Virus record (IMG/VR): IMGVR_UViG_3300031555_001469 | Strand: one strand, 5' to 3' | Origin: a virus | Taxonomy: Duplodnaviria; Caudoviricetes | DNA: 64,000 bases | Shown: positions 1-64,000 of the stretch, one piece after another | How positions within the stretch are numbered: the first letter of the stretch is position 1 | Layout: each line of letters opens with the position of its first letter | Made by a program: the position numbers and the translations under genes | The notes under the pieces: model-generated | The model's input: the letters and a program-made list of their open reading frames with translations, nothing else | The model's database searches: none | Told to the model about the DNA's origin: nothing

Positions 1-401
1 TCTACCTTTCTCAAAGAGAAACAGTAAGAGCTTGCACCATATTCTGCACCTGTACTTACAGAGAATAATCCATCTACACCAGTGTTAACACCAACGTTAC
101 CGATAGAAGGATCAGCCTCTAACTTCTTAATTTCTTCTAATAAGATTCTAGCCTTTGGATGAGTAATATAAACTACTCCAGCCTGCTCGAAATCGAAAGA
201 AGCGAATTCATCATTTGCCTTGCCCGGCTTCTTGCCTGCAATACTAATCTTTAACATACCATTCCAGAAGTCAAACTTAATTGCGGTCTGGTCAATTTTA
301 GATTCCGCATTGTTTAAGCGGATACCCATTACAGATGGGTTATACATCTTCTGATCATTGTTACTGTAGTTTCCTGTTGAATTATAGTTTCCTAAAGCCA
401 T
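1..401 (-). CDS. Partial hypothetical protein (MALGNYNSTG...), runs off the window start
   Basis: ATG at 401 preceded by AAAGGAGGA; frame open to position 1 by manual translation. Confidence 0.7.
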   Translation of the reverse strand, partial: MALGNYNSTGNYSNNDQKMYNPSVMGIRLNNAESKIDQTAIKFDFWNGMLKISIAGKKPGKANDEFASFDFEQAGVVYITHPKARILLEEIKKLEADPSIGNVGVNTGVDGLFSVSTGAEYGASSYCFSLRKV

Positions 402-426
402 AATAAAACATCCTCCTTTTATACTC

Positions 427-708
427 TTATTTATTTAAGTTGCTGTTAGCAATCTTTTTCTTTTTTAAAATATCGTAAGTAACTTTACTCATTCCAATCA
501 TTCTCTTATGATTCTTACCGAGAATAAATGCTAAATCTATTCTAATTAATTCAGATGGTGAACCTGAAATAGAATAGGTATCCAATTTAAGTCCTTTACC
601 ATGTATTTCAACGGCCTTATTAATGGCATTCTGAATGCCTTCCCCTTTCTCTACCAATTCGAATATCTCAAATAGTAGTTCTTCTCTGTTTACTGATTGT
701 CCGTTCAT
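427..708 (-). CDS. Hypothetical protein
   Basis: ORF track 427..729; GAAAGGAG SD fits ATG at 708 (MNGQSV). Confidence 0.6.
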   Translation of the reverse strand: MNGQSVNREELLFEIFELVEKGEGIQNAINKAVEIHGKGLKLDTYSISGSPSELIRIDLAFILGKNHKRMIGMSKVTYDILKKKKIANSNLNK

Positions 709-744
709 TTTGAGTATCTCCTTTCTCATTTGGAAAAAATTTAA

Positions 745-770
745 GGCTACGGATCACAAGACCCGTAGCC
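745..770 (-). terminator. Intrinsic terminator
   Basis: Minus strand GGCTACGGGTC-TTGT-GATCCGTAGCC followed by TTAAATTTTTT. Confidence 0.7.
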
Positions 771-890
771 AAAGTTTTTAAAATCAATCTCATAATTAGA
801 CATCTCTGACACTAACTGACATTGATTCTGACTTCTTTCTGCGAATCTAATCCGATACTTCCTTTACAAAAATGTTATATTAATTTTAAA

Positions 891-2039
891 TTAATATCTC
901 ATCTTAATATCTGGATAATTCACATAAACACCGAAGTATTTCTCTTTATAAGTAACTTTCTTAGCAAGATCGTCTCTAAGCTTGAGTAAATCACTCTGAG
1001 CTTTGTAGAGTCTTTCTTTCTTATCGTCGCTTATATCTGGTTCGGAACCAAGATAGTCTTCAATAATACTGAGATTAGAATTAATCTGTCTCAGAATTTG
1101 AAGAGCTTCATCCTGATTATCAGTATTTCTCATACGCATACTAAGTTCGTATGTGTCGTCAAGAATGCCTTTAATATTATTCCACTTCAACTCTCTAAAC
1201 TTATTAGAAAGTTTTCCTTCTCTTAAAACAGATTCAATGAGGGCTTCATCATCAATTCTATTAAGACGTCTGATAACACCATCATATTCTCTCTTCTGGA
1301 AGTTGGAAGATGTCATACTCTTAGCCTTCTGCAATGTTTTAATTGCAGGAATACGTCTAAGTCTTACATCTTTGTATAATCTTAAAACCCAAGATAATGT
1401 AACCATCTTATTAGGCTGGCCAGCATTAATCCTGAATCCATTCTTAATAATCTTATCCAATGCACTGGATAAATTATCTCCATATCCACAAGCTACAACA
1501 AACTCATCAGCAAGGACTTCATCATCAGTTTCAAAGATACTTGTAAGCTTGATCAATGCGTCCTTCATACCATAAGCAAGTATTTCACTATAATGAATAG
1601 AATCGGAGATCTTAATAACTTCATTATTTCTTGCAAGATATACATCTATACAACGTCTAAGTTCTTCAACTGGCTGAGTGTCATTTACCATATGACCAAC
1701 TTCATGTAACAAAATAGCTGTTAATTCTCCAGGGGTAAAACCAAGAATTGGTTCGAATAACTTAGAATCTAATTCTAAATAATACTTATCAATTCTAATT
1801 CTATCGTCTGTCTGAATAATTCTATTTGCTGTGTCAGCTTCAATTACAGGGATAACTCTCATACCGAAGAACATGTTATCGTTTTCTGTATAGATTACTT
1901 CTAAACATCTACAATCATTAAAGAATTTATTTAATTCTCTCTGAAGATCTCTAGTGTTCTTAGCGTTTGGTTTTTCAAATACGAAGTTATACATGATAGC
2001 TTCCATATTGGAAAAATTGTAATCTAACACTTTTCGCAT
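891..2039 (-). CDS. Putative zincin-like metallopeptidase domain protein, probably head-associated
   Basis: LLHEVGH (HExxH) plus downstream E..ADEF; directly downstream of the capsid gene. Confidence 0.5.
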   Translation of the reverse strand: MRKVLDYNFSNMEAIMYNFVFEKPNAKNTRDLQRELNKFFNDCRCLEVIYTENDNMFFGMRVIPVIEADTANRIIQTDDRIRIDKYYLELDSKLFEPILGFTPGELTAILLHEVGHMVNDTQPVEELRRCIDVYLARNNEVIKISDSIHYSEILAYGMKDALIKLTSIFETDDEVLADEFVVACGYGDNLSSALDKIIKNGFRINAGQPNKMVTLSWVLRLYKDVRLRRIPAIKTLQKAKSMTSSNFQKREYDGVIRRLNRIDDEALIESVLREGKLSNKFRELKWNNIKGILDDTYELSMRMRNTDNQDEALQILRQINSNLSIIEDYLGSEPDISDDKKERLYKAQSDLLKLRDDLAKKVTYKEKYFGVYVNYPDIKMRY

Positions 2040-2066
2040 CTTAGTTCTCCTTTCTACAAAATAAAA

Positions 2067-2096
2067 CGCCTAGAGCCTAAACATAGACTCTAGGCG
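2067..2096 (-). terminator. Terminator after capsid gene
   Basis: CGCCTAGAG...CTCTAGGCG stem with T-rich tail on minus strand. Confidence 0.7.
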
Positions 2097-2115
2097 AATT
2101 TACCTTTTATTTATT

Positions 2116-3909
2116 TTACAGATCTACACCAAAATCGTTCATAGCGCTCTTAGAAATAGGATCTGTGTTAGCAACATGGTCTCTTAAGCCAGATGGGTTA
2201 AGAACCTTGATACGAGCCTGAACTGGCTGATATTCAACGAACTTCCATCTTTCGAAAGCATGGATTGCTGGTAATGCTGGGTTAGCAGCGTTACGGATTT
2301 CATTACTTACATACATCTGGTAATCGTAGATCATGTAAATAATTCTTTCTGTGTTTCTTGGGCACAGGATAACCATTAAGTCATTAGTACCACGGAGCTT
2401 ATCGGAGCTAATAAAGCTGTAAGTTCTCTTATCAGAGGTAACTACTGTCTTAACGAAATCTAAGTTTACAGGACCAATGTTAGATGGTGTCTGATATGTG
2501 TACTCAGTAGGAGTAATCTTTCTGATGATATCAGGACGACCAATAACAGTAATAGTCATGTTAGGATCATTGAGTACCTGTAACAGATTTGTTACATAAG
2601 TATCTAATGCATCCATGAATGTTCTCTGTCTCCATTCAAGGTGGTCATGTGCATAACCATCACGAGGAGCCATATCGTAAGTACGAGCAAGCTTCTGGCT
2701 TTCCGGCATAGTTAAGAAGGAAGTATCAAGATGCTGCTTGATCTTGCCATCCTTGTACTCGCCAAGAACTGTCTTGAACATGCTCATGATCTTTGTTAAC
2801 TGATTTACATTGTACAGAGCATTGATATCCTTAACTTCTTCCGGAGAAACAGGTGTGTTAATCGGAATAGCTTCTGGGATTTCATATGCCTTTGTAGTTG
2901 CACTCCACTTAACCTGGCAAGTCTTAAGCATTGCTGTGGAAGTGTCAATACGTGCAGAAAGGTTAACTGCAGTGATTTCAGGGTTAGAACACTGAATGAG
3001 GAACATGTTGTTCTTCATGTAACCAGAGATAACGCCTGTTACTACCTTAGTACCGCTTGCTGTAGCTACAGTAACGGCAACCTTTTCCATTACCTGACGA
3101 TCATATTCGCCATAAGCCATAGTGAAACGAACGTTTACGTCCTTCCAAACTAAAGCTTCACCATCAGCAGATGCAACACTCTCAGTGAACTTAGCATCTG
3201 GAGTAGCTGCTGCTGGATTATAAGTAACAACTGTGTCACCAGTCTTTGCATATGCAGTTACAAGAACCTTGGAGATGTATGTCTCGATAGAGAGATTATC
3301 ATCACCACGAGTTGTTGCAAACCAAGTAGCAAGTAAGTCTGTTGTTTCATTTTCAGGAAGAGCTACAGGACAGTTCTTGAATGGAGCTGTGCTGTCGATA
3401 GCATCCATCATCTTGTTCTGCTCCTTCCACATATCGATCTCTTCACCTTCTGGTGTAACAAGAGTTCTTGTTTCCATTGTAAGTGTGAACTTCGGAGACT
3501 TAGCAACAGTCTTCGGAATAGCACCCTTATCAAATACGTTATTCATAAGAATATTCTTATGAAGAGGGAATGTCATACCAATAACCGGGTTGTAAGAACC
3601 AATAGCTGCATATTCTAATACAGCGGCACGGTCATTAATGTACTGCTCCTTCATCATTGTTTCGTGATCTTCAATTTCCTCAGCAGTCATATGTTCATAG
3701 CAAGCAGAGTTCTCAACGAAGAAGTTCTCTAAAGCGTCATTGGTCTGTCCCATCATGACAACCTTAGCAGCTTCGCTAAACAGATCTGTGCCAGACTCCT
3801 GAAGGATATTCTGAGCTACGTCTCTGAAAGATTTAACGTAGGCGTTTAACGGATCCTTAGCATATCCACGACCTAATGTGGATGTCTGTCTTTCACCAAT
3901 AGTAGGCAT
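2116..3909 (-). CDS. Putative major capsid protein precursor
   Basis: 597 aa; strong SD; own promoter motif and terminator; acidic N-terminal propeptide-like region with xxE|S sites; lies in the head module near the prohead protease. Confidence 0.6.
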   Translation of the reverse strand: MPTIGERQTSTLGRGYAKDPLNAYVKSFRDVAQNILQESGTDLFSEAAKVVMMGQTNDALENFFVENSACYEHMTAEEIEDHETMMKEQYINDRAAVLEYAAIGSYNPVIGMTFPLHKNILMNNVFDKGAIPKTVAKSPKFTLTMETRTLVTPEGEEIDMWKEQNKMMDAIDSTAPFKNCPVALPENETTDLLATWFATTRGDDNLSIETYISKVLVTAYAKTGDTVVTYNPAAATPDAKFTESVASADGEALVWKDVNVRFTMAYGEYDRQVMEKVAVTVATASGTKVVTGVISGYMKNNMFLIQCSNPEITAVNLSARIDTSTAMLKTCQVKWSATTKAYEIPEAIPINTPVSPEEVKDINALYNVNQLTKIMSMFKTVLGEYKDGKIKQHLDTSFLTMPESQKLARTYDMAPRDGYAHDHLEWRQRTFMDALDTYVTNLLQVLNDPNMTITVIGRPDIIRKITPTEYTYQTPSNIGPVNLDFVKTVVTSDKRTYSFISSDKLRGTNDLMVILCPRNTERIIYMIYDYQMYVSNEIRNAANPALPAIHAFERWKFVEYQPVQARIKVLNPSGLRDHVANTDPISKSAMNDFGVDL

Positions 3910-3979
3910 AATTAAGTCCTCCTTTTTATATTTTATATAAATACATAGTTATACCCAAAATTAGATATTATGAGTATTT

Positions 3980-3991
3980 TACTATATTGTT
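3980..3991 (-). promoter_or_regulatory. Late-type phage promoter AACA-N6-TA upstream of capsid gene
   Basis: Minus strand AACA-ATATAG-TA; same motif precedes many structural genes. Confidence 0.65.
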
Positions 3992-4004
3992 AATAATTTT
4001 AAGC

Positions 4005-5147
4005 TCAACTATTCTTTTCTCGATTGATTTCACTCAGTAATTTATTAATATAACTGAGGGTTACCAAACATTGCTGATATGCTTGAGCATTTTCTATATA
4101 AGATCTAGTTGCAAATGATGTAGTAATAATATCATTTACAGTAGACTTTAACTGAACGATAGACGTAACAACGAAATCTATCTGAATTGCATTCTCAGAA
4201 GTCTTCATAACCGCTTTAATATCTTCTTCGATATTCTTAAGAGTCTTATAAAGATTCATAAAATTATCCAATAATTCAGTCTGTCTAATAGTAATTTGAG
4301 TAGGAGATAAATCAGCAAAAACCTGCTTCTCTAACTCTTTAATTTCATCATCTACTGAACCAGAAGTGTTATCATCTGTATTAGTGTCATCTTCTTCAGG
4401 AGCTTCTTCGGAGTCTTCTCCTTCTTCACCCTCATCAGATCCCTCTTCATCATCTGGGTCAGCTGCAGTATAATCTTCTATATCTTCACCGCCGTCTTCT
4501 GGAGATTCTTCTCCACCTTCATCAGATCCTTCATCTCCGTCAGGTTCAGATGCTGTATAATCTTCAGTATCACCATCATCTCCCTGAACCATATCTAAAT
4601 CTGATTCTCCATCTTCAGTTTCACCATCTCCCTCTGTATCATCATATCCAGAATCTGGATCATCTTCACTCGCAGGGTCTGGTTCATTTTCATCATCGGT
4701 AGCAGTATAATCTTCAGGTTCATCTTCCGATGCTTCTTCTGGTTCTTCATCAGGTACATCTTCAGAGCCGTCGTTTCCTTCTTCTCCTTCGCCCTCTTCA
4801 GTATCAGGAGCTGAAGCAGTATAATCCTCAGAATCATCGTCATCGTCAGTAGGGTTAATATCTGAAATATCATCTTCATTATCAGGTTCTCCTTCTTCAG
4901 ACCCCTCAGAATCTTCTGGTGCTGAATCAGCAGTATAATCTTCGGGATCTTCACCTTCAGGTGCATCCTCGCCTTCACTTGTTTCATCTGCCTCAGGGGA
5001 AGTAATTTCTTCCCCTTCAGCATCATCGTCCTGAGAATAATCGGTAGGCTTGTTATCGTCATCCTCTTCATCTTCTACAGTTTTTCCATTGATATCTAAT
5101 TCATGTATATAACCAAAGTTATATTTTTTTCCTGAATAAATTCCCAT
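4005..5147 (-). CDS. Highly acidic low-complexity protein with EDYTA repeats and helical C-terminus (scaffold/inner-head candidate)
   Basis: About 250 D/E-rich residues; DY[TS] motif six times; next to the capsid gene. Confidence 0.5.
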   Translation of the reverse strand: MGIYSGKKYNFGYIHELDINGKTVEDEEDDDNKPTDYSQDDDAEGEEITSPEADETSEGEDAPEGEDPEDYTADSAPEDSEGSEEGEPDNEDDISDINPTDDDDDSEDYTASAPDTEEGEGEEGNDGSEDVPDEEPEEASEDEPEDYTATDDENEPDPASEDDPDSGYDDTEGDGETEDGESDLDMVQGDDGDTEDYTASEPDGDEGSDEGGEESPEDGGEDIEDYTAADPDDEEGSDEGEEGEDSEEAPEEDDTNTDDNTSGSVDDEIKELEKQVFADLSPTQITIRQTELLDNFMNLYKTLKNIEEDIKAVMKTSENAIQIDFVVTSIVQLKSTVNDIITTSFATRSYIENAQAYQQCLVTLSYINKLLSEINREKNS

Positions 5148-5167
5148 TGGTTAGTACCTCCTTTGTT

Positions 5168-7588
5168 TTAATCGTCACTAGAATTAGGCGCATTAGGTAC
5201 AGTCTGATTGAAGTTAACCTTCATATTGTATTTAATACGCTGCTTCTGTCTTTCAAGGTTTCTCTGAATGACGTAAAGTTGTTTAAGAGCCTTCATATCA
5301 TTATTATCTTCTGCAGCTCTAATATACTTTTCGCACATCTTTAATTCGACTTCAATGTCGTCTAATATCAACTGACGTTCTTTATGCTTTAATTTACTAT
5401 TCATAGCAAATGCGCCAAGAACACCAATTACTGCTACTGCTGGGCTAACAGCATATGTAGCACCGGCTATAATAGCACCCTTAATAATCTTAGATGCTGA
5501 TGGCAACATACTTCCTCTAATGATAGCTTCTCTATTATCATTTCTAAGCGCTCTTTCTGTAGAGTCTCTTAATGTATTTAAAGAGCTATCAATAGTTCTA
5601 GATGCAGCCTTTTCTTTATCAGATAATTTAACTGCTGTTTTCTTAACTTTATCTGCGGCTAATTTAAGAGTATTTGCTATATTCAATTCATGAATAACAC
5701 CACTCTTTACACTAGTATTTAATTCAGATATTTCGTTAGCAGCTTCATAGAGTAACTTACTTTCTATAATAGAATAATCTATTGTAGAAGCATTCTCTAA
5801 TTTATAAATACTATTAGCGAGTGTACTCGTATAACCAGCTTTAGTTCTAGGTACAGGAGTCTCTATAATAGTATCTTTGTAATCTTCCATAGCTGTGATA
5901 AGTTTCTTTGTATCAACTAAATCATTAGCAATACAAGCAAACTGAGTAACCGCAGCTAATTCCTGGATAGTATAGTGCGGTAAGCAAGATATGATATCTT
6001 CTGTAAGATTTTTCTGTGGTAATGAATCTACAGATTCTGCTAAAATCATCATATCTACAATATCGGATTTTAAAGCAGCTTCTATATTAAAGTCATCATC
6101 ACCAAAGTCAAAATCGAAGTCAAATTCTTCATCGTCATCATATCCTTCTTCAGAATCTCTACTGAAGTTTTCGTCGTCAGTATGAAGATCTCTATAATAA
6201 TCGTCAACCTTCTTATAAGTATTATCGAGTTCTTTAAGATACTCTTCTAATCTCTTCTTAGTAGTCTCAGATTTAGCACTATCGATCTTCTTCTTGACTT
6301 TTTCTTTTTCCTTCTTAATATCATTACGAATCTTTTCGGTCTCTTTTCTTCTAAGTTTCATCTTGATACAATAGTTTGCAATCAAAGTTACACAGAATAC
6401 AATTGGACCGATAGCCAGTGTAGATAATACTACAAACTGTCTAATCATATTAAGAATAGATGGAGTACCATCTACAATATTATTCTTTGATAATACAAAG
6501 AATTTTGTAATGAATGTCTTAAGCTTCTCTGGAGTTTTCTTTGTATCTATCTTAAAGTTATCAATAAGTTGCTGAGCTTTATTAGTAGCTTCAGAGTATA
6601 CTTTAACACCAGATTCAAACTTAACGTCTAACAACTGTTCATCTAAGGAAGTAGATTCGGTCACTACAGTATCACCATTTACAATACTATAGGCTTCACT
6701 TAAATCTTCTTTATCAAATACCTTAGTTTCAGTTAAAATAATATTCATATTCTTAAGATCATCTTCTTCAAAAGATTCTCTAAATAAGAAATATTCAGTT
6801 ACATAATTAACCAGAGACTTTGTATCATAATGAATAAAGTTCTTATTAATTGTGTACCAGCAAGCTTCTAATGCAGTATTATATTGAACTTCTGTACCAG
6901 ATCTAAATCTAGATACTAATTCACATACTTCATCGATAGCAAGCTCCACATCAGAAGCCTCTTTGAAAATCTTATCAAGCTCAATATGTTTAGAAAGAGT
7001 CTTATGGTTATTAAGAATTCTATCACAGTGAATCTGTACAGCTAATGCCTCTTCAATCTTATGAAAAGCAGCATCTACAGCTTCTTCTACCTTCTTATCC
7101 TGCTGGCCCTGAGGGGCAGACGATACAGCACCTTTAACCTGAAGCTTAGCCTGGATATCACTTGCAATATCAGAAGCAGCGGATGTATTATTAGAAATCT
7201 TATTAGTTATCTTAGTAGATAACTTTGTTTTAAATCTTCTTGTTTTCATCTTAACGTAATTCATAGCCTGAGCACCATCTCTAACCTTAGGTGTTAAACT
7301 CTCAGCTATAGCACTAGAAAAAGTATTGATGTCTCCGATATTACCAGATTCACATACTTTTTCAAAAGCATCAATAATTTTATTGAAAGCAAGATTAGTA
7401 GTACTATCTAAACTTTCCCAGTTTTCCAATAAGTATTTAAAGTTATTTCTAGAGTAACACTCGTTAATAAATCTATCATGAAGATAAGCCATTCTATCAT
7501 ACCAATGATTGGTAATGAAATTGCTCTCAGATAAGCACTTTAACGAGTTAGCTCTATTCTTAATATTATACATAGTGACTTTGCACAT
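5168..7588 (-). CDS. Large putative inner-head/virion protein
   Basis: 806 aa; coiled-coil and hydrophobic segments; many [ILV]xE[SA] sites; head module context. Confidence 0.4.
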   Translation of the reverse strand: MCKVTMYNIKNRANSLKCLSESNFITNHWYDRMAYLHDRFINECYSRNNFKYLLENWESLDSTTNLAFNKIIDAFEKVCESGNIGDINTFSSAIAESLTPKVRDGAQAMNYVKMKTRRFKTKLSTKITNKISNNTSAASDIASDIQAKLQVKGAVSSAPQGQQDKKVEEAVDAAFHKIEEALAVQIHCDRILNNHKTLSKHIELDKIFKEASDVELAIDEVCELVSRFRSGTEVQYNTALEACWYTINKNFIHYDTKSLVNYVTEYFLFRESFEEDDLKNMNIILTETKVFDKEDLSEAYSIVNGDTVVTESTSLDEQLLDVKFESGVKVYSEATNKAQQLIDNFKIDTKKTPEKLKTFITKFFVLSKNNIVDGTPSILNMIRQFVVLSTLAIGPIVFCVTLIANYCIKMKLRRKETEKIRNDIKKEKEKVKKKIDSAKSETTKKRLEEYLKELDNTYKKVDDYYRDLHTDDENFSRDSEEGYDDDEEFDFDFDFGDDDFNIEAALKSDIVDMMILAESVDSLPQKNLTEDIISCLPHYTIQELAAVTQFACIANDLVDTKKLITAMEDYKDTIIETPVPRTKAGYTSTLANSIYKLENASTIDYSIIESKLLYEAANEISELNTSVKSGVIHELNIANTLKLAADKVKKTAVKLSDKEKAASRTIDSSLNTLRDSTERALRNDNREAIIRGSMLPSASKIIKGAIIAGATYAVSPAVAVIGVLGAFAMNSKLKHKERQLILDDIEVELKMCEKYIRAAEDNNDMKALKQLYVIQRNLERQKQRIKYNMKVNFNQTVPNAPNSSDD

Positions 7589-7658
7589 AATAAGATACCT
7601 CCTATCTCTTATATTCTTTTATTAATATAAAGTTCACAGTCTAGGGGCTTACAGTTGA

Positions 7659-7670
7659 AACATATTAATA
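7659..7670 (+). promoter_or_regulatory. Late-type promoter AACA-N6-TA
   Basis: AACA-TATTAA-TA upstream of the protease SD. Confidence 0.6.
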
Positions 7671-7702
7671 AATCAATAAGCCCTAAAAAGGAGGTTATAG
7701 AC

Positions 7703-8512
7703 ATGGAACGACCTATTGGATATTTGATCGCCGAGTCTGCTATGACTACAAAGGCTGTAGATATCACAAATACTAATTCCCGTCGTGTAGTAGGAGAAGG
7801 AATCCTGCAGGACATGGATGTAGAAAATAGAAACGGTAGAATTTATGCTAAGGTAGACCTTGAACCAGAAGTTAGAGGTGCTAGATTAGCAGAACTTATT
7901 TCTACCGGTAACTTAAAAGGTGAAGATGGACATCCTGCTTCTAAAGAATTAGCAAGACAGCAGACCATCGACCCTCAGTGTGTATGTGTAAAATACACAA
8001 AGGTTTGGACTGAAGGTAACGATATTAAGGCTACTTTCATAGGCACAAACAATGATCTTGGTGCAGCATTTGACCAGGATTTAAGAGATGGTGAATTACC
8101 ATCCTTCTCTTTACGTGCTTTAGGTACTATTGAAAACAAGAGTGGTAAAGCTTATGTAAAGAATATTAAGATTATTACTTGGGATAGAGTTTACTACCCA
8201 TCCCATAAGAGAGCCTATACTTCTGGTTTAGTAACAGAGTCTGCTATCGCAGCAAACAGAAGTGGTAATCAGAGAGTATTCAAAGAAAGTGATAAGGGTA
8301 TTATCTTACCTATCACAAATGAAGAAGTAATTGATATGATCAAGAAGGAATCTGCTAATCTTAACAGATTACTTGATAGCTTTACCTCTGTATATGAATC
8401 CATTAACTATAATCCAAAATCTAATCTTGTTGAGTTAAGAGATAGATTTGGTAATATGTATATGGTTCACGTAGAAAACTATATTCAGGATCAGATCATG
8501 AAATATTGCTAA
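7703..8512 (+). CDS. Prohead core protease (T4 gp21-like)
   Basis: Motifs NRNGRIY, GEDGHP, FSLRALG, ITWDRVYYPS; AAGGAGG SD before ATG 7703. Confidence 0.85.
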   Translation: MERPIGYLIAESAMTTKAVDITNTNSRRVVGEGILQDMDVENRNGRIYAKVDLEPEVRGARLAELISTGNLKGEDGHPASKELARQQTIDPQCVCVKYTKVWTEGNDIKATFIGTNNDLGAAFDQDLRDGELPSFSLRALGTIENKSGKAYVKNIKIITWDRVYYPSHKRAYTSGLVTESAIAANRSGNQRVFKESDKGIILPITNEEVIDMIKKESANLNRLLDSFTSVYESINYNPKSNLVELRDRFGNMYMVHVENYIQDQIMKYC

Positions 8513-8519
8513 AATAAAT

Positions 8520-8545
8520 CCCCTAGTAGATTTCTCTACTAGGGG
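8520..8545. terminator. Bidirectional terminator hairpin
   Basis: CCCCTAGTAGA-TTTC-TCTACTAGGGG between convergent genes. Confidence 0.75.
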
Positions 8546-8553
8546 TATATTAT

Positions 8554-8847
8554 TTATTTTTTGGACTTTAATGTCACTATTAATGAGTTTGCTTCATCAG
8601 TTACTTTTCTTTCTACCTTAACCAGGCAATTATACGCACTATAATTTTCGGTGGTAGAATGCTTATCTAAATCTGTTCTCGTGACTGATAATACATTGAT
8701 GTTTTCAAATATCTTTTCGATATCAATTACACTTTTAGACTCATTCATAAAAGTTAAAGACAATACTGTTGTGTTAGTAGAATCTTTTCTTTCGGTAATT
8801 AAAGTTAATGTATTAAGTTCAATCTTATTATTAACCGTTATCTTCAT
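8554..8847 (-). CDS. Small hypothetical protein, last gene of the rSAM-2 operon
   Basis: 97 aa, AAGGAGG SD, follows the Cys-rich gene. Confidence 0.65.
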   Translation of the reverse strand: MKITVNNKIELNTLTLITERKDSTNTTVLSLTFMNESKSVIDIEKIFENINVLSVTRTDLDKHSTTENYSAYNCLVKVERKVTDEANSLIVTLKSKK

Positions 8848-8876
8848 TGTACATCTAGCCTCCTTTTATATTATTG

Positions 8877-9962
8877 TTAATCTGTACAAACGCTATCACA
8901 GTAGCAATTGTCATCACAACCACAGTCATAATCACATACACAATTGTAATTACAGCAAGTACCATTACAACAATTATAGTCGCATGTACAATCATTACCG
9001 CATCCATCTGCGCAGTCTCCATAACATCCACAGTCACTACCGCATCCATCCGGACAGTCATAATTACAACAGTCTTTATTACAAGAACAGTCTGTTCCAC
9101 ATCCGTCTGCACAATCACTATTACAAGAGCAATCTGAGCCACAACCATCTGCACAATCACTATTACAAGAGCAATCATAACAGTTATCATGTTGGCAATC
9201 TGAGTTACAGCAATCATAACATCCATCAAAATTACAACAATCGCCATTGCAAGCTCCATACCAAACATCTCCACAGTCATTACAATCTGTGCAATCAATG
9301 CATCCTTCTTGACAGTCTCTATTACAAGGACAGTCATTTACACAACAATCTGTTCCACATCCGTCTGCGCAGTCTCTATTACAAGAGCAATCTGAACCAC
9401 AACCATGTGCACAATCACTATTACAAGAACAGTCTGTACCGCAACCGTCTGAGCCGCAACCATGTGCGCAATTACTATTACAAGAACAGTCTGCACCACA
9501 TCCATCTGCGCAATCGTTATCACACGGGCAATTGCTATCACAATAACAGTCATATACGCAACAATCGTAACACTTATTACTATCACAATCACAGTCATAA
9601 TCACAGCAGTTATTATCACAACTACAGTTGAAATTACAACAATCCTGATAGCAACTACAATAATCCTTATACACAGATGCTTGTGTTGAAGATAGAGTAT
9701 TAACTTGGCTAGGAGACATACCGCTTATATCGGTTGGTAATGTACTACCTTTATAATAATAATTCATTCTATCACTACTATCTTTAATACAAGCATTAAT
9801 CTGATTAATCATATTAAGCAGATACTGTTTATTAACAACAGTACCAGACGTTAAAGTTGTTGCTGATCCTGAAAATCCATATCTATTATAAGTTTTAATT
9901 ACATTAGAATTTATGGTATTCATATCAGCAGCTGTTAATTTTTCACCTGACGATATAGCCAT
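8877..9962 (-). CDS. Cys/Asp-rich repeat protein (about 80 Cys), putative radical SAM modification target B
   Basis: About 100-aa Cys-poor N-domain, then repeats such as DCSCNSDCADGCG[ST]; directly downstream of a radical SAM gene; SD fits ATG 9962. Confidence 0.8.
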   Translation of the reverse strand: MAISSGEKLTAADMNTINSNVIKTYNRYGFSGSATTLTSGTVVNKQYLLNMINQINACIKDSSDRMNYYYKGSTLPTDISGMSPSQVNTLSSTQASVYKDYCSCYQDCCNFNCSCDNNCCDYDCDCDSNKCYDCCVYDCYCDSNCPCDNDCADGCGADCSCNSNCAHGCGSDGCGTDCSCNSDCAHGCGSDCSCNRDCADGCGTDCCVNDCPCNRDCQEGCIDCTDCNDCGDVWYGACNGDCCNFDGCYDCCNSDCQHDNCYDCSCNSDCADGCGSDCSCNSDCADGCGTDCSCNKDCCNYDCPDGCGSDCGCYGDCADGCGNDCTCDYNCCNGTCCNYNCVCDYDCGCDDNCYCDSVCTD

Positions 9963-9995
9963 ACTTTTCACACTCCTATCTTTTGTTTACAAAGA

Positions 9996-11213
9996 TTATT
10001 CGTGTTTAGAACACTTACATTCTTTTTTACTAAGCTGTTCTATTTTTTCTTCTAATCGATTGCATCTCTTCTCTAAGTAATCGATCTTATTAACCATAGA
10101 CTCTAATAACTTACTTGTATTTCTTCGCTCAATGATATTAATAAATCTATAGTAGTGTTTATTAATAACCGTCATAAATTTCTCGTCATAATTATTAGGT
10201 CTAGTATATAAATCCCCACCAAATTCAAAGTTTACAGCTACACAAACCTGACAAGGATTATCAGACATCTTAGATTCATCAATAGCAGCAAATATAGCCT
10301 GAATTTCAGGATTAATAGGATTTTCATTATGAATATTTCCATATAAAACATCATTTCTTCTTTCAGAATTATAGAAGAAGAATCTATGGCAAGGATAGAT
10401 ATTTCCATCCGTATCCATTCCAACCATTCTTCTTCCTGAAGAACAACCAGAACATCTATCGAATCGCTTAAATGGGAATCTATTCTTATTCAACGTAATT
10501 TTAGATAAATCAGAATTAATCTTATCTAATTCTCTATCTAAAATAAGTACATCGTTATCGTCCCAATCATCTTCTATTACCCAAGCAAATTTAAAGTGAA
10601 CCTTTAAAGTTCTAATAAAATAAAGATAAGAATCATAAAGTCTTGGTAAAGAAGATTTAGAAATTACAGAATGAACGTGCAGTCTCTCATGAGATATATT
10701 GTGTTTGTCAAAGAATTCCTTAAACTTAGGAATAGCAGCTTCAACCAGATCAGAAGATTTAATACATGTATTAGCACATGGTCTATTACCATTCTGAATT
10801 TCTGGAATACCATCAATAGATAACTGAATATCTACATACCCAGTCAATCTGTACCACTCTTCTAAAAAGGCTTCAACCTTTTCATTATAAATAGTACCAT
10901 TAGTAATAATAGCAAACTTTATTTTAACACCAGTTTCTTTTTCTTTTTCTACACCATATCTAAGCATACTTATCATAAGATCAGTGCAGAGCATTGGTTC
11001 GCCACCAAAGAATGTAATATTAACAGTTCGCTTCTTATCGTTAGAAGCAATAGCATTTGCGACTAAAAAGTCAATCATTTTAAATGCAGTTTCTTCACTC
11101 ATATACTTTGAAACAGCTCTAGTATCCTTTTCAAAGCAATACGTACATCTTAAGTTACAGTTTTCTGTTAAAATAAAATAACAGGAAGTGATATTGGTAT
11201 CCATCATAACCAT
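9996..11213 (-). CDS. Radical SAM protein with SPASM/Twitch-like C-terminus (peptide maturase type), rSAM-2
   Basis: CNLRCTYC (CxxxCxxC), FFGGEP, SIDG, CSSG...DGNIYPCHRF, CQVC. Confidence 0.9.
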   Translation of the reverse strand: MVMMDTNITSCYFILTENCNLRCTYCFEKDTRAVSKYMSEETAFKMIDFLVANAIASNDKKRTVNITFFGGEPMLCTDLMISMLRYGVEKEKETGVKIKFAIITNGTIYNEKVEAFLEEWYRLTGYVDIQLSIDGIPEIQNGNRPCANTCIKSSDLVEAAIPKFKEFFDKHNISHERLHVHSVISKSSLPRLYDSYLYFIRTLKVHFKFAWVIEDDWDDNDVLILDRELDKINSDLSKITLNKNRFPFKRFDRCSGCSSGRRMVGMDTDGNIYPCHRFFFYNSERRNDVLYGNIHNENPINPEIQAIFAAIDESKMSDNPCQVCVAVNFEFGGDLYTRPNNYDEKFMTVINKHYYRFINIIERRNTSKLLESMVNKIDYLEKRCNRLEEKIEQLSKKECKCSKHE

Positions 11214-11292
11214 TTCTCCTTTAAAGTAAAATATTTGGTATATTGAGAAACAATATACCTTATTACTAAGTTTACAGTATACTAAAAACGAA

Positions 11293-11322
11293 AATCCTAG
11301 TAGAATTTAATCTACTAGGATT
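11293..11322 (-). terminator. Terminator hairpin
   Basis: AATCCTAGTAGA-ATTTAA-TCTACTAGGATT. Confidence 0.7.
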
Positions 11323-11326
11323 AAGA

Positions 11327-11509
11327 TTATTCTTCTTCAGCAATCTGTGTATATTCAGTGTTAATCTTATTCACAAGTGTTGTATACTCAGACTGAGTAA
11401 GATTCTTACCATTATAATACACACTACACATATCTAAGAGATCTTCCTTAGATCTAGACCTTGTATCAATAAGTCTTTTAATAAGATTATATCCCATTGC
11501 TGTATTCAT
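11327..11509 (-). CDS. Small XkdX-like protein (tail-fibre associated)
   Basis: 60 aa, ...NLTQSEYTTL... pattern; paired with upstream small gene as in tail-fibre modules. Confidence 0.4.
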   Translation of the reverse strand: MNTAMGYNLIKRLIDTRSRSKEDLLDMCSVYYNGKNLTQSEYTTLVNKINTEYTQIAEEE

Positions 11510-11519
11510 AAAATACCCC

Positions 11520-11873
11520 CTATGAATTTAATTTTGCTCTTAATAAAGAAACCTCGTATAATAAATCAGCTTCATAATCTAAAAGAGCATTTACAGTTTT
11601 CTTAAGTTCTTTAATTTCTTCTTCCGGTGTTTTATTAGGTTCTATGACATTTTCTGTATCTTTTCTATAGAAAGTACCAGTTCTATGATCATAATGATCT
11701 CCTATAGAAACAGGTATATTCGTTGTTTCTATAGCCAATGCATCAAAACCATAATCTTGTCTCGCCAACTGATTAGCAAATTCGTAGTTATCACATACTA
11801 TAGTATTCTTAACCACATAAATTTCTTTTATCTCATGATAAGATAATATAGCAAAAATCTGATTACACCACAT
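11520..11873 (-). CDS. Putative tail-fibre assembly/chaperone-like protein
   Basis: 117 aa; V.NTIVC...IGD.YD..TGTFY then C-terminal coiled coil. Confidence 0.4.
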   Translation of the reverse strand: MWCNQIFAILSYHEIKEIYVVKNTIVCDNYEFANQLARQDYGFDALAIETTNIPVSIGDHYDHRTGTFYRKDTENVIEPNKTPEEEIKELKKTVNALLDYEADLLYEVSLLRAKLNS

Positions 11874-11991
11874 AGTATCAAATCCTTTCTGTATAGTAGT
11901 TTAATAGTCGTTTATCTAATTGTTTTCCTAGTTGAACTATAACTGGAAATCCTGAACAAACCTATAAATGAAATAAAAAGGAGATGAGAAA

Positions 11992-13026
11992 ATGTATATA
12001 GGAATAGATGGTATAGCAAGACTTATATCAAAATTATATATTGGGATCAATGGAATAGCAAGAGAAATAACTAAAATGTATATAGGAGTAGATGGATTAG
12101 CAAGATTAATATATCAAGCTGGCGTAGCAGCTGGTGAAGTAGTTTTTACTTCATCAAAATCTTGGACTGTGCCAGCAGGAGTTAGTAAAGTGGACATCTT
12201 CTGTGTAGGAGGTGGGGGTGGTGCAGGTGGCTGGTATTTTAGATACAATGAATCTAATAGTGCCGGTAGTTATACAGATACTACAAAAAATGGCGGTTCA
12301 GGTGGCGGTGGGTATACTACAACAGCATTAGCTGTAGCAGTAACACCTGGCGAAACTCTTACTATTACAGTAGGTGCTGGTGGTGATAGAGGCGAAAGCT
12401 ACGAATATTATAAATCATATGGTGAAACTGCACAACATTGGGGGTCCGTAACAAGTTCAGGTGACATTACAGCAGGAGCAACAGGTGGACAATCATCTGT
12501 TAAAAATAGCAGCGGTACTGTATTATGTAGTGCTAATGGTGGTTCTGGTGGTGCTAAAGCTACGACTGGTACATCATCTGGAGCTTCTTATGTATCAGCT
12601 GGAGGTGCTGGTGGTTCTGGTGGTGGTACTAGTACTGGTTGTTATTATGTATTTAATGGATCACAGGGAGATATTACAACTCATAGATCTTGGTTTAGTG
12701 CCGGTGGATCTACTGATATTTATAGAGCTGTAGATGGCGAAAGCGGCCCAAGTACTGAATATTATAGTGCATCATCAGATAGCACACCTAACGTTTATAG
12801 TAAAGGTGGTACAGGCCAGGGCACGACTACAAGATATTTTGCGCAATCTGGAGGTACGTTATATGGCTCTGGAGGTACTCAACCATATGATGCTACAAAA
12901 GTTTCTATAGGATATGGTCCTTGGGCTAATACAGGACATGGTGGCGGTTACGTATGGTATGATGGTTGGACTGGCGGATCTGCAGGATCTTCTGGTGTAG
13001 TTATCATTAGATGGGCTGCTCAATAA
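11992..13026 (+). CDS. Glycine-rich putative receptor-binding/tail-tip protein
   Basis: Three N-terminal YIG[IV][DN]G[IL]AR repeats; FTSS.SWTVPAGV..VDIFCVGGGGG, GGGG motifs, GSSGVVIIRW end. Confidence 0.65.
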   Translation: MYIGIDGIARLISKLYIGINGIAREITKMYIGVDGLARLIYQAGVAAGEVVFTSSKSWTVPAGVSKVDIFCVGGGGGAGGWYFRYNESNSAGSYTDTTKNGGSGGGGYTTTALAVAVTPGETLTITVGAGGDRGESYEYYKSYGETAQHWGSVTSSGDITAGATGGQSSVKNSSGTVLCSANGGSGGAKATTGTSSGASYVSAGGAGGSGGGTSTGCYYVFNGSQGDITTHRSWFSAGGSTDIYRAVDGESGPSTEYYSASSDSTPNVYSKGGTGQGTTTRYFAQSGGTLYGSGGTQPYDATKVSIGYGPWANTGHGGGYVWYDGWTGGSAGSSGVVIIRWAAQ

Positions 13027-13030
13027 ATAA

Positions 13031-13060
13031 AATCCCTAGTAGAGAAATCTACTAGGGATT
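13031..13060. terminator. Bidirectional terminator hairpin
   Basis: AATCCCTAGTAGA-GAAA-TCTACTAGGGATT between convergent genes. Confidence 0.75.
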
Positions 13061-13064
13061 AAAA

Positions 13065-15248
13065 TTATTTATATACTACATAAATAGTATCAGTTGCTAA
13101 AGCACTCGAACCAGCAGTTAAATCTGTCGTACCTTTAGTTATCGGTCTTAAATTATAGTCTGAATAATTTGCTGTATGGAGCACAACGTGATCTTTATAT
13201 GTGCCATCAGAAGCTACACATCTATATTGTAATCCATTTTTATCATTAGGCTGATAAGTGTAATTACAAACCAATAAGCCTCTATAAGCATTTTCTTGCC
13301 CAGGGGTAGTATAAGCTCGTACAGTAGCATGATTAGCATCCGCCAAGAATCTCCCATAGCCACTTTGTACAGCTATATTTCCAGTTAATGTACCACCACT
13401 CTTAGGTAATGCATAAGTGCTAATGTTTCCAGAGTGCACCATTGTAACATTACCTGTTGTATTACTATTGAAATCTATATGGAATGCTTTAGATATTGAA
13501 TTATGCGTAGCAAAGAATCTAATATGATTATCACATACATCAATGTGTACATCTTTATCAAATACATTATTAGTTTCTGGTTTAGCTAATACTATCTCTC
13601 CACCTTCGCTACCAGAAGCGGCCATTATATAAAGTCCACCAGTAAATGTAGTCTTTCCAGTAACAGTACCACCAGATGTTTTTAAATATGTGGTAGAAAT
13701 TTTATTTCCATCACCATCATTTAATGCTCTATTGGCATAGTACCAATTAGCTGGATTTTCTATAGTATGATCTACTGTAGTCATTGGGGTTATTGTATAA
13801 GACACATCCCAACCACTTCCCCAATCTTCATATTTATTACCCCAATGGCCTATTGTCACATCAGAAATTCTGATATTAGGATAAGACCATTGAGTATCGG
13901 AGTTACCAATCTGAACAACACATTGCCCCCCATTATTTCCAAAATGTACAGGTAAATTACTAATTGCTGAATTAGCAGCAGATCTGCTTATGGAATATGC
14001 TGATATACATTGCCAAATAACAGAATCTTTACATATATATCCAGCAACAAAATAATCACATGATTTATCTGGTTCAAAATCATATATGGAAATTTTGAAT
14101 TTAATCATAGTATAAGAATAGAATTGAGGTAGAGTAATTGTTAAATATCCAGTAACATTAGCTTCTTTAATAGAATAACTACCGCCTTCTGGATAAGCAA
14201 TATATCCATCTTTTCCTACAGCCGGCAATTGAATTTCGCCTGCTGTTTCTTCATCTAAAATTTTAAAATAATTTGCATTTACATCAAATCGGTATAAGCC
14301 AGTATACCCATCTCTCATTAATAAAGATCCGTAAGCTCCAGCTGCATTACCAAACTGAATTCCGGCATCACCGGTTGTTTCAGTTCTAAATAATCTCAGC
14401 ATAATTGGATCTGAATGGGCTATGCGTATAGAACCATTTATTATACCACCTGATAAAGGTAAGCAATACATGTCATAATTACCAGTATCTAAAATTTCTT
14501 CAGCTGTAGAGAAATCACTAGATGCTCGCACTAAATAGCCATTGCTAAATCCGATAGAACCCATAATTTTAGCTTTATTGGCAAAGGCGAGCATTGAAGT
14601 ATTATATTCACTAATATCATTAAGCATTAAAGGTATCATAGAAGCAGTTATTGCTTGCGAACCTATCACTTTAACTGCAGAGGAATCAATATTATCAATG
14701 GCTTCAGTAATAGTACTACCAATTGAACTAATGTCAGTATCTCCTATTTTTGTAATCAATTCTATTAAACTCTTTATAGCTTTAGAAATTGATCCAAATA
14801 AAGTTTTCATTGTACTTCCGGATGCAACTTCAGCCAAAGTTTCATCCTCAGTAAATTCTACCGTATTTGTACCTATGTCAGAATATTTTTCGACATAATT
14901 AAATAGATCTAAGTTAAATGCTTCTAATACTTGAGGCTCCTCTCCATCCCACCAAAAGTCAGGTGAACCCATATCTCTTATAAGAAAAGTATCACCTACT
15001 TTGAGTGTAGCAATATTCTCATCAGTTAACCAAGCCTCTAATTCATCTATTGTATCAAAAACACGTATTGTTGTAGCTCCTTGAGCCATCGATAATGCCA
15101 TTTTAGCATTTTGTGAACTTTCCTCCACTTCACTATACAATTTAGTTACATTGCTAGATAATGACTCTAAATTTATTTTGTCTTCTTTAGACATTAAACC
15201 ATCTCTAGCACCTGTAGCAAAAGATCTAGGGAAATTATTATGAAGCAT
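13065..15248 (-). CDS. Tail fibre protein A
   Basis: True start MLHNNF at 15248 (AAAGGAG SD); GLMSKEDK motif; repeated L..SGGT.TG fibre motifs; N-terminus paralogous to 19083..20702. Confidence 0.7.
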   Translation of the reverse strand: MLHNNFPRSFATGARDGLMSKEDKINLESLSSNVTKLYSEVEESSQNAKMALSMAQGATTIRVFDTIDELEAWLTDENIATLKVGDTFLIRDMGSPDFWWDGEEPQVLEAFNLDLFNYVEKYSDIGTNTVEFTEDETLAEVASGSTMKTLFGSISKAIKSLIELITKIGDTDISSIGSTITEAIDNIDSSAVKVIGSQAITASMIPLMLNDISEYNTSMLAFANKAKIMGSIGFSNGYLVRASSDFSTAEEILDTGNYDMYCLPLSGGIINGSIRIAHSDPIMLRLFRTETTGDAGIQFGNAAGAYGSLLMRDGYTGLYRFDVNANYFKILDEETAGEIQLPAVGKDGYIAYPEGGSYSIKEANVTGYLTITLPQFYSYTMIKFKISIYDFEPDKSCDYFVAGYICKDSVIWQCISAYSISRSAANSAISNLPVHFGNNGGQCVVQIGNSDTQWSYPNIRISDVTIGHWGNKYEDWGSGWDVSYTITPMTTVDHTIENPANWYYANRALNDGDGNKISTTYLKTSGGTVTGKTTFTGGLYIMAASGSEGGEIVLAKPETNNVFDKDVHIDVCDNHIRFFATHNSISKAFHIDFNSNTTGNVTMVHSGNISTYALPKSGGTLTGNIAVQSGYGRFLADANHATVRAYTTPGQENAYRGLLVCNYTYQPNDKNGLQYRCVASDGTYKDHVVLHTANYSDYNLRPITKGTTDLTAGSSALATDTIYVVYK

Positions 15249-15306
15249 CTTATCAGCTCCTTTCTCTTTAGGGTCTTTAGTATTATTAGGATGTTTCCGT
15301 AGTAAA

Positions 15307-15335
15307 AGCCAGAGTATCAGAAAGATACTCTGGCT
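15307..15335 (-). terminator. Terminator after rSAM-1
   Basis: AGCCAGAGTATC-AGAAA-GATACTCTGGCT with TTTT on minus strand. Confidence 0.7.
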
Positions 15336-15339
15336 AATT

Positions 15340-16752
15340 TTATTTATCTTTTTCTTCACTTCTACGTTTAAGTTCTTGCCAAGTAATATCTCCTTTATAC
15401 TCCAAACTAGGAAGAGAAAGTAACATTTCAAATTCCTCTTCTGGAATAATTTTGAGAGCCCACTCTCTTGAAACGTATAAGTTATACCTATTTTCAGGCT
15501 CTTTAAGTTCATAGTATTTAGCCCAATAATAAGCATTTGCTAAAGCTCTTGCTTTATGCATTTCACAGATATATGTCGCACGCTTATTAGCAGTACCATA
15601 TGTCTGATAATTGTAAGCTGAGCACCATGAGCACCCATCTGCAATAGGGCAATAAAAGCATTCATCAGTACTCTGAGTTTTTCTATCAATACAATTTAAG
15701 CAATTGATATTACAAGAATAATCTTCGGAAGTACCAATACCTTCATCAACACTACCTATTCTTAAAGGTTTTCTTGAACAACCTAAAGAACTTTCCATAT
15801 ATCTAATACAAGGATAAAGATAACCATCTGGGTCACAGGCTAACATAAGGCAGTTACCACCACACCAATTTGTTATATCATCCTCATGTTTAGGTACAAA
15901 AAATTTCTCATCGAAAATGGATAAGAACACATCTTCAACCACATCTTTTTCAATTATATAATCAGCAGCTTGCTTTAACTGATAATATAATTCGGTAGCA
16001 TGGTGTTGTTCCCATCCTTCTTCATACACACAATTAGCATTAATATCTTTATAACCTAATTCAATCATGTGTTTTAAAGCAGAAAATACATGCTGTATAT
16101 TAGCCGGGGCAATAGTGATTTTACTTCCCATATAGTACCCTTTGGACATCCAATCTGTAGCACCAGCAATAGCAATATCATAGCTAGGAGATCCATCGTG
16201 GAATACTCTACAGCTATCATGCAATTCTTTATTCCCGTCTATTGTAATAGAAAAAGAAATATTGTTTTTATACTTATCTAAGAATTTCTGCACTCTTTCG
16301 TCAAAGTATAATACACCATTAGAGCAGATAGATATCATAAACTTATCAACCCATGGATGGTTCAATCTAATACATTCACGAAAGAAATAACTTACTATCT
16401 TATCAATTAACTCTATTTCTAAAAAAGGTTCCCCACCAATAAATTCAATTATAACAGCAGGAGATTTAGAAGGGTTAATATATTCATCAAATCCTTTTTC
16501 TCCACTAAGCAATAAATCGATAAATTTCTTAGCAGTTTCAAAAGACATTTTTCTTTGGCCTTTGTTAATCTGGTAGCAATAAGTACATGCCAGATTACAA
16601 GCGTCTGTTACCTGAAAAGTAACTGTACGAGATAAAGTAGAATTTGTTGATTTACCAGATTCATCTACTGTAACCAACTCAGGATATAATCTTGCAATCT
16701 TATCCTGATACTGTTCAAATTCTCGCCTGTTTCTTTTTCTCTCTCTAAGCAT
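15340..16752 (-). CDS. Radical SAM/SPASM peptide maturase, CXXX-repeat target type, rSAM-1
   Basis: CNLACTYC, FIGGEP, WCGG...DGYLYPCIRY, CFYCPIADGCSWCSAYNY...C; resembles the TIGR04115 family as I recall it; start 16752 overlaps the upstream stop. Confidence 0.9.
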   Translation of the reverse strand: MLRERKRNRREFEQYQDKIARLYPELVTVDESGKSTNSTLSRTVTFQVTDACNLACTYCYQINKGQRKMSFETAKKFIDLLLSGEKGFDEYINPSKSPAVIIEFIGGEPFLEIELIDKIVSYFFRECIRLNHPWVDKFMISICSNGVLYFDERVQKFLDKYKNNISFSITIDGNKELHDSCRVFHDGSPSYDIAIAGATDWMSKGYYMGSKITIAPANIQHVFSALKHMIELGYKDINANCVYEEGWEQHHATELYYQLKQAADYIIEKDVVEDVFLSIFDEKFFVPKHEDDITNWCGGNCLMLACDPDGYLYPCIRYMESSLGCSRKPLRIGSVDEGIGTSEDYSCNINCLNCIDRKTQSTDECFYCPIADGCSWCSAYNYQTYGTANKRATYICEMHKARALANAYYWAKYYELKEPENRYNLYVSREWALKIIPEEEFEMLLSLPSLEYKGDITWQELKRRSEEKDK

Positions 16753-17101
16753 TATGATCATCTCCTGATAATTCAAAGTTATCAAATGCTGTTCCGATTG
16801 TAGAGAATGTTAAAATACCAGAAGTAAAATCCAAGTTCCAATTTGCTACTGCATTAGCCTTCATGATTTCTTCTGGAATATAATTATTAATTAATTCGTT
16901 CTTTCCTAATTCATAAGCAGCAACTCTTTCATTATACTTCTTATTATAAAGAACAAATGTTTCAGATTCAAGAATAGCAGGGTTATTAGCATTATCTGTA
17001 ATAAGCTCCTTAATAATCCTTGACATTCCTTCAAGTTCGAAAGATAATCTTTCGAGATAATCTACAGTTTCACTATTTACTTTCATAGCAAAATTTTTCA
17101 T
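16745..17101 (-). CDS. Accessory protein of the CXXX-repeat modification system (TIGR04116-like, from recall)
   Basis: 118 aa helical protein ending in NWNLDFTSG; translationally coupled to rSAM-1. Confidence 0.55.
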   Translation of the reverse strand: MKNFAMKVNSETVDYLERLSFELEGMSRIIKELITDNANNPAILESETFVLYNKKYNERVAAYELGKNELINNYIPEEIMKANAVANWNLDFTSGILTFSTIGTAFDNFELSGDDHNA

Positions 17102-17152
17102 AATATAATTCTCCTTTTTATTTTATTTTAATAATAAGTTCGAGGCATAATT

Positions 17153-18103
17153 TTATATAGTTTTACCAGTAGCTCCCCCAAAGCATTGAGAGGTACAAGA
17201 AGTATTACATGTAGAACTACAAGTAGAGCTACAACTACTCTTACAATTTCCAGAACAACTACTTGAACATCCATAACATCCACCATCGCATCCAGAGCAA
17301 CCAGAACATGATCCACCGCATCCAGAGCATCCATAGCAGTCTCCAGAGCATCCGCTACCACAACCACTACTACATCCAGAACAACCAGAACATGAACTAC
17401 ATCCATCACATCCAGAGCAACTAGTACATTGCCATCCACATCCACCAGTACATCCGCCACCGCAAGAAGCACTACAGCCACTACTACAGTTAGCAGAACC
17501 ATCTGTTGATCCTGAACATGAACCTGTACAGCTAGTACAACCAGCACCGCATCCACCGCATGAAGAACAACCACTTCCGCATCCAGAGCATCCGCCGCAT
17601 CCACTACTACATCCACCACATCCAGAACATCCACTACATCCAGAGCATGAACCGCAGCCAGAACATCCCTTACAACCGTAAGTACAAGATGATCCGCAAC
17701 CAGAGCAGCCACCACATCCACCACATCCAGAACATCCACTACAACCAGTATTACACATACCATAACATAATCCAGTACATGCACCTCTACAAGAAGAAGA
17801 TGAACCTGTTACAGATTCAGCTGCCCATTTATCTAATACACTATTTAAAGTAGCATAGTCGAAACTAGAAGGCAATTTTTCTCCAGCAACGACATTTCTT
17901 AAATTACCTACGTCTGCTACTTTTAAAATTAAATCAATAGTTTTCTGCCCATGCTCCGCTAAAATTTTGCCGCCGGTAGCAGGACTAGTAGTAAAATCAT
18001 AAGTAGCAGCAGTATAACCACTTAGTGAGCCATAATATTGTCTTCTGGCAAACTCAGTTTTTATTTTTGCTTTTATCGCAATTAATTCAGACGGAGTCAT
18101 CAT
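17153..18103 (-). CDS. Cys/Gly/Ser-rich repeat protein (about 57 Cys), putative rSAM target A2
   Basis: About 103-aa Cys-free N-domain, then CxxC/CxxxC repeats ([10 protein letters not shown]). Confidence 0.85.
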
Positions 18104-18164
18104 AAGTATTATTTCCTTTCTTCTAATATAGTATTTATAGGATTCTTAAGTAAGTATAACCTAT

Positions 18165-18176
18165 TATTTAAATGTT
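18165..18176 (-). promoter_or_regulatory. Late-type promoter AACA-N6-TA for target A2
   Basis: Minus strand AACA-TTTAAA-TA. Confidence 0.55.
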
Positions 18177-18198
18177 TCTGTAGCCGATTCAGAGGTAA

Positions 18199-18229
18199 AT
18201 ACCAGAGTATCGTAATGATACTCTGGTAT
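18199..18229 (-). terminator. Hairpin after target A1
   Basis: ATACCAGAGTATC-GTAAT-GATACTCTGGTAT. Confidence 0.65.
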
Positions 18230-18235
18230 ATCCAT

Positions 18236-19057
18236 TTAACTTTTTGTTGATGTTCCATAACACTGTGCAGTACACGTACTATAACAAGTACTACTGCAAG
18301 TAGTATTACAGCTATTGATACATCCCGATGAACAGCTAGATGAACAGCCTCCTCCGCATCCAGAGCAGCTAGAACATCCGCTTGAACAATCAGCACATCC
18401 ATTACACCCGCTACAAGAACTACAATGACCATCACATCCAGCACATAGCCCTTGACAGCCATTTACGCATGTACTATAGCATCCTCCACTACACGTACTA
18501 GAACACATAGTACAATTAGCTTGACAGGCTCCAGAACATGACATACTACAACTGGTACAACCATTACAGCCAGAACATCCACCTTGACATCCTACTGAGC
18601 ATGTATTACCACAAGCTGTATCACATCCACTACATGTACCGCAACCTGTACATCCGTTACAACTATTTTCGCAACCTGAACACCCACTACATCCAGAACA
18701 AGTAGAACCACAAGTACCTACACATAAGCCAGTACATGCACCTCTACAAGAAGATGTAGCTCCGGTAATTTCTTCAGTTGCTAAAATGTCTACATAATTA
18801 ATTAAAGCTTCATCAAAACCACTCGGTATTAATAAACCAGTCGATACACTAGGTAATCCCTCATGATCTTTTATCTTTAATAGTAATTCAATAGTTTTTT
18901 GACCATGCTCTGCTCTTATTAATTCTCCTGCAATTGGAGTAAATAAAAAATCATAATTAGCAGACGTATAGCCAGCTAACGATCCATAGTATTTTCTTCT
19001 AGCAAACTCATCCTTAATTTTACTCTTTAGTGTAATTAGCTGAGCTGCTGATAACAT
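18236..19057 (-). CDS. Cys/Gly/Ser-rich repeat protein (about 46 Cys), putative rSAM target A1
   Basis: Paralog of 17153..18103 ([32 protein letters not shown]). Confidence 0.85.
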   Translation of the reverse strand: MLSAAQLITLKSKIKDEFARRKYYGSLAGYTSANYDFLFTPIAGELIRAEHGQKTIELLLKIKDHEGLPSVSTGLLIPSGFDEALINYVDILATEEITGATSSCRGACTGLCVGTCGSTCSGCSGCSGCENSCNGCTGCGTCSGCDTACGNTCSVGCQGGCSGCNGCTSCSMSCSGACQANCTMCSSTCSGGCYSTCVNGCQGLCAGCDGHCSSCSGCNGCADCSSGCSSCSGCGGGCSSSCSSGCINSCNTTCSSTCYSTCTAQCYGTSTKS

Positions 19058-19082
19058 AGATCATTTCCTTTCAATTTATTAA

Positions 19083-20702
19083 TTAGGATACCATAATAAG
19101 TATCTTAACTTTTCCAATATCATCGGTATCTTTATTTTCTAAAGCTTTACCGATAATTGTTCCAGGAATAACAATATTTCTATCCTGAGTTATTCCTACA
19201 CCAGGTACATCTGAAGGGATAATAAGATCACCTTTAGATACAGTACCTTTTACTTTTACATATAATCGTCCTGCTAAACCAACAGGTACGAACTTCTTAT
19301 GGTTATCTTCCATATCTTCTAATTGTTCTCCTCCGACAATATGGCCATAGGAATCAGAATAAACACCAACGACCATAGTATCTCCATAACAACTAGATTT
19401 AGTTACACCAGATTCTGCCCAAGAGACAATATCTCCCGGTTCAAATTCTTCGTGTATATTCTCTTTCTCAAACCACTCGGCATAGTCGTTCCAAACTGCG
19501 TTGTAAACTTTACTACCAGTGATTGTACCAGAAGCATTAATAGCTCCAGCTTTAAAAGTTACAGAATTTATTGATAAAGTACCACTAGCAGATTCAATAA
19601 TTCTTGATGTATAATCTGCAGTAGAACTACCAAAATGGAAATCAATATATGGTGTAGCTGCAAAAAGCTCCATACATTGACTTTCGAAAGTAGTACCTTT
19701 AATTGTAGCAGCACAATAAAAACTCTTTCCGCCAGATACTTTTACATATGTAGTATCTTCCATAAAAATACCGCCACCATAAGTACTATTGTACCACCCG
19801 TTACTGTATATATTTGCACATTTAACTGGAGCGTTAGCTGCTCCATCTTGAGCCATAAAATTAAATACGCCTGTATTATCCATTAATAACGAAGCTGCTA
19901 TAACACCATTCCAATGGAATCCTATAGAAGGAGCATATCCTATTGTAGATTGAGTATTGCCAACTAATCCATTTTCTCTTATAGTTATGGCAGCATTGTT
20001 AAACCTATTTGCAGCTGTAGCTGTATATATACCGGCTGGTTCAAATAATCTTTTTCCGTTCATATTTATATCTCCAGTCATGATACCACCAGAGAGTTTT
20101 AAATATGATTTAGAAATATTACTAACTGCTTCAGATACGGTAGTACCTGAATCACTAACATCAGTAGATCCGACCCTAGCAATTAAACTTATTAAATCGC
20201 TTACTGCTTTAGAAACAGTAGCAAATAATGTAGTTAATTTACTTCCGCTACTAATTTTTGTTAATTCTGTAGCTTCTGTATAAGCAACCGTAGTATTGCT
20301 CGCATTTCCTGATAAAGTAAGATAGTCACTAAGATCCACTTTTTCTGTTTCAAGAATCTGAAGCTCTTCGCCATCCCACCAATAGTCAGGATTGTACATA
20401 TCTTTGATTAATAAAGTCGTACCTATTTTGAGTCCAGCTTTATTTGTCTCTACTGCTAACCATGCATCTAAATCAGCTTTGGTTTCAAATACAATAGCAG
20501 ATACTTTATCGAGCGCTGTTTGTAACGCTAAATTAGCTAAATCTTTTACTTCTGGAACTTCACCTAAAAGATAATCGATATCAGCCCTATTTTCAGTAAT
20601 ATTTTTTGGAAATGTGTTATCCACTAAATATTTATCTTCTTTAGACATTAACCCATCTCTTGCAGATGTAGCAAAAGATCTAGGCAAATTATTATGAAGC
20701 AT
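19083..20702 (-). CDS. Tail fibre protein B with C-terminal intramolecular chaperone (peptidase G2-like)
   Basis: MLHNNLPRSFAT..RDGLMSKEDK N-terminus; PYIDFHF...DYTSRI; WNDYAEWF...VGLAGRLYVKV...IIGKALE. Confidence 0.75.
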   Translation of the reverse strand: MLHNNLPRSFATSARDGLMSKEDKYLVDNTFPKNITENRADIDYLLGEVPEVKDLANLALQTALDKVSAIVFETKADLDAWLAVETNKAGLKIGTTLLIKDMYNPDYWWDGEELQILETEKVDLSDYLTLSGNASNTTVAYTEATELTKISSGSKLTTLFATVSKAVSDLISLIARVGSTDVSDSGTTVSEAVSNISKSYLKLSGGIMTGDINMNGKRLFEPAGIYTATAANRFNNAAITIRENGLVGNTQSTIGYAPSIGFHWNGVIAASLLMDNTGVFNFMAQDGAANAPVKCANIYSNGWYNSTYGGGIFMEDTTYVKVSGGKSFYCAATIKGTTFESQCMELFAATPYIDFHFGSSTADYTSRIIESASGTLSINSVTFKAGAINASGTITGSKVYNAVWNDYAEWFEKENIHEEFEPGDIVSWAESGVTKSSCYGDTMVVGVYSDSYGHIVGGEQLEDMEDNHKKFVPVGLAGRLYVKVKGTVSKGDLIIPSDVPGVGITQDRNIVIPGTIIGKALENKDTDDIGKVKILIMVS

Positions 20703-20747
20703 ATATTATCATCTCCTTCTTTTTAATTTTATCTAAAAATTAATTAT

Positions 20748-20759
20748 TATAAGGATGTT
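20748..20759 (-). promoter_or_regulatory. Late-type promoter AACA-N6-TA for tail fibre B and target A1
   Basis: Minus strand AACA-TCCTTA-TA. Confidence 0.6.
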
Positions 20760-20848
20760 TTTCCTTAAAAGGTGGATATAGATTAGATATTACGGTTTCC
20801 ACATATTAATAATATTGGGTATTTGCACCAGAAAAGGAGGTAACGGAT

Positions 20849-20944
20849 ATGGAAGAATACATCAATGAATTAGAAGAAGTTGACTTTATGCCAGACGAAG
20901 ATTCTGGTGACGATGAAGAAGAGGAGGAAGGAAAGAATGAGTAA
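20849..20944 (+). CDS. 31-aa acidic peptide (MEEYINELEEVDFMPDEDSGDDEEEEEGKNE), not in ORF track
   Basis: AAAGGAGGT SD; its 3' end overlaps the lysin start codon. Confidence 0.55.
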   Translation: MEEYINELEEVDFMPDEDSGDDEEEEEGKNE

Positions 20945-23057
20945 AATTCTTTACGTACTTGACCCTGGTCACACTAAAGATTATAATAAAGGTGTAGCGC
21001 CGGGATATTATGAAGGTAACAAAATGCAGATATTAGCAGCTGCTCAGAAGAAATATTTAGAGCAGTATGGAATTACTGCAATACTTACTAAGGAATCTGC
21101 TAAAGAAAACCCTAGCTTATCTGCTAGAGGCAAGTTAGCAGTTACCAAGGGAAAAGGTTATGATATCGTAATCTTTGAAAGCTTACACACAAATGCTCCT
21201 GGTTCTGGAGATAGAGAAAAGATTTATGGAGTAAAGGCTATCAGATCTAAGTATTTACCTGATAGCGATCCGTTTATCACAACTCTTATGAATACAGTGG
21301 CAGAAACAATGAAAAAGGGTACTGGTGTAACTTATGTAAGAAACACTGGTACTAGAATGGGCTCTGATGGAAAGACTGATTATTATGGTGTAATCAGAGC
21401 AGCAGTTCAGAGTGCTACTTCTGTAGAAAAGGCAGCTAAGGGGCCTGTTCAGTATGCATTTATTACAGAACATGGATTCCATACAAACTCTGCAGAATGT
21501 GCTTGGTTAAATGATGAAAAGAATTTGGATCTTTTAGCAAAAAATAAAGCAGCTAAGATTGCTGAATGGTTTGGTTTAGCTTCTACTGATAAGGATGAAG
21601 AGGAAGATGAAATTCTTACTTCTATTATGGGTGCAGCTTCCTGTACAGCAGAACAGATGGCAGCTTATTTATTATCTGTAAACCCTAATGCAGGTGTATA
21701 TGCTACTGATATCCCTAAGTTATTCCTTGAAGAAGGAGCAGTTGAAGGAGTAAGAGGAGACATTGCATTTGCTCAGTCTTGTCATGAGACTGGTAACTTT
21801 AAGTTTACTGGTGATGTAGTTCCTGAACAGAATAACTTCGCTGGTATTGGTACTACAGGTGGTGGTGTTAAGGGTGCTTATTTTGAGAGTCCTAGATTAG
21901 GAGTAAGAGCTCAGATCCAGCATCTTAAAGCATATGCTACTAAAACTTTATTAAAGCAGGAATGTATCGATCCAAGATTCGGTCTTGTTACAAGAGGTAT
22001 CGCTCCGAATGTAGAAGACTTAGGGGGAAGATGGGCATATCCTGGTTACGCAACTTCTACGTACAATTCTTTAATTGAAGCAAAAGAAGCTAAGGATTCT
22101 TATGGTCATAAGATTGTAAAGATTCTTAACAAGATTGCTGCTATTGAAGTTAAAGAAGAAACTATCGAAGAAGATTCCAAACAGGAAGGCGAATTATACA
22201 TCGTAGCATCCGCTTGCACTAAGAAGAGTGTATATGTGGATAGAGTTGGTGCCTTCAGATTATTAGACAATGCTATTGCTAAAGCAAAGTCTGAAAATAA
22301 GAAGGTATTTGCTGATAGTACAGGAGCACAGGTGTATCCTGAACCTGAAGTAAAACCAGTTGCTAAATATTATAGAGTAGCTAAGAATTTCACAAATGGT
22401 AAATATGTTGGTCAGACCGGCGCTTTCAGTGTTTTAGTAAACGCTGTTAAGAATTGCGGAGAAGGTCTTCAGGTATTTAGCCCAGACGGAGAACCTTTAT
22501 ATCCTAAGTTTAAGAATACTAAGGTAGAAGGAAATCCTGGTACAATTCATATCATTAAGGACGGAGATTTTGGTGAAGGTGTTGAACTTCATTATACTCC
22601 AGAATATGGTGATGCTAACCTTGATAAAGTTCATGGTCCAGCACACTTAGGAAATGTATATGATGTAGTAGGTACTGTAACTTATAATGATAATACATTC
22701 TATTTATTATCTAATGGGAGTTACATTACCATATCTACCACATACGTTAAGTTTACTAAGAAAGAAACTAAGTTAACTTATACTGCTGGTAGATATAAAA
22801 CAACTGATGTTATGGCATTAAGAGAAGGCCCTGGTACTACTTATGACAGGGTAGATTGGAATAAGATGACTGCATCTGCTAGAAAAAATAATCCTGATAA
22901 GGGCACTGGTGCTTATTATAGAAAGGGTTGTACTTTCTATGCTTATGAAGTAGTAAATACAGATAAGACAGCTTGGGCTAGAACCCCATCTGGATGGATT
23001 TGTATTGAAGGTCCAAATAAGAATAAGCAGGTTAAGTATTGTACTCCTGTAAAATAA
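20937..23057 (+). CDS. Multidomain cell-wall hydrolase: amidase_3 + GH73 glucosaminidase + C-terminal SH3b-like binding region
   Basis: LDPGH...E, SLHTNA, TEHGFHTN; AQSCHETG, NNFAGIG; ALREGPGT.Y, WARTPSGWI. Confidence 0.85.
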   Translation: MSKILYVLDPGHTKDYNKGVAPGYYEGNKMQILAAAQKKYLEQYGITAILTKESAKENPSLSARGKLAVTKGKGYDIVIFESLHTNAPGSGDREKIYGVKAIRSKYLPDSDPFITTLMNTVAETMKKGTGVTYVRNTGTRMGSDGKTDYYGVIRAAVQSATSVEKAAKGPVQYAFITEHGFHTNSAECAWLNDEKNLDLLAKNKAAKIAEWFGLASTDKDEEEDEILTSIMGAASCTAEQMAAYLLSVNPNAGVYATDIPKLFLEEGAVEGVRGDIAFAQSCHETGNFKFTGDVVPEQNNFAGIGTTGGGVKGAYFESPRLGVRAQIQHLKAYATKTLLKQECIDPRFGLVTRGIAPNVEDLGGRWAYPGYATSTYNSLIEAKEAKDSYGHKIVKILNKIAAIEVKEETIEEDSKQEGELYIVASACTKKSVYVDRVGAFRLLDNAIAKAKSENKKVFADSTGAQVYPEPEVKPVAKYYRVAKNFTNGKYVGQTGAFSVLVNAVKNCGEGLQVFSPDGEPLYPKFKNTKVEGNPGTIHIIKDGDFGEGVELHYTPEYGDANLDKVHGPAHLGNVYDVVGTVTYNDNTFYLLSNGSYITISTTYVKFTKKETKLTYTAGRYKTTDVMALREGPGTTYDRVDWNKMTASARKNNPDKGTGAYYRKGCTFYAYEVVNTDKTAWARTPSGWICIEGPNKNKQVKYCTPVK

Positions 23058-23075
23058 AAAAGAAATGAGGGAACC

Positions 23076-23831
23076 TTAAACGGTTCCCTCATTTTTGTGT
23101 GTAATAGGATTATATACATAATCTACTATAGTCAAATATACATTATATCCATTTACTTTAACACCACTTGTTGTACGAGTATATTGAAATATAGTACCTG
23201 TTAAATAATTTATCAAAGGTGCTGGATCTTGGAATATTCCTAATGATTTAATAACAAATGTCTCGACAGTGCTATCCTTTCTATTATCAATAGTAAGAAT
23301 TAAACTATCATTGCTAAGTAATTCGTCATAATTTATATTGAATATCCTATTAGGAATAATTCTCTTTAATATATTAAAATAAGTATATTTTTCAGAAGCT
23401 TTGATATAATTATATTCTTGCATCGATTTTCTATATAAATCTAATACAAATGAATCCACCATAAACTTCAATCTCATTTGAATAATATGCTGATTGTCTG
23501 TTACATATTTAATAGCTAATTGATCAGCAACAAGTTCTAATTCATTCGGATCAGATTTGACTAAGTCTTGAGTCGAATGTATTAATTCATGAAAGATTGT
23601 ATGAATTATAAATGTCTTATTAGCATCATCGGAATCACCAATATAAACCAATGTATTTACATACAAGGTAATTTTATTTGGAAATGTAAATAATCCAAAT
23701 CTTGGTATATTAGAGTGATCATACTCCAGCTGATAATTTTTAGGATCTTTCCCCATTATTTCACAGCATAATTTAAAAGCTGGTCTAATAAAATCGTCAA
23801 AATCAACTAAACTTAAATAATGTCTTTGCAT
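23076..23831 (-). CDS. HExxH metallopeptidase-like protein
   Basis: IFHELIHSTQ...E..AD; SD fits ATG 23831. Confidence 0.5.
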   Translation of the reverse strand: MQRHYLSLVDFDDFIRPAFKLCCEIMGKDPKNYQLEYDHSNIPRFGLFTFPNKITLYVNTLVYIGDSDDANKTFIIHTIFHELIHSTQDLVKSDPNELELVADQLAIKYVTDNQHIIQMRLKFMVDSFVLDLYRKSMQEYNYIKASEKYTYFNILKRIIPNRIFNINYDELLSNDSLILTIDNRKDSTVETFVIKSLGIFQDPAPLINYLTGTIFQYTRTTSGVKVNGYNVYLTIVDYVYNPITHKNEGTV

Positions 23832-23896
23832 AATTTTAATCCCCTTTCTTATTTTCACATAAATATAATATATAGTTTAAAAGGAGGTTAAAAGAT

Positions 23897-24661
23897 ATGG
23901 CTAATAATATAACCGATTTATTAAATAAAGCCGAACGTAGATTAGGTCTTAGACAAATAAATCTTCCTAAAGATTTGGCTAAAGATACTTGGGCTGATAT
24001 TATCGAAGAAGATACTTTACCTACATGGTCCAGATTCTATCCTCATAAAATAAGAGTTAAATTAGGTCCAGAGTTTAGAAAGAATGGATATTATTTCTTA
24101 GATAAGGTTATCCCAGAAGGCTGTAAAATTATAGGTGTAAAAGATATTGGGTGGGATGAATATTCTACAAATGGTTCTACACCTGGTCAGTCTATGGGGT
24201 ATGGCGTATATGATTATTTAGCATCAGGTAGTTTAGATTTATCTGATTTGATGCTTGCTCAATGTGCTGCTGATGTACAATCATTATTCTCTATGGGAAT
24301 ATATATTGATTTCCAGGCACCTAATAAAATTAGACTGGTTAATGTATATAATCAGGCAGTAACTGGATATGGAAGTAGTTTCCCAGTAGATATTTTCTTG
24401 CAGCATAATATTAATCTGAGTACAATATCTCCTACAAAGATGGAGACATTTGAATCACTTGCTATAGCCGATATAGCAAATTATTTATATGAGAATCTGA
24501 AATATTATGATGGATTAGAAACCATCTTTGGTAATGTAGATTTACATCTTGATACTCTTCAGACTTGGGCTGGAAAGAGAGAAGAAGTTGTACAGAAATT
24601 AGAAGATTCTTATGTATCTGCTGGTAACGAAAACCAGCCTATCATGATGACAATTAATTAA
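23897..24661 (+). CDS. Putative virion structural protein (neck/head-tail type, tentative)
   Basis: 254 aa, strong SD, late-type promoter variant CACA-N6-TA at 23856. Confidence 0.35.
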   Translation: MANNITDLLNKAERRLGLRQINLPKDLAKDTWADIIEEDTLPTWSRFYPHKIRVKLGPEFRKNGYYFLDKVIPEGCKIIGVKDIGWDEYSTNGSTPGQSMGYGVYDYLASGSLDLSDLMLAQCAADVQSLFSMGIYIDFQAPNKIRLVNVYNQAVTGYGSSFPVDIFLQHNINLSTISPTKMETFESLAIADIANYLYENLKYYDGLETIFGNVDLHLDTLQTWAGKREEVVQKLEDSYVSAGNENQPIMMTIN

Positions 24662-24694
24662 AAAATAAAAGAGGGTAAGAGCTAATCAATGCTC

Positions 24695-25453
24695 TTACCC
24701 CATTAATCCGTTCATCTTATCGAAGAACGATGTGTTCTTTGTAGGAACCTTTCGACCCTCTACACCTCTGACCTGTTGGTCTTGGTCTATACGGTCATCA
24801 ATAGAACCAGTATCTTTAATATTCTGCATACTATAAAGATTGGTTCCGAACTCTGGTCTCTGAAGATAATTAATCATATTCTGTGCAGACTGAAACATGT
24901 TTAAACTCTTCAATATGTATAATATACCCTGAAACTCATCAAAGGTTATATCTACATAATTTTCATAAGATGATAAATACAATCTTATACCAGTAGCATA
25001 ATCGCCGTTAGGAAATGATATAGCTTTTGGAATAGCTTCTAGCCATTTACCCATTGGCAAGTATTCAATTTTAATAGGACTTACTGATCTTTGGACTACT
25101 AATTCGCCATCTTCTTTTCTAGCAAATAAACCATGGAACTTCTTGTCCACAAACCAGTTAAAGATATCTTCAAGCATAGCTACTAATGATAAATAATGGT
25201 TAACGCCTACCATTACATATGCTCCTCGATAATCTTCTATTGATAAAAAGTATTCAAAGTTTCTAGTCATATTATAAACTACTTGATTAGCTTTATCATA
25301 GAAGTATCCTACTTCTTTATGATAATTAACCCTACCCTTATTATCAGAATAGGTGTTTAGTTTCACATTTAGTTTTATAATAAATCTACCATTACCGTAG
25401 ACCACATCACTTATTTTTTCATAATCTTTATTTTCTATTTTAATAGGTTGCAA
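24695..25453 (-). CDS. Hypothetical protein
   Basis: 252-aa ORF, TTG start with SD. Confidence 0.6.
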   Translation of the reverse strand: MQPIKIENKDYEKISDVVYGNGRFIIKLNVKLNTYSDNKGRVNYHKEVGYFYDKANQVVYNMTRNFEYFLSIEDYRGAYVMVGVNHYLSLVAMLEDIFNWFVDKKFHGLFARKEDGELVVQRSVSPIKIEYLPMGKWLEAIPKAISFPNGDYATGIRLYLSSYENYVDITFDEFQGILYILKSLNMFQSAQNMINYLQRPEFGTNLYSMQNIKDTGSIDDRIDQDQQVRGVEGRKVPTKNTSFFDKMNGLMG

Positions 25454-25548
25454 ATTATCACCCCTTTATTATAATTAATAATAAGTTTCCGAAAAAATAA
25501 AAATATATACAGGGGTACTTTTATTGTACCCCTGTATGAGAATTTGAT

Positions 25549-26658
25549 TTAAGCTACTACAATCTGGGCTCCGCCTTCAAAGAAGTTGAAGTTTAACTTG
25601 GTGTATCTGCCGTTGATAATTCTATCAGTGGTTAATACAAAAGTATTCTTATCAACTACACTTGTGAGCTTAAAATCAAATGGGTTGGCTGGAGCATCTC
25701 CTAAGTACTGAGATAACTCCTGGAGTGTATCAAAGTTGTCGAACGTTCTAGAAATACGTTCGCCAATTGTTTTCTTCATCTCTTTATTCTTTACCATAAA
25801 GAGAGAAGATGTATCAAAATAGGCTCCGATATTTGGAGTCCAATTGATGTCTTCCCCATGACATCCGCAGTTTGGATCTGTGCACTTATGTTCATGGGCT
25901 GTTTCTTCCTTCTTAGCTTCTTCGGAAGATGCTGCAGAATTCTTAGCATTCTTCTTATCCTTCTTAGAAGTCTTATTCTCCTTAACTGCCGGAGCTTCTG
26001 TTGGTCTCAGAGTTTTCTGAGCACCCGTTGGTGTCGGATTTTCGGTCATCATTGCCTTGCTAAAATCAAGTTCGATCTTACCATCAGGTAAAACTTCCTT
26101 GATAATAGGAGCAACTGGATCAAGGGCTGCCTTGAGGTTTTCTACGATCTCATTAGCCTGTTCCTCTACAGCATCCATACCGTTATCAGAGATTTCCTGA
26201 GCTGCCTGTTCATCTGCCTTCAGCTCTTCATTCTCTCTGATGTTCTTAAGGTACTTATCCGGGTGATTGATATAGTCTACAATATCAAATCCTGGATCCA
26301 TCACCATCTCTTTAATAGTTTCTTCAGAGATATGTTCGAATGCAGTCATAGCCATTGTAGGCTCTACTCCATTCTCATAGCAATCTACCAAATATCCAAT
26401 AAGCTGCTCGGATAATCTCTTGATTGCTTCTGCCGCCTTAGGTTCTACGTTTTCGATAGCACCTAAAATCTGGTTCTGGATTTCTTCGACCATAGAATCA
26501 ATTGCCTTGCGGAACTCTTCTGCCTTCTCCGCCTCGATTTTTTCCGTAAGAGAAGTTAAGGCCGAAGCCTTATTTGCGGATGTTAATGCTGTCTGCAAAT
26601 CACCCAAAAATCTGTTTTCGTTTGCTGCTGCTAAAATGCTTCTTCTGATAATATTCAT
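25549..26658 (-). CDS. Hypothetical protein (early-type promoter)
   Basis: AAGGAGG SD before ATG 26658; TATATTAT on minus strand at 26734-26741. Confidence 0.65.
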   Translation of the reverse strand: MNIIRRSILAAANENRFLGDLQTALTSANKASALTSLTEKIEAEKAEEFRKAIDSMVEEIQNQILGAIENVEPKAAEAIKRLSEQLIGYLVDCYENGVEPTMAMTAFEHISEETIKEMVMDPGFDIVDYINHPDKYLKNIRENEELKADEQAAQEISDNGMDAVEEQANEIVENLKAALDPVAPIIKEVLPDGKIELDFSKAMMTENPTPTGAQKTLRPTEAPAVKENKTSKKDKKNAKNSAASSEEAKKEETAHEHKCTDPNCGCHGEDINWTPNIGAYFDTSSLFMVKNKEMKKTIGERISRTFDNFDTLQELSQYLGDAPANPFDFKLTSVVDKNTFVLTTDRIINGRYTKLNFNFFEGGAQIVVA

Positions 26659-26783
26659 GTTTTTGTCCTCCTTATGAACAATAAATTTAATTATGTTTTT
26701 AGTTACATTGACACACTCCACTGTATCATGACTATAATATACAACTATTTTTCATTTATTTAACAAAAGGAACCCAGGATGCT

Positions 26784-28349
26784 TTATTGACATCCTGGGT
26801 TAATCTTGATAGCTTTTATAATAGGAGCATTTTCACTCTGGCTTCTTATAATTGGAAGAACTGATTTAGCTCTAATATCCATAACTTCATTAGACCGTTC
26901 ATTGAGTACCCTATCCGGGTATACATCTTTATTACATTCAGTAGCATACTTTTCAAATACAGGTTTCTTCTGAACATAATATCTTTTACATTGATAGAAT
27001 CCTTCGTCTACTACTTCATAGTAGTTAGTATCCTTTGCTCTAGTTCTTCCTAAAGATTGTCTAGCTAATACTTCCGATTTGAATGGTTCAGCCAATACAA
27101 AAGTGTTTTCTAAACCTTTTATATCAATTGCTGCACCACAAGACTTAGTTGTTGATAAAATTATCTTTTTGGATAATTCATCGCTCTTATTCTCCGTAGT
27201 CAGGGTAGTATAGATACCAACCTGTCCGAGAAATTCTGGATAATGATCTATGATCCAGTCTCTAACTTTCACTATAGCTTCATTAGTTCCAATGTATATA
27301 AGATTCTTTCCTTTAGACTTCTTTATATAATCAAAGATTATGATATGAAGTAGTCTATAGAAATTTTCTCTATCTACTACATAATTAGTATAGTAGTTTC
27401 TATTAAATCCGTAGGCATTCTTTGAAGCAGATACCTGCTGAGCCGATGGATGTGAATTAAAATGAATTGAAGTATAAGATGTTCTAGGATCATCTTCTGG
27501 ATCAAATAAATCAATAGATGGAATATTCTTGAAATACAACTGATAAATATCATTTTCATCTTTATCTGATCTTGCTGGTGTAGCAGTCAGATACAGAGTC
27601 TTATATGTATCAGTATGGAAATCAATCAAACAAATATTATCTATATTAAGATGAGCCTCATCATAAATCTTTAAACCAATTCCTAAGAAATCAAATAACT
27701 CTCCTACTTTATCCCATCCATGTTTAGATCCATAACTCTTAATAGTGTTATGGCTGAATAGGAATATCTTATAGTGAGAAGATTTCATATTAAGTAATTT
27801 ATATATAGACGCTGTACCAGATATGATAGCAACATCTTTTGGAGAAATATCTGTATAATCAACGATACATTTCTTCCACTGTTCTAATAATTGAATAGAA
27901 CCGCAAATAATAGCACTTCTAACTTTCATCCAAGTTATACTGGCTATAGATACATATGTCTTACCTTTACCAGTATTAAGATTTACAGATAATTGAGAAC
28001 GAGCCTGATTATGTCTAAACTCTCCCTCACCAATAATAAATCTTAAAGCTGTTTTCTGTACATCGTCTCTAGGTAAGTACTTTACAAATACATCATCTTC
28101 TATAGGAGTTACTTTATCATAACTTCTATCTACATAAGCAGTACAATCAAAAAGACGCTCAAGCCATCTTACATCAATTCCTCTAGGAACTAATAACTTT
28201 TTCTCTTCTTCATTATACTCTATACACTTATACCTTACAGTAAAATATACTGGGTCCCATATAGAGAAACAATTCTCTAACCTAGGGCAATCCCCCAATT
28301 CATAATTATTTATTTCAATCCTTGTATGTTTTACAACAATTTTATTCAT
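26784..28349 (-). CDS. Superfamily 2 DExH helicase (UvsW-like)
   Basis: TGKGKT, IYDEAH, LTATP, QSLGRTR. Confidence 0.85.
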   Translation of the reverse strand: MNKIVVKHTRIEINNYELGDCPRLENCFSIWDPVYFTVRYKCIEYNEEEKKLLVPRGIDVRWLERLFDCTAYVDRSYDKVTPIEDDVFVKYLPRDDVQKTALRFIIGEGEFRHNQARSQLSVNLNTGKGKTYVSIASITWMKVRSAIICGSIQLLEQWKKCIVDYTDISPKDVAIISGTASIYKLLNMKSSHYKIFLFSHNTIKSYGSKHGWDKVGELFDFLGIGLKIYDEAHLNIDNICLIDFHTDTYKTLYLTATPARSDKDENDIYQLYFKNIPSIDLFDPEDDPRTSYTSIHFNSHPSAQQVSASKNAYGFNRNYYTNYVVDRENFYRLLHIIIFDYIKKSKGKNLIYIGTNEAIVKVRDWIIDHYPEFLGQVGIYTTLTTENKSDELSKKIILSTTKSCGAAIDIKGLENTFVLAEPFKSEVLARQSLGRTRAKDTNYYEVVDEGFYQCKRYYVQKKPVFEKYATECNKDVYPDRVLNERSNEVMDIRAKSVLPIIRSQSENAPIIKAIKINPGCQ

Positions 28350-28454
28350 CGTAATCACTCCTTTTTCCGTTTACTCAGATGTCAGAAAAACTTTAAAAAG
28401 GTACTGGGTAATACAGAAAACATTATTATAAAATTATTAAGGAGGTGTCTTATT

Positions 28455-29057
28455 ATGGAATTCAAAACTTTTATATGTGCAGCTATCCTGTATAATCATA
28501 ATATCAATATGATGAATTGGAATGCTTATGGAGTAGATTACCGTAAAATTAAAGAAGAGACATGCAGATTTAGAAGTGCTATAAACGAGATTTTAACATG
28601 GAGAGCAGATGATTTAATCGGTATGGATTTTGTATATCCTACATATGAAGAAGTAATATCTGTATTATCTGAATCAGAAAAAGATTTTCTTCATTTTGAT
28701 GAGGCTAGAAAATTCACTGATTATACTGAAGTAGTTAGCTTATGCTACACAATGATTAAAGATCTTTGTGAATGTGTACATGAAGTTGATGAAGATTGTT
28801 TAGATTGTATTGAGAAGTCTCTTAATAGTATCTATAATGATTATAAGAGAATGTGTGATAATATGGAAATCGAACACGATGAACCCGAAGAACATCATGA
28901 TGAAGAACCGGGTTATGTAGATTTTGACTCTGATGAGGGTGAAGACGACTTACCAGATATTGATTTAGATTTTGATGATGAAGAGCCAGAAACCGATTCT
29001 CCAGAAACGGATGATAATGATTTAACAGATTTCGGATTCCCAATCTCAGAAGATTAA
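28455..29057 (+). CDS. Hypothetical protein with acidic C-terminus
   Basis: AAGGAGGT SD before ATG 28455; AACA-N6-TA at 28419. Confidence 0.6.
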   Translation: MEFKTFICAAILYNHNINMMNWNAYGVDYRKIKEETCRFRSAINEILTWRADDLIGMDFVYPTYEEVISVLSESEKDFLHFDEARKFTDYTEVVSLCYTMIKDLCECVHEVDEDCLDCIEKSLNSIYNDYKRMCDNMEIEHDEPEEHHDEEPGYVDFDSDEGEDDLPDIDLDFDDEEPETDSPETDDNDLTDFGFPISED

Positions 29058-29121
29058 AAAAAATGAGATAAGGTTATAAATTAGAGGCGAAGATCTTTAA
29101 AAGATCTTCGCCTCTAAAATA

Positions 29122-29337
29122 TTACATAAGATCAATATAGATGATTATACCATCATCTATATCATTTCCTATAGAGATCTCATCTACAATCGCATTAGAG
29201 TTACATTCTCTTGGAAATTGAAATCCATAGTGTAAGTAATCGAGTCTTTCGACAAGTGTCTTGTTATTGTCTCTAATGTATAAACATCCCTGATCAAAAT
29301 TTCTAAATCCATCCACTACCATTTTTAATGTCATCAT
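29122..29337 (-). CDS. Small hypothetical protein behind duplicated promoter cassette
   Basis: AGGAGG SD before ATG 29337. Confidence 0.55.
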   Translation of the reverse strand: MMTLKMVVDGFRNFDQGCLYIRDNNKTLVERLDYLHYGFQFPRECNSNAIVDEISIGNDIDDGIIIYIDLM

Positions 29338-29413
29338 TATTACTAGCGCCTCCTGCGCATGTCTTCTTATACCCCCCGTAGTATTATGAACTCTTTGGTT
29401 CGGATATATGAAT

Positions 29414-29454
29414 GATAAGTAATTATTTCTTCTTATCACTACTATAATATACAA
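29414..29454 (-). repeat. 41-bp exact repeat, copy 1 (early-promoter cassette)
   Basis: GATAAGTAATTATTTCTTCTTATCACTACTATAATATACAA, identical at 38385..38425. Confidence 0.85.
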
Positions 29455-29543
29455 GTAAAATACACGACTTTTACGGATCATAGAAAAAATAAAAGGCTAG
29501 GTAGTTAATTCTACCTAGCCTCTTCAAATGTTAATTTAATTCA

Positions 29544-30107
29544 CTATTCATTTAAAATTTGAATTGCCTGTTTGACATGTGCATTAGCTAAACCACTCCA
29601 CTTCATCTTAGAACAACAGATATAACCTTCATATCCCTTGTGTGAAGTTTTAACAAAATGATTATCTACAGGCATTTCTAATTCTTCATCATCTAAAATT
29701 ACATAATTCTCAATATCATATCCATGTTCTGATAACCATGCCATTATCTCATCTTCTCTTTTACCAGAGTCTTGAAGTTTTGGTGTTTTACCAATTACTT
29801 CAATATGATATTTATCCATTAAGTCCCAGAATAATTTATTTCTGTCTAGATCATAATGTCTTTTCCCAGTGTGATGAAGTAAACCGTTTCTCCAAGAAGA
29901 TGATAGAACTACTTTCGCTCCAGTCTCCTTGCAAATTATACCTAATCGTCTCACACGTTTCTTATCCACTTCTGCGTAATGAGATTTACTTCTAATAAAG
30001 TTTTTTATCTTCTTAGAAGGAATGATGCTCCATATATTATATCTCACATATTCTGAAAAGTCCCATCCGTTTAAGACTCCATCAATATCCAAAAATATAA
30101 TTTTCAT
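29544..30107 (-). CDS. HAD-superfamily phosphatase (RNA-repair-associated type)
   Basis: FLDIDGVLN, VVLSSSWR, YVILDD. Confidence 0.8.
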   Translation of the reverse strand: MKIIFLDIDGVLNGWDFSEYVRYNIWSIIPSKKIKNFIRSKSHYAEVDKKRVRRLGIICKETGAKVVLSSSWRNGLLHHTGKRHYDLDRNKLFWDLMDKYHIEVIGKTPKLQDSGKREDEIMAWLSEHGYDIENYVILDDEELEMPVDNHFVKTSHKGYEGYICCSKMKWSGLANAHVKQAIQILNE

Positions 30108-30134
30108 TTTTACCTCCAAAATCAAATATTAGTT

Positions 30135-30626
30135 TTACTCATCTCTTTTTCTGTATTCAAGATTAGTCTTGATCTGAGCTATAATCTTACTTAACTCATA
30201 ATTCATTCCACCAATCTCATATCTGATAAAACCATACTTGACAGCTCTATCAAAATCAGAAAGGTCTTCGATATTCTGACTGTACATTTCTTTAGCATTC
30301 TGCCAAGCCTTAAAATCTTTTACCAGCTCAGTATTCTCATATCTTGTTTTAAGCTTTTCGATCCACTGATATTTAAGAGTAAGAGACGGATAGATAATAA
30401 CTACATCTTCCTTAGATTTCTCTAACTCTTTTCTCACTACTTCGTGAGAAGATACGAATACAGTATAACCCTGCTCGGATAAATGATTAGCAATCTGACA
30501 ATATGGTTTATACCAATTCTTTTCTCTAAATCCATTTACCCAAAAGTTTCCACTTTCTAAGTCAATGCAATTGTCCTTTCCGGCAAGTGTGCTCTTTCCA
30601 ATTCCCTGATATCCTACTACTATCAT
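30135..30626 (-). CDS. P-loop NTPase/kinase-like protein
   Basis: GYQGIGKS at N-terminus. Confidence 0.65.
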   Translation of the reverse strand: MIVVGYQGIGKSTLAGKDNCIDLESGNFWVNGFREKNWYKPYCQIANHLSEQGYTVFVSSHEVVRKELEKSKEDVVIIYPSLTLKYQWIEKLKTRYENTELVKDFKAWQNAKEMYSQNIEDLSDFDRAVKYGFIRYEIGGMNYELSKIIAQIKTNLEYRKRDE

Positions 30627-30629
30627 AAT

Positions 30630-30944
30630 TTAATCCTCCTTATTAATAAATGACCATCCACCTCTACCATTAAGGTTACGACATCCACCTTTAGGTATAT
30701 TTATAGGTGTCTTAGTTATAAATGTACCTGCATAATCTACAAAGACAAGATCTTCCAAAGTACAAAATCCACCATCACTACCATGCCTAATATCATATGC
30801 ATAATATCCCTCAGGTAAAGTATTTCTATCTACCCTAAGAATTGTAAAGAACCCTTTTATCTCAGTTTTACAACCAGGAGATAAAGCAAAGTTTTCCTGA
30901 TTATTACAATCCTTCATAACTTCTTCGAATGTAATCATAGCCAT
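30630..30944 (-). CDS. LPD28-like domain protein
   Basis: DRNTLPEGYYAYDIRH...TLE..V.V.YAGTFIT..PI pattern. Confidence 0.55.
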   Translation of the reverse strand: MAMITFEEVMKDCNNQENFALSPGCKTEIKGFFTILRVDRNTLPEGYYAYDIRHGSDGGFCTLEDLVFVDYAGTFITKTPINIPKGGCRNLNGRGGWSFINKED

Positions 30945-31006
30945 ATTAGCCCTCCTTAAAATAATTTATGTAAAGGGTGGATGATTTCTCATCCACCCTC
31001 CTATTC

Positions 31007-33136
31007 TTAGTCCCCTAAATCATCTGGCTTTTCTTCCGAGATGACAATAGGACACACAATATTGTTTTCCTTCTTCTCTTCTTCGCCTTCTACAATAGTA
31101 TCCGAGCTTAAATAAATCTGAGGCTGCTTCATGAAGAATAAGTCCATGAAAGATGGCTTGTTCTTTCTGAAAGTCAACGGATTATATAAAGCTCTAGATA
31201 ACTTCTGATACATCAAGCTGATAGAAACAGAAGGGTTATCAGTTAAAGCCTGATTAAGAGTAAGAATCTGATATGGTTCATCTGTATTAGACCAATCAGG
31301 AAGATCTAAGATATCTTCATCAGATCTAATCTGATTAGCTAAGATTGTTTCCAGATGAATAGAATCAGTATCTAATCCACCTTCAATAACTGCATCTAAG
31401 AATGCCTGTAATAATTCATGTCTATCCATAGACTTAGTTACAGAATTCTTATTAATGATATCCATGATTCTTTCCATTGTCTTAGATAATTCATTATTCT
31501 GAAGAATTACAAAGAAAAGGAAAGTATCAACAAGATTATCAAACTTAACTACCACTTTACCATTAACTGGTTCACCAGATTTTCTAATGGCATCATTAAG
31601 CTCCTCGGAGATATAGAGTCTATCATTCTCTGCAGTATGAATAGGAATCTCTTCTCCAGTTGGAGTAATGATATTAAACTCAGTGATATACTCATTATAA
31701 GCCTGAGTTAATCCAGATGGCTGATCTTCGTCATCGTAAGAAGAACCATCATCATTAACAAGCATAATCTCTTCTGGATCAATAGAGATTGCGAATCCCT
31801 TAGTGACTGTAAGAGTAGAAGATAACTTAATTGCATTACCTTCGATTTCTAAATAGTCATTAAAGTATTCCGGCCAAACTAACTTAATTACTTTTGTTTC
31901 CAACAAGTGCTTAGCAGACAACAGAGTCTGAGTAAGTACGGATGATAATGCTTCTGCAGCATACTTACCAATTACAATATCTGCATTGGTATATGCAAGC
32001 TTACCATAACATCTGTAACATACGCCCTGTCCTCTTGAAAAAGAAGCACATGTCATTGGAGATCTTAACCATATTTTCTTTCCGATTAAGAACTCATCAG
32101 ACTCATGGATAATCTTCTCTACTCCAATAGGAGATAAACGATAATATCTATCCTTGAGTTTGATTAAAGCGTTCTTATCTTTAATGGTAATAATCTGGAA
32201 GTTCTTAGAATCGCATACATAATTAGGATCAGGATTAATGATCGTGTCTGTAGAATTAAGACCAAGTAATCTGGCAAAGTGACCAGAATCACCTACGTTA
32301 TTCTTAGACATAATCTGCGCTAATCTACCTGTATAAGATTCGATAAATAAAGACATTGGATCTTTTACACCACCAGTTAAGAAGGAACGGTTAATAATCT
32401 CAGACCATACACCACCTTCATTATTTGGTTTAGATCCGATGTTATGTGAGAATTCTTTGTATTGCCTGTCATTGATAGCTTCTCTAGCTCTCCATGAATC
32501 TGCAAGACAATGGTCATATCCTAAGATATGCTTAGCGTTCTTCATAATTTCAATTGCTCTAGCTGTACCCTTCATACCTTCGTTCTTTACGTCTTCAATA
32601 GGTACTCCAGATAAATCCATATGCATAAGCTGATAGAATTCTGGGTCAGCTCTCATAAGTTTGATAGAGTCTTCTAAGTTAATAGTATCAGCAAGATAGA
32701 AACTAAATCTATCTACTAATCTAAATAAACCGATAGCGTCGTCTATCATATTATTCATCAAGTAGTTCTCGATCTTATCTTTATACGGTTCAATAAAGAA
32801 TCTATCGATATAAATCTTGATTGTCTTTCTGGTGATATTTTCATCCCAGAAAATGTGTTTCGGTTGAATCTTTTCCCCAGTGGATATAATTAATTTCCAC
32901 ATAATAAGATTAAACCAGTAGTCGATCAAAGTAAGTTCAACACTCTTACCGTTATCAAATACCACGGTAATAAAAGTATTCTGAACTACCTCAGTTTCAA
33001 TTGCATCTAATAACACATTGAATACACTCATAAAATGATCATTATGTGTTTCTGCATTAATGTCACTAGTCTTAACAGTGACTGGGACATTGTCGAATAT
33101 ACCTGCGTATACTCCATAGTTTTCAATGTACAACAT
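31007..33136 (-). CDS. Multisubunit RNA polymerase beta' subunit, C-terminal part (probably non-virion RNAP)
   Basis: LRSPMTC...VCYRCYG zinc site; G..AAEALSSVLTQTLLSAKH trigger-loop region; no NADFDGD, so beta' is split; TATATTAT upstream at 33169-33176. Confidence 0.85.
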   Translation of the reverse strand: MLYIENYGVYAGIFDNVPVTVKTSDINAETHNDHFMSVFNVLLDAIETEVVQNTFITVVFDNGKSVELTLIDYWFNLIMWKLIISTGEKIQPKHIFWDENITRKTIKIYIDRFFIEPYKDKIENYLMNNMIDDAIGLFRLVDRFSFYLADTINLEDSIKLMRADPEFYQLMHMDLSGVPIEDVKNEGMKGTARAIEIMKNAKHILGYDHCLADSWRAREAINDRQYKEFSHNIGSKPNNEGGVWSEIINRSFLTGGVKDPMSLFIESYTGRLAQIMSKNNVGDSGHFARLLGLNSTDTIINPDPNYVCDSKNFQIITIKDKNALIKLKDRYYRLSPIGVEKIIHESDEFLIGKKIWLRSPMTCASFSRGQGVCYRCYGKLAYTNADIVIGKYAAEALSSVLTQTLLSAKHLLETKVIKLVWPEYFNDYLEIEGNAIKLSSTLTVTKGFAISIDPEEIMLVNDDGSSYDDEDQPSGLTQAYNEYITEFNIITPTGEEIPIHTAENDRLYISEELNDAIRKSGEPVNGKVVVKFDNLVDTFLFFVILQNNELSKTMERIMDIINKNSVTKSMDRHELLQAFLDAVIEGGLDTDSIHLETILANQIRSDEDILDLPDWSNTDEPYQILTLNQALTDNPSVSISLMYQKLSRALYNPLTFRKNKPSFMDLFFMKQPQIYLSSDTIVEGEEEKKENNIVCPIVISEEKPDDLGD

Positions 33137-33245
33137 AGTTGTTTGCCTCCTTCTATTTATTCATAATTATAATATATAATCATGATAAAAAATAAACTTG
33201 GGATAAGACAAGGAGAGTAGTTGGTATACTCTCCTTGTCTATGTA

Positions 33246-33926
33246 TTACATGTATAAAACTTCCTGAGCTTTCTCCCAGATCATATCGGCGATTTCTTCT
33301 TTACTTTTAATACCATCTTCAGAGTTACAATCAATCAGATTGAAACGGCGTCCGAAAATAGCACTACAAATTCCATCACCTTCAATATACTTTTCAATAG
33401 GTTTAGCTGACTGCTTTAAGAACTCAATATTCTCATGGATATCAGCCTTTTTCATATCGCCTTCATATCTACCCTCAATAAGCTTCATAGATGTTTCAGG
33501 CTTAAGATATAAATAAAATTCCATAACCGGCGTTGGGATGCCGTATCTCATATACTCTAAATTATCACACCATGTACCAAAACTAAACCATTTATATTCT
33601 GGCAACTTAGACATCTGGTGAATAATATTAGACAACACATATCTGTTACAAATCAGAATAGAATCCTCAGGAAACTTATTCTGTTTAAAAAACATATATC
33701 TATCAATAGCATAGAATGTAGATGATACATATGCATTTACATTATTAGGATCTTTATCAAAATCTCCATGTAAATACTTCTCTACCATAACACATCCATC
33801 CGAACCATAATTCGGAAAGGAGACAAGAAATACATTATCGCATTTCTCTTTAAGTTTGTTAAGCAGAATTTCTGCTTGTGTTGATTTACCGGAACCATCG
33901 ATTCCATCAATGACAATTAATTTCAT
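33246..33926 (-). CDS. tmk: Thymidylate (dNMP) kinase
   Basis: IDGIDGSGKSTQ, SFPNY, CNRY..SN. Confidence 0.85.
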   Translation of the reverse strand: MKLIVIDGIDGSGKSTQAEILLNKLKEKCDNVFLVSFPNYGSDGCVMVEKYLHGDFDKDPNNVNAYVSSTFYAIDRYMFFKQNKFPEDSILICNRYVLSNIIHQMSKLPEYKWFSFGTWCDNLEYMRYGIPTPVMEFYLYLKPETSMKLIEGRYEGDMKKADIHENIEFLKQSAKPIEKYIEGDGICSAIFGRRFNLIDCNSEDGIKSKEEIADMIWEKAQEVLYM

Positions 33927-33981
33927 AAGTAAATCTCCTTTACTTTCTTTATTACTATTAAGTTTCCTAGATAGTAATTTC

Positions 33982-34488
33982 CTATTCTTCATCTTTATAA
34001 ATATCAGTACAATATACCTTTACAGATAATATCTTTTTATGATCTCTAGAACGCATTGGAACTACTGTAAATCTAATAGATTCACAATGTATTGTAACTG
34101 GATGTAATGCCCCTTCAGCTGGAGATATGTTACCAGAAGCTTTAACATCTCCTTCTCTAAGAATCACATATTTAATTTTAAGATGAGGGTCTAAACCTCT
34201 ACTTGCACGGAATGAAATAGTATAAGTATCGCCCTTTACTTCATAAGTAAGAATATAATCCTTACTTAAACACAATGCGTAAACATTATTAGTTAAATCA
34301 TACTTATCGATACAGCTATCAATTTCTTCTAAACGTTCTTCTGTACCTGCATACCAATATTCATCACAGATCGGATGTACTTCTGTAACAAACTTATTTT
34401 TAGGAATGCATCTTCCTAACCACTCGTAGCCACATAAAAGACAATTGTGACCACATTTCTTTTCAATAGCTTTTGTTTCTTCACTCAT
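33982..34488 (-). CDS. Hypothetical protein with N-terminal Cys cluster
   Basis: SD fits ATG 34488; CGHNCLLC...C...C. Confidence 0.6.
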   Translation of the reverse strand: MSEETKAIEKKCGHNCLLCGYEWLGRCIPKNKFVTEVHPICDEYWYAGTEERLEEIDSCIDKYDLTNNVYALCLSKDYILTYEVKGDTYTISFRASRGLDPHLKIKYVILREGDVKASGNISPAEGALHPVTIHCESIRFTVVPMRSRDHKKILSVKVYCTDIYKDEE

Positions 34489-34604
34489 AATTTTAATCTC
34501 CTTTATTAAATATTGTATAAGATTATATCTTATCATATTTATATTATATAATTAATAAACAAATTTAACAGCGTAGAACCATTACGATTCTACGCTGCAT
34601 TATT

Positions 34605-35081
34605 TTACTTACCTGGAGTATATGGCTTTGTACCGTCTCCAGTATCTCTTTCAGGACGAAGTGCAACAGAAGGTAACTTACCAGAAAGATAATCTCTCTG
34701 ACCTACCTTAGCTGCTCTCTGAGCCTTGCTACCATACTTCTTAGTAATCTGGTTAATAAGCTGACGCTCCTTAACACGTAACTTAACCAGCTTATCCCAC
34801 AGAGGATCATTCTTTTCCTTTGCTACCTGGAAAGCTGCCATCTTAGTACGACGAGTTAAATCATCGTTCTTAGATAATCTAATAAGTGTATTTCTGCCAA
34901 CCAATCTCTTTTCAAGCATTGCCTGACACTCTTCACTCTCAGTGAAAGCCTTAAACTGCTCTGGAGTTAAGTGTGCTAACTCATATGCAATAAAAGCTTC
35001 TAAGAGTTCATCTACATTTTCAACTTCCTGAGCTGCTTCCGTCATCGGATCAAGAACAGGCTTGTTTCCGTAAAGTCCCAT
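34605..35081 (-). CDS. Putative virion/head protein (acidic N-terminus, basic C-terminus)
   Basis: 158 aa; AAGGAGG SD; late-type promoter upstream. Confidence 0.45.
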   Translation of the reverse strand: MGLYGNKPVLDPMTEAAQEVENVDELLEAFIAYELAHLTPEQFKAFTESEECQAMLEKRLVGRNTLIRLSKNDDLTRRTKMAAFQVAKEKNDPLWDKLVKLRVKERQLINQITKKYGSKAQRAAKVGQRDYLSGKLPSVALRPERDTGDGTKPYTPGK

Positions 35082-35161
35082 ATTGTGGTACCTCCTTATT
35101 TTTTATTATTTAGATGTTTTAAGGTGTAAAAACACCTATTTACATAGATGTTAGACATATA

Positions 35162-35626
35162 TTACCAATCTAAAAGATTAGCAAATTCATTTATATATTT
35201 CTCTATCCAATCAAAATCCCAATCATATAATTCAGCTTTATTATTACCATATTTATACTCAAAAGATTTATCAGTGGCATTCTTTACATGTATCATTCCA
35301 ATACATTTCATTTTAACAGGTTTTAATACCCAAACCTCACCTGTTATCTTACAATCTGGTACTTCTTTAATAGTTGGTATATGAATATCTTTCTGTGTCA
35401 ATTCTGTATCGACTACATGTATAAATATATCTTTATCTTTTAAATTCATGCTCATAGCTCTAAGACATTTACCTACAGATGTAGATACACATACTCTTTT
35501 AGTCTCATTATCCTCGTATCCATATTTAGTTAAAAAATTATCTGGTACTCTAGGTGAAAGAGTTTTACCGTCCATATTATTCATAGATATAAAATAATAT
35601 ACTTTATTTTTACTATATATACCCAT
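35162..35626 (-). CDS. Hypothetical protein, possible ADP-ribosyltransferase-like fold
   Basis: YFIS...PRVP...RVCVS...VPD...TGEVW pattern. Confidence 0.35.
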   Translation of the reverse strand: MGIYSKNKVYYFISMNNMDGKTLSPRVPDNFLTKYGYEDNETKRVCVSTSVGKCLRAMSMNLKDKDIFIHVVDTELTQKDIHIPTIKEVPDCKITGEVWVLKPVKMKCIGMIHVKNATDKSFEYKYGNNKAELYDWDFDWIEKYINEFANLLDW

Positions 35627-35700
35627 TATTTCACCCCTATCTATTTAGTATTATTAATATGTATATAAACTTACTATCCCCCAAACATTTTGATAATATG

Positions 35701-35719
35701 TAATTAGCCCTATTTAGGG
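35701..35719 (+). promoter_or_regulatory. Candidate translational operator hairpin upstream of DNA polymerase part 1
   Basis: TAATT-AGC-CCTATTTAGGG between promoter motif (35684) and SD; same element precedes part 2. Confidence 0.55.
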
Positions 35720-35735
35720 ACGTATAGAAAGGAGA

Positions 35736-37853
35736 ATGATTATGCAACCATTATCAGAAATGCAAATTATTCAAAGATATAAAGAAGTAGCATTAAGAAT
35801 GCTTAGATTTAACTTCCCTACCCTTAGTATGGTAGAGTTAAATGATGCGGTAGATTATTCTATTATTAAGAGAATGAAGAATGGTCCAGCAGTAATTGAA
35901 AACAATTATAAGAAAAAGAAAGAAAATGCAACTGTATTAGAAGTAGCAGAATTTATTATTAGCTGCGAACCAATCATTACATCTAGAGGAGTTATGTTTG
36001 CTAAACATGCAGATACAGAAAATCCTCTTTATAATATGATTGAAAACTTCATACAGGCTCGTGTAAAATATAAAAAAGAAATGTTTAAGTATCCTAAGGG
36101 ATCTGAAAACTTCCAAAAATATAACATGCTTCAGTTATTAGCTAAGCTCGATGCGAACGCTATCTATGGTGCACTTGGCCAGTATGCATCGTTATATTAT
36201 AATCTTTATGTAGCAGAAAGTATTACAACTCAAGGTAGATCATGTATCGGTGCAGCGATTTTATTGTTTGAGATGTTTCTCTCAAACAATGTTAAATTCT
36301 GTAGTTTGAATGATTGTATTACTTTCATCGATAATGTACTTAGTGAAAGACCAGAAAGAAAGTATAATGATAAGGTTGTATTAGATAGAGATATTACCTT
36401 AGCAGAAGCTTATTATAAAGTAATGACAACCTCTGGTTTTGAATGGGTTCCTACGGAAAAGGAAATGATTATTGTATGGGAAATCATGAGTAAGTTAGAC
36501 CAGCAGGATTTAAATAGATTATATTATAAGAATAATTTATATTCATTTATGGATAATAAGGTTATGACAAATGCTCTTGTATATATGCTTAAAGCTCTTG
36601 AGAAACCTTACATGGATCCTAATGGAGTTCCAGAAGAGATTAAACCAGAGATGGAAGAGTTTGTAAGTTTATTAGAAGAGTACGTATATTATCATTATCA
36701 GGTTATTGATAGATTAGACAGAATCGAAATGATGCCAAGAAATATTGCTATTATTAGCGATACTGACTCTAGTATTATTACATTAGATGCTTGGTATAGA
36801 TACTGTCTTGAAAAGGTATATGATATTGATATGACAATTAAGAGACAGATTGTACAACCAATTTATAAGAATGGCGAAGATGAGTTCGGAGATAGAGATC
36901 CTATTAAAGTAATTAAGGTTGTAGAACCGAGATTAGATTACGATTTCTATAGAGACGAAATCATCGAAAAAGAAAGAACTATCAATCCAATTCAAATTGG
37001 TACTCAGGAAGGATTAAGATATTCTATTATTAATATCATGGCTCATGTAGTCGGAATCTTTGTAGTAGACTATATGAAGAGATATACAATGAATTCTAAT
37101 TCCTATGATCCTGAGACTCATAACTGTAAATTAGTAATGAAAAATGAGTTCTTATTCAAGAGAGTTTTAAATACTGAAGGTAGAAAGAACTATGCTGATA
37201 TTCAGGAGATTCAGGAAGGTAATGTAATCCCTAAGAATAAACAGCTTACTATCATGGGTATGCCTCTTGATAAAGTAGGAATTCCGAAATCTTCTAGAGA
37301 TAAACTTCAGAAGATTTTATATGAAGATATTTTAAATTGTAAAGAGGTTGATCAGATTACTGTAATTAAGAAGTTGGCAATCTTCGAAAAGCAGTTATAT
37401 AAATCTCTTATGGCTGGTTCTAAGGATTATTATAAACCAGTAACAATTAAATCTTTAGCGTCTTATGAAAACCCTATGAGAATTCAGGGTATTAAGGCTG
37501 CTATCGTTTATAACTATATTAAAGACCCTACAGCAGATACAATTGACTTGGAGGCAAGAAATGCGGTTCATATTGTTAAAGTTGATATAAATAGTAAGAA
37601 TGTAGAAAATATTAGAGATTCGTATCCTCATCAATATATGAAGATACATGAGTTATTAAGAAATAAGGATTTTGAAGGTGGTATTTCTTCTATAGCATTA
37701 CCGATGGATATTCAAGTACCGGGATGGCTTTTAGAATTCATTGACTTCGCATCGATTATCAATGATAATATAAGAGCATTCCCATTACAGTCTATTGGTA
37801 TTCATACATTAGACAATCCTAATATTAATTATTCTAATATCTTATCACTATAA
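35736..37853 (+). CDS. Family B DNA polymerase, C-terminal catalytic part (split enzyme)
   Basis: Motif [16 protein letters not shown], motif C ISDTDS, RKNY; lacks exonuclease and motif A. Confidence 0.85.
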
Positions 37854-38060
37854 CATTATAGTAAGAGAATCCCTGCCAAGGTTTCTCATTTACTCAATGG
37901 ATGCCATGTTGAGTGAATCCTTCTATGTCATAAAGTTGTGTAATAATGTTGGGACACGAGTATACCGTAGAGACTAAAATCTCTACGGTGTATTTCCGGC
38001 AAAAAATAAAAAATAAAGTTTTATTAAAGGGGATGTGGATAATTCCACATCCCCTCTTAA

Positions 38061-38306
38061 CTACTCAGCTACAACCTTATGGATTTCGTAACCAAGTTCA
38101 AGCTCTTCAGCCTGATCATAGTTAAGGAAATCCGTGAGGTCGTAATCCTCATCGGAATCTAACACCCCATGAATTTCAATATCGAAATCCTTGAGATGTA
38201 TACACTGCCCTACTTCCCGTCCAGCTTCCATCATGTAATCGGTTCCTCTGTACTCTTTACCCTCGAACTCAATTACGGTATTAACTCCAACCAATCTCTT
38301 CATCAT
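38061..38306 (-). CDS. Small acidic hypothetical protein behind duplicated promoter cassette
   Basis: 81 aa, AGGAGG SD. Confidence 0.6.
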   Translation of the reverse strand: MMKRLVGVNTVIEFEGKEYRGTDYMMEAGREVGQCIHLKDFDIEIHGVLDSDEDYDLTDFLNYDQAEELELGYEIHKVVAE

Positions 38307-38384
38307 AACAATTGCGCCTCCTCTGCGCTAGTGGCTTCTATAACCCTAAAGAGTATTACGAGTTCCTTGACTCGGATATAGAAG

Positions 38385-38425
38385 GATAAGTAATTATTTC
38401 TTCTTATCACTACTATAATATACAA
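38385..38425 (-). repeat. 41-bp exact repeat, copy 2 (early-promoter cassette)
   Basis: Identical to 29414..29454. Confidence 0.85.
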
Positions 38426-38524
38426 ATAAAATGCTGAAGATTTACATGACAAGTAGAACCTATATTTTTCTTAACTGACATAAATATAATTATCTGAATA
38501 ATCCTGGAAAGGAGGATATAGATT

Positions 38525-40642
38525 ATGGCAGTTAATCAAATGCAAAGAAAAGTTTATTATCACATGTCTACGACTAATAAAACTTTCTTAGAAATGCATA
38601 GATATTTACGAGATATCGGTATTAAAAACAACAAGTTCATGCTTGTATTATTAGACCCTGACTTAGCAGGAATAGACCCACATGACCCTAAGTTACCTAC
38701 CTATATGAAGCAGAAAGTTCTTCGAGAATGTATGTGTAACTATTGGTACTTCTTAAGAGAGTGTGTAAGAATTCCATCTTCTAAGCCAGGTGGTGATAAG
38801 TTTAGATTAGACCGTGCTAATATGGCTACTACTTTCTGTCAGGCTTTAAACCTTAATATATTCTTGGAAGAGCCACGACAGATGGGTAAGACTATCGGTC
38901 TTATTGTAAGATATTTATATCTGTTTAACTTTGGTACAAAGAACTCTGAAATGGCATTCTTGAATAAGAGAATGGATGACTCCAAGTTAAACTTACAACG
39001 TTTTAAGGATATCAGAGATGCATTACCTCCATACCTGCAAATGAAACAGCAGTTCAATATGGAAGGTAAAGCTATTCGATCACCTAATACAGTAGAATCC
39101 GTACAGCATCCTATCAATAACAACAGAATCAAGGTATACCCTTCTGCAAGAAATAAGGTTGCAGCTGCATCCCTGCTTCGAGGTCGTACATTACCATTGA
39201 TCTGGTTCGATGAGTACGCATTCATTCCATTTAATAATATCATTTATACTAACGGTGCTCCTGCCTTCAAGACAGCTTCCATGAATGCTAAGATGAATGG
39301 AACACCTTATGGTATTACTATTACAACAACACCTGGCTTCTTAACAGAAGATGAAGGTATTGAAGCTTATCAGCTTAAAGAGGCTGCTACCCCATTCAGT
39401 GAAATGTGGTACGATATGCCTTATAATGAGTTGATGACATTAATTGATGCTAATACGAAGTCTAACTTTATTTATATTAAGTTTACGTATCAGCAGTTAG
39501 GACGAGATGAATCTTGGTTCCGTGACATCTGTAGAGATTTACGTATGCAATGGACAGACATCCGTCGAGAAGTATTACTTGAGTGGTCTAACTCTGTTGA
39601 AAATTCTCCGTTTAGACCAGAAGATCTTGAAATTATTTCTCAGCTTGTTAAGAAACCTATCAGACAGGTATTATTCTTAGGCAAGTACTTATTTAATATC
39701 TACGAAGAAGTTAATTTGAAATATCCACCTATTATCGGTGTCGACGTTTCTGGTGGCTTTAATCGAGACTCATCTGCAGTTACTTGTGTAGACTCTAGGA
39801 CTACAAGAGTATTCGCAGACTTTAACTGTAACTATATTCCTACTCACGATTTAGCTCAATTGATTTATGAATTGGTATCGAAATATATGCCGAATGCAGT
39901 AGTCAATGTCGAGCGAAACGGTGGTTATGGTGCATCTGTTTTAGGTAAACTTGTTGGTTCTCCAATTAAGAAGAATCTTTATTATGAAATTAAAGATAAA
40001 GTCTTAGAGGAACGACAGCAAGGTACTAAGATTATTAAGAAAACACAACCTACTAAGGTATACGGATTAGACTCTACTAAGTCAGTCAGAGAATTGCTTA
40101 TCCAGATTCTTAGAGAACGTGTTGAATATCATAAAGATAAATTCGTATCCGAAACTATATACCATGAATTAATGGGTATGGAAGTTAAGAGAAATGGTAG
40201 GGTAGACCACTCAGCTAATACTCACGATGACCAGACATTCTCTATGCTTATGGCTCTTTATGTATGGTATGAAGGTAAGGATCTTATGTCTAGATTCGGA
40301 ATCCAAAAGGATACTATCAGAACGGATGAAGACATCGATGAAGTAATCTTAGGTGGTTTTGAAGAAAGATATGGAGATATCTTAGAAGAAATTGAAAATA
40401 TAGAATCTGGTTCTGAGATTAATGAACAGCTGAAAGAAATGCATAAAGCAGCTGGTACATTATTTGAAGACTGGATGAGATCAGAATGGGCTAAGGACCA
40501 GGCTGCATATCAGGAATTGATGAATAATAAAGTTGCTAGACAGGCTATGGCTGAAGCTAAAGGTATTCCAGCAGATAGTTTAGCAGAATCACCATTCTAT
40601 CAATTACCTGATAATATTTATACAAATTTCTATAGTGAATAA
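38525..40642 (+). CDS. terL: Terminase large subunit
   Basis: PRQMGKT Walker A, WFDEYAF Walker B, ITTTPG, IIGVDVSGG, HDD nuclease motifs. Confidence 0.9.
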   Translation: MAVNQMQRKVYYHMSTTNKTFLEMHRYLRDIGIKNNKFMLVLLDPDLAGIDPHDPKLPTYMKQKVLRECMCNYWYFLRECVRIPSSKPGGDKFRLDRANMATTFCQALNLNIFLEEPRQMGKTIGLIVRYLYLFNFGTKNSEMAFLNKRMDDSKLNLQRFKDIRDALPPYLQMKQQFNMEGKAIRSPNTVESVQHPINNNRIKVYPSARNKVAAASLLRGRTLPLIWFDEYAFIPFNNIIYTNGAPAFKTASMNAKMNGTPYGITITTTPGFLTEDEGIEAYQLKEAATPFSEMWYDMPYNELMTLIDANTKSNFIYIKFTYQQLGRDESWFRDICRDLRMQWTDIRREVLLEWSNSVENSPFRPEDLEIISQLVKKPIRQVLFLGKYLFNIYEEVNLKYPPIIGVDVSGGFNRDSSAVTCVDSRTTRVFADFNCNYIPTHDLAQLIYELVSKYMPNAVVNVERNGGYGASVLGKLVGSPIKKNLYYEIKDKVLEERQQGTKIIKKTQPTKVYGLDSTKSVRELLIQILRERVEYHKDKFVSETIYHELMGMEVKRNGRVDHSANTHDDQTFSMLMALYVWYEGKDLMSRFGIQKDTIRTDEDIDEVILGGFEERYGDILEEIENIESGSEINEQLKEMHKAAGTLFEDWMRSEWAKDQAAYQELMNNKVARQAMAEAKGIPADSLAESPFYQLPDNIYTNFYSE

Positions 40643-40747
40643 AATAATTGAGGGAGGTCTTAATTGACCTTCCTCGATTTAATCGGCTGTACATCTTTAA
40701 CCATTTATAGACATTGTAGTAATTATACCGAATAGGAGGTTAAAGAT

Positions 40748-41503
40748 ATGAGTGTAGCTCAAAATAATCATATTTTTAATATAGTATCTGAAAACCAGAT
40801 TGCTACTATTTTAAGTCATTTTAATAGTGACTATATTATGAGCTCAATAATTGAGAAAATAAATTCAAGAAATTTTTATTCTATGAATAACCCTAATGTA
40901 GTTTATTCATATGAATTGAATTTCCAGCAGATTAAATATTATTATCCTACGGATGTACAAAATATTGACTCTGTGAGAATGCAAACATTTCAGGAAATAA
41001 TTGACATTTTATGCTCGCATCATGGTCTTGCATTTAACGAAGATATGCAGATTGATTATTATAGTGCAGCATACTATATGTATGATTTCTTAGTTGCGAA
41101 TTTCTTCCCACATATTATAAGTTTCTTTGTTAAATACTTAGTGGCGGAGAAAACACGACTATACGAATATATAATTTCTAGAGGAACTGATAGAGATATG
41201 GGATACTCTAGGAAAATATATAAAGATAATAAGATTGCTACAATTAGTAGTAACTTAGATATCGCTTTAGACTATATCAAAGGATTAGATATTCCTTTGA
41301 ATGTCATTATTAGTTCTTTATACCCAGCTGAGATTGCTAGTTTCTTAAATCAGATTATAGCACCAGTTGGTGATTTTTATAAAGATATATATGTGGCAAC
41401 TTTTAACAATCCACTTATGATGCCTGAAATTATAACTGGTATTAGGTTAGAGTTACAGGCTAAGTATGGAATGGAAATGTTACCACCTATACAGAATAAT
41501 TAA
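40748..41503 (+). CDS. Hypothetical protein
   Basis: 251-aa ORF with AGGAGGT SD. Confidence 0.65.
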   Translation: MSVAQNNHIFNIVSENQIATILSHFNSDYIMSSIIEKINSRNFYSMNNPNVVYSYELNFQQIKYYYPTDVQNIDSVRMQTFQEIIDILCSHHGLAFNEDMQIDYYSAAYYMYDFLVANFFPHIISFFVKYLVAEKTRLYEYIISRGTDRDMGYSRKIYKDNKIATISSNLDIALDYIKGLDIPLNVIISSLYPAEIASFLNQIIAPVGDFYKDIYVATFNNPLMMPEIITGIRLELQAKYGMEMLPPIQNN

Positions 41504-41523
41504 TTAAATGGAGGATTCAGAAC

Positions 41524-42666
41524 ATGAGTACATTAAATGAAGAAGATTTAAAGAATGTAACAGAAAAGCTTAACATCGAAGGTGTTACGCCTGTAGAGGT
41601 TAATGCTAAGGATGCTGTACCTGAAAGACTTGAGGGTACTTTAACAGAAAAGCAGCTTGATAAAATTGTAGAAACTTTAGAAGCTAATAGAGAGCAGTTA
41701 CCAGAAGCTGGTGTTATTGAAACAGCTACTGGGGAAATTTTAGAAGAAGATACTCTTTTAATGAGTTCTGATTCTGAGACAGGTGTTCTTTCTTTTGTAC
41801 CAACTGCTGAAGATACAGAGAAAGCGACAGAAACTTTTAAGGATGCATTCGGTGCAACCGATGAAGATATGCTCGAATTACTTAATGTAATTCGTAGACA
41901 TAAAGCTGGTGAAAAGTTTAGTATTTATAATGCTTTACCTGAGTGCTTTAAGAAGGCAGTTAAAGTTGTCGTTCATAGTCAGGGTGGAGATAGAAGACAT
42001 TATAATACAGTAGCTAGAGAGTTTATCGTAGAACAGTTTATTCAGAATGAGGAAATGAATAATGCTTTCGATTCTTTCAATAGAGAATTAGAAGGTATTT
42101 ATGATGAGATTCCTACTATGTCTGATATGTATGCTGATACTCTTTTTGAAGCTATGACAACAGAGCTTGAAAAGAAAGCTGAATTAGTTAAGGATTCTAA
42201 TCCTGAAGCAGCTGAGAAGCTCTTAAAGATCCGTGATACATTTGCAGATACTTATGAGTTCAAATCTATTAAGGAATTCATTGCATCTAGAAAGTACTGC
42301 GGTAGAGTAGTAAAGACTCGTAAAAAGAATAAGTTTGCTGATGAAATGAAAGATTTTAATTTCTTAATTTCTAAGAGTGATTTATTCAAGTGGCCTGATG
42401 TAACAGGTATCAAGGATATCTTGCTTAGAAAGCTTGGTACTGATTATGAGATTCAGATTGAAGTATTCTTACTTAATCTGTATTACTCTAGATTAGGCAT
42501 TGATCTTAGTGATGTATATGAAGCAGAGTATACATATTATATTCTGAGAAATATTGTAGCATTAGATTTTGCTGAAGGTAACTCTAACTTCAACAAAACA
42601 CTGGTAGAGAATCTTGAAGGTTTAATGAAGTTTATCATTGATGAATTTTCTACAGAAGAAGCTTAA
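41524..42666 (+). CDS. Hypothetical acidic protein
   Basis: 380-aa ORF with GGAGG SD. Confidence 0.65.
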   Translation: MSTLNEEDLKNVTEKLNIEGVTPVEVNAKDAVPERLEGTLTEKQLDKIVETLEANREQLPEAGVIETATGEILEEDTLLMSSDSETGVLSFVPTAEDTEKATETFKDAFGATDEDMLELLNVIRRHKAGEKFSIYNALPECFKKAVKVVVHSQGGDRRHYNTVAREFIVEQFIQNEEMNNAFDSFNRELEGIYDEIPTMSDMYADTLFEAMTTELEKKAELVKDSNPEAAEKLLKIRDTFADTYEFKSIKEFIASRKYCGRVVKTRKKNKFADEMKDFNFLISKSDLFKWPDVTGIKDILLRKLGTDYEIQIEVFLLNLYYSRLGIDLSDVYEAEYTYYILRNIVALDFAEGNSNFNKTLVENLEGLMKFIIDEFSTEEA

Positions 42667-42740
42667 AAACAATCCCCCATTGCCGTGTATAGGCAATGGG
42701 GAACATTTTATTAAAATATATGAAAAAGGAGGCTAATATT

Positions 42741-45700
42741 ATGGGTGAATTAGTCAGCATTTCTGCTAAATCTGCAGAGCAAGTTACATTATGTTTATCA
42801 TCAGCAGATATTGGTAGGAAATATATTACTTTAATTGAAGGAAATACCTATAAAGTAAAATATATATATTCAGGAGAAGATAGAGAATTTATAGGTAGAC
42901 TTGTTGATGTAGTTGAAATCCCAGGACAAAAATTTATTTTATCTCGTACTGGTAAAACTTACAATTTATTATTTGACCCTGTAGATGATGGTACAGATAG
43001 TGTACGTGTATGGGTTACAACAATTGAACTCAGATATATTGAGTTATATGCTGAGAAAAAAGAAGAACCTGTCATTTCAGAAGAAATGATTAAGGATGCA
43101 ATTAATGAATATTTTGAAGAAAATCCTATTGAAAATGGAATAATACCTGAATTTAAAATAGGCACTATAGAAACATTAGAAGCTGGTTCTAATGCTACTG
43201 TTTCTATTACTGGTAATAATAGTAGTCCAATATTGAACTTTGGTATACCTAAGGGTGATACTGGCGAAGATGGAGCCGTCGGTCCAGCAGGTAAAGACGG
43301 TGTAGATGGAAAAGACGGAGCTACCGGCCCAGCAGGTAAAGATGGTGTAGATGGAAAAGACGGAGCTACCGGCCCAGCAGGTAAAGATGGTGCTGATGGA
43401 AAAGACGGAGCTACCGGCCCAGCAGGTAAAGATGGTGCTGATGGTAAGGATGGAGCAGCCGGAAAATCCGCATATCAAATTGCAGTAGCTAATGGATTCG
43501 ATGGTACTGAAGAACAGTGGCTCGAATCTTTAAAAGGAGAAAATGGAGAAGATGGTATTACCCCACAAATTAAAATAGGTACAGTAGAAACATTAGAAGC
43601 TGGTTCTAATGCTACTGTTACTATAACAGGTACAGCAGCTAACCCAGTTTTGAATATTGGAATCCCTAGAGGTGCCGATGGAGCAGCTGGAGAAGGAACT
43701 GCTACTTTACCTAATTTTACTATAGGTACTGTAGAAACTTTAGAATCAGGATCTGATGCTACAGTCGCAATTACCGGTACAGCGGAAAATCCTGTGTTAA
43801 ATCTTGGTATCCCTAAAGGTGCTACTGGTCCAGCGGGTAAAGATGGTAAGGATGGAGCTGCAGGTGCTGATGGTAAAGATGGAGCTACTGGTCCAGCGGG
43901 TAAAGATGGTGCTGATGGTAAGGACGGTGTGACTCCTACATTCACTATAGGTACTGTTACTACATTAAGTGCTGGATCTGAAGCTACTGCTACAATAACA
44001 GGTACGGTAGAGAATCCAGTGTTAAATCTTGGTATTCCTAAAGGTGCAACTGGATCTTCTGGAGAGTCTTCGGGTGAATCTTCTGGTACAGTACCAGAAG
44101 GAGTTACTTATGTAGATCTCGATGATTCTGAAGATATTGGTGAAGTTGAAGAAGGAGTCGATGCTGATAGATTAGGTGGTAGATTACCAAGCTACTATAT
44201 CAATATTGATAATTATCAGAAGTATTTAGATACCAATATAGGAGCCGATTTCTTAACTTCTGAAGGTCATGGTAATTTAAGATTCTTAGATGGTGTATTC
44301 CAATATTTTAATCAGGAAACTTCTGAGTGGGTAGATGCTGTGATTACCCCTCAGAATGTTTATGTAATGAATATGATACCTCAAACTATGAAGAGTATTA
44401 GTGCAATATATGATATTAAATTAGGTAGGAATAAATTAAAATGGGAAGAGCCGGCTGATACTATAATAGAAAATCAAGCAGCGTGCCTTGTAGAAAAGGT
44501 TATTATTAGACGTAAACTAGGTGAAGCCCCTAGTAATGAAACTGATGGTGAACTAGTTATTGAAGTTAGACGAAATCAGTTTGGTTTATATAAAGATGCT
44601 TATTATGTAGATGATGCTATTACTCCTAGCACTGGAGAAATATGGTATTATAAAGCGTTTCCGATGAGTACCACGGAGTTATATAGTTATTCTACTTTAA
44701 ATGAAACTAGTGCTTTATGTAAAGATTATTATGAATTCGGATTTAGAATCGATCAAACTGAATCTGATCCTGCTAGTATGATTACTTATGTAGGTGATAA
44801 TGAGAAATATCAATCTGCATATATGGATTATACAGCAGATACTTTTAATTATGGTGATTGGACAGTTGATAGCGGTGCTTGGTTTATGAATGTTAGACCA
44901 TGTATGCTTAATTATGATGGAACCGTGGCATATTATCTTGATCCAAATAATTACACATTAAAAGAAGATGGAACAGCTTCTGATATAGCTAACTCTGAGT
45001 TTGCTGGAAATGCTATGGTAGAGATACCTAAAGTATACTATAAGTGTGTAAATATATCCGATGATGTAGCAGAGTATTATTTTAGCAGCAGAAAACTTGA
45101 TGATGATTATCATTGCTGGAGCCACATAGATGCTAATGGTAATGAAATTGATTATTGTTATATGCCTTGTTATAATGGGGCTAATGTCAATAGTATATTG
45201 AGAAGTATTAGTGGGTTAACCCCTCTCCATACAAAAGCATTTGATGTACATGTACAATATGCTTTAGCTAATAATCTTGAAGGAAGTAATATATGGCAAA
45301 CAGAGGTATTTTCGGATAGAATGTTGATAAATCTACTAATAATGCTTATTGGTAAATCTACAGACGTTCAAACTGTATTTGGAAATGGATATATTAGTGG
45401 AGATTCGTCTAATACTTCTTCTAGAATGAATAATGGTACAATGGACGATAAAGGCTTATTCTGGGGGAGCAGTGATAAATCAAAACTTGGCGTTAAAGTT
45501 TTTGGTATGGAAAACTGGTGGGGTAATCAGAATAAATATATTAGCGGATATGTAGTCTCCTCTAATGCTCATTTAATAAAATTGACATATGGGCAGTATG
45601 ATGGATCTACATGTGATGGTTATAACTCTACAGGTGATGGATATATTACAATTAATGATACAATTGCATCAATAGGGACTAATGGCGCTTATGTAACTAA

Positions 45701-45932
45701 ATTAAATTTTAAAAATTATGGATATACTGTTAAAGAAGCTAGTGGCGGTAGTGCAACAACATATTATCCAGATATGGTATATACTAATTCATCTGGAGTT
45801 TGTGTAATGGGTGGATATGCAGCATCAGGTTATAAAGCTGGAATATTCTCTATGTATCCAGGACGAGCAACTAGTGCTAAATGGAATGATGGTTGTTCAA
45901 TATCTTGTAAACCACTTGCTGTAGTAGAATAG
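42741..45932 (+). CDS. Collagen-like tail fibre with C-terminal Mtd/C-type-lectin-like receptor-binding domain
   Basis: GxY repeats, GKSAYQIAV motif, four IGT...LN.GIP[KR]G repeats, FGMENWWGN...SCKP end. Confidence 0.75.
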   Translation: MGELVSISAKSAEQVTLCLSSADIGRKYITLIEGNTYKVKYIYSGEDREFIGRLVDVVEIPGQKFILSRTGKTYNLLFDPVDDGTDSVRVWVTTIELRYIELYAEKKEEPVISEEMIKDAINEYFEENPIENGIIPEFKIGTIETLEAGSNATVSITGNNSSPILNFGIPKGDTGEDGAVGPAGKDGVDGKDGATGPAGKDGVDGKDGATGPAGKDGADGKDGATGPAGKDGADGKDGAAGKSAYQIAVANGFDGTEEQWLESLKGENGEDGITPQIKIGTVETLEAGSNATVTITGTAANPVLNIGIPRGADGAAGEGTATLPNFTIGTVETLESGSDATVAITGTAENPVLNLGIPKGATGPAGKDGKDGAAGADGKDGATGPAGKDGADGKDGVTPTFTIGTVTTLSAGSEATATITGTVENPVLNLGIPKGATGSSGESSGESSGTVPEGVTYVDLDDSEDIGEVEEGVDADRLGGRLPSYYINIDNYQKYLDTNIGADFLTSEGHGNLRFLDGVFQYFNQETSEWVDAVITPQNVYVMNMIPQTMKSISAIYDIKLGRNKLKWEEPADTIIENQAACLVEKVIIRRKLGEAPSNETDGELVIEVRRNQFGLYKDAYYVDDAITPSTGEIWYYKAFPMSTTELYSYSTLNETSALCKDYYEFGFRIDQTESDPASMITYVGDNEKYQSAYMDYTADTFNYGDWTVDSGAWFMNVRPCMLNYDGTVAYYLDPNNYTLKEDGTASDIANSEFAGNAMVEIPKVYYKCVNISDDVAEYYFSSRKLDDDYHCWSHIDANGNEIDYCYMPCYNGANVNSILRSISGLTPLHTKAFDVHVQYALANNLEGSNIWQTEVFSDRMLINLLIMLIGKSTDVQTVFGNGYISGDSSNTSSRMNNGTMDDKGLFWGSSDKSKLGVKVFGMENWWGNQNKYISGYVVSSNAHLIKLTYGQYDGSTCDGYNSTGDGYITINDTIASIGTNGAYVTKLNFKNYGYTVKEASGGSATTYYPDMVYTNSSGVCVMGGYAASGYKAGIFSMYPGRATSAKWNDGCSISCKPLAVVE
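43281..43460 (+). repeat. Four tandem 45-nt collagen repeats (GPAGKDG[VA]DGKDGAT)
   Basis: GGCCCAGCAGGTAAAGATGGTG(T/C)..GATGGAAAAGACGGAGCTACC repeated. Confidence 0.85.
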
Positions 45933-45948
45933 AAAGGAGGACTAGTTT

Positions 45949-47769
45949 ATGCAAGCTAAAATTGATAATCTTAAATTAGATATAAATGGAGAAGAGTATA
46001 TACTCTATCCTAAATCATTAACACGAGCTATTAAAGACGATAATGGTAATAGACTTGATAATATATTAGCAGACATCCAAAGTCAGTTAGGTCATGATAT
46101 AGATGCTCACTTTGTAACAGAAACTGGCTTCGGGGATTTAAGATTTTATAATGGAAAATTTCAATATTATGATGAAACTTTAGAGACCTGGGTTGATACA
46201 ACTGTTGGTCCTGAGAATGCTTATATTGTGAATATGATTCCTAATGCTATGAATTATATTAAGGCAATATATGATATTAAATTGGGTTATAATAAACTTA
46301 AATGGGAAGAACCGAATGATACCATATATGATGGTCAAGCATTCTGTATAGTAGATAAAGTAATTATTAGAAGGAAGCTTGGTTCTGTTCCAGAGAATGA
46401 AGAGGATGGAGATTTATTAATGGAAATTCCTCGTAGATTATTTGGTCAATATAAAGATACTTATTATATAGACTATGATGCAACCCCAGTAGAAGGAGAT
46501 ATATACTATTATAAAGCCTTCCCTCAAAGTACGCTTGGATTCTATAATACTGCTACTATCAATGAAACCTCTGCAGGATATAGAGAATATGATTTATTCG
46601 GATTTAGAATCGATCAAACTGAATCTGATCCTGATAGTATGATTACTTATATTGAAGATAACGAGAATTACCAATCTGCTTATATGGATTATTCTTCAGA
46701 TACTTTTAATTATGGTGACTGGAAAGATGCTTGGTTTATGAATGTAAGGCCATGTATGCTTAATTATGATGGAACCGTGGCATATTATCTTGATCCTAAT
46801 GATTATACTTTAAAGGAAGATGGAACAGCTTCTGATATATCTAATGCAAATTTTGCTGGTAATGCTATGGTAGAAATACCTAAAGTATACTATAAGTGTG
46901 TAAATATATCCGATGATGTAGCAGAGTATTATTTTTGTAATAAAAAAGTAGATGATGATTATCATTGCTGGAGTCATATAGATAATAACGGTAATGAAAT
47001 TGATTATTGCTATATGCCTTGTTATAATGGAGCTAATATTGATGGAGTATTAAGAAGTATATCAGGTCAGGCGACATATTCACTTTCAATATCTAATGGT
47101 TTCCTATATGCTCAAAACAATAATAAAACTGATGATGCTATTTGGAGTTCGGAGACCTTTTCGGATAAGCAGTTGATTAGATTATTAATACTACTTATAA
47201 GTAAATCAACTGATTCTCAAACGGTGTTCGGAAAAGGATATACACCAGGTTCGAGAGTTACAATCACAGCAGGTACAATGAATACAAAAGGATTATTCTG
47301 GGGATCTGATACAGGATCATATGGAGTAAAAATATTTGGTATGGAAAACTGGTGGGGTAATGCATATAGAGGTACTTGTGGTTGGGTTAATGATAATGGT
47401 AAGCAGAAAATAAAACTTACCTATGGACAATCTGATGGTTCTACTGTTGATGGATATAATACCACTGGCGAAGGTTATATAGAATTAGAAGATTGTACCG
47501 CAAGCGGAACTTCTGGGGGTTATATTAATAAAATGAAATTTACAGAATATGGATTAATTTCTATAGCTTCTGGAGGGAGTGCAAGCACATATTATTGTGA
47601 TGGATTATATTATAATAATAGCTCTTTTAGTTTCGCAATGACTGGTGGAGATGCTTATACCCCAGCTTCATGCGGAATTTTGATGACACATATAGCAACA
47701 GCAATTACGGCGACAGGATGGGATTTAAATACAGCACTTTCCTGTAAGCCTTTAGCATCAACAATATAA
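45949..47769 (+). CDS. Receptor-binding protein paralogous to the C-terminal ~570 aa of 42741..45932
   Basis: Near-identical blocks FGFRIDQTESDP, WFMNVRPCMLNYDGTVAYYLDPN, GMENWWGN. Confidence 0.75.
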   Translation: MQAKIDNLKLDINGEEYILYPKSLTRAIKDDNGNRLDNILADIQSQLGHDIDAHFVTETGFGDLRFYNGKFQYYDETLETWVDTTVGPENAYIVNMIPNAMNYIKAIYDIKLGYNKLKWEEPNDTIYDGQAFCIVDKVIIRRKLGSVPENEEDGDLLMEIPRRLFGQYKDTYYIDYDATPVEGDIYYYKAFPQSTLGFYNTATINETSAGYREYDLFGFRIDQTESDPDSMITYIEDNENYQSAYMDYSSDTFNYGDWKDAWFMNVRPCMLNYDGTVAYYLDPNDYTLKEDGTASDISNANFAGNAMVEIPKVYYKCVNISDDVAEYYFCNKKVDDDYHCWSHIDNNGNEIDYCYMPCYNGANIDGVLRSISGQATYSLSISNGFLYAQNNNKTDDAIWSSETFSDKQLIRLLILLISKSTDSQTVFGKGYTPGSRVTITAGTMNTKGLFWGSDTGSYGVKIFGMENWWGNAYRGTCGWVNDNGKQKIKLTYGQSDGSTVDGYNTTGEGYIELEDCTASGTSGGYINKMKFTEYGLISIASGGSASTYYCDGLYYNNSSFSFAMTGGDAYTPASCGILMTHIATAITATGWDLNTALSCKPLASTI

Positions 47770-47788
47770 ATAAAAGGAGGAATTTATT

Positions 47789-48175
47789 ATGACACTAAAT
47801 TATATTAAATCGCAATCTTCTGTAAGTCCAGAAATAGTTGATACAGTATCTTCTAAGAAAGTAGTATATATTAGAAGAAATATTACAGAAATAACAAAAA
47901 CCGACGAAGAATCTGGAGAAGAATATACTTATTATGAGTATGAAGAAGCAAAACTTACAAAACCTGAGTATAATAAGTATCTAAAGGAATTTGAAGTTAT
48001 TGCAATAATGCAGCATGGAGTAGAACTTGAGCAGGCAAAAGAAACAATTGCTAAGCTGCAAGAACAGATTGCTGTTACAGAAATGACTATGATCGAAAAT
48101 TATGAAGCTCAGGAAGAAATTAATGCAGCTACTGAAAATGCGTTAATTGAACTATATGAATCAATGGAGGTATAA
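47789..48175 (+). CDS. Tail-fibre associated small protein (XkdW-like, tentative)
   Basis: VYIRRNI...YEYEE then coiled coil; follows fibre genes. Confidence 0.45.
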   Translation: MTLNYIKSQSSVSPEIVDTVSSKKVVYIRRNITEITKTDEESGEEYTYYEYEEAKLTKPEYNKYLKEFEVIAIMQHGVELEQAKETIAKLQEQIAVTEMTMIENYEAQEEINAATENALIELYESMEV

Positions 48176-48179
48176 TGAT

Positions 48180-48365
48180 ATGGCACGTATATACGCAAAT
48201 AGAATTTGGGCTGGTGATTATGATTACAACTCAACCAAGACAGCTTATTTAAAATTAAAAAGTAAGGTTACAGCGGTTATGCGTCAGGATGTAGCTGATA
48301 AAGAACATACTGCTGAAGAGTTCAAAAAAATCACTGGTTTAGATTATGAAGAAGTAACCGAATAA
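48180..48365 (+). CDS. XkdX-like small protein
   Basis: GGAGG SD before ATG 48180; C-terminal TAEEFKKITGLDY. Confidence 0.5.
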   Translation: MARIYANRIWAGDYDYNSTKTAYLKLKSKVTAVMRQDVADKEHTAEEFKKITGLDYEEVTE

Positions 48366-48446
48366 TCAATTATAAGATATGATCCCCGTTACCATAAAAG
48401 GTAACGGGGGAACATTTTATTAATTAAAGAAAAGGAGGTTAATACC

Positions 48447-49001
48447 ATGAGTACATTAACTAAAATTTATACTAAACCTATAGTAAAAATTGAAATGGGT
48501 TTGACTTTTGAACTTGATGAAGAAAAAGTAGTTATTCTCGAAGAAGGATTATTGTATAGAGTACAGTATGTAGCACCTAATAATTCTGGAGATTCTACAA
48601 ATGTTTTAAAGGAAATAGTAGGCAGAATATCTAAGATAGATAAGGTACCTGCTAGAGGAAACTTCAATCCATTCTATAACGGTGATATCTATAATATCAC
48701 TTTTGATTGCTCTGTAGAATTTTTCTCAACTCAAATTATAGTACCTACAACACAGATAAGAGATATCGATCTCTATATAATTTCTAGTGAGGAGGAAGAA
48801 GATAATGGAGAAGGAAATTCTGGCACTGATGGCGAAATTTCTGGGGATGCAGGCAACACAGAGGAGAATATTACCCCAGGCATTAACGGAGATGAAACAG
48901 GAACAGGGCCAGAATCTGGTAATGGAGAATCTGAAGAAACTGATGGAACTACAGGAGAAGGAGACGGAGGTTCTGAGGGAGATGATGTCCCTACTGAATA
49001 A
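48447..49001 (+). CDS. Putative virion protein sharing an N-terminal domain with the collagen fibre; acidic Gly-rich tail
   Basis: LEEGLLYRVQY...GRI...YNITFD...QIRDIDLY versus LIEGNTYKVKY...GRL...YNLLFD...ELRYIELY. Confidence 0.5.
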   Translation: MSTLTKIYTKPIVKIEMGLTFELDEEKVVILEEGLLYRVQYVAPNNSGDSTNVLKEIVGRISKIDKVPARGNFNPFYNGDIYNITFDCSVEFFSTQIIVPTTQIRDIDLYIISSEEEEDNGEGNSGTDGEISGDAGNTEENITPGINGDETGTGPESGNGESEETDGTTGEGDGGSEGDDVPTE

Positions 49002-49040
49002 TTCCGAAGAAACTTCTGTAGAGTAAAGGAGGTTTTATAA

Positions 49041-49775
49041 ATGGCAATCCCATATTTTTTAAAACAAGATGGAGATGCTTTATTATTTAATCAGGATAAA
49101 GGATACTTACAATTCTTTGTACCTGAAAAGTTTTTCGAAACTAAAAAAGCTATCGTGGTAGGTGAATATGTAAATCTCATTGGTATATTAGACTATACTA
49201 TTTATGATGGTGATGGAAAGAATAATGGATTAAAACCATTTAGATTTCCTACTATCTTTTTAGCTAAGCCAGGTGAGATTGAAAAAGTAAGAGATATTCA
49301 GCTTACTAAATATACAGATAGGCAGGATTACAGATTATTAAAATTCTTTAAAGGTGATGCTGTTGTGGTATCTACTAAGGTTCCTAAGGGTGTAAGCAAC
49401 GTAGAGGAATTCTTTAGAATTATTACAGGTGGTACTTTACCTAGAATCAGATATGATGTAATTCATGAATACTTTAGTGAAAATGCAGAATTAAATGGCT
49501 TTAAATATGGTGTATCTTCTCAGATGCTTGGTATCATTGTATCTGAATTATGTAGAGACCCTAACGATTTATCTAAACCATTTAGATTAGCTAAGATTGA
49601 AGATATGACTGGATATAAAACAATCAATATCGAACAGATTCCGTATTATATTTCACCATATACTTCTATTACAAATATTAACTGGGATAAGGCTGTAGTG
49701 AACGCTTGTTTATTGCCTGATGGTAAAGAGTCGCCTCTTGAGAAGGTGCTTACCGAGTCAGTTAGTTTAACATAA
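49041..49775 (+). CDS. Hypothetical protein upstream of tail sheath
   Basis: 244-aa ORF, AAGGAGGT SD. Confidence 0.55.
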   Translation: MAIPYFLKQDGDALLFNQDKGYLQFFVPEKFFETKKAIVVGEYVNLIGILDYTIYDGDGKNNGLKPFRFPTIFLAKPGEIEKVRDIQLTKYTDRQDYRLLKFFKGDAVVVSTKVPKGVSNVEEFFRIITGGTLPRIRYDVIHEYFSENAELNGFKYGVSSQMLGIIVSELCRDPNDLSKPFRLAKIEDMTGYKTINIEQIPYYISPYTSITNINWDKAVVNACLLPDGKESPLEKVLTESVSLT

Positions 49776-49837
49776 TGATAAAAGTCTATTAGAATAGGCT
49801 ATATAAGCAAAATAAATTTAAAAAGGAGGAAACTAAT

Positions 49838-51658
49838 ATGTATCCTGGTTCTAAATTTGAAATTGTAGATCAGAGCTTAATCGAACAGATACCACAGCAG
49901 GAACCTATTATGAAGCCAATGTTCATGGCAGCATTTACTTCTGATAAGGGAAGTGAAGAGTATGGTGTTTATTCTGGCGATGATTTCTTTAAACAGTTCG
50001 GAACTGATATTAAGTTTGCTAACCATGGTCAGCCTTTACTTCAGGCAGCTATGGCAATTAAAGCAGGCGCTAGATTATACTGTAAGCGTATGGTAGCAGA
50101 TGATGCTACTTTAGCTAACCTTATTCTCGCTGCAACTGTAACTAAGACAAATACACAGAAGACAGATGCTGCTGGTAACTTAGTTTACGTTACTACAAGT
50201 GGCGAAGAAACTACGGAAGCAGAAGGAAATACAGCAGTTATGCTTTCCGGAGCTGCTATTTCTTATAGCATGACTAGTATACCTAGCATCAAGTCTATAA
50301 GTGAAGCAAAGGCTCAGGCTACTGCATTATATACTTCTAAAGAAAATTCTTGGACTTTCCCTATCGCAGTATTTACTGATAACGGTAGAGGTGTTTCCAA
50401 GAAGAGAATTCGTATCGAAGCAGATTATGCTAACAGCAAGTCTGTTGATTACTGCAGATATACTCTGTATGTAATGGAGGGCAATAGTGTCCTCGAACCT
50501 ATCGGATTTACTTTTAATCCTGATATTGTTTATGACGGTGCAAACACATCTCTTGGTAGTGTTGTAGAAACTAAGTCTGGTCAGATTAAGGCAGACGTGT
50601 TCGATGCTTATATTCTTGAGATGTATGACAAAGTTGCAGAATTAGCTGGTCTTGAAACTGACTATCTGCTTCTTCAGGATATGGTATTTGGTAAGACAAA
50701 GAATGGTACTGTAATCAATACAATTACAGTTACTGATGATATTGATCTTGCTGCGACCTATGGTTTTACCTTTGCTAATGGTACCAATGGTTCCTTTGGC
50801 ACAGCACCTATTAACTCCCCTCAGTATGGTTCTATCTTAGCTAGAGCTTTTGATGGTTCCTTATCTACTGAGATTTACGATCTTGATAATCTCAAGATGT
50901 ATGCTATCGTAGATGCTAACTACCCAGCTGAAGTTAAGAGACAGATTGAGAAGTTAGTTGAATTCAGACAGGATACTTTCTATTTCAGAGATCTTGGTAC
51001 TGGTTTAACAACTCTTACTGACATTCTCGAAGCAGATGGATTTGGTTCTAAGAGCATGTTTAGTGGTTCTTACCACAACAGTTACGACATTATTGATCCA
51101 TTTACTAAGAAGCAGATCACAGTAACAGTAGGTTACCATATTGCTCAGCTTCTTGTAGATCATATCAATAATGGTGTAAGTAGACCATTTGCTGGTCTTC
51201 TTTACGGTGTTACATTCCCTGATATTATTGATGGTACTATCAACTTCATTCCTACTATTACCCCAGCTGGTAACCAGAAGGAAAAGTTAGATGATGCTAG
51301 AATCAACTATATTGGTTACTATGATGGAACACCTGTTATGGAAACAACTTATACATCTTATGAAAAGTACTCCACTTTATCTTTCCTTCACAACGTAATG
51401 AATATTCAGGAACTCATTAGAGCTATCCGTTCTAAGTGCCCTAAGATTCGTTATCAGTTCAGTGAAGCTGAAGATCTTGCTAAGTACCAGGAAGATGTAC
51501 AGTCTGTAATCGATAAGTTTGTTACGAACTTTGCTGAAGTTACTCTTGAGTATTACGCTGATGAACGCTATGAAGCCAATAATATCTACTATGCAGGTCT
51601 TAATGTGCGTACTAAGAAGTTCATCCAGTCTGAATACTTCAAGGTAATTGTATTATAA
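49838..51658 (+). CDS. Tail sheath protein
   Basis: MYPG start; FTSDKG; D..RINYI, LS.LHNVM..Q..IR C-terminal sheath pattern; AACA-N6-TA at 49769. Confidence 0.8.
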   Translation: MYPGSKFEIVDQSLIEQIPQQEPIMKPMFMAAFTSDKGSEEYGVYSGDDFFKQFGTDIKFANHGQPLLQAAMAIKAGARLYCKRMVADDATLANLILAATVTKTNTQKTDAAGNLVYVTTSGEETTEAEGNTAVMLSGAAISYSMTSIPSIKSISEAKAQATALYTSKENSWTFPIAVFTDNGRGVSKKRIRIEADYANSKSVDYCRYTLYVMEGNSVLEPIGFTFNPDIVYDGANTSLGSVVETKSGQIKADVFDAYILEMYDKVAELAGLETDYLLLQDMVFGKTKNGTVINTITVTDDIDLAATYGFTFANGTNGSFGTAPINSPQYGSILARAFDGSLSTEIYDLDNLKMYAIVDANYPAEVKRQIEKLVEFRQDTFYFRDLGTGLTTLTDILEADGFGSKSMFSGSYHNSYDIIDPFTKKQITVTVGYHIAQLLVDHINNGVSRPFAGLLYGVTFPDIIDGTINFIPTITPAGNQKEKLDDARINYIGYYDGTPVMETTYTSYEKYSTLSFLHNVMNIQELIRAIRSKCPKIRYQFSEAEDLAKYQEDVQSVIDKFVTNFAEVTLEYYADERYEANNIYYAGLNVRTKKFIQSEYFKVIVL

Positions 51659-51676
51659 TAAAGGAGGTAGAATTAT

Positions 51677-52495
51677 ATGTTTGAGCATTTGGCACAGCCT
51701 CGTGATATTACCTCTAAAACACTTATGAGAGGTACAGCAGACTTTGGTAACTTAAATCAGTGGCACTTATATGAAAGCGGTTATTCCGTTCTCGTAGTAT
51801 GTAAGATCCCTAAGATTTTAGAGTTACTTGCAACTAGCAATGAAAAGTATAAGATCCTGATTAATAACTATAAGCATATTCTTGAATATGAATTTAGAGG
51901 TATTACAGGTCTTGAAGATATGACAGCTGAAACCGGTGAAATCACCGATGGTATCAATCAGCTTCAGATCATTAATAAGGTTACAATGCAGTCCGGAAGT
52001 ACATTTGAAATGAGATACTGGGAAAAAGCTGGTTCTACTATTACAAGAGTACACGAACTGTATTTGAGAAGTATCAAAGACCCAAGAACTCAGATTAAAC
52101 ACTACGGTGGATTAATCGAAAAGGGCTTGGTGGACTTAGACGATATCGGATATGATCTTGAAACTTTCTCCTTATTGTATTACGTAACAGATAATACAAT
52201 GAGAAAGGTAGAAAAGGCATACTTCATCGTTGCTGCACAGCCTAACAAGGCGGAACTTTCTATCTATGAATCTGAAAAAGGTAGTATCGAATTCAAGGAA
52301 GTCGGCGTAAGCATGAATGGATTCCCTATTACTGGTAATGCAATAGATCAGAAGGCTCAGGAACACCTTGACTGGTTACACAATGCTAGCAATCCAAATA
52401 AGCTTATAGCTGACTCTACAGAGTTCAACTATACTGGTATTAGCGAAATCGGTGCTAAGATTAACGCTGAAAAGAACGCTGCTGGTGTAGAGTAA
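51677..52495 (+). CDS. Tail tube protein
   Basis: 272 aa directly after the sheath; beta-rich; followed by terminator. Confidence 0.65.
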   Translation: MFEHLAQPRDITSKTLMRGTADFGNLNQWHLYESGYSVLVVCKIPKILELLATSNEKYKILINNYKHILEYEFRGITGLEDMTAETGEITDGINQLQIINKVTMQSGSTFEMRYWEKAGSTITRVHELYLRSIKDPRTQIKHYGGLIEKGLVDLDDIGYDLETFSLLYYVTDNTMRKVEKAYFIVAAQPNKAELSIYESEKGSIEFKEVGVSMNGFPITGNAIDQKAQEHLDWLHNASNPNKLIADSTEFNYTGISEIGAKINAEKNAAGVE

Positions 52496-52501
52496 TAAAA
52501 G

Positions 52502-52528
52502 ACCCCTTAGGCTAATTGCCTAAGGGGT
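52502..52528. terminator. Bidirectional terminator
   Basis: ACCCCTTAGGC-TAATT-GCCTAAGGGGT between convergent genes. Confidence 0.75.
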
Positions 52529-52537
52529 TGATTTTGT

Positions 52538-54808
52538 TTATTCTTCACCATTACCTGATTTGATTGATAATCTTGTAGCTTCCTGTTTAGACTCTTCAAT
52601 GATTCTATCAATTACACCCATATTAAAATATGAGCTCATATAATAAATCTTGAGTTTCTTATTAGCTATAAGCTTTACATTCTCATCAGGTTCATCAGCT
52701 AATACAATATTAGAAATCGCTTCAACGAATTCATTTGTATTAGTAATAATCTGATTGGTATTTGTAATATTAAGGAACAAAGGTGGCTGTAAGGTTACAT
52801 TGATATTAGAGTTTGAATTGTACTCAATATTGTAAATCTTACTGATGAGAGGATTTAATAAATCTTCATATCTACTTTGTCTATTATATACCTTTCTTAA
52901 GAACTTACTGTTTGTCATAGTAAGCTGTACAGCATAATCAATAGATTGTCTAGCCTGAATTAATTCAATAGGGATATCAGTTGAGTTGATTGCCATCTCT
53001 TCTAATTCTCTTAAGAACTCAGGTTTAGTATCTATCTGCTGACCCTGCATAACTTCGAACTGCACTGGACTTTCACCAGATGCATTTACTGGAATTACAT
53101 AGTCATTAAATCTACCAACCATATTAAGCATAGTATTAATAGACTGAACCTGTCTAACTCCGAAGTTACCTTTCTTGATCTGCTCAATTGTATTAAGCAG
53201 AGTCTTAGAAATGTTTGTTTCGACCTGCTGCTTTACATAGTACACTCTCTTATCCTGTCCTCTAGTCATCTGTGCGATTGCTAAAGTAAGATATAAAGAT
53301 ACATAAAGAATAGCAGGAATAAATGCTTTCTCTAAATCAGATACACCATGATGTGTTTTCTTATCCTTCTTCCAGTAGATATGAGTCATATCTTCAGGAG
53401 GAATAAAAGAAACTCTAAGAGGCTGACCTGAATTATAGAGATCGTTGTATTTAAGAATCATATAAATCTCTTTAGACATATCCTGATTCATATTAATAAA
53501 TTTGCTATCGATAAACTGGGACATACTACTTGCAACATGTTTGAGTAAGTTATCCTGTTTACTAGTTTCTACATCAGCAGAAACCATGGTATTAGTAGAA
53601 CCTGTCATTCCAGGAATGCTACTAGTTGTACCCTTAGCCATTGTAGAGTTTACTGGATCTCTAGGATCTTTTTCAGCAAACTCAAAATAATAATATCCTA
53701 AACAAAGATCTTCAATATAGATAGGAACTACATGAGATCTTTCTAAAGTTTTAATTACACATCCTCTAGTAATTAATTTGATCTTTGGATCTTTTTCTCT
53801 AGCAGATGTATTAACTAAACCGTCAGAGCTAGTATCATCAAATCCGTTGAAATCTAACTCATCATCAATCGTCTTATCAAACGATTTCTTATTTCTCTTC
53901 TCTGGTTCTAAATCCTCTTCCCCCATAGATTCTTGGAAAGATCTATATACAGAAGATTCCATAATAGAAGCCATTTTAGAATTTACTGTTTTTGTTTCAT
54001 ACACAGCATCTTCAATAATACCAGAAAAGTTCAACTCTAACTTAATCTCTGGTATTTTGGTATCTCCAAAGTTTTCCTTTGGTTTACCCATTTTAAAAAC
54101 ATCTCCAGACTCAGTTACAATCTGTGCATGTTCCTGCCTAACGTAAGCGGTCTGAGAAGTATTTGCTTTGTTTTTAAGCAATTTTTCTAATGCTTTAGTA
54201 TATGGCACACAGTATACGAACTGTTCACCATACTTACTTGCAGAATCGTACCAAGTCTCAATTTTTTCTTCTAATTGATACTTGTTTTTCATTTCAATAA
54301 TTCTTGTAAAGAATGTAGCTTCATCAGTAGTACTGTTTCCCAAATCTTTAATATTAAGAAATTCTTTAGAGAAATGATCCGCAGATAATACATTGTCTTT
54401 TCTTGTATCAAGAGCTTCAACAAGTTTAGGCATGTATTTACAAATGGTATCAATCTCTCTATCCAATTCAACTAAAGATTGATTCTGAAATACTACTTCT
54501 GTTAACTGGCTCATTAAATCTTCATTTTCAAATAGCTCTCCCATCTTCTTGCTTGTCTGAGGATCTTTAGAGAGTTCAAGAATTTTACTGTATAATGAAG
54601 ATATATTTGGCATTCCGGTATTCAGAGTATTATTGGCTGTTATATTGGAGATAGATCTATTAATATCATTCTTGATATTTTCTAAATCTCTCCGGTTCTT
54701 TGGAGACGCATAATATGTGCTAGTATAGAGTGAATCTAAACTAGTTCTTATCGCTTTACCTAAAGAATTTATAATATTGCTATTATTTTTCTTTTCTTTT
54801 TCTGCCAT
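52538..54808 (-). CDS. Portal protein (T4 gp20-like)
   Basis: GVSDLEKA, QMTRGQDKRVYYV, DYVIPV...FEVMQGQ; AACA-N6-TA at 54835-54846 on minus strand. Confidence 0.7.
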   Translation of the reverse strand: MAEKEKKNNSNIINSLGKAIRTSLDSLYTSTYYASPKNRRDLENIKNDINRSISNITANNTLNTGMPNISSLYSKILELSKDPQTSKKMGELFENEDLMSQLTEVVFQNQSLVELDREIDTICKYMPKLVEALDTRKDNVLSADHFSKEFLNIKDLGNSTTDEATFFTRIIEMKNKYQLEEKIETWYDSASKYGEQFVYCVPYTKALEKLLKNKANTSQTAYVRQEHAQIVTESGDVFKMGKPKENFGDTKIPEIKLELNFSGIIEDAVYETKTVNSKMASIMESSVYRSFQESMGEEDLEPEKRNKKSFDKTIDDELDFNGFDDTSSDGLVNTSAREKDPKIKLITRGCVIKTLERSHVVPIYIEDLCLGYYYFEFAEKDPRDPVNSTMAKGTTSSIPGMTGSTNTMVSADVETSKQDNLLKHVASSMSQFIDSKFINMNQDMSKEIYMILKYNDLYNSGQPLRVSFIPPEDMTHIYWKKDKKTHHGVSDLEKAFIPAILYVSLYLTLAIAQMTRGQDKRVYYVKQQVETNISKTLLNTIEQIKKGNFGVRQVQSINTMLNMVGRFNDYVIPVNASGESPVQFEVMQGQQIDTKPEFLRELEEMAINSTDIPIELIQARQSIDYAVQLTMTNSKFLRKVYNRQSRYEDLLNPLISKIYNIEYNSNSNINVTLQPPLFLNITNTNQIITNTNEFVEAISNIVLADEPDENVKLIANKKLKIYYMSSYFNMGVIDRIIEESKQEATRLSIKSGNGEE

Positions 54809-54897
54809 TTATTAATCAACTCCTTTCGTTAATTTACTTGGATGTTAAGGTTTTTAAACAATAGAGGGAGGAGTAGGTATTATCCTACTCCTCCGAT

Positions 54898-55506
54898 TTA
54901 TAACGTTAAGAATTTAATATATACCTCAATAAAGATTTTCTTTTTCTTTACTATTGTAAATCTAGATATGAAGTATCCGATACTATCATAAACAGACAAT
55001 AGTAAATCATCAGACTTTGTTACTGATAAGACATTTGATGGTATATACATTTTGTGTCTTTCGTCAACCTGTACACCAATAGCTCCATCAGCAGCCTTAG
55101 AGGATAAGAATGCTTCAATGAAGTCTAATCCTCTTAGGCTACCAAAGTTTACAGATGACATGTCTACATGATATTTCAACTCCAAGTACTTATTATAAAT
55201 CTGTCTTGTAGTGAAATTTGATGGTACATATTCGCACTCAGACATTTTAGCATAGATTCTATTATTATCAAATATAATTTCATCCGTTGGTAACAATGTT
55301 TTTCTAAATGCTATAACTGCTGTATACGATGCTGTAAATGTAAGCTCTGGATATATAAAATTCTCAGAAGCATTTACAACTTTAATCATACATAATCTTG
55401 CATCATAACCCATTACAACACCATCATAGTATGCAATGAAGTCAGAACGAACCATTTTCATATATTCGATCAATTTATCAAACTGATCTATACTAATTTT
55501 CGTCAT
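54898..55506 (-). CDS. Hypothetical protein coupled to the DNA polymerase exonuclease part
   Basis: 202 aa; overlaps the stop of 55493..57424. Confidence 0.6.
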   Translation of the reverse strand: MTKISIDQFDKLIEYMKMVRSDFIAYYDGVVMGYDARLCMIKVVNASENFIYPELTFTASYTAVIAFRKTLLPTDEIIFDNNRIYAKMSECEYVPSNFTTRQIYNKYLELKYHVDMSSVNFGSLRGLDFIEAFLSSKAADGAIGVQVDERHKMYIPSNVLSVTKSDDLLLSVYDSIGYFISRFTIVKKKKIFIEVYIKFLTL

Positions 55507-57424
55507 TATAAAATACCTCCATTACTTCTTTTATTAATGGTGTTTTATAAGATATAATAGGTCTTCTTGTTTTTTCTATACTAATAGGCTTAATCCCTCC
55601 AAGTTCTGGATTAATCTTTCTAATAGGACAGAAAGATCCATCTTCATTAAAGAACTTAGGAGTTCTACAACTATTAGCAACAGTGTTAAAGTATTCAATT
55701 ATATCATCATAAAGGTCTTCATATCCACCAAGATGTAACCATCTCTCTGCAAATTCTAAATATACATGAGATTGTAAATCTTCCATGAACTGACCTTCTC
55801 TAGAATACTTTTCATCCTTTCTTCTATTTTCACCTTCATAGACTTTTTGTGGGAAAATTACTTTACCTATCTGAGTATTAGGAGCAATATTAAACTCCTG
55901 TAAAATACTTGGATACAGTCGAGCATAGTCAAAGTCATCAAGGTTATCGAATAACATAACTGGAACACCATTGATTTTCATCTTTGGTATATCAGATATA
56001 TTAAGAGGATCTGCTACGAAAGCACCAGGATACTTTTCGGTTGGTTTAGGATTTCCCCTATTAGTATTATTACCAATAATATATCCCTGCTCGTAGAATT
56101 CAATCATACCTCTATTCGCTAAATAAACTGTCTGTCTATGACATTTTGCATATCTAGTACAGTTTGTTATACATTTATTAAATACATAATCTATATCACC
56201 AGCCTTAACTTCAATACACTTCTGTACAATTGTATCGACAATGTTGTACATTACAAATGTCTTATAATCTAAGTATGGTAATTTAGCTAATTCAGTAGTG
56301 ATATGAGAATAGTCTAATTTCTTAGCTCCTGCTATAACGCCACCGATATAATTTAAACTAAATGATGTGAATGCAGATTGCCCTTTTCTTCTTGAAGCAA
56401 ACTGAATCATCTGGTCTAAGTATACAGAATAAGAAGATACTTTACAGAAATCTCCTCGTTCAGCAAACTCATTCTTGTGTAATTCATCAACGAAGTATTC
56501 GCATACCTTTCTATCGAAATCCGGATGACAAATTATATCTACAGGATTATATCCTAACTTCTTAATTCTAGCAATAATGTATGGCATATCGAACGCCATG
56601 TTCCATGCTAAAACAAAGTCTGGCTTAATTGTATTAATCATAATAAACAAATCCTGAATCAATTTGATTTCATCTTGCTCATTATAAAAATACATATTAA
56701 ATTTATAATCAGATACACCCAATCTTTTAGCTTGTTTGTAACCACCAACAGTTTTGTTGATAAGTTCCTGAAGCTCTTTGAAGAATGTGCCATTAACACT
56801 CTGCTCAAATTCTTTAATAAGAGGATTCTTATCATTTCTTAAAAGCAAAGTATGAATCTCATTTCTAGCATCATCAATCAATGTAATCGCGTTAATTGGA
56901 GCTTCACCTGGCTCAGGGAAGTCTCCTACAATATCAATTACATCGGCTTCTATATCGAAATATGCTTTTGTTACAGGTACGTTTCTATTCTGATACATCT
57001 GAGAGAATCTAAATCTAATATGATCTTCAATATGTGTATCAGAGTTAAACACATCTACGTGTTCATGAAGAATTCTATTTTCTCTTCTATTTCCATTCTT
57101 TATATTATCAAAGTAGAAATTAAGATTACCGGTTCTTTCTGCAATATCTTTTTCTAATTCGATATATGGTACTTCAATTCTTTCAGCATCTTCTTTCTTT
57201 ATGAAGAGCCGATTATGTTCTTGACTTTTACCCTCTTTAGCCATATAGTATACATATGTAGGGTTTTCAATTTCAGTCATAACTTTCTTATTATTTACAT
57301 TGTCTTTGGCTACGATTGTTATAGCCCCCGAATCCCACCTTCCTGTGGATTCATTCTTTCTAGGATAATGATATATTGTATTAAGTATAGTAATGTCACT
57401 TCCCTGTTCATATCCTGGTATCAT
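55493..57424 (-). CDS. Family B DNA polymerase, N-terminal 3'-5' exonuclease plus motif A part (split enzyme)
   Basis: ExoI YFDIEAD, ExoII AWNMAFDMPYI, ExoIII YNIVD, YPGAFV, motif A DFDYARLYPSI. Confidence 0.85.
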   Translation of the reverse strand: MIPGYEQGSDITILNTIYHYPRKNESTGRWDSGAITIVAKDNVNNKKVMTEIENPTYVYYMAKEGKSQEHNRLFIKKEDAERIEVPYIELEKDIAERTGNLNFYFDNIKNGNRRENRILHEHVDVFNSDTHIEDHIRFRFSQMYQNRNVPVTKAYFDIEADVIDIVGDFPEPGEAPINAITLIDDARNEIHTLLLRNDKNPLIKEFEQSVNGTFFKELQELINKTVGGYKQAKRLGVSDYKFNMYFYNEQDEIKLIQDLFIMINTIKPDFVLAWNMAFDMPYIIARIKKLGYNPVDIICHPDFDRKVCEYFVDELHKNEFAERGDFCKVSSYSVYLDQMIQFASRRKGQSAFTSFSLNYIGGVIAGAKKLDYSHITTELAKLPYLDYKTFVMYNIVDTIVQKCIEVKAGDIDYVFNKCITNCTRYAKCHRQTVYLANRGMIEFYEQGYIIGNNTNRGNPKPTEKYPGAFVADPLNISDIPKMKINGVPVMLFDNLDDFDYARLYPSILQEFNIAPNTQIGKVIFPQKVYEGENRRKDEKYSREGQFMEDLQSHVYLEFAERWLHLGGYEDLYDDIIEYFNTVANSCRTPKFFNEDGSFCPIRKINPELGGIKPISIEKTRRPIISYKTPLIKEVMEVFYNDEN

Positions 57425-57443
57425 GGTTATACCTCCTAAACTG

Positions 57444-57462
57444 CCCTAAATAGGCACAATTA
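57444..57462 (-). promoter_or_regulatory. Candidate translational operator hairpin upstream of DNA polymerase part 2
   Basis: Minus strand TAATT-GTG-CCTATTTAGGG between AACA-N6-TA (57467-57478) and AGGAGG. Confidence 0.55.
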
Positions 57463-57597
57463 TATTTATTTAAATGTTTTTGATATAATATTTTTCAACA
57501 TATAAGTAAGGATGTGGTTATAAATAAATTTCATGTTTTTCTCCTTATTATATAAAACCCCGTAGAGAATAATTCTCTACGGGGGATAGATTGTTAA

Positions 57598-57671
57598 TGG
57601 ACCTTCGGGGACTCGAACCCAGGGCCACCGAGTTATGAGCTCGGCGCTCTAACCAACTGAGCTAAAGGTCC
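57598..57671 (-). tRNA. tRNA with CAT anticodon, most likely tRNA-Ile2 (lysidine, reads AUA); CCA not encoded
   Basis: GGACCTT acceptor, TAGCTCAGTTGGTTAGAGC D-arm, CCGAG-CTCATAA-CTCGG, GGTTCGAGTCC; 5' half matches Firmicute Ile2 tRNAs as I recall them. Confidence 0.9.
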
Positions 57672-57857
57672 AGAAATATGTATATGTGAAATAATTAAAG
57701 TCTAGTCACAATATATCCCTGTTCGATATCCTACCATAAATATCGAACAGGGCTTTTAAAAGAGTAGATCTTTAATTATGGATTACTTAATAGTTATACA
57801 GTGCATAAATTATTACAAAAACATTCGAGTAAATAACAAGAAAGGAAGTGTATAATT

Positions 57858-58796
57858 ATGGTACCAATTATTACAAGTCAGACTCCTCCTAATAGTGCGG
57901 TCAAAGATGAGCCATTGGGAGTAGACTTTAGCTTCTTTTCTTCTGGTAATAAGATTGAGGTTGGAATGGATGCACCTGTTCTTGCAGAAGAAAAGAAAAA
58001 GAAAACAAAAAAGAAAGTTATGTCTGATGGAAGTGTTATGCACTCTGTCGAGACAGTAGAAGAATCAACTGGCGAGCGTTGCATTGATAGTTATAATGAA
58101 ACAAATGGAATGCTTCGTGGTTCTATTATGCAGATTGATGGATTGAACTCGGAAGTTCTTGAGCAGTTTAAAGTAGTTAAAGATTCTAGAACTTTAAAGG
58201 GTAAATATACTTATCTTACTAATCTTGCTGGCACTTCTGCAGCTCTTATGGGTAGTAAGATTTCTGCAATTAAAGAAATGAATAGCGTTATTAATAACTG
58301 TCAGCAGCTTGAATTCAAGAAAGCTAAGGAAAATAAGGCTAGTCTTATGGAACAGAACGATGATAAGAGAATGATGGATATGTACCAGGCGTTTATCAAC
58401 ACACCTATGGGAAGTGTTCCGGGTGCAGGTATGATGGTTACTCCATCTATTACAGATCTTACATTAGCTTCTAACGAATTTAATCAGTTTGATATTACAT
58501 CAACTGCTGGTTTAATTCAGGAACCACTATCTCCAGAGCAGATTAGAATGCGTATGGAAGGTAATCCAAATGTAAAAGAAGTAGTTGTATATGATGCAAA
58601 TACTGGTAATAAGTACTTTGATGTAATCGATAGTTCTACAGGTCAGTCTGTACCAAACTATCCAAGATCAGGCGACTTCTTATTAGATGATACTACAATT
58701 AATATTGCTGGTGGTGTAGCAAGAAATGCTAACATTGATAGAAACTGGCCGTTAGTTGTAATCGGAACAAATGGAGCGAACATGCTCGATTATTAA
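57858..58796 (+). CDS. Hypothetical protein
   Basis: 312-aa ORF; AACA-N6-TA at 57820. Confidence 0.65.
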   Translation: MVPIITSQTPPNSAVKDEPLGVDFSFFSSGNKIEVGMDAPVLAEEKKKKTKKKVMSDGSVMHSVETVEESTGERCIDSYNETNGMLRGSIMQIDGLNSEVLEQFKVVKDSRTLKGKYTYLTNLAGTSAALMGSKISAIKEMNSVINNCQQLEFKKAKENKASLMEQNDDKRMMDMYQAFINTPMGSVPGAGMMVTPSITDLTLASNEFNQFDITSTAGLIQEPLSPEQIRMRMEGNPNVKEVVVYDANTGNKYFDVIDSSTGQSVPNYPRSGDFLLDDTTINIAGGVARNANIDRNWPLVVIGTNGANMLDY

Positions 58797-58835
58797 AAAT
58801 ATATGGGAGGATACTAAAATAGTATCCTCCCTAAA

Positions 58836-59222
58836 TTATTCTTTTTTAATATCTGCTAAATACGGTGCAATTGCCGATGCAAAGATTACTAATAATAATG
58901 CGAAGCATGACATTGGCGCCCATTTAAATATAAATTCATTCAATGTAAAAGCAATTAGAGCAACAATACATTTAGCAGTAGCCCAAAATGGTTTTCTAGC
59001 ATTACGTCTAACTCTGTCTTCCCAGCCCTTTGGGAATGGTAATAAAATAAAGAAACAATAAGATCCCGACATTACTACTATGCCGTTCATAGGTTCATGT
59101 CTAGCAACTAGTGCTATGATAGCACAAATCACAGAAGAGGCAGATAATAGAATAGCTAACCGTTTTCTTAAAATAAACTCTCTCATATAACATTTTTGCA
59201 GTGCTTTATTAAATTCATCCAT
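58836..59222 (-). CDS. Small membrane protein (3-4 hydrophobic segments)
   Basis: Hydrophobic stretches; AAGGAGG SD. Confidence 0.6.
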   Translation of the reverse strand: MDEFNKALQKCYMREFILRKRLAILLSASSVICAIIALVARHEPMNGIVVMSGSYCFFILLPFPKGWEDRVRRNARKPFWATAKCIVALIAFTLNEFIFKWAPMSCFALLLVIFASAIAPYLADIKKE

Positions 59223-59295
59223 AATAAAACCTCCTTTTACTGATTAGTTCAGACGAAAATACAGGAATAGGGATTTCCCCCTATTCCTGTATCAT

Positions 59296-59379
59296 TTACT
59301 TAGTTCTTTTTGATAACGTTCCGTAAGTTTTCTTACGTCTAAAGATAACTTTCAACAAGTCTCTAATTGCTTCAGACAT
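59296..59379 (-). CDS. 27-aa basic peptide (MSEAIRDLLKVIFRRKKTYGTLSKRTK), not in ORF track
   Basis: GGAGGT SD; lies between sbcC stop and a terminator. Confidence 0.45.
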   Translation of the reverse strand: MSEAIRDLLKVIFRRKKTYGTLSKRTK

Positions 59380-59397
59380 GTTACACCTCCAAATAAT

Positions 59398-62115
59398 TTA
59401 CGCAGCCATTGCATCAAATATAATGTTACCACCCGACAGGCTGCTCTTATCAGGAGATTTCAATTGGATAATATCACACATGGAGTGATCAATTTCATTG
59501 TTATGAGAAATCATAACTACCTGTTCACATCCCAATTTAATAATAAGTTCATCCAATACCTGTAAGAACTGAATTCTGTTGTGGCTATCAAGACCACCAT
59601 CGATTTCATCAAGCTTTAAAATATTGTATTTAGTAGATGATTGAAGAAGCATAGCAAAGCTTATAATCATACTAATCATACAAATCTGTCCTGTACTCAT
59701 TGATGATACATCATCATTAGGTAAACCAGAACCGATACATGGAATCTTAAACTCATCTTCATTGATGACAAATGGTAATAATTTATATTCCCCGTCAAAG
59801 AAGTTAGTTAATAAAGCATTAGCTAAATCGATAATCTTACTCATATAAATATCAATAAAGATTGTACTAATTCCTGAACTAGGGGAACTATAATGCTTAA
59901 TCTTTTCTACCTTATTATACTTAGCTAAATAGATATCTCTGTCTCTCTTATAGTCTTCTAAAGAACTAAGAGAGTGCTTGATAACGTCCAGCTTAGCATT
60001 CAGTACATTGATATTATTATTGATTTTTTCGTTTTCCTCTGTAAGTATACTGATTGCTGTAATAAAATTCGAAATCTCACTCATTTCTTTCTCACACTGT
60101 TCTAAACTGGTTGTCTGAGAAAGTAGTTTAGAATTTTTATCATTAAATTCTTTAATCTGAGTCATAAGAATCTCAAATCTAGATTCTCTATCTACAATAG
60201 TAGATATAAGATTATCTATTCGATTCTTTTCATTTCTCCAGTTTTCAATATCAGAAGACATCTTCTCAACCTTAGCATTTAATTCATTAATATCTTCCTG
60301 AATTTGGTTGATGAGATCAAATTTAGATTTATAAATTCTTCTTTCATTCTGAAGAGTTTCTAAATCCTTTTTATAAGTATGATACTGCTCAATCATATTG
60401 GCAATATCAAGGTATGCTATAATAGCATATATATCTTGGAAGTTATCGTGGGATAATAATTTCTTAATAAATACTTCTCTATCAGAAAAAATAAATCCGT
60501 TAGGTAACTTCTTTAAGATTATACCAAAACTATCAATATATCTATATATTGAAGTAAGACTAGAATTACAAGACATAATTTCATTATAAAATAATAACGA
60601 ATCGGATACCTCTTTGATTCTATCATTAATCTGGAAAAGTTCTTTCTGTAATTCTCCTACAGATTCTAATTCTCTTTTAGCTTCTAATGCAGCTTTAATA
60701 AAAGAACAGGAATCTATCTTACAATCAGAAGGTCTCTTTTCGAGAGCTTCCATCGTTTTCATCAATGAGTCAGATACAGAAATCTTAGATTCAATTTCAA
60801 TCTTTTGTCTCATTAAATCATCTAACTCTTTTTGTAAACCAGGACCATACTGGATAGCTTTAGATAAGATAGACTGTTCGATAGTATCTCTGATCACATC
60901 GTCAGAGAATCTATCTCTAAATCCATCTACTACACTCTTAAGCTCCTTTAATGTATTAAGTCCGATTACATATTCATCTTTAGTTAAGATATCCAAATTA
61001 TCAATTCCGATAGAACCGAATAATTCAACTATCTCTTTAATCTTTGCATTATACTGAGAAATTAACTCGTTGATATTCTTATGAGTAACTTCAGAATTAA
61101 GTGCAGCAAGTCTTTCAATCTTACTATCAAGATTCTGTACTTCACTATTTCTAAGACCCATTGTTTCATTAATCTTAGATTCGTACATGCTAGAACGAAG
61201 CTCTAAATCTGACTTAGCTTTCTTATCTTTTTCATACACAGTAAATACATCAGCAATACTCTCGATACCAAGTATAGACAATACTCTATCAATATTCTGC
61301 TGGATAGGTCTTATATCCTTATTTAAGATATCTATAGATTGCTTAATTTCTGCATAAGTACTCTGGATTCGACCATTAGGATCTAATCTCCCTACGTTAG
61401 CATCAGCTATATTAATCTCTCTTAAGTTAGCAGCTCTGCGTTTATCCAACTCAGCAAGCTGACTTAAGATAGAATTCTTTGTTGCGTTTAGAGTATCTTC
61501 ATCTCCAAGAGATGCTATATTCTTACTAAGGGTATTAACCATAGATCTAAATATAGAAGACTTCTTAGCTAAAGTCTTATAGATAGCATTATAAGTTTCT
61601 AAATTATTTAAAATAGAAGTCACAAACTTTTTTCTTTCTGCAGGCTTCTTATCAACTAATCCTCTATTCTCAGAACTTAACTGAGATAGAGCCATAAAGT
61701 TTGAATCGAGGCTAAGCAGAGAAAAAATAATATCCTTACAGTCGGATATATTTCCATTAGGAGTCAAATTCTCCCCGTTCTTATAGACATAACCTTTTGT
61801 GGTTTGTCTAGTCCATTTTTCTTTTCCTTCGAAATCTCTAGCACATTTTACCGGATGAATGTAGATAATGGAATAAAGATTTCCATTATCGATAATCTCA
61901 ATAATCTTTTGCGCTTCTCTGTAAAAAATAAAACTACTGTTGTCATCAGGTAAAGGGGATAATGCAGCGAGTATAGTAGATTTACCGCTACCATTAGCCC
62001 CTCTAATAATCACCTTATTATATTTACACTTTGTGAAATCAATAAAGATTTCGTCTTTTCCTAAACCATTGTATATACCAATGTATCCTTTAAGGGTAAG
62101 CGATTTAAATCTCAT
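59398..62115 (-). CDS. sbcC: SbcC/Rad50-like SMC ATPase
   Basis: GANGSGKS, Q-loop LSQ, long coiled coils, central CKIDSC, MSTGQ signature, LKLDEIDGGLD, ISHN. Confidence 0.88.
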   Translation of the reverse strand: MRFKSLTLKGYIGIYNGLGKDEIFIDFTKCKYNKVIIRGANGSGKSTILAALSPLPDDNSSFIFYREAQKIIEIIDNGNLYSIIYIHPVKCARDFEGKEKWTRQTTKGYVYKNGENLTPNGNISDCKDIIFSLLSLDSNFMALSQLSSENRGLVDKKPAERKKFVTSILNNLETYNAIYKTLAKKSSIFRSMVNTLSKNIASLGDEDTLNATKNSILSQLAELDKRRAANLREINIADANVGRLDPNGRIQSTYAEIKQSIDILNKDIRPIQQNIDRVLSILGIESIADVFTVYEKDKKAKSDLELRSSMYESKINETMGLRNSEVQNLDSKIERLAALNSEVTHKNINELISQYNAKIKEIVELFGSIGIDNLDILTKDEYVIGLNTLKELKSVVDGFRDRFSDDVIRDTIEQSILSKAIQYGPGLQKELDDLMRQKIEIESKISVSDSLMKTMEALEKRPSDCKIDSCSFIKAALEAKRELESVGELQKELFQINDRIKEVSDSLLFYNEIMSCNSSLTSIYRYIDSFGIILKKLPNGFIFSDREVFIKKLLSHDNFQDIYAIIAYLDIANMIEQYHTYKKDLETLQNERRIYKSKFDLINQIQEDINELNAKVEKMSSDIENWRNEKNRIDNLISTIVDRESRFEILMTQIKEFNDKNSKLLSQTTSLEQCEKEMSEISNFITAISILTEENEKINNNINVLNAKLDVIKHSLSSLEDYKRDRDIYLAKYNKVEKIKHYSSPSSGISTIFIDIYMSKIIDLANALLTNFFDGEYKLLPFVINEDEFKIPCIGSGLPNDDVSSMSTGQICMISMIISFAMLLQSSTKYNILKLDEIDGGLDSHNRIQFLQVLDELIIKLGCEQVVMISHNNEIDHSMCDIIQLKSPDKSSLSGGNIIFDAMAA

Positions 62116-62148
62116 GTCTAATCCCTCCTTTATAGGTATGTCTGAGGG

Positions 62149-62442
62149 TTAGTTACTTTTGAATAAAGTACCAGTTCTAATTTGATACTCTGTACGCTCA
62201 TCATATAAAGGTCTTGGGATATCCTGTTCCCAATCAATTCTATAAGTTTTCCCACAACGAGTACACTTCATATATATCAGATGCTTATTTTTATTAAGCA
62301 TATTCATGACGTCAGCTTTATTTGTATTGAATCGGAGTATATCGTAATATCCGATTGCGGAATCATATTGATTAAAAATATCAATTGTATTTGAATTACA
62401 TTCTCTACAGAACGTAGGTGGTTTTCTTATAATAGGTTTCAT
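62149..62442 (-). CDS. Zn-ribbon protein
   Basis: CREC...CTRC; GGAGGT SD before ATG 62442. Confidence 0.65.
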   Translation of the reverse strand: MKPIIRKPPTFCRECNSNTIDIFNQYDSAIGYYDILRFNTNKADVMNMLNKNKHLIYMKCTRCGKTYRIDWEQDIPRPLYDERTEYQIRTGTLFKSN

Positions 62443-62495
62443 TAGTCTTACCTCCAAAAAGTACCCCGAGAAGAGTAGATCTTCTCGGGGCCATT

Positions 62496-62795
62496 TTACT
62501 TGTTTGCCTTATTAGCTTTGAAACTAGCAACAACGTTCCTAAAAGTTTCATAACCGCCAGTAGCGGCCCAGCCTAACATTACACCCTTAAGGATTTTGAC
62601 GATAATCTCACCCTCAATAAATGGCGTAAACACAGCAACTACCGCAGAAATAACTGCGATTATTGCAGGAATATAATCATTGTTAATAGGCGTAGCCTTC
62701 TTGATTATTTCAGCAAGAACGAACGCAAACATAACAACGAACATACCTTCCTCCAATAAAGTTTCATACAAAAACGTAGTAATCATTTCTTCCAT
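62496..62795 (-). CDS. Putative holin
   Basis: 99 aa, 2-3 TM segments, IIK...NDYIP...G...GWAATGGYE, basic C-terminus. Confidence 0.7.
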   Translation of the reverse strand: MEEMITTFLYETLLEEGMFVVMFAFVLAEIIKKATPINNDYIPAIIAVISAVVAVFTPFIEGEIIVKILKGVMLGWAATGGYETFRNVVASFKANKANK

Positions 62796-62846
62796 GATAA
62801 TACCTCCTTATATTTTGTATTATCATAATGTTTCAATAATTACCAA

Positions 62847-63563
62847 TTATCTTTCTAAAATTTTACCGTCAAGAAGTTCCATCAAATCATAACGGTTAAC
62901 CATATCCACTATTCTTTCAGAACCACTATAGTCTCCATGAATAGGGTCACTAATAGTAACTTTATGAGAATATAGAGCCATCACTATCGGAGCTTGGTCA
63001 TATATTCTTTCTGTTATTGTACCTATCGGTGCATTAGGTTTAATCATATCAACGATAAATCTAAATATTCTAGATAATTCGCTGATATATTTTTCATTGG
63101 TAGGTAACTGATAAGCACGATTCTTAGGAACTTTCCTATCAAAATCTTCTGGCTTAATTGACACCTTTCCATCTTTTATGTCATAATCCTTAGCATATCC
63201 TAAGAAATTATTAGACCCATCATATATCTTATAACAATAAGGATGTGATGGAGTCGGCTTTAATCTTCTAAGATGATTGAGAAGATTCGTTACAAAGATA
63301 ACAAAGATTACCCTAGTACCTGTCGAATCATCTACATTAACCATCTCATAACTTATATCAGTATCAACCTCATCATAGATAAAACACATATCGAGATTAC
63401 CAAACAGATTCTTAAATCTGAATCGGCAATTAGATACATCATATCCACCATACGATAAGGCTTTACTTACCATATCAGATACTTTCATTTCATATTCTAC
63501 ATTGCTGAAAATACCTTCATTAAAAGTGCTTATAATCTTAATAAGCATATTGTCTTTATTCAT
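62847..63563 (-). CDS. Hypothetical protein
   Basis: 238-aa ORF with SD. Confidence 0.6.
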   Translation of the reverse strand: MNKDNMLIKIISTFNEGIFSNVEYEMKVSDMVSKALSYGGYDVSNCRFRFKNLFGNLDMCFIYDEVDTDISYEMVNVDDSTGTRVIFVIFVTNLLNHLRRLKPTPSHPYCYKIYDGSNNFLGYAKDYDIKDGKVSIKPEDFDRKVPKNRAYQLPTNEKYISELSRIFRFIVDMIKPNAPIGTITERIYDQAPIVMALYSHKVTISDPIHGDYSGSERIVDMVNRYDLMELLDGKILER

Positions 63564-63577
63564 AATATTTTCCTTTC

Positions 63578-63897
63578 TTAGAAAATAGTTACAGTAAATG
63601 GGTTTTCTTTATTAGTCCCTTTTACGACCTTAGGTTCAAAATATTGCTCTTCTTCAATACTTCTGCCCCATTCAGTATCAGGAACATAGAAAAGCCCCCG
63701 TCTTGTCATAGGATGCTCAGTTAAGCATTTCGGGCAAATACCTTTAATAGACGATTTATATAAATCGCTTGCTACAGGCATACCATTATCGTTTAATGTA
63801 ACACTTACCATATCAGACAGTACCACATTTAGTGGGGATCTGCATTCTCTGCAGACCCCTGGTGGAAGCTGTATATAGGTTTGATTAATTCATCCAT
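63578..63897 (-). pseudogene. Zn-ribbon protein paralogous to 62149..62442, interrupted by a 1-nt frameshift near 63873
   Basis: SD plus ATG 63897 gives MDELIKPI then a stop at codon 23; the adjacent frame reads IQLPPGVCREC...CPKC. Confidence 0.55.
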
Positions 63898-63909
63898 GAT
63901 ACTACCTCC

Positions 63910-64000
63910 CTATTTACGTGGTTTCGTATACGAAATCTTATCCATTTCACCAGTGATAAGAACTTTCGCATCAGAAAATCTACACTTAGATGGATCTTTT
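63910..64000 (-). CDS. C-terminal end of a CDS entering from beyond the window
   Basis: ...KDPSKCRFSDAKVLITGEMDKISYTKPRK then TAG at 63910-63912. Confidence 0.5.
   Translation of the reverse strand, partial: KDPSKCRFSDAKVLITGEMDKISYTKPRK

Follow-up and report, generated by a model that had tools for sequence, protein, structure and literature searches.

Why should a gut jumbo phage carry two radical-SAM enzymes and three very cysteine-rich proteins among its tail-fibre genes, and what do these enzymes make? We addressed this question in a 64,000-nucleotide window of a Caudoviricetes genome (IMG/VR record IMGVR_UViG_3300031555_001469; whole record 229,764 bp, 93% complete). The gene order and strands that the first-pass annotation had proposed were reproduced, with all genes present as described, and so were two independent enzyme–substrate cassettes, A and B. 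Features of the region, in window coordinates, are as follows.

19083–20702, minus strand: fibre B, 539 aa, first gene of the cassette-A unit
18236–19057, minus strand: substrate A1, 273 aa, 46 Cys
17153–18103, minus strand: substrate A2, 316 aa, 57 Cys
16745–17101, minus strand: accessory protein, 118 aa
15340–16752, minus strand: rSAM-1, 470 aa from an ATG with a ribosome-binding site (RBS)
15307–15335, minus strand: hairpin followed by TTTT, probable end of the fibre B–A1–A2–accessory–rSAM-1 transcript
13065–15248, minus strand: fibre A, 727 aa
13031–13060, both strands: bidirectional terminator-like hairpin between fibre A and the Gly-rich gene
11992–13026, plus strand: Gly-rich adhesin-type protein (PF21722, 45.7 bits, cut-off 24.3)
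11327–11873, minus strand: two small genes, 117 aa and 60 aa (the 60-aa protein is phrog_2310)
11293–11322, minus strand: terminator-like hairpin separating cassette B from upstream genes
9996–11213, minus strand: rSAM-2, 405 aa
8877–9962, minus strand: substrate B, 361 aa, 81 Cys
8554–8847, minus strand: conserved 97-aa companion of substrate B
8520–8545, both strands: bidirectional terminator-like hairpin at the end of cassette B, next to the head-protease gene

Organization of the locus

Cysteine makes up 17–22% of A1, A2 and B, compared with ~1–2% of typical genes in the window. The substrate lengths of 273–361 aa and the lower figure of 46 Cys were as first reported, but B contains 81 Cys rather than 80. 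Every gene of the cluster is preceded by a purine-rich RBS. Long parts of the region recur with 0 differences in contigs of two further public runs, indicating that the region is not an assembly artefact. A head-maturation protease gene (7655–8512) adjoins the cluster, and no tyrosine integrase was found in the record. The region is mosaic, with an inverted Gly-rich gene and several terminators; promoter-like sites were not above chance (56 versus 64).

Both genes initially labelled tail fibres are present, but the label itself is putative, and fibre B had no tail-fibre PHROG match. Fibre B ends in a Peptidase_G2 intramolecular-chaperone domain (PF11962, 30.8 bits, cut-off 25) and is probably a tail fibre or spike with a C-terminal self-cleaving domain of this type; its homologues lie directly upstream of rSAM-2 or cassette A in loci L098–L101, L106, L107 and L120. 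Fibre A matched no named family in domain and phage-family searches. The N-terminal ~200 residues of fibres A and B are common (46% over 205 aa), and fibre A is probably a tail fibre. Phage-family matches of the Gly-rich protein were weak. The 117-aa and 60-aa genes, which we take to resemble XkdW and XkdX, probably encode fibre-assembly helpers.

Cassette A encodes a TIGR04115 maturase and two Gly/Ser-rich cysteine proteins

Cassette A combines a maturase and an accessory protein with two proteins that are rich in Gly/Ser and have a Cys at every third or fourth residue. A1 has a ~105-aa helical N-terminal domain followed by a Gly/Ser tail, all 46 Cys being spaced 3 or 4 apart and Gly being enriched at Cys+2 (z 3.9). 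A2 is a paralogue of A1 (57% over the N-domain). The predicted model of the A1 N-domain (pLDDT 71) gave only generic helical matches in fold searches (best PDB Z 5.3), none of them a solved fibre structure; in the viral structure library the A N-domain matched uncharacterised phage proteins only, and the A1 domain had no match among cultured-phage records. No hydrophobic signal was found.

By family score, rSAM-1 is a radical SAM/SPASM maturase of TIGR04115 (499 bits, cut-off 350). It carries a CxxxCxxC motif and the complete SPASM auxiliary-cluster Cys set, with C63/67/70 and C308/326/376/379/385/388/407 invariant (numbering of the 481-aa open reading frame). Its nearest solved structure is CteB (5WGG). 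Of the three CXXX-repeat models suggested for checking, TIGR04115 was thus confirmed; TIGR04114 and TIGR04116 remained unmatched.

The accessory protein is modelled (pLDDT 89) as a strand, a long helical hairpin and further strands. The order of these predicted elements is unlike that of an RRE, and RRE is absent from its fold matches. The TIGR04116 HMM did not match it; comparison with a true TIGR04116 protein by hhalign was remote (E 0.0014, probability only 17%). The model aligned with part of a 578-aa CXXX-maturase cluster (TM 0.68), fold searches returned generic helical matches only (best Z 8.0), and Foldseek returned no hit.

Cassette B pairs an unclassified maturase with an Asp/Asn-coded substrate

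Cassette B consists of a maturase followed by an Asp/Asn-rich cysteine protein with a C-x-x-D/N code. rSAM-2 is 24% identical to rSAM-1; its best family is PapB (149 bits, cut-off 340), TIGR04115 scored 95 bits, and no cut-off was passed among the families listed. Judged from these scores, rSAM-2 is an unclassified SPASM/twitch-type maturase. Its conserved cysteines are C19/23/26 (CxxxCxxC) and C254/257/275/321/324, an auxiliary set reduced to five that lacks part of the second auxiliary-cluster motif of CteB-type enzymes. As a single query, rSAM-2 retrieved nothing from viral contigs, and a sequence look-up returned this genome alone.

Substrate B has a ~100-aa N-domain unrelated to that of A (hhalign probability 3%, giving no support for homology), followed by an Asp/Asn-rich tail. 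Asp or Asn occupies Cys+3 at 51 of 80 tail Cys, where 32 are expected (z 5.7), and the code is kept in homologues. Matches of P0103–P0105 to the B profile were rejected as unrelated repeats. Homologues of the 97-aa companion stand beside cassette B in L098, L101, L106, L107 and L120.

Enzymes and substrates are paired across loci

The proposed enzyme–substrate pairing was borne out in both clades, and it is found again in many phages unrelated to this one. In 27 of 29 dereplicated rSAM-1-clade loci a Cys-repeat gene lies within 4 kb of the enzyme; the two unpaired loci are both near contig ends. The nearest Cys gene has 93–100% of its Cys spaced 3 or 4 apart and at most 24% D/N at Cys+3. The accessory protein was likewise detected beside 27 of the 29 enzymes. 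In 9 of 10 rSAM-2-clade loci a B-type gene follows the enzyme by 4–72 bp, with D/N at +3 in 34–82%. The two enzyme clades are separate and well supported (rSAM-2 clade, 100/100), and the acceptor-like bias, D/N at +3 or G at +2 or −1, follows the enzyme clade. Where both cassettes co-occur (the window, L098, L107 and L118), each keeps its own substrate class.

The cassettes occupy distal-tail slots

Location in a tail module, as first noted here, extends to relatives: a tail, baseplate or virion gene (Dit, baseplate wedge, tail fibre) was nearby in 17 of 22 cassette-A loci tested, the neighbour being picked by size and not blind, and a clear tail gene was absent in five. Cassette A occupies the distal-tail slot in sipho-, myo- and jumbo phages, and rSAM-2 loci are likewise near tail-type genes. 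The system is not tied to lytic jumbo phages, as had been supposed; it also occurs in 30–61 kb siphophage contigs, myophages and prophage-like loci. Similarly, the suggestion that thioethers replace disulfides in an anaerobic host is weak, because SPN3US, which infects the facultative anaerobe Salmonella, carries a related cassette.

Domain fusions in relatives lend support to a role of the Cys proteins as virion appendages. One family of 809–829 aa has the Cys repeat joined to a pair of Gly-rich domains of adhesin type. In 20 siphophages whose rSAM is 98% identical, the repeat is fused to a C-terminal domain with unrelated alleles of 140 and 195 aa (minimum identity 19%). Beside more distant rSAMs, the fusion partners of the Cys repeat are Hoc-like and central-fibre-J-like proteins. 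At E ≤ 1e-60, rSAM-1 has more than 5,000 related sequence clusters; among 399 sampled genomes of one bacterial class, TIGR04115 gave two hits, one phage-type and one RiPP-type, too few for a ratio.

Relation to known radical-SAM systems

QhpD is a radical-SAM enzyme that cross-links Cys to Asp/Glu within a retained protein subunit. It was hit here through TIGR03906 (98 bits, cut-off 453), but the quinohemoprotein amine dehydrogenase gamma subunit is part of an enzyme and carries some three links, as against the tens envisaged here for a viral structural protein. The best family and structure matches of rSAM-1 and rSAM-2 are PapB/PapA (freyrasin), CteB/SCIFF and NxxcB, although PapB and SCIFF equivalog cut-offs were missed (PapB, 149 and 167 bits against 340; SCIFF, 110 and 99 against 425). 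The nearest characterised relatives are thioether formers of the PapB, SCIFF/CteB and QhpD families. The ~90 aa at the N terminus of CteB are missing from both enzymes, which appear to offer no space for an RRE at that end as in ranthipeptide systems, and rSAM-2 has fewer auxiliary Cys. PapB links CX3D (PMC12373016), and NxxcB links Cys to Asn or Asp (PMC9389541). The code of B resembles these, but its spacing is C-x-x-D/N with Cys first, and a ranthipeptide substrate has ~6 Cys compared with 81 in B.

The CXXX-repeat system (TIGR04115 maturase, TIGR04114/04117 targets, TIGR04116 accessory, TIGR04119 maturase; PF27846) resembles cassette A in its TIGR04115 enzyme, in substrate Cys every 3–4 residues and in a small accessory gene adjoining the enzyme. 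However, the TIGR04114/04117 target models gave no hit for A1, A2 or B, and only 10–17 bits for homologues despite their Cys spacing of 3–4; no TIGR04119 maturase was among the hits shown for cluster proteins. Bacterial CXXX clusters (L112 and plasmid pAPRE01) have a 56–57-aa open frame (4 Cys in L112), a 728-aa enzyme 38% identical to rSAM-1, ABC transporters and regulators; the L112 enzyme is a TIGR04115–TIGR04119 fusion, and an exporter is present in its cluster. By contrast, the substrates here are 273–316 aa, TIGR04119 and exporter are missing, the accessory protein escapes detection by TIGR04116 and the genes sit in a phage tail region. The first-pass annotation had seen no exporter in the cluster; indeed, neither an ABC transporter over cut-off nor a C39 peptidase was found in the whole record.

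A proposed model: cross-linking of tail proteins

From the observed gene content, family membership, pairing, sequence codes, tail location and fusions, we infer the chemistry, acceptor positions, virion incorporation and mechanical role outlined here. Thioether cross-linking of tail-tip proteins is the reading we favour, as somewhat probable on the sequence evidence. On this view there are two dedicated maturation cassettes, expressed late, each of which would staple a tail-associated protein of its own. Each enzyme would recognise its substrate by the ~100-aa N-domain, aided in cassette A by the accessory protein, and the N-domain would probably serve as well to dock the substrate on baseplate or fibre. 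The enzyme would then move along the Cys tail, a thiol bound at an auxiliary Fe-S cluster being joined to a nearby carbon. The most likely products are beta-thioethers between Cys(i) and Asp/Asn(i+3) for rSAM-2, as with PapB and NxxcB, and C-alpha thioethers to Gly/Ser for rSAM-1, which would prefer Gly at i+2; Cys–Gly sactionines are known (PMC10288494). The tail tip would in this way gain a rigid rod or filament, proof against reduction and able to carry a receptor-binding domain. Several observations speak against this reading: with 46–81 Cys, some of them having few acceptors, many must stay free or bind metal; rSAM-2 lacks part of the second auxiliary-cluster motif; the A N-domain matched no solved fibre structure; and five of the 22 loci, where the neighbour was picked by size and not blind, had no clear tail gene.

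That virion proteins are modified without thioethers, by conversion of Cys to thioaldehyde or formylglycine (anSME-like), by desulfurisation, or as metal- or Fe-S-binding, metallothionein-like tails, seems to us unlikely though worth serious weight. Among structural relatives of the rSAM-2 profile anSME ranks second, the auxiliary Cys set of rSAM-2 is reduced, and CxxC, CxC and CC are classic metal ligands; yet ranthisynthase families outscore anSME in the family search, and the positional bias tracks enzyme clade, as cross-linking predicts. We regard as improbable a phage-borne RiPP (toxin, signal or anti-defence peptide) freed at lysis, its tail location reflecting mere late expression. rSAM-1 is a true TIGR04115 member, the bacterial clade of this family sits in normal RiPP clusters, lysis could substitute for export, and a head-protease gene is adjacent. 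Substrates of 250–650 aa and variable length, their fusion to large adhesin-type or swappable domains, a slot between the last tail gene and the lysis genes across virion types, and the missing exporter and C39 peptidase all argue against it.

Slightly less probable still is that the Cys proteins are modified but stay outside the virion, helping fibre assembly as chaperone or scaffold or acting inside the host cell; fibre chaperones occupy the same gene slot and no known fibre fold was recognised in the A N-domain, but display at the surface is suggested by the swaps of the C-terminal domain and by the fusions to Gly-rich domains. A chance neighbourhood of mobile genes in a variable tail region, with enzymes and Cys proteins unlinked, fits the mosaicism noted above but is largely refuted, and very improbable, given near-invariant pairing over 39 loci, two clades and clade-specific codes.

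Taking thioether cross-linking further, we judge it an evenly balanced proposition that many tailed phages build host-contacting parts from proteins with tens to >100 radical-SAM thioether staples, using at least two independently recruited chemistries (Cys–Gly/Ser and Cys–Asp/Asn), both used here. In the literature searched, with most subscription papers outside its scope, we found no description of such a module, no enzyme cross-linking of tail parts in any virus particle and no demonstrated reaction of a TIGR04115 enzyme. If true, the model would give phage morphogenesis a further, covalent step of maturation, in a module that is very common in gut phages. The uncharacterised TIGR04115 family would gain a role, rSAM-2 and B would define a new maturase–substrate family, and we would have virion proteins cross-linked by enzymes as well as RiPP-like substrates of great length and heavy modification. 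Peptide engineering would also profit from a pair of processive enzymes that follow different codes on substrates of 250 residues.

An overlooked module in SPN3US

Such modules are easily missed: gene callers take a shadow frame instead of the Cys frame, as in SPN3US gp166 and L118, and precursors >600 bp were dropped from one RiPP survey (PMC10288494). The SPN3US-type (Seoulvirus) module, itself uncharacterised, has CxxxC genes and two rSAM genes directly after fibre candidates gp168–170; two of its Cys ORFs, at ~143.4–144.2 kb of the record, are unannotated, and gp163 shares a broad clade with rSAM-1. It differs from the present locus in its substrates of 130–134 aa, an enzyme identity of 26% and the lack of a B-type cassette. 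The absence of gp166 from the SPN3US virion proteome (PMC5694885) was considered as counter-evidence and rejected: the GenBank annotation of gp166 is in the wrong frame, a Val/Ala shadow of the Cys gene, and the proteome is uninformative because the Cys frames are missing from that annotation.

Genome and gene layout

The virus record containing the window (229,764 bp) derives from faecal metagenomes. Its size, together with genes for a terminase, a tail sheath, a major head protein and a head protease, identifies it as a jumbo myophage. The closest relatives of rSAM-1 in bacterial genomes belong to Lachnospiraceae, suggesting a clostridial host. Long parts of the region were recovered with zero differences in contigs of two other runs, and every gene named in the first-pass annotation was found in its assigned place. 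Terminator-like hairpins exceeded expectation (14 versus 5.3) and include the following (window positions):

15307-15335, terminator-like hairpin
13031-13060, terminator-like hairpin, shared stem
11293-11322, terminator-like hairpin, shared stem
8520-8545, terminator-like hairpin, shared stem

Hairpins split the genes into units, unit 1 with fibre B, A1, A2, the accessory gene and rSAM-1, and unit 2 with rSAM-2, B and the 97-aa gene. The shared stem, CCTAGTAGA...TCTACTAGG, is a repeated phage-specific element. At the start of the Gly-rich gene (11992-12105), a 14-aa repeat (42 bp) occurs in about three copies, followed by a PF21722 domain. Window 4005-5147, which lies between an 806-aa gene and the major head gene, encodes a low-complexity, extremely acidic protein of 380 aa; 20880-23057 encodes a 725-aa multidomain endolysin (several PHROG endolysin matches), divergent from fibre B. 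A third radical-SAM match, weak and under cut-off, lies at the record end (G000:C1:229246-229611).

Two distinct enzymes

The proposed link of rSAM-1 to the CXXX-repeat maturases held: it scored 499 bits against TIGR04115 (cut-off 350) and, by sequence, is a member of this named, uncharacterised family. The best family for rSAM-2 was PapB (149 bits, cut-off 340), and in the HMM comparison it exceeded the cut-off of none of the listed families; cassette B likewise matches none of them. The two enzymes share 24% identity and fall into separate, well-supported clades. Seven C-terminal cysteines are invariant in rSAM-1 and five are kept in rSAM-2, a reduced auxiliary set. CteB (5WGG) is the nearest solved structure for both, and its N-terminal RRE region is absent from both.

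The 118-aa accessory protein has a confidently predicted fold (strand, long helical hairpin, two strands). A PDB search with this model gave no clear match; in the Atlas it resembles a segment of a longer CXXX maturase (TM 0.68), and it aligns weakly with a true TIGR04116 protein. We interpret it as a distant counterpart of TIGR04116, predicted to work with rSAM-1.

Of the top 120 rSAM-1 homologues, 17 are of intein length (P0112-P0231; L075:8972-11347). Where mapped, the inteins are inserted at three different Fe-S ligand cysteines (radical-SAM motif, two auxiliary-cluster cysteines), suggesting a conserved, selected rSAM gene in phages.

Substrates and their pairing

A1 and A2 have in common a helical N-domain of ~105 aa, followed by cysteines 3 or 4 apart amid Gly/Ser/Thr, with Gly enriched at +2. 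In profile comparison, the N-domain of B is unrelated. Its tail is Asp/Asn-rich, with D or N at +3 for 51 of 80 cysteines (32 expected, z 5.7), and this code is kept in most of the homologues that an independent profile search retrieved.

After dereplication at 85%, a Gly/Ser Cys-repeat gene lay within 4 kb in 27 of 29 rSAM-1-clade loci, with the accessory also detected at 27 of the 29, and a B-type gene lay 4-72 bp downstream in 9/10 rSAM-2-clade loci. Unpaired loci sit near contig ends. A search from the substrate side likewise retrieved rSAM-2-clade enzymes. Of the ten rSAM-2 loci, four (window, L098, L107, L118) have cassette A as well, and the substrate classes are never swapped. As relatedness contributes to it, this pattern shows dedicated pairs, not many independent events.

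Downstream of the double cassette at L098, four more short Cys-repeat ORFs (15005-18535; 42-135 aa) that have no N-domain are grouped around the endolysin; they are possibly extra substrates. A bacterial locus (L119:5333-13366) carries four tandem rSAM-2-related enzymes (35-41% identity), sister group to the phage clade. It also carries a related gene, the fifth, and encodes a protein of 601 aa with a small cluster of cysteines.

Tail context and fusions

In siphophages, cassette A comes after Dit and minor tail genes; in myophages it comes after baseplate-wedge genes, and in large phages after fibre genes. Of 22 cassette A loci tested, 17 gave a match to a tail, baseplate or virion gene; the neighbours were picked by size rather than blind. 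The genes preceding cassette B are baseplate J/gp48 or Peptidase_G2 fibre genes. In one locus, the rSAM-1 homologue is immediately followed by a Tad2-like gene for anti-defence (L088:3340-3849).

Fusions of three kinds suggest a surface role. In one large family, two Gly-rich domains are attached to the Cys repeat. In twenty siphophages the rSAM (98%), the N-domain (97%) and the minor tail protein (98%) are nearly identical, and the domain after the Cys repeat exists as unrelated alleles of 140 aa and 195 aa (minimum identity 19%). Receptor-binding tips typically show this pattern. The partners of Cys repeats next to more distant rSAMs are Hoc-like and fibre-J-like proteins, again as fusions.

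In the cultured relative SPN3US, CxxxC genes and two rSAM genes directly follow fibre candidates gp168-170. Its virion proteome lacks gp166 (PMC5694885). In the annotation, gp166 is a shadow of the Cys gene in the wrong frame; a GenBank-protein search could not have found the true product, so this absence is uninformative. Public annotation misses Cys-repeat genes or calls a Val/Ala-rich shadow frame, as at L081:7094-8123 (SPN3US ~143.2-144.2 kb) and in three called genes of L118 (5807-8837).

Proposed function

The module is real and widespread; chance association is highly improbable beside the pairing counts. That the enzymes modify the Cys proteins is very likely, and the modified products are likely virion parts. 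The module is a variant of RiPP-type maturation with a probable virion role. Bacterial TIGR04115 clusters encode TIGR04119 and short peptides alongside ABC transporters and regulators. The whole phage system departs from CXXX-cluster features in three of four. The first-pass annotation had noted no transporter or leader peptidase in the cluster; across the genome, no ABC transporter exceeded its cut-off and no C39 peptidase was found. Lysis genes often come next after cassette A. A RiPP released at lysis is improbable, and a non-virion helper slightly more so.

PapB links CX3D (PMC12373016), the NxxcB acceptor is Asn or Asp (PMC9389541) and Cys-Gly sactionines are known (PMC10288494). By analogy, rSAM-2 probably bonds Cys to Asp/Asn at i+3 through the beta carbon, and rSAM-1 probably bonds Cys to nearby Gly/Ser through the alpha carbon. 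The N-domains would act in recognition and docking and stay uncleaved, and the product would be a stapled rod at the tip of the tail. We lean slightly towards this whole statement, thioethers included; other cysteine chemistry or metal loading is unlikely beside the +3 code. Within the searchable literature, no paper was found that describes virion proteins matured by radical-SAM enzymes. The locus contributes a second enzyme-substrate family together with its sequence code, and offers a built-in test of specificity.

Asp-rich Cys proteins also adjoin rSAM enzymes of other clades (L126, L171, L231, L207), and Cys-Asp pairing may therefore have been recruited repeatedly; at L207, the repeat lies inside a protein of 928 aa that has a signal-like start and an HExxH motif.

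Follow-up and report, generated by a model that had tools for sequence, protein, structure and literature searches.

The DNA analysed here is a stretch of 64,000 nt (the window) belonging to a virus record of 229,764 bases that is 93% complete and comes from a gut jumbo phage. Animal-faeces metagenomes contain the stretch; contigs of four animal-faeces runs, of which one may be the source of the record, carry most of it, with no differing letters listed, and no RNA is present among its listed holders. A radical SAM enzyme (rSAM-2) and a cysteine-rich protein (B) are both encoded on the minus strand in the tail-fibre region, with a prohead-protease-like gene on one side and two fibre genes on the other. 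A second radical SAM enzyme (rSAM-1) and its putative substrates A1 and A2 are located in the same window and serve as comparison. The coordinates of all these features are collected in Table 1.

The hairpin upstream of rSAM-2 suggests that the rSAM-2 cassette is a separate transcription unit, and promoter-like sites occur at chance level (20 versus 22). The product of the third cassette gene, a 97-aa protein, has an Atlas fold that recurs in a 293-aa Fer4_12 cluster (TM 0.64). Elsewhere in the window, a 380-aa protein with a very long Asp/Glu-rich region adjoins the capsid-region genes (4005-5147), and a Gly-rich (PF21722) adhesin-like gene with a triple N-terminal repeat lies on the opposite strand (11992-13026).

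Table 1 Features of the rSAM-2/B cassette and of the comparison genes in the window.
Feature	Position	Strand	Basis or remark
rSAM-2, radical SAM enzyme with truncated (twitch-type) SPASM domain, without N-terminal RRE	9996..11213	-	PF04055; probable start 11207 (403 aa)
rSAM-2 auxiliary-cluster region: C257, C275, C321, C324 conserved; H276-R277 invariant; AuxII CxxCx5C absent	10230..10454	-	
rSAM-2 long C-terminal helix, residues 342-396, probable coiled coil, family-wide	10026..10190	-	model
Protein B, 361 aa, 81 Cys: putative substrate and fibre-tip adhesin	8877..9962	-	
B N-terminal domain, three-repeat three-helix bundle; putative docking or enzyme-recognition domain	9663..9962	-	AF2, Atlas, BFVD
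B Cys-rich core: 80 Cys, 51 in C-x-x-[D/N] (35 D, 16 N); 14-aa repeats	8877..9659	-	
97-aa third cassette gene, conserved; candidate assembly chaperone or enzyme partner	8554..8847	-	homologues adjoin B in most loci
Terminator-like hairpin, bidirectional, closing the cassette	8520..8545	.	
Terminator-like hairpin upstream of rSAM-2	11293..11322	-	
Tail fibre with Peptidase_G2 autocleaving chaperone; tip motif VYNAVW at 19488-19508	19083..20702	-	PF11962, tip alignment
rSAM-1, TIGR04115 member, full SPASM domain (comparison partner)	15340..16785	-	499 bits vs cut-off 350
A1 and A2, CxxC/CxxxC Gly/Ser substrates of rSAM-1 (comparison); without +3 D/N bias	17153..19057	-	

Conservation and distribution of the cassette

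The B gene directly follows rSAM-2 in 18 of the 19 informative related loci, and a Peptidase_G2 (G2) fibre directly precedes rSAM-2 in 15 of the 17 loci with upstream DNA, these loci being not independent and representing about 11-12 lineages that range from small prophages up to jumbo phages. In most loci the cassette also includes a homologue of the 97-aa gene. The matches came from alignment-based scans of viral contigs, a single-sequence scan having returned nothing. At locus L190 the adjacent B gene has only 8 Cys, and in L182 rSAM-2 persists with its cluster cysteines intact though B is gone. The rSAM-2/B unit is a real, conserved and separately mobile cassette, which bears out the dedicated pair described in an earlier note on this DNA. 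That note missed the place of the cassette behind the Peptidase_G2 fibre, the 97-aa gene and the probable adhesin role of B. Relatives of the cassette are contained in MAGs of Lachnospiraceae, Oscillospiraceae, and Clostridia, and the phage hosts are therefore probably gut anaerobes.

rSAM-1 is found in the flank of only two related loci (L005 and L180), and three phages, including the one of the window, keep both systems. In a Lachnospiraceae MAG with the cassette in a prophage (L100), no TIGR04115 member scores above the cut-off. At E values up to 1e-100, the TIGR04115 family of rSAM-1 counts at least 3,626 members, compared with about 63 for rSAM-2, which indicates that rSAM-1 mostly occurs without rSAM-2. 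Each system thus occurs alone, and the two are probably orthogonal. Strict orthogonality is also likely, although motif differences alone do not prove it, because PapB accepts many spacings in vitro (PMC9413430).

Several neighbouring arrangements were observed. Many close relatives of rSAM-1 in the TIGR04115 family carry inteins. Three more small CxxxC-repeat ORFs are scattered downstream of the two cassettes of L005 (15005-18535). A gene in L192 (3187-4455; P0137, also P0135) fuses a B-type N-domain and short CxC repeats to a Hint-like domain, and is flanked by three radical SAM genes. The cultured jumbo Erwinia phage Caitlin (L194, 4957-8320) possesses a 68-aa ORF ending in CxxxC repeats, located upstream of two radical SAM genes; its gp171 groups with the TIGR04115 clade, which makes the phage a possible laboratory model for the A-type system.

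The rSAM-2 enzyme

The phylogeny of both radical SAM enzymes, called for in the earlier note, places them in separate clades: the rSAM-2 family (63 members at E<1e-87) forms its own supported clade, apart from that of TIGR04115, to which rSAM-1 belongs. Over the barrel, rSAM-1 and rSAM-2 have 24% identity, in line with the claim that they are distinct. rSAM-2 scores above no NCBIfam cut-off, the best model being that of PapB (NF047865; 148.8 bits, cut-off 340). TIGR04115 gives 95 bits (cut-off 350), far from the score of rSAM-1, and TIGR04463 (CrpC) gives 45.3 bits (cut-off 525). Judged by these comparisons, rSAM-2 is outside the PapB, TIGR04463, and TIGR04115 families. It is predicted to work like a ranthisynthase acting on a protein. 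The cultured phages of INPHARED contain no rSAM-2 orthologue, the best full-length matches having less than 28% identity, and the match in Campylobacter phage CP220 has no Cys-rich neighbour among the adjacent genes. In locus L022 (3357-4549) an rSAM-2 orthologue is broken by one in-frame stop, which may reflect an assembly error, decay or recoding. In locus L195 (5758-16440), which has a bacterial chromosomal setting, about nine radical-SAM-like paralogues stand in tandem after yqfD/ybeY/dgkA; seven have Pfam matches, two are degenerate, and two members belong to the clade group sister to rSAM-2.

In the AF2 model of rSAM-2 (pLDDT 93) the barrel, which bears the CxxxCxxC motif at residues 19-26, comes first and a 55-residue helix comes last, in agreement with the coiled coil noted earlier. 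Because the model starts directly with the barrel, rSAM-2 lacks an RRE. Its best structural match, and the nearest solved structure, is CteB (TM 0.71). C257, C275, and C324 are present in all 63 family members and C321 in 61. The previously listed motifs CSGC, PC, and CQVC are present, whereas the first Cys of CSGC (C254) is kept in just 38 of the 63 homologues and is therefore an unlikely cluster ligand. The AuxII motif CxxCx5C is absent in all 16 rSAM-2 sequences checked. Together, the four conserved auxiliary cysteines, which are set around the beta-hairpin, and the missing AuxII motif point to a single auxiliary cluster of the twitch type.

Six catalytic-site-proximity positions have been defined for such enzymes (PMC10288494). 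In rSAM-2 they are occupied by F27-F69-I103-S132-H276-R277, four of the six being identical to those of CteB (F-F-T-S-H-Q). The corresponding residues of rSAM-1 (Y-I-C-T-I-R) match CteB at none of the positions and differ from rSAM-2 at five of the six, which further supports the presence of two distinct enzymes. The CteB-like residues support thioether formation by rSAM-2 and, at the same time, a different active site in rSAM-1.

Protein B, its cysteine register and its probable place in the fibre

B probably starts at the ATG at 9962, the position at which all its homologues begin. The possibility of a wrong-frame artefact was rejected, since the N-domain, the start codon, and the synteny are all conserved. 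Pfam, NCBIfam, and PHROG gave no match for B, and a length-restricted homologue search with B returned one protein. The 260-aa core contains 31% C, 20% D, 11% N, 10% G, and 8% S, with 17 CxC and 9 CC steps, in agreement with the composition and motifs described before. It also differs, as had been stated, from the cores of A1 and A2, where D and N together make up just 4-7% and the Cys spacings are only 3 or 4. The recurring 14-aa unit of the earlier note is indeed found, twice in exact form and in nine stretches that match at least 8 of its 14 positions, and the gene contains 42-bp arrays at 9077-9176 and 9344-9451. The unit is specific to the phage of the window and was rejected as a family feature; what recurs throughout the family is CxC[DN]x[DN]C or CC[DN]x[DN]C. 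B-type substrates are 150-430 aa long, and the homologue cores span 50-330 aa without a conserved cut site. A fourfold length range goes together with shuffled repeats.

The positions of D and N relative to Cys were assessed in the window's B and 23 homologues by an enrichment test, in which Cys positions were fixed and the remaining residues shuffled. In the window's B, the 80 core Cys are followed three residues later by D or N in 51 cases, compared with 32 expected. Across the homologues, this +3 position has a mean z of 4.1, with z>2 in 20 of the 23, and D or N accounts for 66% of the non-Cys +3 residues of the pooled family against a background of 38%; repeats and kinship inflate these statistics, and the repeat units vary among homologues while the register is kept. 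Measured against background, the +3 position accepts Asn and Asp about equally well. D or N directly before Cys is found 39 times here versus 31 expected, with a mean z of 0.6 over the 23 homologues, and this code was rejected. The PapB register CX3D was rejected as well: D/N at +4 is depleted across homologues (mean z -2.0), and CX3D/E occurs 7 times in the window's B versus 10 expected. PapB, which had been offered as the precedent, thus fails in register and, at 149 bits, in family membership. No bias at +3 is seen in the A-type substrates (z -1.3 to +1.4), not even in the D/N-rich A protein of the L005 phage, which also carries two B genes. The Asp/Asn-Cys code claimed for this pair therefore exists and is absent in A-type substrates, but its register is three residues after Cys, not before it.

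Two predicted rings in CxC[DN]x[DN]C would interlock. Because 29 of the 80 core Cys lack D/N at +3, these residues need another fate, such as metal ligand, disulfide or other acceptor. In addition, two further pairings were observed. In L008 (11288-12073), the partner of a more distantly related rSAM is a protein rich in Cys and Arg (C-x-C-x-x-R), which points to another acceptor code. L017 (4877-10843) combines three genes: one for a G2 fibre that shares the VYNAVW tip motif, one for a small protein that has a three-helix domain and ends in Cys-His-Ser-Asn repeats, and one for a radical SAM enzyme; they represent a third code on the same scaffold.

The AF2 model of the B N-domain (pLDDT 82) contains three helices (residues 11-27, 45-60, and 84-100). 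Similar folds in Atlas and BFVD, found at modest scores and mostly in phage proteins, carry Ig, FN3, LRR, Flg_new, Peptidase_S74, and CXXX-repeat payloads. The A and B N-domains share a predicted fold (TM 0.67), although a profile comparison of the B and A1 N-domains revealed no sequence similarity. The B N-domain has no significant PDB or BFVD match (best PDB Z 6.2, to generic helical bundles), an absence that does not show a new fold.

In the L007 prophage, baseplate genes are followed by a short G2 fibre, rSAM-2, B, the 97-aa gene, holin-like genes, and an endolysin, and the G2 fibre has no recognisable receptor-binding domain of its own. Fibres beside the cassette have in common a near-invariant VYNAVW tip just before the chaperone, which is lacking in the tailspike Dpo31. 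Of three related phages, two (L004 and L196) have retained both the G2 tip and B, whereas L182 has the same fibre with a different C-terminus, a deletion of B, and an inverted adhesin-like gene related in its N-terminal part to the Gly-rich gene of the window. The joint loss of B and the G2 tip in L182 indicates that B is probably a fibre-tip adhesin and likely to be located in the virion. The only G2 fibre of the window is about 8 kb from rSAM-2/B and adjoins A2, hence A1, A2, and B may be alternative tips, and this fibre probably carries B and/or A1/A2. A complex prediction of the fibre-tip trimer with the B N-domain scored 0.02, a value that counts neither for nor against docking.

In gp37/gp38 of T-even phages and S16, a fibre with an autocleaving chaperone is followed by a small gene whose product has a three-helix N-domain and a low-complexity C-terminal part. 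B resembles such a gp38-type monomeric adhesin in being encoded with an intramolecular-chaperone fibre and in co-varying with the fibre tip. The payload of B is rich in Cys, Asp, and Asn and comes with a modifying enzyme, whereas that of gp38 is polyglycine, and no sequence or significant structural match was found between the two proteins.

Proposed function and its alternatives

We propose, at a probability of about one half, that rSAM-2 installs Cys(i)-Asp/Asn(i+3) thioethers in B, a virion adhesin; taken separately, the thioether chemistry is somewhat better than an even bet. rSAM-2, B, and the 97-aa gene would form a self-contained tail-fibre-tip module, in which the Peptidase_G2 chaperone cleaves itself off and monomeric B then docks on the trimeric fibre via its three-helix N-domain, leaving the Cys/Asp/Asn tail as the variable, host-contacting part. 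In the anaerobic host, rSAM-2 would recognise B without an RRE, through the B N-domain, possibly aided by the coiled coil or the 97-aa protein. The enzyme would cleave SAM, abstract a beta-hydrogen of Asp/Asn(i+3), and, with its one auxiliary Fe–S cluster, join the beta-carbon, the presumed attachment site, to the Cys(i) thiol. The B tail would then be stiffened, without disulfides, by as many as about 50 small ranthionine rings, some of them interlocked, and the remaining 29 Cys may use other acceptors, metal, or disulfides. rSAM-1 would treat A1/A2 by a different, spacing-based rule, so that the phage could fit alternative tips. A more far-reaching version, tentative and on balance doubtful, holds that one fibre is served by two mutually exclusive enzyme/tip codes, with tips stapled by dozens of radical-SAM thioethers, rSAM-2 making about 50 Cys(i)-Asp/Asn(i+3) joins per chain. 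To our knowledge, such a number of links per chain is far above that of any characterised maturase.

The closest precedent is CrpC/CrpA of Methanococcus voltae, in which CrpC makes ranthionines on the large repeat protein CrpA, a C-x-x-D site included (PMC13692751). In both systems the radical SAM gene adjoins a large Cys-repeat protein with an N-terminal domain, the CrpA motif being C-x-x-Q/D. CrpC is cellular and archaeal and has an RRE and three clusters, whereas rSAM-2 is without RRE and AuxII, reaches 45 bits against the TIGR04463 cut-off of 525, and resides in a phage fibre module. PapB/PapA (freyrasin), CteB/CteA (SCIFF), and QhpD/QhpC share the logic of Cys with an Asp acceptor and possibly interlocked rings, and CteB is additionally similar in fold and proximity residues. 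Unlike these systems, rSAM-2/B uses CX2[D/N] rather than CX3D, has no RRE and a single predicted auxiliary cluster, and its substrate is 150-430 aa long and offers as many as about 50 sites. The phage-associated TIGR04115 CXXX-repeat system also lies beside Cys-rich proteins with the same N-domain fold; it differs in its separate clade, full SPASM domain, Y-I-C-T-I-R residues, accessory helical protein, and substrates without the +3 D/N code. A literature search found no paper on the CXXX family name, nor, within its coverage of few subscription journals, one on a phage case of such a pair.

The pair and its virion role could be as proposed and the chemistry other than a simple beta-thioether: Asp/Asn oxidative decarboxylation or desaturation, alpha-carbon (sactionine) links or epimerisation, for example, in which case the cysteines would pair through metals or disulfides. 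The absence of AuxII and RRE and the near-equal acceptance of Asn and Asp at +3 would fit such chemistry, and the cluster cysteines of BtrN have a spacing similar to those of rSAM-2. The four conserved auxiliary Cys could thus fill every ligand position of the cluster, as is the case in BtrN, and a substrate thiol would then find no open site. H276-R277 and F-F-x-S nevertheless match thioether-forming enzymes, the fixed Cys-to-+3 register is what a ring-forming enzyme predicts, and SkfB makes thioethers with only a twitch domain, showing an open site despite four conserved Cys (PMC6231123); we regard a different chemistry as rather unlikely. Like SkfB and BtrN, rSAM-2 has one auxiliary cluster site with four conserved Cys, but it looks like a CteB-type SPASM enzyme that has lost AuxII, whereas SkfB forms one alpha-thioether on a short peptide and BtrN is a small-molecule dehydrogenase.

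B might instead be a metallothionein-like carrier of metal or Fe–S clusters with Cys/Asp/Asn ligands, which rSAM-2 loads or matures rather than cross-links. The Cys content with its CC and CxC steps, the 29 Cys without a +3 acceptor, and the suggestion that CrpA itself binds metals (PMC13692751) are consistent with a carrier; the fixed place in the fibre module, the co-loss with the fibre tip, the peptide-maturase active site of rSAM-2, and the adhesin-like length range and repeat shuffling make it improbable. Still less probable is a lack of orthogonality, with either enzyme modifying either substrate and rSAM-2 merely a co-inherited passenger here. The promiscuity of PapB, the shared fold of the A and B N-domains, and the retention of rSAM-2 without B in L182 speak for it, but either system is found without the other, the active sites have only one of six positions in common, the N-domain sequences are not detectably alike, and three phages retain both systems. 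Finally, the leader/core layout and the RiPP-type maturase recall a classical RiPP precursor, whose N-domain would serve as a leader that is cut off and whose core would act, once released, as an antibacterial or superinfection-blocking peptide. No cassette contains a protease or exporter, the long cores have no conserved cut site, and B sits among structural genes, so we consider a released peptide very improbable.

Four elements are new in this case, for which a thioether-bearing adhesin is the preferred reading: the code has a defined +3 register, the enzyme does without both RRE and AuxII, a tip has been swapped in nature, and a single genome holds two systems. rSAM-2 would be a natural minimal maturase, with neither an RRE nor a second auxiliary cluster, and allows a test of whether AuxII and an open site at AuxI are required for thioether formation. 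Both enzymes and the three substrates come from a single genome and can control for one another, and co-expression in E. coli is cheap; moreover, a processive CX2[D/N] cyclase would serve peptide engineering. If the proposal is true, RiPP-type radical chemistry builds a structural, host-recognising part of the virion, and thioethers substitute for disulfides, in a reducing environment, in phages of gut anaerobes. B and its relatives would then represent an undescribed class of phage adhesins and a new route to host-range variation.

Follow-up and report, generated by a model that had tools for sequence, protein, structure and literature searches.

The window, a 64,000-nucleotide stretch of DNA from the viral record IMGVR_UViG_3300031555_001469, carries on its minus strand two Cys-ladder proteins, A1 and A2, embedded between tail-fibre genes. 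The order of the unit is fibre B, A1, A2, a small accessory protein, a radical SAM (rSAM) enzyme and fibre A, and a bidirectional terminator-like hairpin at 13031-13060 ends it. The genome that hosts A1 and A2 is that of a giant gut phage. The features are as follows:

19083..20702, minus strand: tail fibre B, directly upstream of A1, with a C-terminal intramolecular-chaperone domain (Peptidase_G2, Pfam PF11962)
18749..19057, minus strand: A1 N-domain, residues 1-103 of a 273-aa Cys-ladder protein (P0002); Cys-free, 173.8 bits with the family N-domain profile, aligns with homologues
18236..18748, minus strand: A1 junction and Cys tract including the stop codon; 46 Cys, end cap QCYG
17792..18103, minus strand: A2 N-domain, residues 1-104 of a 316-aa Cys-ladder protein (P0001); 174.6 bits with the same profile, AlphaFold model
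17153..17791, minus strand: A2 junction and Cys tract including the stop codon; 57 Cys, end cap QCFG
16745..17101, minus strand: 118-aa accessory protein (P0003), between target and maturase; homologues so placed in 98 of the 110 sequence sets
15340..16785, minus strand: radical SAM/SPASM maturase (P0004), TIGR04115 family, CX3CX2C at C63/C67/C70
13065..15248, minus strand: tail fibre A, the next gene downstream from the maturase, from the ORF list; start probably MLHNNFPRSF

At this probable start the N-terminus of fibre A is the same as that of fibre B. The ORF of the maturase overlaps the end of the accessory gene, and translation likely begins at an ATG a few codons into it.

A1 (ORF 18236-19057, minus strand) and A2 (ORF 17153-18103, minus strand) are 42% identical over the BLASTP alignment (E 2e-58). 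Their N-domains of about 104 residues reach 54% identity and contain no Cys; the first Cys is residue 104 in A1 and residue 105 in A2. From there on the spacers between consecutive Cys are two or three residues long, in 45 of 45 cases for A1 and 55 of 56 for A2:

A1 spacers: 333322232222333322233323333323222232233333333
A2 spacers: 33332222233222222232232232393333322222233322322323333333

Both tails thus open with four CxxxC and close with a run of seven or eight, while the middle mixes CxxC and CxxxC. Such regularity is far beyond chance: when the residues of each tail were shuffled 20,000 times, no shuffle matched the observed share of two- and three-residue spacers (best shuffle 0.50-0.53 versus 0.98-1.0). 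Only 4 Asp/Glu are found in each tail. The DNA of the A2 tract contains imperfect tandem repeats with periods of 9, 12, 18, 21, 27 and 30. The ORFs that cover the Cys tracts in alternative frames (e.g. 17128-17784 and 18109-18462) are not genes but a side effect of the repetitive codons.

These observations agree with what the original prediction had read from the letters: the shared N-terminal pattern (K.KIK.EFARR.YYGSL.GYT.A.YDF and a further 14 residues) and the shared 11-residue junction are exact in both translations, both proteins end in a CxxxC run followed by C[FY]G, and the spacer strings confirm that the middles differ in length and in the order of 3- and 4-residue spacers. Neither A1 nor A2 has a distal tip domain. 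The 229.8-kb phage record contains no further copy of the pair; it does encode a second Cys-rich substrate, which is without the A1/A2 N-domain.

Neither A1 nor A2 nor the accessory protein could be assigned to a Pfam, NCBIfam or PHROGs family, and hmmscan gave no match at E 10. That the two genes are real follows from the profile built on the N-domain, which finds 516 representative clusters (50% identity) at E<=1e-3. Uncultured phages with this gene set number in the hundreds. The family spreads over 74 viral contigs and 30 Bacillota genomes and forms a fixed cassette: the target, then an accessory protein of about 110 aa, then a radical SAM/SPASM maturase. The rSAM gene accompanies the target in 102 and the accessory gene in 98 of the 110 sequence sets, the exceptions being mostly short or truncated contigs. 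The N-domain goes strictly together with the Cys tail, the accessory protein and a TIGR04115 enzyme. Among cultured strains, the cassette is present in Neglectibacter timonensis SN17, Eubacterium pyruvativorans i6 and Anaerolentibacter hominis CSJ-1; the family member of E. pyruvativorans i6 is short, with 141 aa. Among GenBank phage isolates there was no relative of the N-domain; the search returned only two distant uncultured rSAM relatives.

Tail length varies strongly within the family, from 21 to 547 residues with up to 144 Cys. Spacers of three residues (3,302) outnumber those of two (1,904), and CC and CxC spacings make up only 19 of 5,416. Just the first four CxxxC are invariant family-wide. 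Some members carry 170- to 400-aa globular non-Cys domains beyond the Cys tract, and some carry N-terminal extensions. Neither the tips nor the extensions belong to a Pfam or PHROG family, apart from a weak phrog_27282 match in one extension. In one group of phages of about 60 kb the C-terminal tip is fused, split off, exchanged or absent, as is typical of receptor-binding tips.

The maturase scored 499.4 bits against the NCBIfam model TIGR04115 ("CXXX-repeat target family", rSAM_Cxxx_rpt; cut-off 350), with residues 53-420 matching profile positions 2-359 of 359. The next-best models were PapB (166 bits), the SCIFF maturase (99), QhpD (98) and CcpM (95), all of them thioether formers; the anaerobic sulfatase maturase model gave only 52 bits, and the Crp-type model TIGR04463 was missed with 52.8 bits against a cut-off of 525. 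In the translation the radical SAM cysteines C63, C67 and C70 are followed by a Cys-rich SPASM region (CDPDGYLYPC ... CFYCPIADGCSWC ... C). The enzyme is without a PqqD-like RiPP recognition element (RRE), because CteB (5WGG) aligns only from its residue 94, to maturase residue 50 (E 9.5e-19, the alignment reaching residue 423), and with the profiles of RRE-bearing relatives the match begins only at profile positions 81-91. About 50 residues precede the radical SAM core. The C-terminal domain TIGR04119 (CXXX_matur) is likewise absent from the maturase; its only match in the phage is weak (21.7 bits) and lies in another rSAM gene, at 10074-10457 of the window.

For the accessory protein, structure prediction (pLDDT 86) gave a single strand, a pair of long helices and a beta-hairpin at the C-terminus, and a fold search returned only generic helical hairpins (best Z 7.8). 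In gene position and size it resembles the TIGR04116 proteins (CXXX_rpt_assoc). The corresponding HMM did not match it even at E 10, while hhalign against three canonical TIGR04116 proteins gave a probability of 38% (E 3.3e-4) over 46 C-terminal columns that include the W-x-[IL]-D-F motif.

The original prediction had further called the leader domain-sized, and the AlphaFold model of the A2 N-domain is in line with this (pLDDT 90.2, pTM 0.84). The N-domain is predicted to be a genuine fold without a solved look-alike: Foldseek against the PDB found nothing at E<=0.001, a wide VIA-align search gave only generic helical matches (best Z 5.0), and profile searches of the N-domain protein and the accessory protein against PDB sequences returned nothing below E 0.1. 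By structure the nearest ESM Atlas cluster (TM 0.67, 0.85 by query) carries the target repeat PF27846 on 47% of its members. In the precomputed tables the longer relatives carry PF27846 and most of those near in length do not. The most conserved part of the target is the junction, with C105, C109, G111, C113 and C117 invariant in 81 sequences, followed by helix 1 (E17, R20, R21).

The cassette sits in a tail module throughout. In sipho-type contigs it follows TMP-Dit-minor tail genes, in a myo-type contig Baseplate_J/gp48, and in other lineages tail or tail-fibre PHROGs; in 27 other loci its neighbours are phage structural or lysis genes. A C-terminal domain of the fibre B type directly upstream of the Cys-ladder gene recurs in three of the other loci (L009, L070, L079). 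No protease, C39 domain or exporter was found in or beside the phage cassettes.

From these data we consider the phage cassette a variant of the catalogued but uncharacterised CXXX-repeat system, in which A1 and A2 would be substrates of protein size for the maturase that the phage itself encodes and for the 118-aa accessory protein. These four genes would be transcribed with the two tail-fibre genes as a single late unit. Docking of the substrate to the RRE-less pair of maturase and accessory protein is most likely the task of the N-domain and the invariant junction (SSSC-x3-C-x-G-L-C-x3-C); the folded domain would stay on and replace the short leader of ordinary RiPPs. In the tract, which otherwise is made of Gly, Ser and Thr, the maturase probably turns the regularly spaced Cys into a ladder of small thioether rings. 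Such a ladder would make the stalk stiff and protect it from proteases and redox changes. The mature protein probably remains intact and has its role in the tail or host-recognition apparatus. We give about even chances to the reading that A1 and A2 consist of an uncleaved docking domain and the thioether-stapled stalk of a tail-associated protein. The earlier proposal of an uncleaved N-domain carrying a variable tail filament is thereby borne out in part: besides the missing protease and exporter, the range of tail lengths and the globular C-terminal domains are more easily reconciled with an uncleaved structural product than with a peptide that is released.

The N-domain may instead serve mainly as a head for virion anchoring or oligomerisation, by which the Cys stalk is inserted in the baseplate or in a tail fibre, with the enzyme recognising only the CxxxC junction. 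The invariable tail-module setting speaks for it, as do the fibre-like N-terminal extensions or C-terminal tips of some members. Among the ESM Atlas neighbours of the N-domain are phage Flg_new/fn3 proteins (TM 0.57-0.65 over 85 residues), a hint of a generic head domain of fibres and not of a dock for the enzyme. Furthermore, in the canonical short peptide target a CxxxC motif with 4 Cys occurs without any N-domain, such that the repeat itself can suffice for the TIGR04115 enzyme family. Against an anchor, the N-domain is conserved across phages that have unrelated tail proteins. The only conserved candidate partners are thus the accessory protein, the rSAM enzyme or the N-domain itself. When longer proteins were searched with a single sequence and with a profile, the matches listed included only Cys-rich PF27846 proteins, and none placed an N-domain relative on another shaft type or away from an rSAM gene, which is a weak argument. 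Moreover, the phage has a second Cys-rich substrate that does without the domain. A complex prediction of the N-domain with the accessory protein, both given as alignments, scored 0.08 against a mark of 0.32 and speaks on neither side. Given the RRE-less maturase, the unrelated tail proteins and the second substrate, the indirect evidence leans towards enzyme docking, and we regard a mainly anchoring head as unlikely.

Considerably less probable is that the Cys stay free, either to bind metal (metallothionein-like, or as an Fe-S or Zn wire) or to form disulfides, while the rSAM enzyme carries out some other limited reaction, e.g. at the junction only. CxxC and CxxxC with Gly and Ser are classic metal-binding spacings, metal binding has been discussed for the Cys-rich protein CrpA (PMC13692751), and a reaction limited to the junction would suit the invariance of the first four CxxxC. 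Against this, the tract was never found without rSAM and accessory protein, the exclusion of CC and CxC is unlike metallothioneins, and the nearest characterised enzymes all make thioethers. Least probable of all, and in our view very improbable, is a classical RiPP in which the N-domain is a very long cleaved leader (NHLP/Nif11-type) and a free Cys-rich peptide is released at lysis as bacteriocin, signal or metal binder: the leader/core-like layout, the kinship of the rSAM to ranthipeptide maturases and the usual tie of TIGR04115 enzymes to short exported peptides favour it, but the junction has no double-glycine site, the loci have no adjoining protease, C39 domain or exporter, and cores of up to 547 residues and 144 Cys, in some members with globular domains fused beyond them, are at odds with it.

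The reading of an uncleaved, docked and thioether-stapled stalk can tentatively be taken further. Phages of gut Bacillota may possess a new type of fibre shaft, made of a thioether-ring ladder (about 140 Cys at most) with a folded leader domain in place of the RRE-leader handshake and with exchangeable receptor-binding tips; we think this possible, though rather doubtful. If true, RiPP chemistry would here serve as structural virion chemistry and not for the production of secreted peptides. Should the main reading hold, many gut phages would use radical SAM thioether chemistry to staple a structural protein, such that the peptide natural products of bacteria would not be its only outcome, and a post-translational modification would be added to phage tail biology. 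It would also account for the genes that genome miners at present report as a "ranthipeptide cluster" in prophages. The docking domain, repeat and enzyme would amount to a naturally modular set for long cross-linked polypeptides, and the N-domain would join CrpA as the second example of a SPASM enzyme recognising its substrate through a whole domain.

The closest known system is the CXXX-repeat system, whose definition is bioinformatic (NCBIfam TIGR04114-04119: TIGR04115 maturase, TIGR04116 associated protein, TIGR04114/04117/04118 targets, TIGR04119 maturase C-terminal domain; Pfam PF27846 target repeat). In the literature we found neither published biochemistry of the CXXX-repeat/TIGR04115 system nor a study of phage thioether or ranthipeptide cassettes like that of A1 and A2. 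The phage cassette shares with this system a maturase that passes TIGR04115, the same three-gene order with a small accessory protein beside the rSAM, a CxxxC run in the target and the C-terminal W-x-[IL]-D-F-x-T motif of the accessory protein that is common to TIGR04116 proteins. The phage accessory protein and targets nevertheless miss every curated CXXX-repeat model; for A1 and A2, TIGR04114 gave 7.1 bits (cut-off 20), and TIGR04117 and TIGR04118 did not match. The cellular loci that we examined have a 57-aa peptide target with CVLVCVNSCRYSC and an ABC transporter, both lacking in the phage cassettes, and a maturase of 728 aa with a C-terminal extension, whereas the phage maturase has no TIGR04119 domain. 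The phage target, in contrast, combines a folded 104-aa N-domain with 46-57 Cys in mixed CxxC/CxxxC spacing, and the phage cassette lies among tail-fibre genes.

By profile score and PDB sequence, the closest characterised enzymes are the ranthipeptide maturases PapB (substrate PapA, product freyrasin) and CteB (SCIFF). In PapA, serial small rings are formed on a repeated Cys motif (CX3D). The substrates of PapB and CteB, however, are short peptides with a leader bound by an N-terminal RRE and with Asp or Thr as acceptors, whereas the phage tails are almost free of Asp and Glu. With 4 such residues per tail, Cys-Asp/Glu links of the PapB or QhpD type cannot be the main product. Further marks of ranthipeptides and sactipeptides are a short leader to which an RRE in or next to the maturase binds, and a leader protease and/or exporter in the cluster, with a peptide being released; the phage cassette has neither.

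Two systems parallel the use of a protein-sized substrate. In Methanococcus voltae, the TIGR04463 rSAM CrpC forms thioethers in CrpA, a Cys-rich protein, the N-terminal domain of CrpA aids the engagement of CrpC, and CrpA and CrpB share their N-terminus (Dieter et al. 2026, PMC13692751). Differences are that CrpC has an RRE and belongs to another rSAM subfamily, that the CrpA repeats are 17 or 34 residues long with C-x-x-Q/D motifs, and that the host is a cellular archaeon, with no virion context. Common to both are a SPASM radical SAM enzyme acting on a large Cys-rich protein and a pair of paralogous substrates with a common N-terminal region and different repeats. QhpD makes only three links in QhpC, to Asp/Glu, by leader and RRE recognition, and its product is an enzyme subunit instead of a repeat stalk; like the stalk proposed here, however, QhpC is a protein subunit that receives its thioethers from a radical SAM/SPASM enzyme and is kept in a larger assembly (PMC13692751).

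The paralogous cysteine-ladder target proteins A1 and A2 are encoded in a single co-directional minus-strand block, in which they are joined by a radical SAM/SPASM maturase and a small accessory protein and flanked by two tail fibres. The surrounding viral record is 229.8 kb long (CheckV completeness 93%).

19083-20702, minus strand: tail fibre B, with a C-terminal Peptidase_G2-type intramolecular chaperone domain
18236-19057, minus strand: target A1 (P0002, 273 aa)
17153-18103, minus strand: target A2 (P0001, 316 aa)
16745-17101, minus strand: accessory protein (P0003, 118 aa)
15340-16785, minus strand: radical SAM/SPASM enzyme (P0004)
13065 to about 15248, minus strand: tail fibre A
13031-13060: bidirectional terminator-like hairpin that closes the block

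No convincing minus-strand terminator was found inside the block from fibre B to fibre A. In three other contigs the chaperone domain that ends fibre B again immediately precedes the target gene. The first 24 residues of both fibres are near-identical (MLHNN[FL]PRSFAT[GS]ARDGLMSKEDK) and the proteins diverge beyond. A Gly-rich protein (Pfam Gly_rich_2; 11992-13026, plus strand) is convergent with fibre A, and the two genes share the closing hairpin. Alternative-frame ORFs over the Cys tracts (17128-17784 and 18109-18462, minus strand; 17560-17853, plus strand), which are Val-, Asp-, Leu- or His-rich, were rejected as genes, being by-products of the repetitive TGT/GGT/AGT codons.

A1 and A2 align with 42% identity (BLASTP, E 2e-58), rising to 54% over the 104 residues of their N-domains. 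The original prediction had described a shared N-terminal motif string and junction, variable middles and a common tail end; all of these were recovered. Motif string and junction are exact in both sequences, the middles have different lengths and CxxC/CxxxC orders, and both tails close with a CxxxC run followed by QCYG or QCFG. Cysteines are confined to the tails (46 in A1, 57 in A2), starting at residue 104 or 105. Each tail begins with four CxxxC units, and all 45 (A1) and 55 of 56 (A2) gaps between cysteines measure 2 or 3 residues; 20,000 shuffles of each tail produced nothing close to this regularity. The separating residues are nearly all Gly, Ser or Thr, with four acidic residues per tract. 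The A2 tract DNA contains imperfect repeats with periods of 9 to 30, every one a multiple of three, which suggests tract growth by slippage of CxxC/CxxxC units. The N-domain DNAs differ at many synonymous sites, which points to an old duplication with both copies under selection; A2 resembles the lone copy in the related contig L009 (61%) more than it does A1.

An N-domain profile matched 516 clusters (50% identity) at E<=1e-3; 276 clusters still matched at E<=1e-10. Matches came from 74 IMG/VR contigs (5 to 190 kb) and 30 bacterial genomes, nearly all Bacillota (Lachnospiraceae, Oscillospiraceae, Eubacterium, Neglectibacter, Anaerolentibacter, Emergencia); no cultured phage with the family was found among GenBank phage isolates. 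Within the fetched flanks a TIGR04115-type enzyme was present in 102 of 110 sequence sets and an accessory of ~110 aa between target and enzyme in 98, the sets lacking either being mostly short or cut contigs. Since they recur across 99 distinct proteins, the features noted in two paralogues are family rules: a length of 2 or 3 residues holds for 5,206 of 5,416 Cys spacers, the four opening spacers are 3-3-3-3 in 91 proteins, and most tails, which span 21 to 547 residues and 6 to 144 Cys, end in QC[FYW]G after a CxxxC run. Tandem paralogues are rare, a second copy occurring elsewhere only in contigs L001 and L015, non-adjacent in both. At 6269-7181 and 9437-9961, the phage-like L001 also encodes TatA and TatC homologues and a 174-aa protein, placed just upstream of the target, whose N-terminus resembles a Tat signal. 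Three maturase orthologues carry in-frame inserts of ~310 aa with matches to intein/Hint and LAGLIDADG families (L009:4825-7212, L013:10269-13814, L073:9865-12330); that of L013 has two intein-like inserts, the window enzyme none.

The original prediction took the N-domain to be a domain-sized, uncleaved leader serving enzyme recognition and/or virion anchoring. Modelled alone from an 81-sequence alignment, it is confidently predicted to fold (pLDDT 90.2, pTM 0.84) as a compact domain that combines five short helices with long ordered loops. Fold and PDB-sequence searches returned no convincing solved relative. The nearest ESM Atlas cluster, 54% viral and with PF27846 on 47% of its members, is named 'Modification target Cys-rich repeat domain-containing protein'; the weaker structural neighbours (TM 0.57-0.65) are Flg_new- or fn3-repeat phage proteins, to which sequence searches established no link. 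Conservation is highest at the junction (C105, C109, G111, L112, C113, C117), followed by the helix 1 charges E17, R20 and R21 and then G25 and P41.

We lean towards the N-domain being a docking domain for the substrate. The maturase has only ~50 residues ahead of its core, and profiles of RRE-bearing relatives align to it only from profile positions 81-91 (CteB from residue 94), so that it has no RRE. The accessory model (one strand, two long helices and a beta-hairpin) likewise contains no winged-helix RRE. The N-domain is kept across phages with unrelated neighbouring tail proteins, among them a sipho-type set (TMP-Dit-minor tail) and a myo-type set (Baseplate_J/gp48); this leaves the enzyme, the helper or the N-domain itself as conserved partners. 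A second Cys-rich substrate of the same phage, served by another radical SAM enzyme, has no N-domain. In one myo-type contig (L118:4001-5005, P0015) target and accessory form a single in-frame 334-aa ORF right after Baseplate_J and gp48-like genes, a single observation that could be an assembly error. Experimental precedent for domain-aided engagement comes from the SPASM enzyme CrpC, which puts thioethers on the Cys-rich protein CrpA with the aid of the CrpA N-terminal domain, also present in a CrpA paralogue (PMC13692751).

The target itself we tend to regard as an uncleaved structural product. Neither a protease or exporter in the phage cassettes nor a double-glycine site at the junction was found, and the cores of family members are protein-scale. 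Beyond the Cys tract, several members (P0161, P0069, P0118) extend into globular domains 170 to 400 residues long, and a group of ~60-kb phages (47 IMG/VR loci, L016-L062) was compared for a C-terminal tip of ~175 aa at about 9060-9600 per locus. This tip is fused to the target in 18 loci; in 8 a stop or frameshift separates it; the other 21 gave no match and have a different tip or none. The pattern could reflect exchangeable receptor-binding tips on a stalk; phase variation or repeat assembly error is also possible. A1 and A2 stop at the QC[FY]G cap without a tip domain.

Relatedness of the enzyme suggests thioether chemistry in the Cys tract. With very few Asp or Glu residues in the tracts, only Gly, Ser, Thr or backbone carbons could serve as acceptors; we know of no characterised relative that uses these serially. 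Alternatively, free Cys thiols may bind metal.

The window maturase scores 499 bits (cut-off 350) against TIGR04115, the NCBIfam 'radical SAM peptide maturase, CXXX-repeat target family'; the runner-up models, all thioether formers, are PapB (166), SCIFF maturase (99), QhpD (98) and CcpM (95 bits). Its companions fall outside the curated models. TIGR04116 did not match the accessory, nor TIGR04117 or TIGR04118 the targets, which reached 7 bits with TIGR04114 (cut-off 20). No TIGR04119 (CXXX_matur) domain was found in the maturase; the only match in the phage genome is a weak one (21.7 bits; 10074-10457, minus strand) in the second radical SAM gene (9996-11213). Canonical TIGR04116 loci were taken from Clostridia; of 399 genomes there, 4 scored above cut-off. 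One complete locus encodes a 57-aa peptide containing CVLVCVNSCRYSC together with an ABC transporter and a maturase of 728 aa; in a second locus the accessory is paired with a long maturase, again alongside an ABC transporter. Canonical and phage accessories share a C-terminal W-x-[IL]-D-F-x-T motif, and their homology is likely (hhalign probability only 38%, E 3.3e-4). A literature search found no paper on the system; the family is catalogued (TIGR04115, PF27846) yet uncharacterised. Since its companions differ from both curated models and canonical loci, the phage cassette represents a distinct variant of the CXXX-repeat system, made up of the core enzyme alone, a helper that has diverged and a target protein in two parts.

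Follow-up and report, generated by a model that had tools for sequence, protein, structure and literature searches.

A predicted hairpin element shared by the leaders of both split DNA polymerase genes and recurring before the helicase gene in an AR9-like giant gut phage

The two genes for the split family B DNA polymerase of an uncultured AR9-like giant gut phage (genome 229,764 bp, 229.8 kb) carry in their leaders a shared 27-nt dyad with the consensus TAATT-N3-CCT-N4-AGG-N4-TTTAG, which is predicted to fold into a hairpin next to the Shine-Dalgarno (SD) sequence, and a third, degenerate copy lies upstream of the gene for a DnaB-like helicase. Judged from sequence, this hairpin element probably co-ordinates the expression of the two polymerase halves and the helicase. 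In jumbo phages, tens of kilobases separate the genes for the two halves, which in this phage lie on opposite strands, yet the split polymerases function 1:1. The split polymerase of PhiKZ is a 1:1 complex (PMC13648687), thus matched expression of the halves is a sensible aim.

Results

The polymerase loci were analysed in a window of 64,000 nucleotides (Table 1). The C-terminal half has 27% identity to the AR9/PBS1 catalytic subunit and the N-terminal half 33% identity to AR9 g132. The start of the C-terminal half, placed at 35736 in the earlier note, was moved to the ATG at 35742 on the basis of its SD spacing and of a 703-aa database protein (P0001) that is 100% identical to the product begun there. 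Because the 202-aa gene overlaps the end of polN, the same leader serves both. A gene of 202-203 aa stands directly 3' of the N-terminal half in every relative, whereas AR9 has RNase H in this position; a Pfam search of the 202-aa gene gave no match.

Table 1. Coordinates of the polymerase genes and of their leader features in the window
Feature	Position	Strand	Remarks
Late promoter of C-terminal half, AACATTTTGATA	35684..35695	+	Fits AR9 late consensus; predicted transcription start A 35695
Dyad/hairpin element TAATTAG-CCCT-ATTT-AGGG-ACGTATAG	35701..35727	+	C-terminal half leader; predicted hairpin; covariance model R1 40.3 bits
Shine-Dalgarno AGGAG (35730-35734) and start codon ATG (35742-35744)	35730..35744	+	C-terminal half; SD-to-ATG spacing 7 nt
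polC, family B DNA polymerase C-terminal (catalytic palm/thumb) half	35742..37853	+	703 aa; Pfam DNA_pol_B, divDNApol
202-aa gene	54898..55506	-	14-nt overlap with end of N-terminal half; ORF map
polN, family B DNA polymerase N-terminal half (3'-5' exonuclease and beginning of polymerase domain)	55493..57424	-	643 aa; Pfam DNA_pol_B_exo1, DNA_pol_B
Shine-Dalgarno AGGAGG (57437-57432) and start codon ATG (57424-57422)	57422..57437	-	N-terminal half; SD-to-ATG spacing 7 nt
Dyad/hairpin element TAATTGTG-CCT-ATTT-AGG-GCAGTTTAG	57436..57462	-	N-terminal half leader; predicted hairpin; R1 37.4 bits
Late promoter of N-terminal half, AACATTTAAATA	57467..57478	-	Fits AR9 late consensus; predicted transcription start A 57467

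Both leaders open with AACA-N6-TA, which the earlier note had counted among the features peculiar to them. The late consensus of the AR9 non-virion RNA polymerase is AACA-N6-T(A/G), the last base being the transcription start (Lavysh et al. 2017, PMC5312081). Genome-wide, 46 of the 271 matches to the AACA-N6-TA-type motif set a start 15-60 nt before a same-strand start codon (6.1 expected, p ~3e-26), and the motif fronts ~45-60 genes of this phage. The genome also encodes homologues of the non-virion RNA polymerase: a tblastn search with AR9 beta and beta' queries matched the beta' C-terminal, beta C-terminal and beta N-terminal subunits. Taken together, the motif match, the enrichment before genes and the subunit homologues mark AACA-N6-TA as an ordinary late promoter, predicted to be read by the AR9-type non-virion RNA polymerase that the phage encodes and with nothing specific to polymerase genes, and we infer that both polymerase genes are transcribed from these sites. 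Motif and spacing are the same as in AR9, and the motif lies 19-47 nt before the start codons of many genes, but this promoter explains no more of the shared leader than its initial 12 nt. Other late leaders of the phage are mostly 19-35 nt long and largely unstructured, whereas the polymerase leaders measure 43-47 nt and are structured.

The shared element begins at +6/+7 from the predicted transcription start. On re-reading, both leader sequences were found at the positions given earlier; they are similar and not, as had been claimed, identical, since they agree at 34 of 45 aligned bases and differ in their SD and spacer regions. Counted from the predicted transcription start, their 11-mer core CCTATTTAGGG (35709-35719, + strand; 57454-57444, - strand) begins at +15 and +14, and its distance to the start codon is 33 and 30 nt; in the C-terminal half element, the core stem pairs 35708-35711 with 35716-35719 around the loop 35712-35715. 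An exact search returned two copies of CCTATTTAGGG in the window and the same two in the 229,764-bp genome, one per polymerase leader, and no variant with up to two mismatches occurs in a comparable leader context in the genome. When 144 upstream regions were locally aligned all against all, the leader pair ranked 43rd among 10,296, with the pairs above it coming mostly from repeated promoter cassettes, and the two leaders are reciprocal best partners by ~10 bits (35.1 vs. at most 24.8). The Rfam covariance models gave no match at E up to 1 in the C-terminal half leader and, near the N-terminal half leader, only two sub-threshold chance matches close to the terminator upstream of it.

Every relative with an at least 85% identical polymerase has retained the element in both leaders, i.e., in the C-terminal half leaders of L147, L148, and L073 and in the N-terminal half leaders of L149, L150, and L077. 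The CCT/AGG arms are invariant and the loops vary (ATTT, ATTC, GTTT, AAAT), while the outer pair of the core is C-G, U.G, U-A, or once G.G. Across 11 copies, TAA/TTA and CCT/AGG are invariant at dyad-symmetric columns, and so is the G at column 27, which breaks the dyad symmetry. Promoter and leader are 80-93% conserved, equal to the coding sequence, and the next 70 nt upstream 56-80%. The conservation upstream of both genes, which the earlier note had named as a check, thus extends to these close relatives only: the element is decayed in both leaders of a ~70% relative and absent from ~50% relatives. Its absence at these identities indicates that split polymerases in general do not need such an element, which on present sequences is restricted to one narrow lineage. 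In each lineage examined, it is either kept in both leaders or lost from both.

The hairpin is predicted in all eight leaders, 20-33 nt before the start codon; it is the RNAalifold consensus and part of the minimum-energy fold in 4/4 leaders folded with flanking coding sequence. The stem with an ATTT loop just 5' of the SD, described earlier for the 11-mer, is recovered as a predicted CCU/AGG tetraloop core that is lengthened by AU and G.U pairs and has its base 1-4 nt before the SD. When the leaders are folded alone, CCU pairs with the true SD in the minimum-energy structure of five out of eight, 0.5-3.7 kcal/mol below the best SD-free fold; this SD-closing alternative is not predicted in the other three variants. 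Owing to G.U pairs at columns 5/22 and 8/19, 9 of 11 copies remain paired when read on the sense strand, vs. 5 of 11 for the antisense strand. The covariation signal lacks significance (97-208 of 500 shuffles attained the same score), and the only fully compensated change is the U-A at the outer pair of the core in L150. The inner stem is conserved in sequence and shows no covariation, a pattern that a protein-DNA site fits equally well. Whole-leader folding energies are ordinary (z-scores -0.8 to 0), and the covariation is too thin to choose between RNA and DNA action.

The third copy, outside the window, was detected with a covariance model search at 20.7 bits, and the same helicase site scored 32.0 and 23.8 bits in two relatives, neither of which was used to build the model; the control search of four other AT-rich jumbo phages (1.07 Mb) gave one match of this strength. 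The earlier remark that the motif was not noticed before other genes thus holds for the exact core, confined to the polymerase leaders, and fails for this degenerate copy. The motif does not precede unrelated genes, the sole further site being that of the related helicase gene. The helicase copy is placed just after an intrinsic terminator and ~60 nt upstream of the gene's own late promoter, so that it would enter the helicase mRNA only via read-through and cannot occlude the helicase SD; the element centre lies at ~-60 relative to this promoter and at ~+20 in both polymerase genes. The helicase copy includes an SD-like remnant, TTTAGGAAG, which no start codon follows and which in L155 has degenerated to TTTAGAGAA. 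The six columns that vary in the helicase copies are all variable in the polymerase copies too, so that the 13 invariant columns are spared (chance ~0.02), which suggests that the same constraint is still acting there. With a third copy upstream of the helicase gene that is kept in two relatives, the element is to be read as a mark of core replisome genes, not of the polymerase alone.

Discussion

As the mode of action, we tentatively favour an mRNA hairpin adjoining the SD, modelled as the second of two layers of control. The first would be the generic late promoter, read by the AR9-type non-virion RNA polymerase of the phage; the second, lineage-specific, would be UAAUU-N3-CCU-N4-AGG-N4-UUUAG in both polymerase mRNAs, with the third copy before the helicase. 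Acting in RNA, a common 5' structure on replisome messages would set translation initiation and perhaps also mRNA stability. The CCU arm would serve as an anti-SD that pairs either with the nearby AGG, leaving the SD free, or with the real SD, closing it, and a common trans-acting factor could shift this balance. Action in the RNA is inferred, as is any factor bound there, the polymerase itself included. That such a factor, perhaps the polymerase complex, perhaps a different protein of the replisome, reads the hairpin on the PolN, PolC, and read-through helicase mRNAs and couples their synthesis to replication demand is conceivable, if rather doubtful. The shared translational operator proposed in the earlier note is supported in part, by the hairpin before both halves, the persistence of this hairpin in close relatives, and its site just 5' of the SD; the generic promoter, the variable loop, the helicase copy, and the narrow lineage alter it or speak against it. 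With the helicase copy, a regulon-type regulator or a DNA site fits better than strictly autogenous control.

A serious rival, possible though somewhat less likely, is that the element is a DNA operator, i.e., a 26-bp dyad TAAT-N4-CCT-N4-AGG-N4-(A/T)TTA bound by a dimeric phage DNA-binding protein for timed transcriptional control of a replisome regulon. The protein bound at +7 to +33 would block the non-virion RNA polymerase on both polymerase genes, and bound behind the terminator upstream of the helicase it would block read-through. Conserved blocks placed dyad-symmetrically about a centre that, like the spacers, varies freely would suit such a site, as would an inner stem that never covaries; the flipped centre in L149 (AAAT) would be harmless to it, and the helicase copy, outside the transcript from the helicase's own late promoter, suits DNA at least as well as RNA. 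However, the half-sites are short, the asymmetries at columns 5/22 and 8/19 are mostly T/G, pairing in RNA but breaking DNA symmetry, G27 is invariant yet asymmetric, and the A-to-G change in L073 breaks the CCCTA/TAGGG palindrome yet sits in the RNA loop. Non-virion RNA polymerases of the AR9 type are not known to work with a transcription factor (PMC5312081, PMC7598289; non-exhaustive literature search), and the search for a candidate binding protein, which covered RegA, found none. Strict autogenous control of the T4 gp43 type, with the assembled PolN-PolC binding the hairpin on its own two mRNAs and repressing their translation, is improbable. The position of the hairpin before a family B polymerase start codon, with its base adjoining the SD, is similar to the T4/RB69 layout (PMC3014915), both subunit mRNAs carry the hairpin, and the PhiKZ enzyme is a 1:1 complex. 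The gp43-type likeness drawn in the earlier note is nevertheless opposed by the loop bases, critical for gp43 binding but variable among phages with at least 90% identical polymerases, and by a functional-looking third copy before the helicase gene, which shows that the site is not confined to polymerase mRNAs; moreover, the element matches no Rfam family, and some T4-like polymerases are without any autoregulation (PMC3014915).

A leader cassette copied without any trans-acting factor, i.e., a duplicated promoter-leader module before replisome genes, is an unlikely source of the whole pattern. It would persist through similar modest expression from identical cis sequences or by mere descent, and the helicase copy would be a relic displaced by a newer promoter, for which the SD-like remnant and its decay in L155 argue. 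The genome does copy promoter-leader cassettes, with one ~115-nt family before at least six small genes, and the SD and spacer differences between the polymerase leaders mean that translation initiation is not matched by sequence identity. Against mere copying stand the restriction of helicase variation to columns variable in the polymerase copies, the three hosts, which are exactly core replisome genes, and the joint retention or loss in each lineage. Chance resemblance of two AT-rich leaders is barely credible, even though in 229 pairs of upstream regions the longest shared exact word is 11 nt long, for the most part a promoter or SD word, and a window-level test with one mismatch allowed was not significant. 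The word shared here is neither promoter nor SD, stands equally far from the predicted transcription start in the two leaders, is unique to them genome-wide, and is conserved in both leaders of relatives, and the element recurs before the helicase.

Temporal control in AR9-like phages has so far been explained by two promoter classes only; the element would be a further, gene-specific level of control over the core replisome. If a trans-acting factor does read it, this would be the first gene-specific regulon in AR9-like jumbo phages on top of their sigma-less non-virion RNA polymerase programme. The element is known here from one narrow, uncultured lineage; it offers a small testable target of 27 nt in three copies, with natural variants at hand.

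Comparison with known systems

The translational operators of T4 and RB69 gp43 bind through loop bases that matter, UAAC/UAAA in T4, RB69, and RB49 (PMC3014915). Like them, the element is a hairpin, here predicted, in the 5'-UTR of a family B polymerase mRNA, tens of nucleotides before the start codon and near the ribosome binding site. It differs in the size of its stem-loop core (12 nt, up to 26 nt with the outer pairs, vs. 16-18 nt in T4/RB69), in its unconserved loop (AUUU, AUUC, GUUU, AAAU), in a sequence unlike that of the operators of T4 or RB69, and in its three target genes, the helicase among them. The gp43 operator spans the ribosome binding site; the outer helix here ends 1-4 nt before the SD, and the alternative fold predicted in 5/8 leaders pairs CCU with the SD itself. 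One recognition element on several replication-gene messages (polN, polC, and dnaB copies) resembles the T4 RegA regulon. RegA recognises unstructured, AU-rich sites that overlap the start codon, in contrast to the hairpin-forming element here. A search of this genome for RegA (PF01818) gave no match, and the control genomes were equally silent, thus the search is uninformative.

Both AR9 polymerase genes have mapped early promoters and no late start listed (Tables S2 and S3; PMC5312081), unlike here, where an early-type TATATTAT promoter is absent directly upstream of either half. In AR9 and BpSp, both halves carry a different shared motif, AACTAAA-N1-3-ATTG(A/T)T, 36-39 nt before the start codon, of which we found no published description; the AR9 leader pair ranks 40th among 13,695. 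Three other relatives (G001-G003) have no convincing shared leader motif. AR9 has one further intergenic match, in a terminator-like hairpin upstream of the primase gene. Compared with the element described here, the AR9/BpSp motif has another sequence, no GC hairpin, and no copy before the AR9 helicase. If the reading by a trans-acting factor is true, AACTAAA..ATTGAT would be its independently evolved counterpart. AR9 can be cultivated, and its parallel motif allows the idea to be tested in the laboratory.

The phage and its split DNA polymerase

The window covers bases 10741-74740 of a 229,764-bp IMG/VR phage record (33.6% G+C). Forty-eight proteins of this phage match Bacillus phage AR9, including the beta' C-terminal, beta C-terminal and beta N-terminal subunits of the non-virion RNA polymerase, a UvsX-like recombinase and DNA ligase. 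Since about 1,400-1,600 related proteins are present in metagenomes, the majority at 45-60% identity, the phage is regarded as a single lineage within a large uncultured group.

Positions of the polymerase genes, the shared element and neighbouring features (window coordinates unless a record is named)
Feature	Record	Position	Strand	Remark
C-terminal catalytic polymerase half (PolC)		35742-37853	+	split as in AR9
N-terminal exonuclease polymerase half (PolN)		55493-57424	-	split as in AR9
Predicted transcription starts of the halves		35695; 57467
11-mer CCTATTTAGGG		35709-35719 (+); 57454-57444 (-)		sole copies, window and whole genome
Third element copy	G000:C1 (own genome)	116626-116652	-	outside window
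16-nt block CTTCTAAAAATTGGGA	G000:C1	116605-116620	-	between helicase copy and helicase late promoter
Weak R1 matches		73270-73297		E ~4
ACCTAAACAGGGACAT, UvsX-like recombinase gene		73237-73300	-
ACCTAAACAGGGACAT, small gene at 171261		~171200	+	outside window
~115-nt cassette copies		29340-29461; 38307-38432
~115-nt cassette copies outside window		before genes at 86025, 143152, 168276, 170703, 204964
Candidate early promoters, examples		33176, 38422, 29451 (-)
22-codon ORF		57466-57534	-	good SD
tRNA-Met		57597-57672	-	unit 57553-57723 (-)
Motif AACTAAA-N1-3-ATTG(A/T)T	AR9, NC_031039.1	110096-110110; 127095-127108	-	5' UTR of polymerase halves
Motif AACTAAA-N1-3-ATTG(A/T)T	BpSp, KT895374.1	158571-158582; 169261-169273	-	5' UTR of polymerase halves
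C-terminal half in two pieces	G002, IMGVR_UViG_3300045988_100350	68345-70846		~460 nt apart
N-terminal half as two coding sequences	BpSp, KT895374.1	156522-158535		280 nt apart

An ordinary late promoter followed by a specific hairpin

The AR9 late-promoter consensus is AACA-(N6)-TA/G, with transcription starting at its last base (PMC5312081). In the present genome the extended form aAACAT..N..TAa lies upstream of about 45-60 genes, and the predicted start falls 15-60 nt 5' of a same-strand start codon in 46 of 271 matches, against 6.1 expected (p ~3e-26). The AACA-N6-TA part of the leader, which an earlier note had taken for a special feature of the polymerase genes, is an ordinary late promoter and carries nothing polymerase-specific.

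An early promoter, of the type read by the virion RNA polymerase, was rejected as the origin of the TAATT common to the two leaders, as its consensus, TATATTAT-N5-TG, is absent from both. This candidate consensus, found across the whole genome, resembles the AR9 early motif, and those copies that have a called gene within 150 nt downstream all lie on the minus strand. A cassette of ~115 nt combines an early promoter (TATATTAT-agtagTG) with a GATAAG..CTTATC hairpin and a GC-rich SD region. It is repeated ahead of at least six small genes that are unrelated to one another, and its copies share exact runs of up to 29 nt; one copy lies between the C-terminal polymerase half and the next gene.

Other late leaders are mostly 19-35 nt long and largely unstructured by prediction; those of the polymerase halves measure 43 and 47 nt and are predicted to be structured. 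What they have in addition is a dyad of 27 nt, TAATT-N3-CCT-N4-AGG-N4-TTTAG, beginning at +6/+7. Both leaders read as the earlier note had described and each contains the 11-mer, but they are not identical, with only 34 of 45 aligned bases matching. The exact-match search bore out the 11-mer as confined to one copy per polymerase leader, and no variants with up to two mismatches were found in a comparable leader context. Because 11-mers shared between upstream regions are common in this genome (promoters, SD sequences), upstream regions were scored against one another by composition-weighted local alignment, giving 10,296 pairs in all. The polymerase leaders ranked 43rd and were reciprocal best partners by a margin of ~10 bits, and the pairs ranked above them were mostly copies of repeated promoter cassettes. 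Across IMG/VR, the exact motif plus SD gave 65 matches, none adjoining a polymerase gene, all of which were dismissed as chance.

Upstream of the N-terminal half, a 22-codon ORF ends exactly at the transcription start and overlaps the promoter; it is probably not a gene, since its reading frame is broken in the relative L150. Between the divergent gene at 57858 (+) and this promoter sits a tRNA-Met unit with its own AACAGGGATATA promoter and a strong hairpin terminator after the tRNA, and the relative L077 has the same tRNA-Met and terminator.

Conservation among relatives

We compared polymerase variants at least 90% identical (L147 and L148 for the C half, L149 and L150 for the N half), a ~86% phage (L073, L077) and a ~70% phage (L076, L078), leaving out the ENA contig L082 (an 84% relative), which lacks the 5' end of the gene and has unrelated sequence upstream of it. 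The hairpin part is conserved upstream of both polymerase genes in all eight leaders from phages of at least 85% identity. The CCT and AGG arms are constant, the loop reads ATTT, ATTC, GTTT or AAAT, and the outer core pair is C-G in four leaders, U.G in two, U-A in one (L150, CUCCU-GUUU-AGGAG) and G.G in one. Identity from promoter to start codon is 80-93%, on a par with that of the coding sequence, and 56-80% over the 70 nt further upstream.

Conservation does not reach beyond these close relatives: in the ~70% phage both leaders can be aligned but the hairpin has decayed in each, and no trace of the element was seen in three ~50% relatives with a split polymerase (G001-G003). The idea that split polymerases generally have shared leaders was rejected, as these three genomes gave no convincing shared motif; their leader pairs ranked 11,014 of 11,628 (G001), 217 of 14,535 (G002, with matching confined to the SD and spacer) and 7,005 of 17,205 (G003). 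The SD and spacer of the G002 polymerase leaders are identical, AGGAGGAATTAGG. The gaps within one polymerase half of G002 and of the Bacillus phage BpSp may represent an intron, an intein or a further split.

A third copy before the helicase gene

A covariance model of the element (R1), built from the eight polymerase leaders, found in the own genome both training sites and one more (20.7 bits, E ~0.06). The extra site is 89 nt 5' of a gene start; the product of that gene is a DnaB-like replicative helicase of 578 aa (Pfam divDNAB and DnaB_C), a homologue of AR9 gp007. In two relatives the helicase site, which was outside the training set, scored 32.0 and 23.8 bits, and all six variable columns of the three helicase copies also vary among the polymerase copies. 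The control, 1.07 Mb of AR9 and three other jumbo phages, yielded one match of that strength; lying inside a coding sequence of G002, on the opposite strand and ~270 nt from the helicase start, it was attributed to chance. With this third copy the element marks PolN, PolC and the helicase, i.e., the core replisome. The hairpin is hence not private to the polymerase halves as first supposed, although the 11-mer is; the copy before the helicase is degenerate. It directly follows a 12-bp intrinsic terminator and precedes the AACA promoter of the helicase itself by ~60 nt, a position from which it could act only on read-through transcription.

The adjacent block CTTCTAAAAATTGGGA is identical in the three phages compared (own genome, L155, L156). 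The weak R1 matches overlapping the UvsX late promoter were considered chance. This 16-nt promoter variant, common to the UvsX-like recombinase gene and a small gene, contains a CCT-AAAC-AGG mini-palindrome.

The shared element proposed for both halves is real, specific and conserved, yet confined to a narrow lineage; its promoter-like part is generic, and its hairpin part, which is new, extends beyond the polymerase to the helicase. The best reading is that the replisome genes are controlled co-ordinately.

Action at the RNA or the DNA level

We tentatively favour the possibility that the element acts at the RNA level, because every leader, when folded together with adjoining coding sequence, has the hairpin in its minimum-energy structure, and the hairpin is the RNAalifold consensus, and because G.U at two flanking positions preserves pairing in 9 of 11 copies for the sense strand versus 5 of 11 for the antisense strand. 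The same level is suggested by the CCU arm, which can pair with the true SD; when the eight leaders are folded by themselves, this is the minimum-energy structure in five, lower by 0.5-3.7 kcal/mol than the best SD-free fold. A DNA operator, a serious rival that we consider only somewhat less likely, would accommodate the conserved blocks, which are placed dyad-symmetrically with free spacers, the inner stem without any covariation, the centre flipped in one variant and a helicase copy unable to occlude the helicase SD. It is at odds with the A-to-G change in L073, which breaks the DNA palindrome yet falls in the RNA loop, and with the invariant G that follows the dyad asymmetrically. Covariation tests were significant for neither RNA nor DNA. 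An extended 11-pair helix was discarded, with 76-80% of cells pairing and shuffle controls not significant.

Comparison with known systems

The AR9 polymerase-half genes g132 and g152 have mapped early promoters, leaders of 99 and 78 nt and no late start listed, and their transcript levels are nearly equal (14/122/292 versus 17/104/257 in published RNA-seq tables). Their leaders have AACTAAA-N1-2-ATTGAT-N-AATA..TTG.GAGGAG in common, at 36-39 nt from the start codon, and the pair ranks 40th of 13,695. A looser pattern has nine matches genome-wide in AR9. Three of these are intergenic: one in each polymerase leader and a third within a terminator-like hairpin that precedes the primase gene. BpSp carries the motif in both polymerase leaders and in two further places (motif loci of the two phages L083, L084, L151 and L152). 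The motif is not a mapped late promoter. Since both polymerase halves carry it and G001-G003 show no convincing one, two lineages possess different motifs common to both halves, and three others show none.

The leaders matched no Rfam family. No RegA homologue was seen in this genome, and the control genomes were silent too, so this search is uninformative. The gp43 proteins of T4 and RB69 bind a 16-18-nt hairpin 5' of their own SD, and the loop bases decide binding (PMC3014915). The geometry here is similar, which would suit the strictly autogenous control that the gp43 parallel of the earlier note implied; such control is nevertheless improbable, and we did not class the element as a gp43-type operator, because its loop varies, its sequence bears no likeness to the T4 and RB69 sites and the helicase gene has a copy. 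The three targets agree better with the regulon logic of T4 RegA, although the sites of RegA lack structure, whereas the element described here is predicted to be structured.
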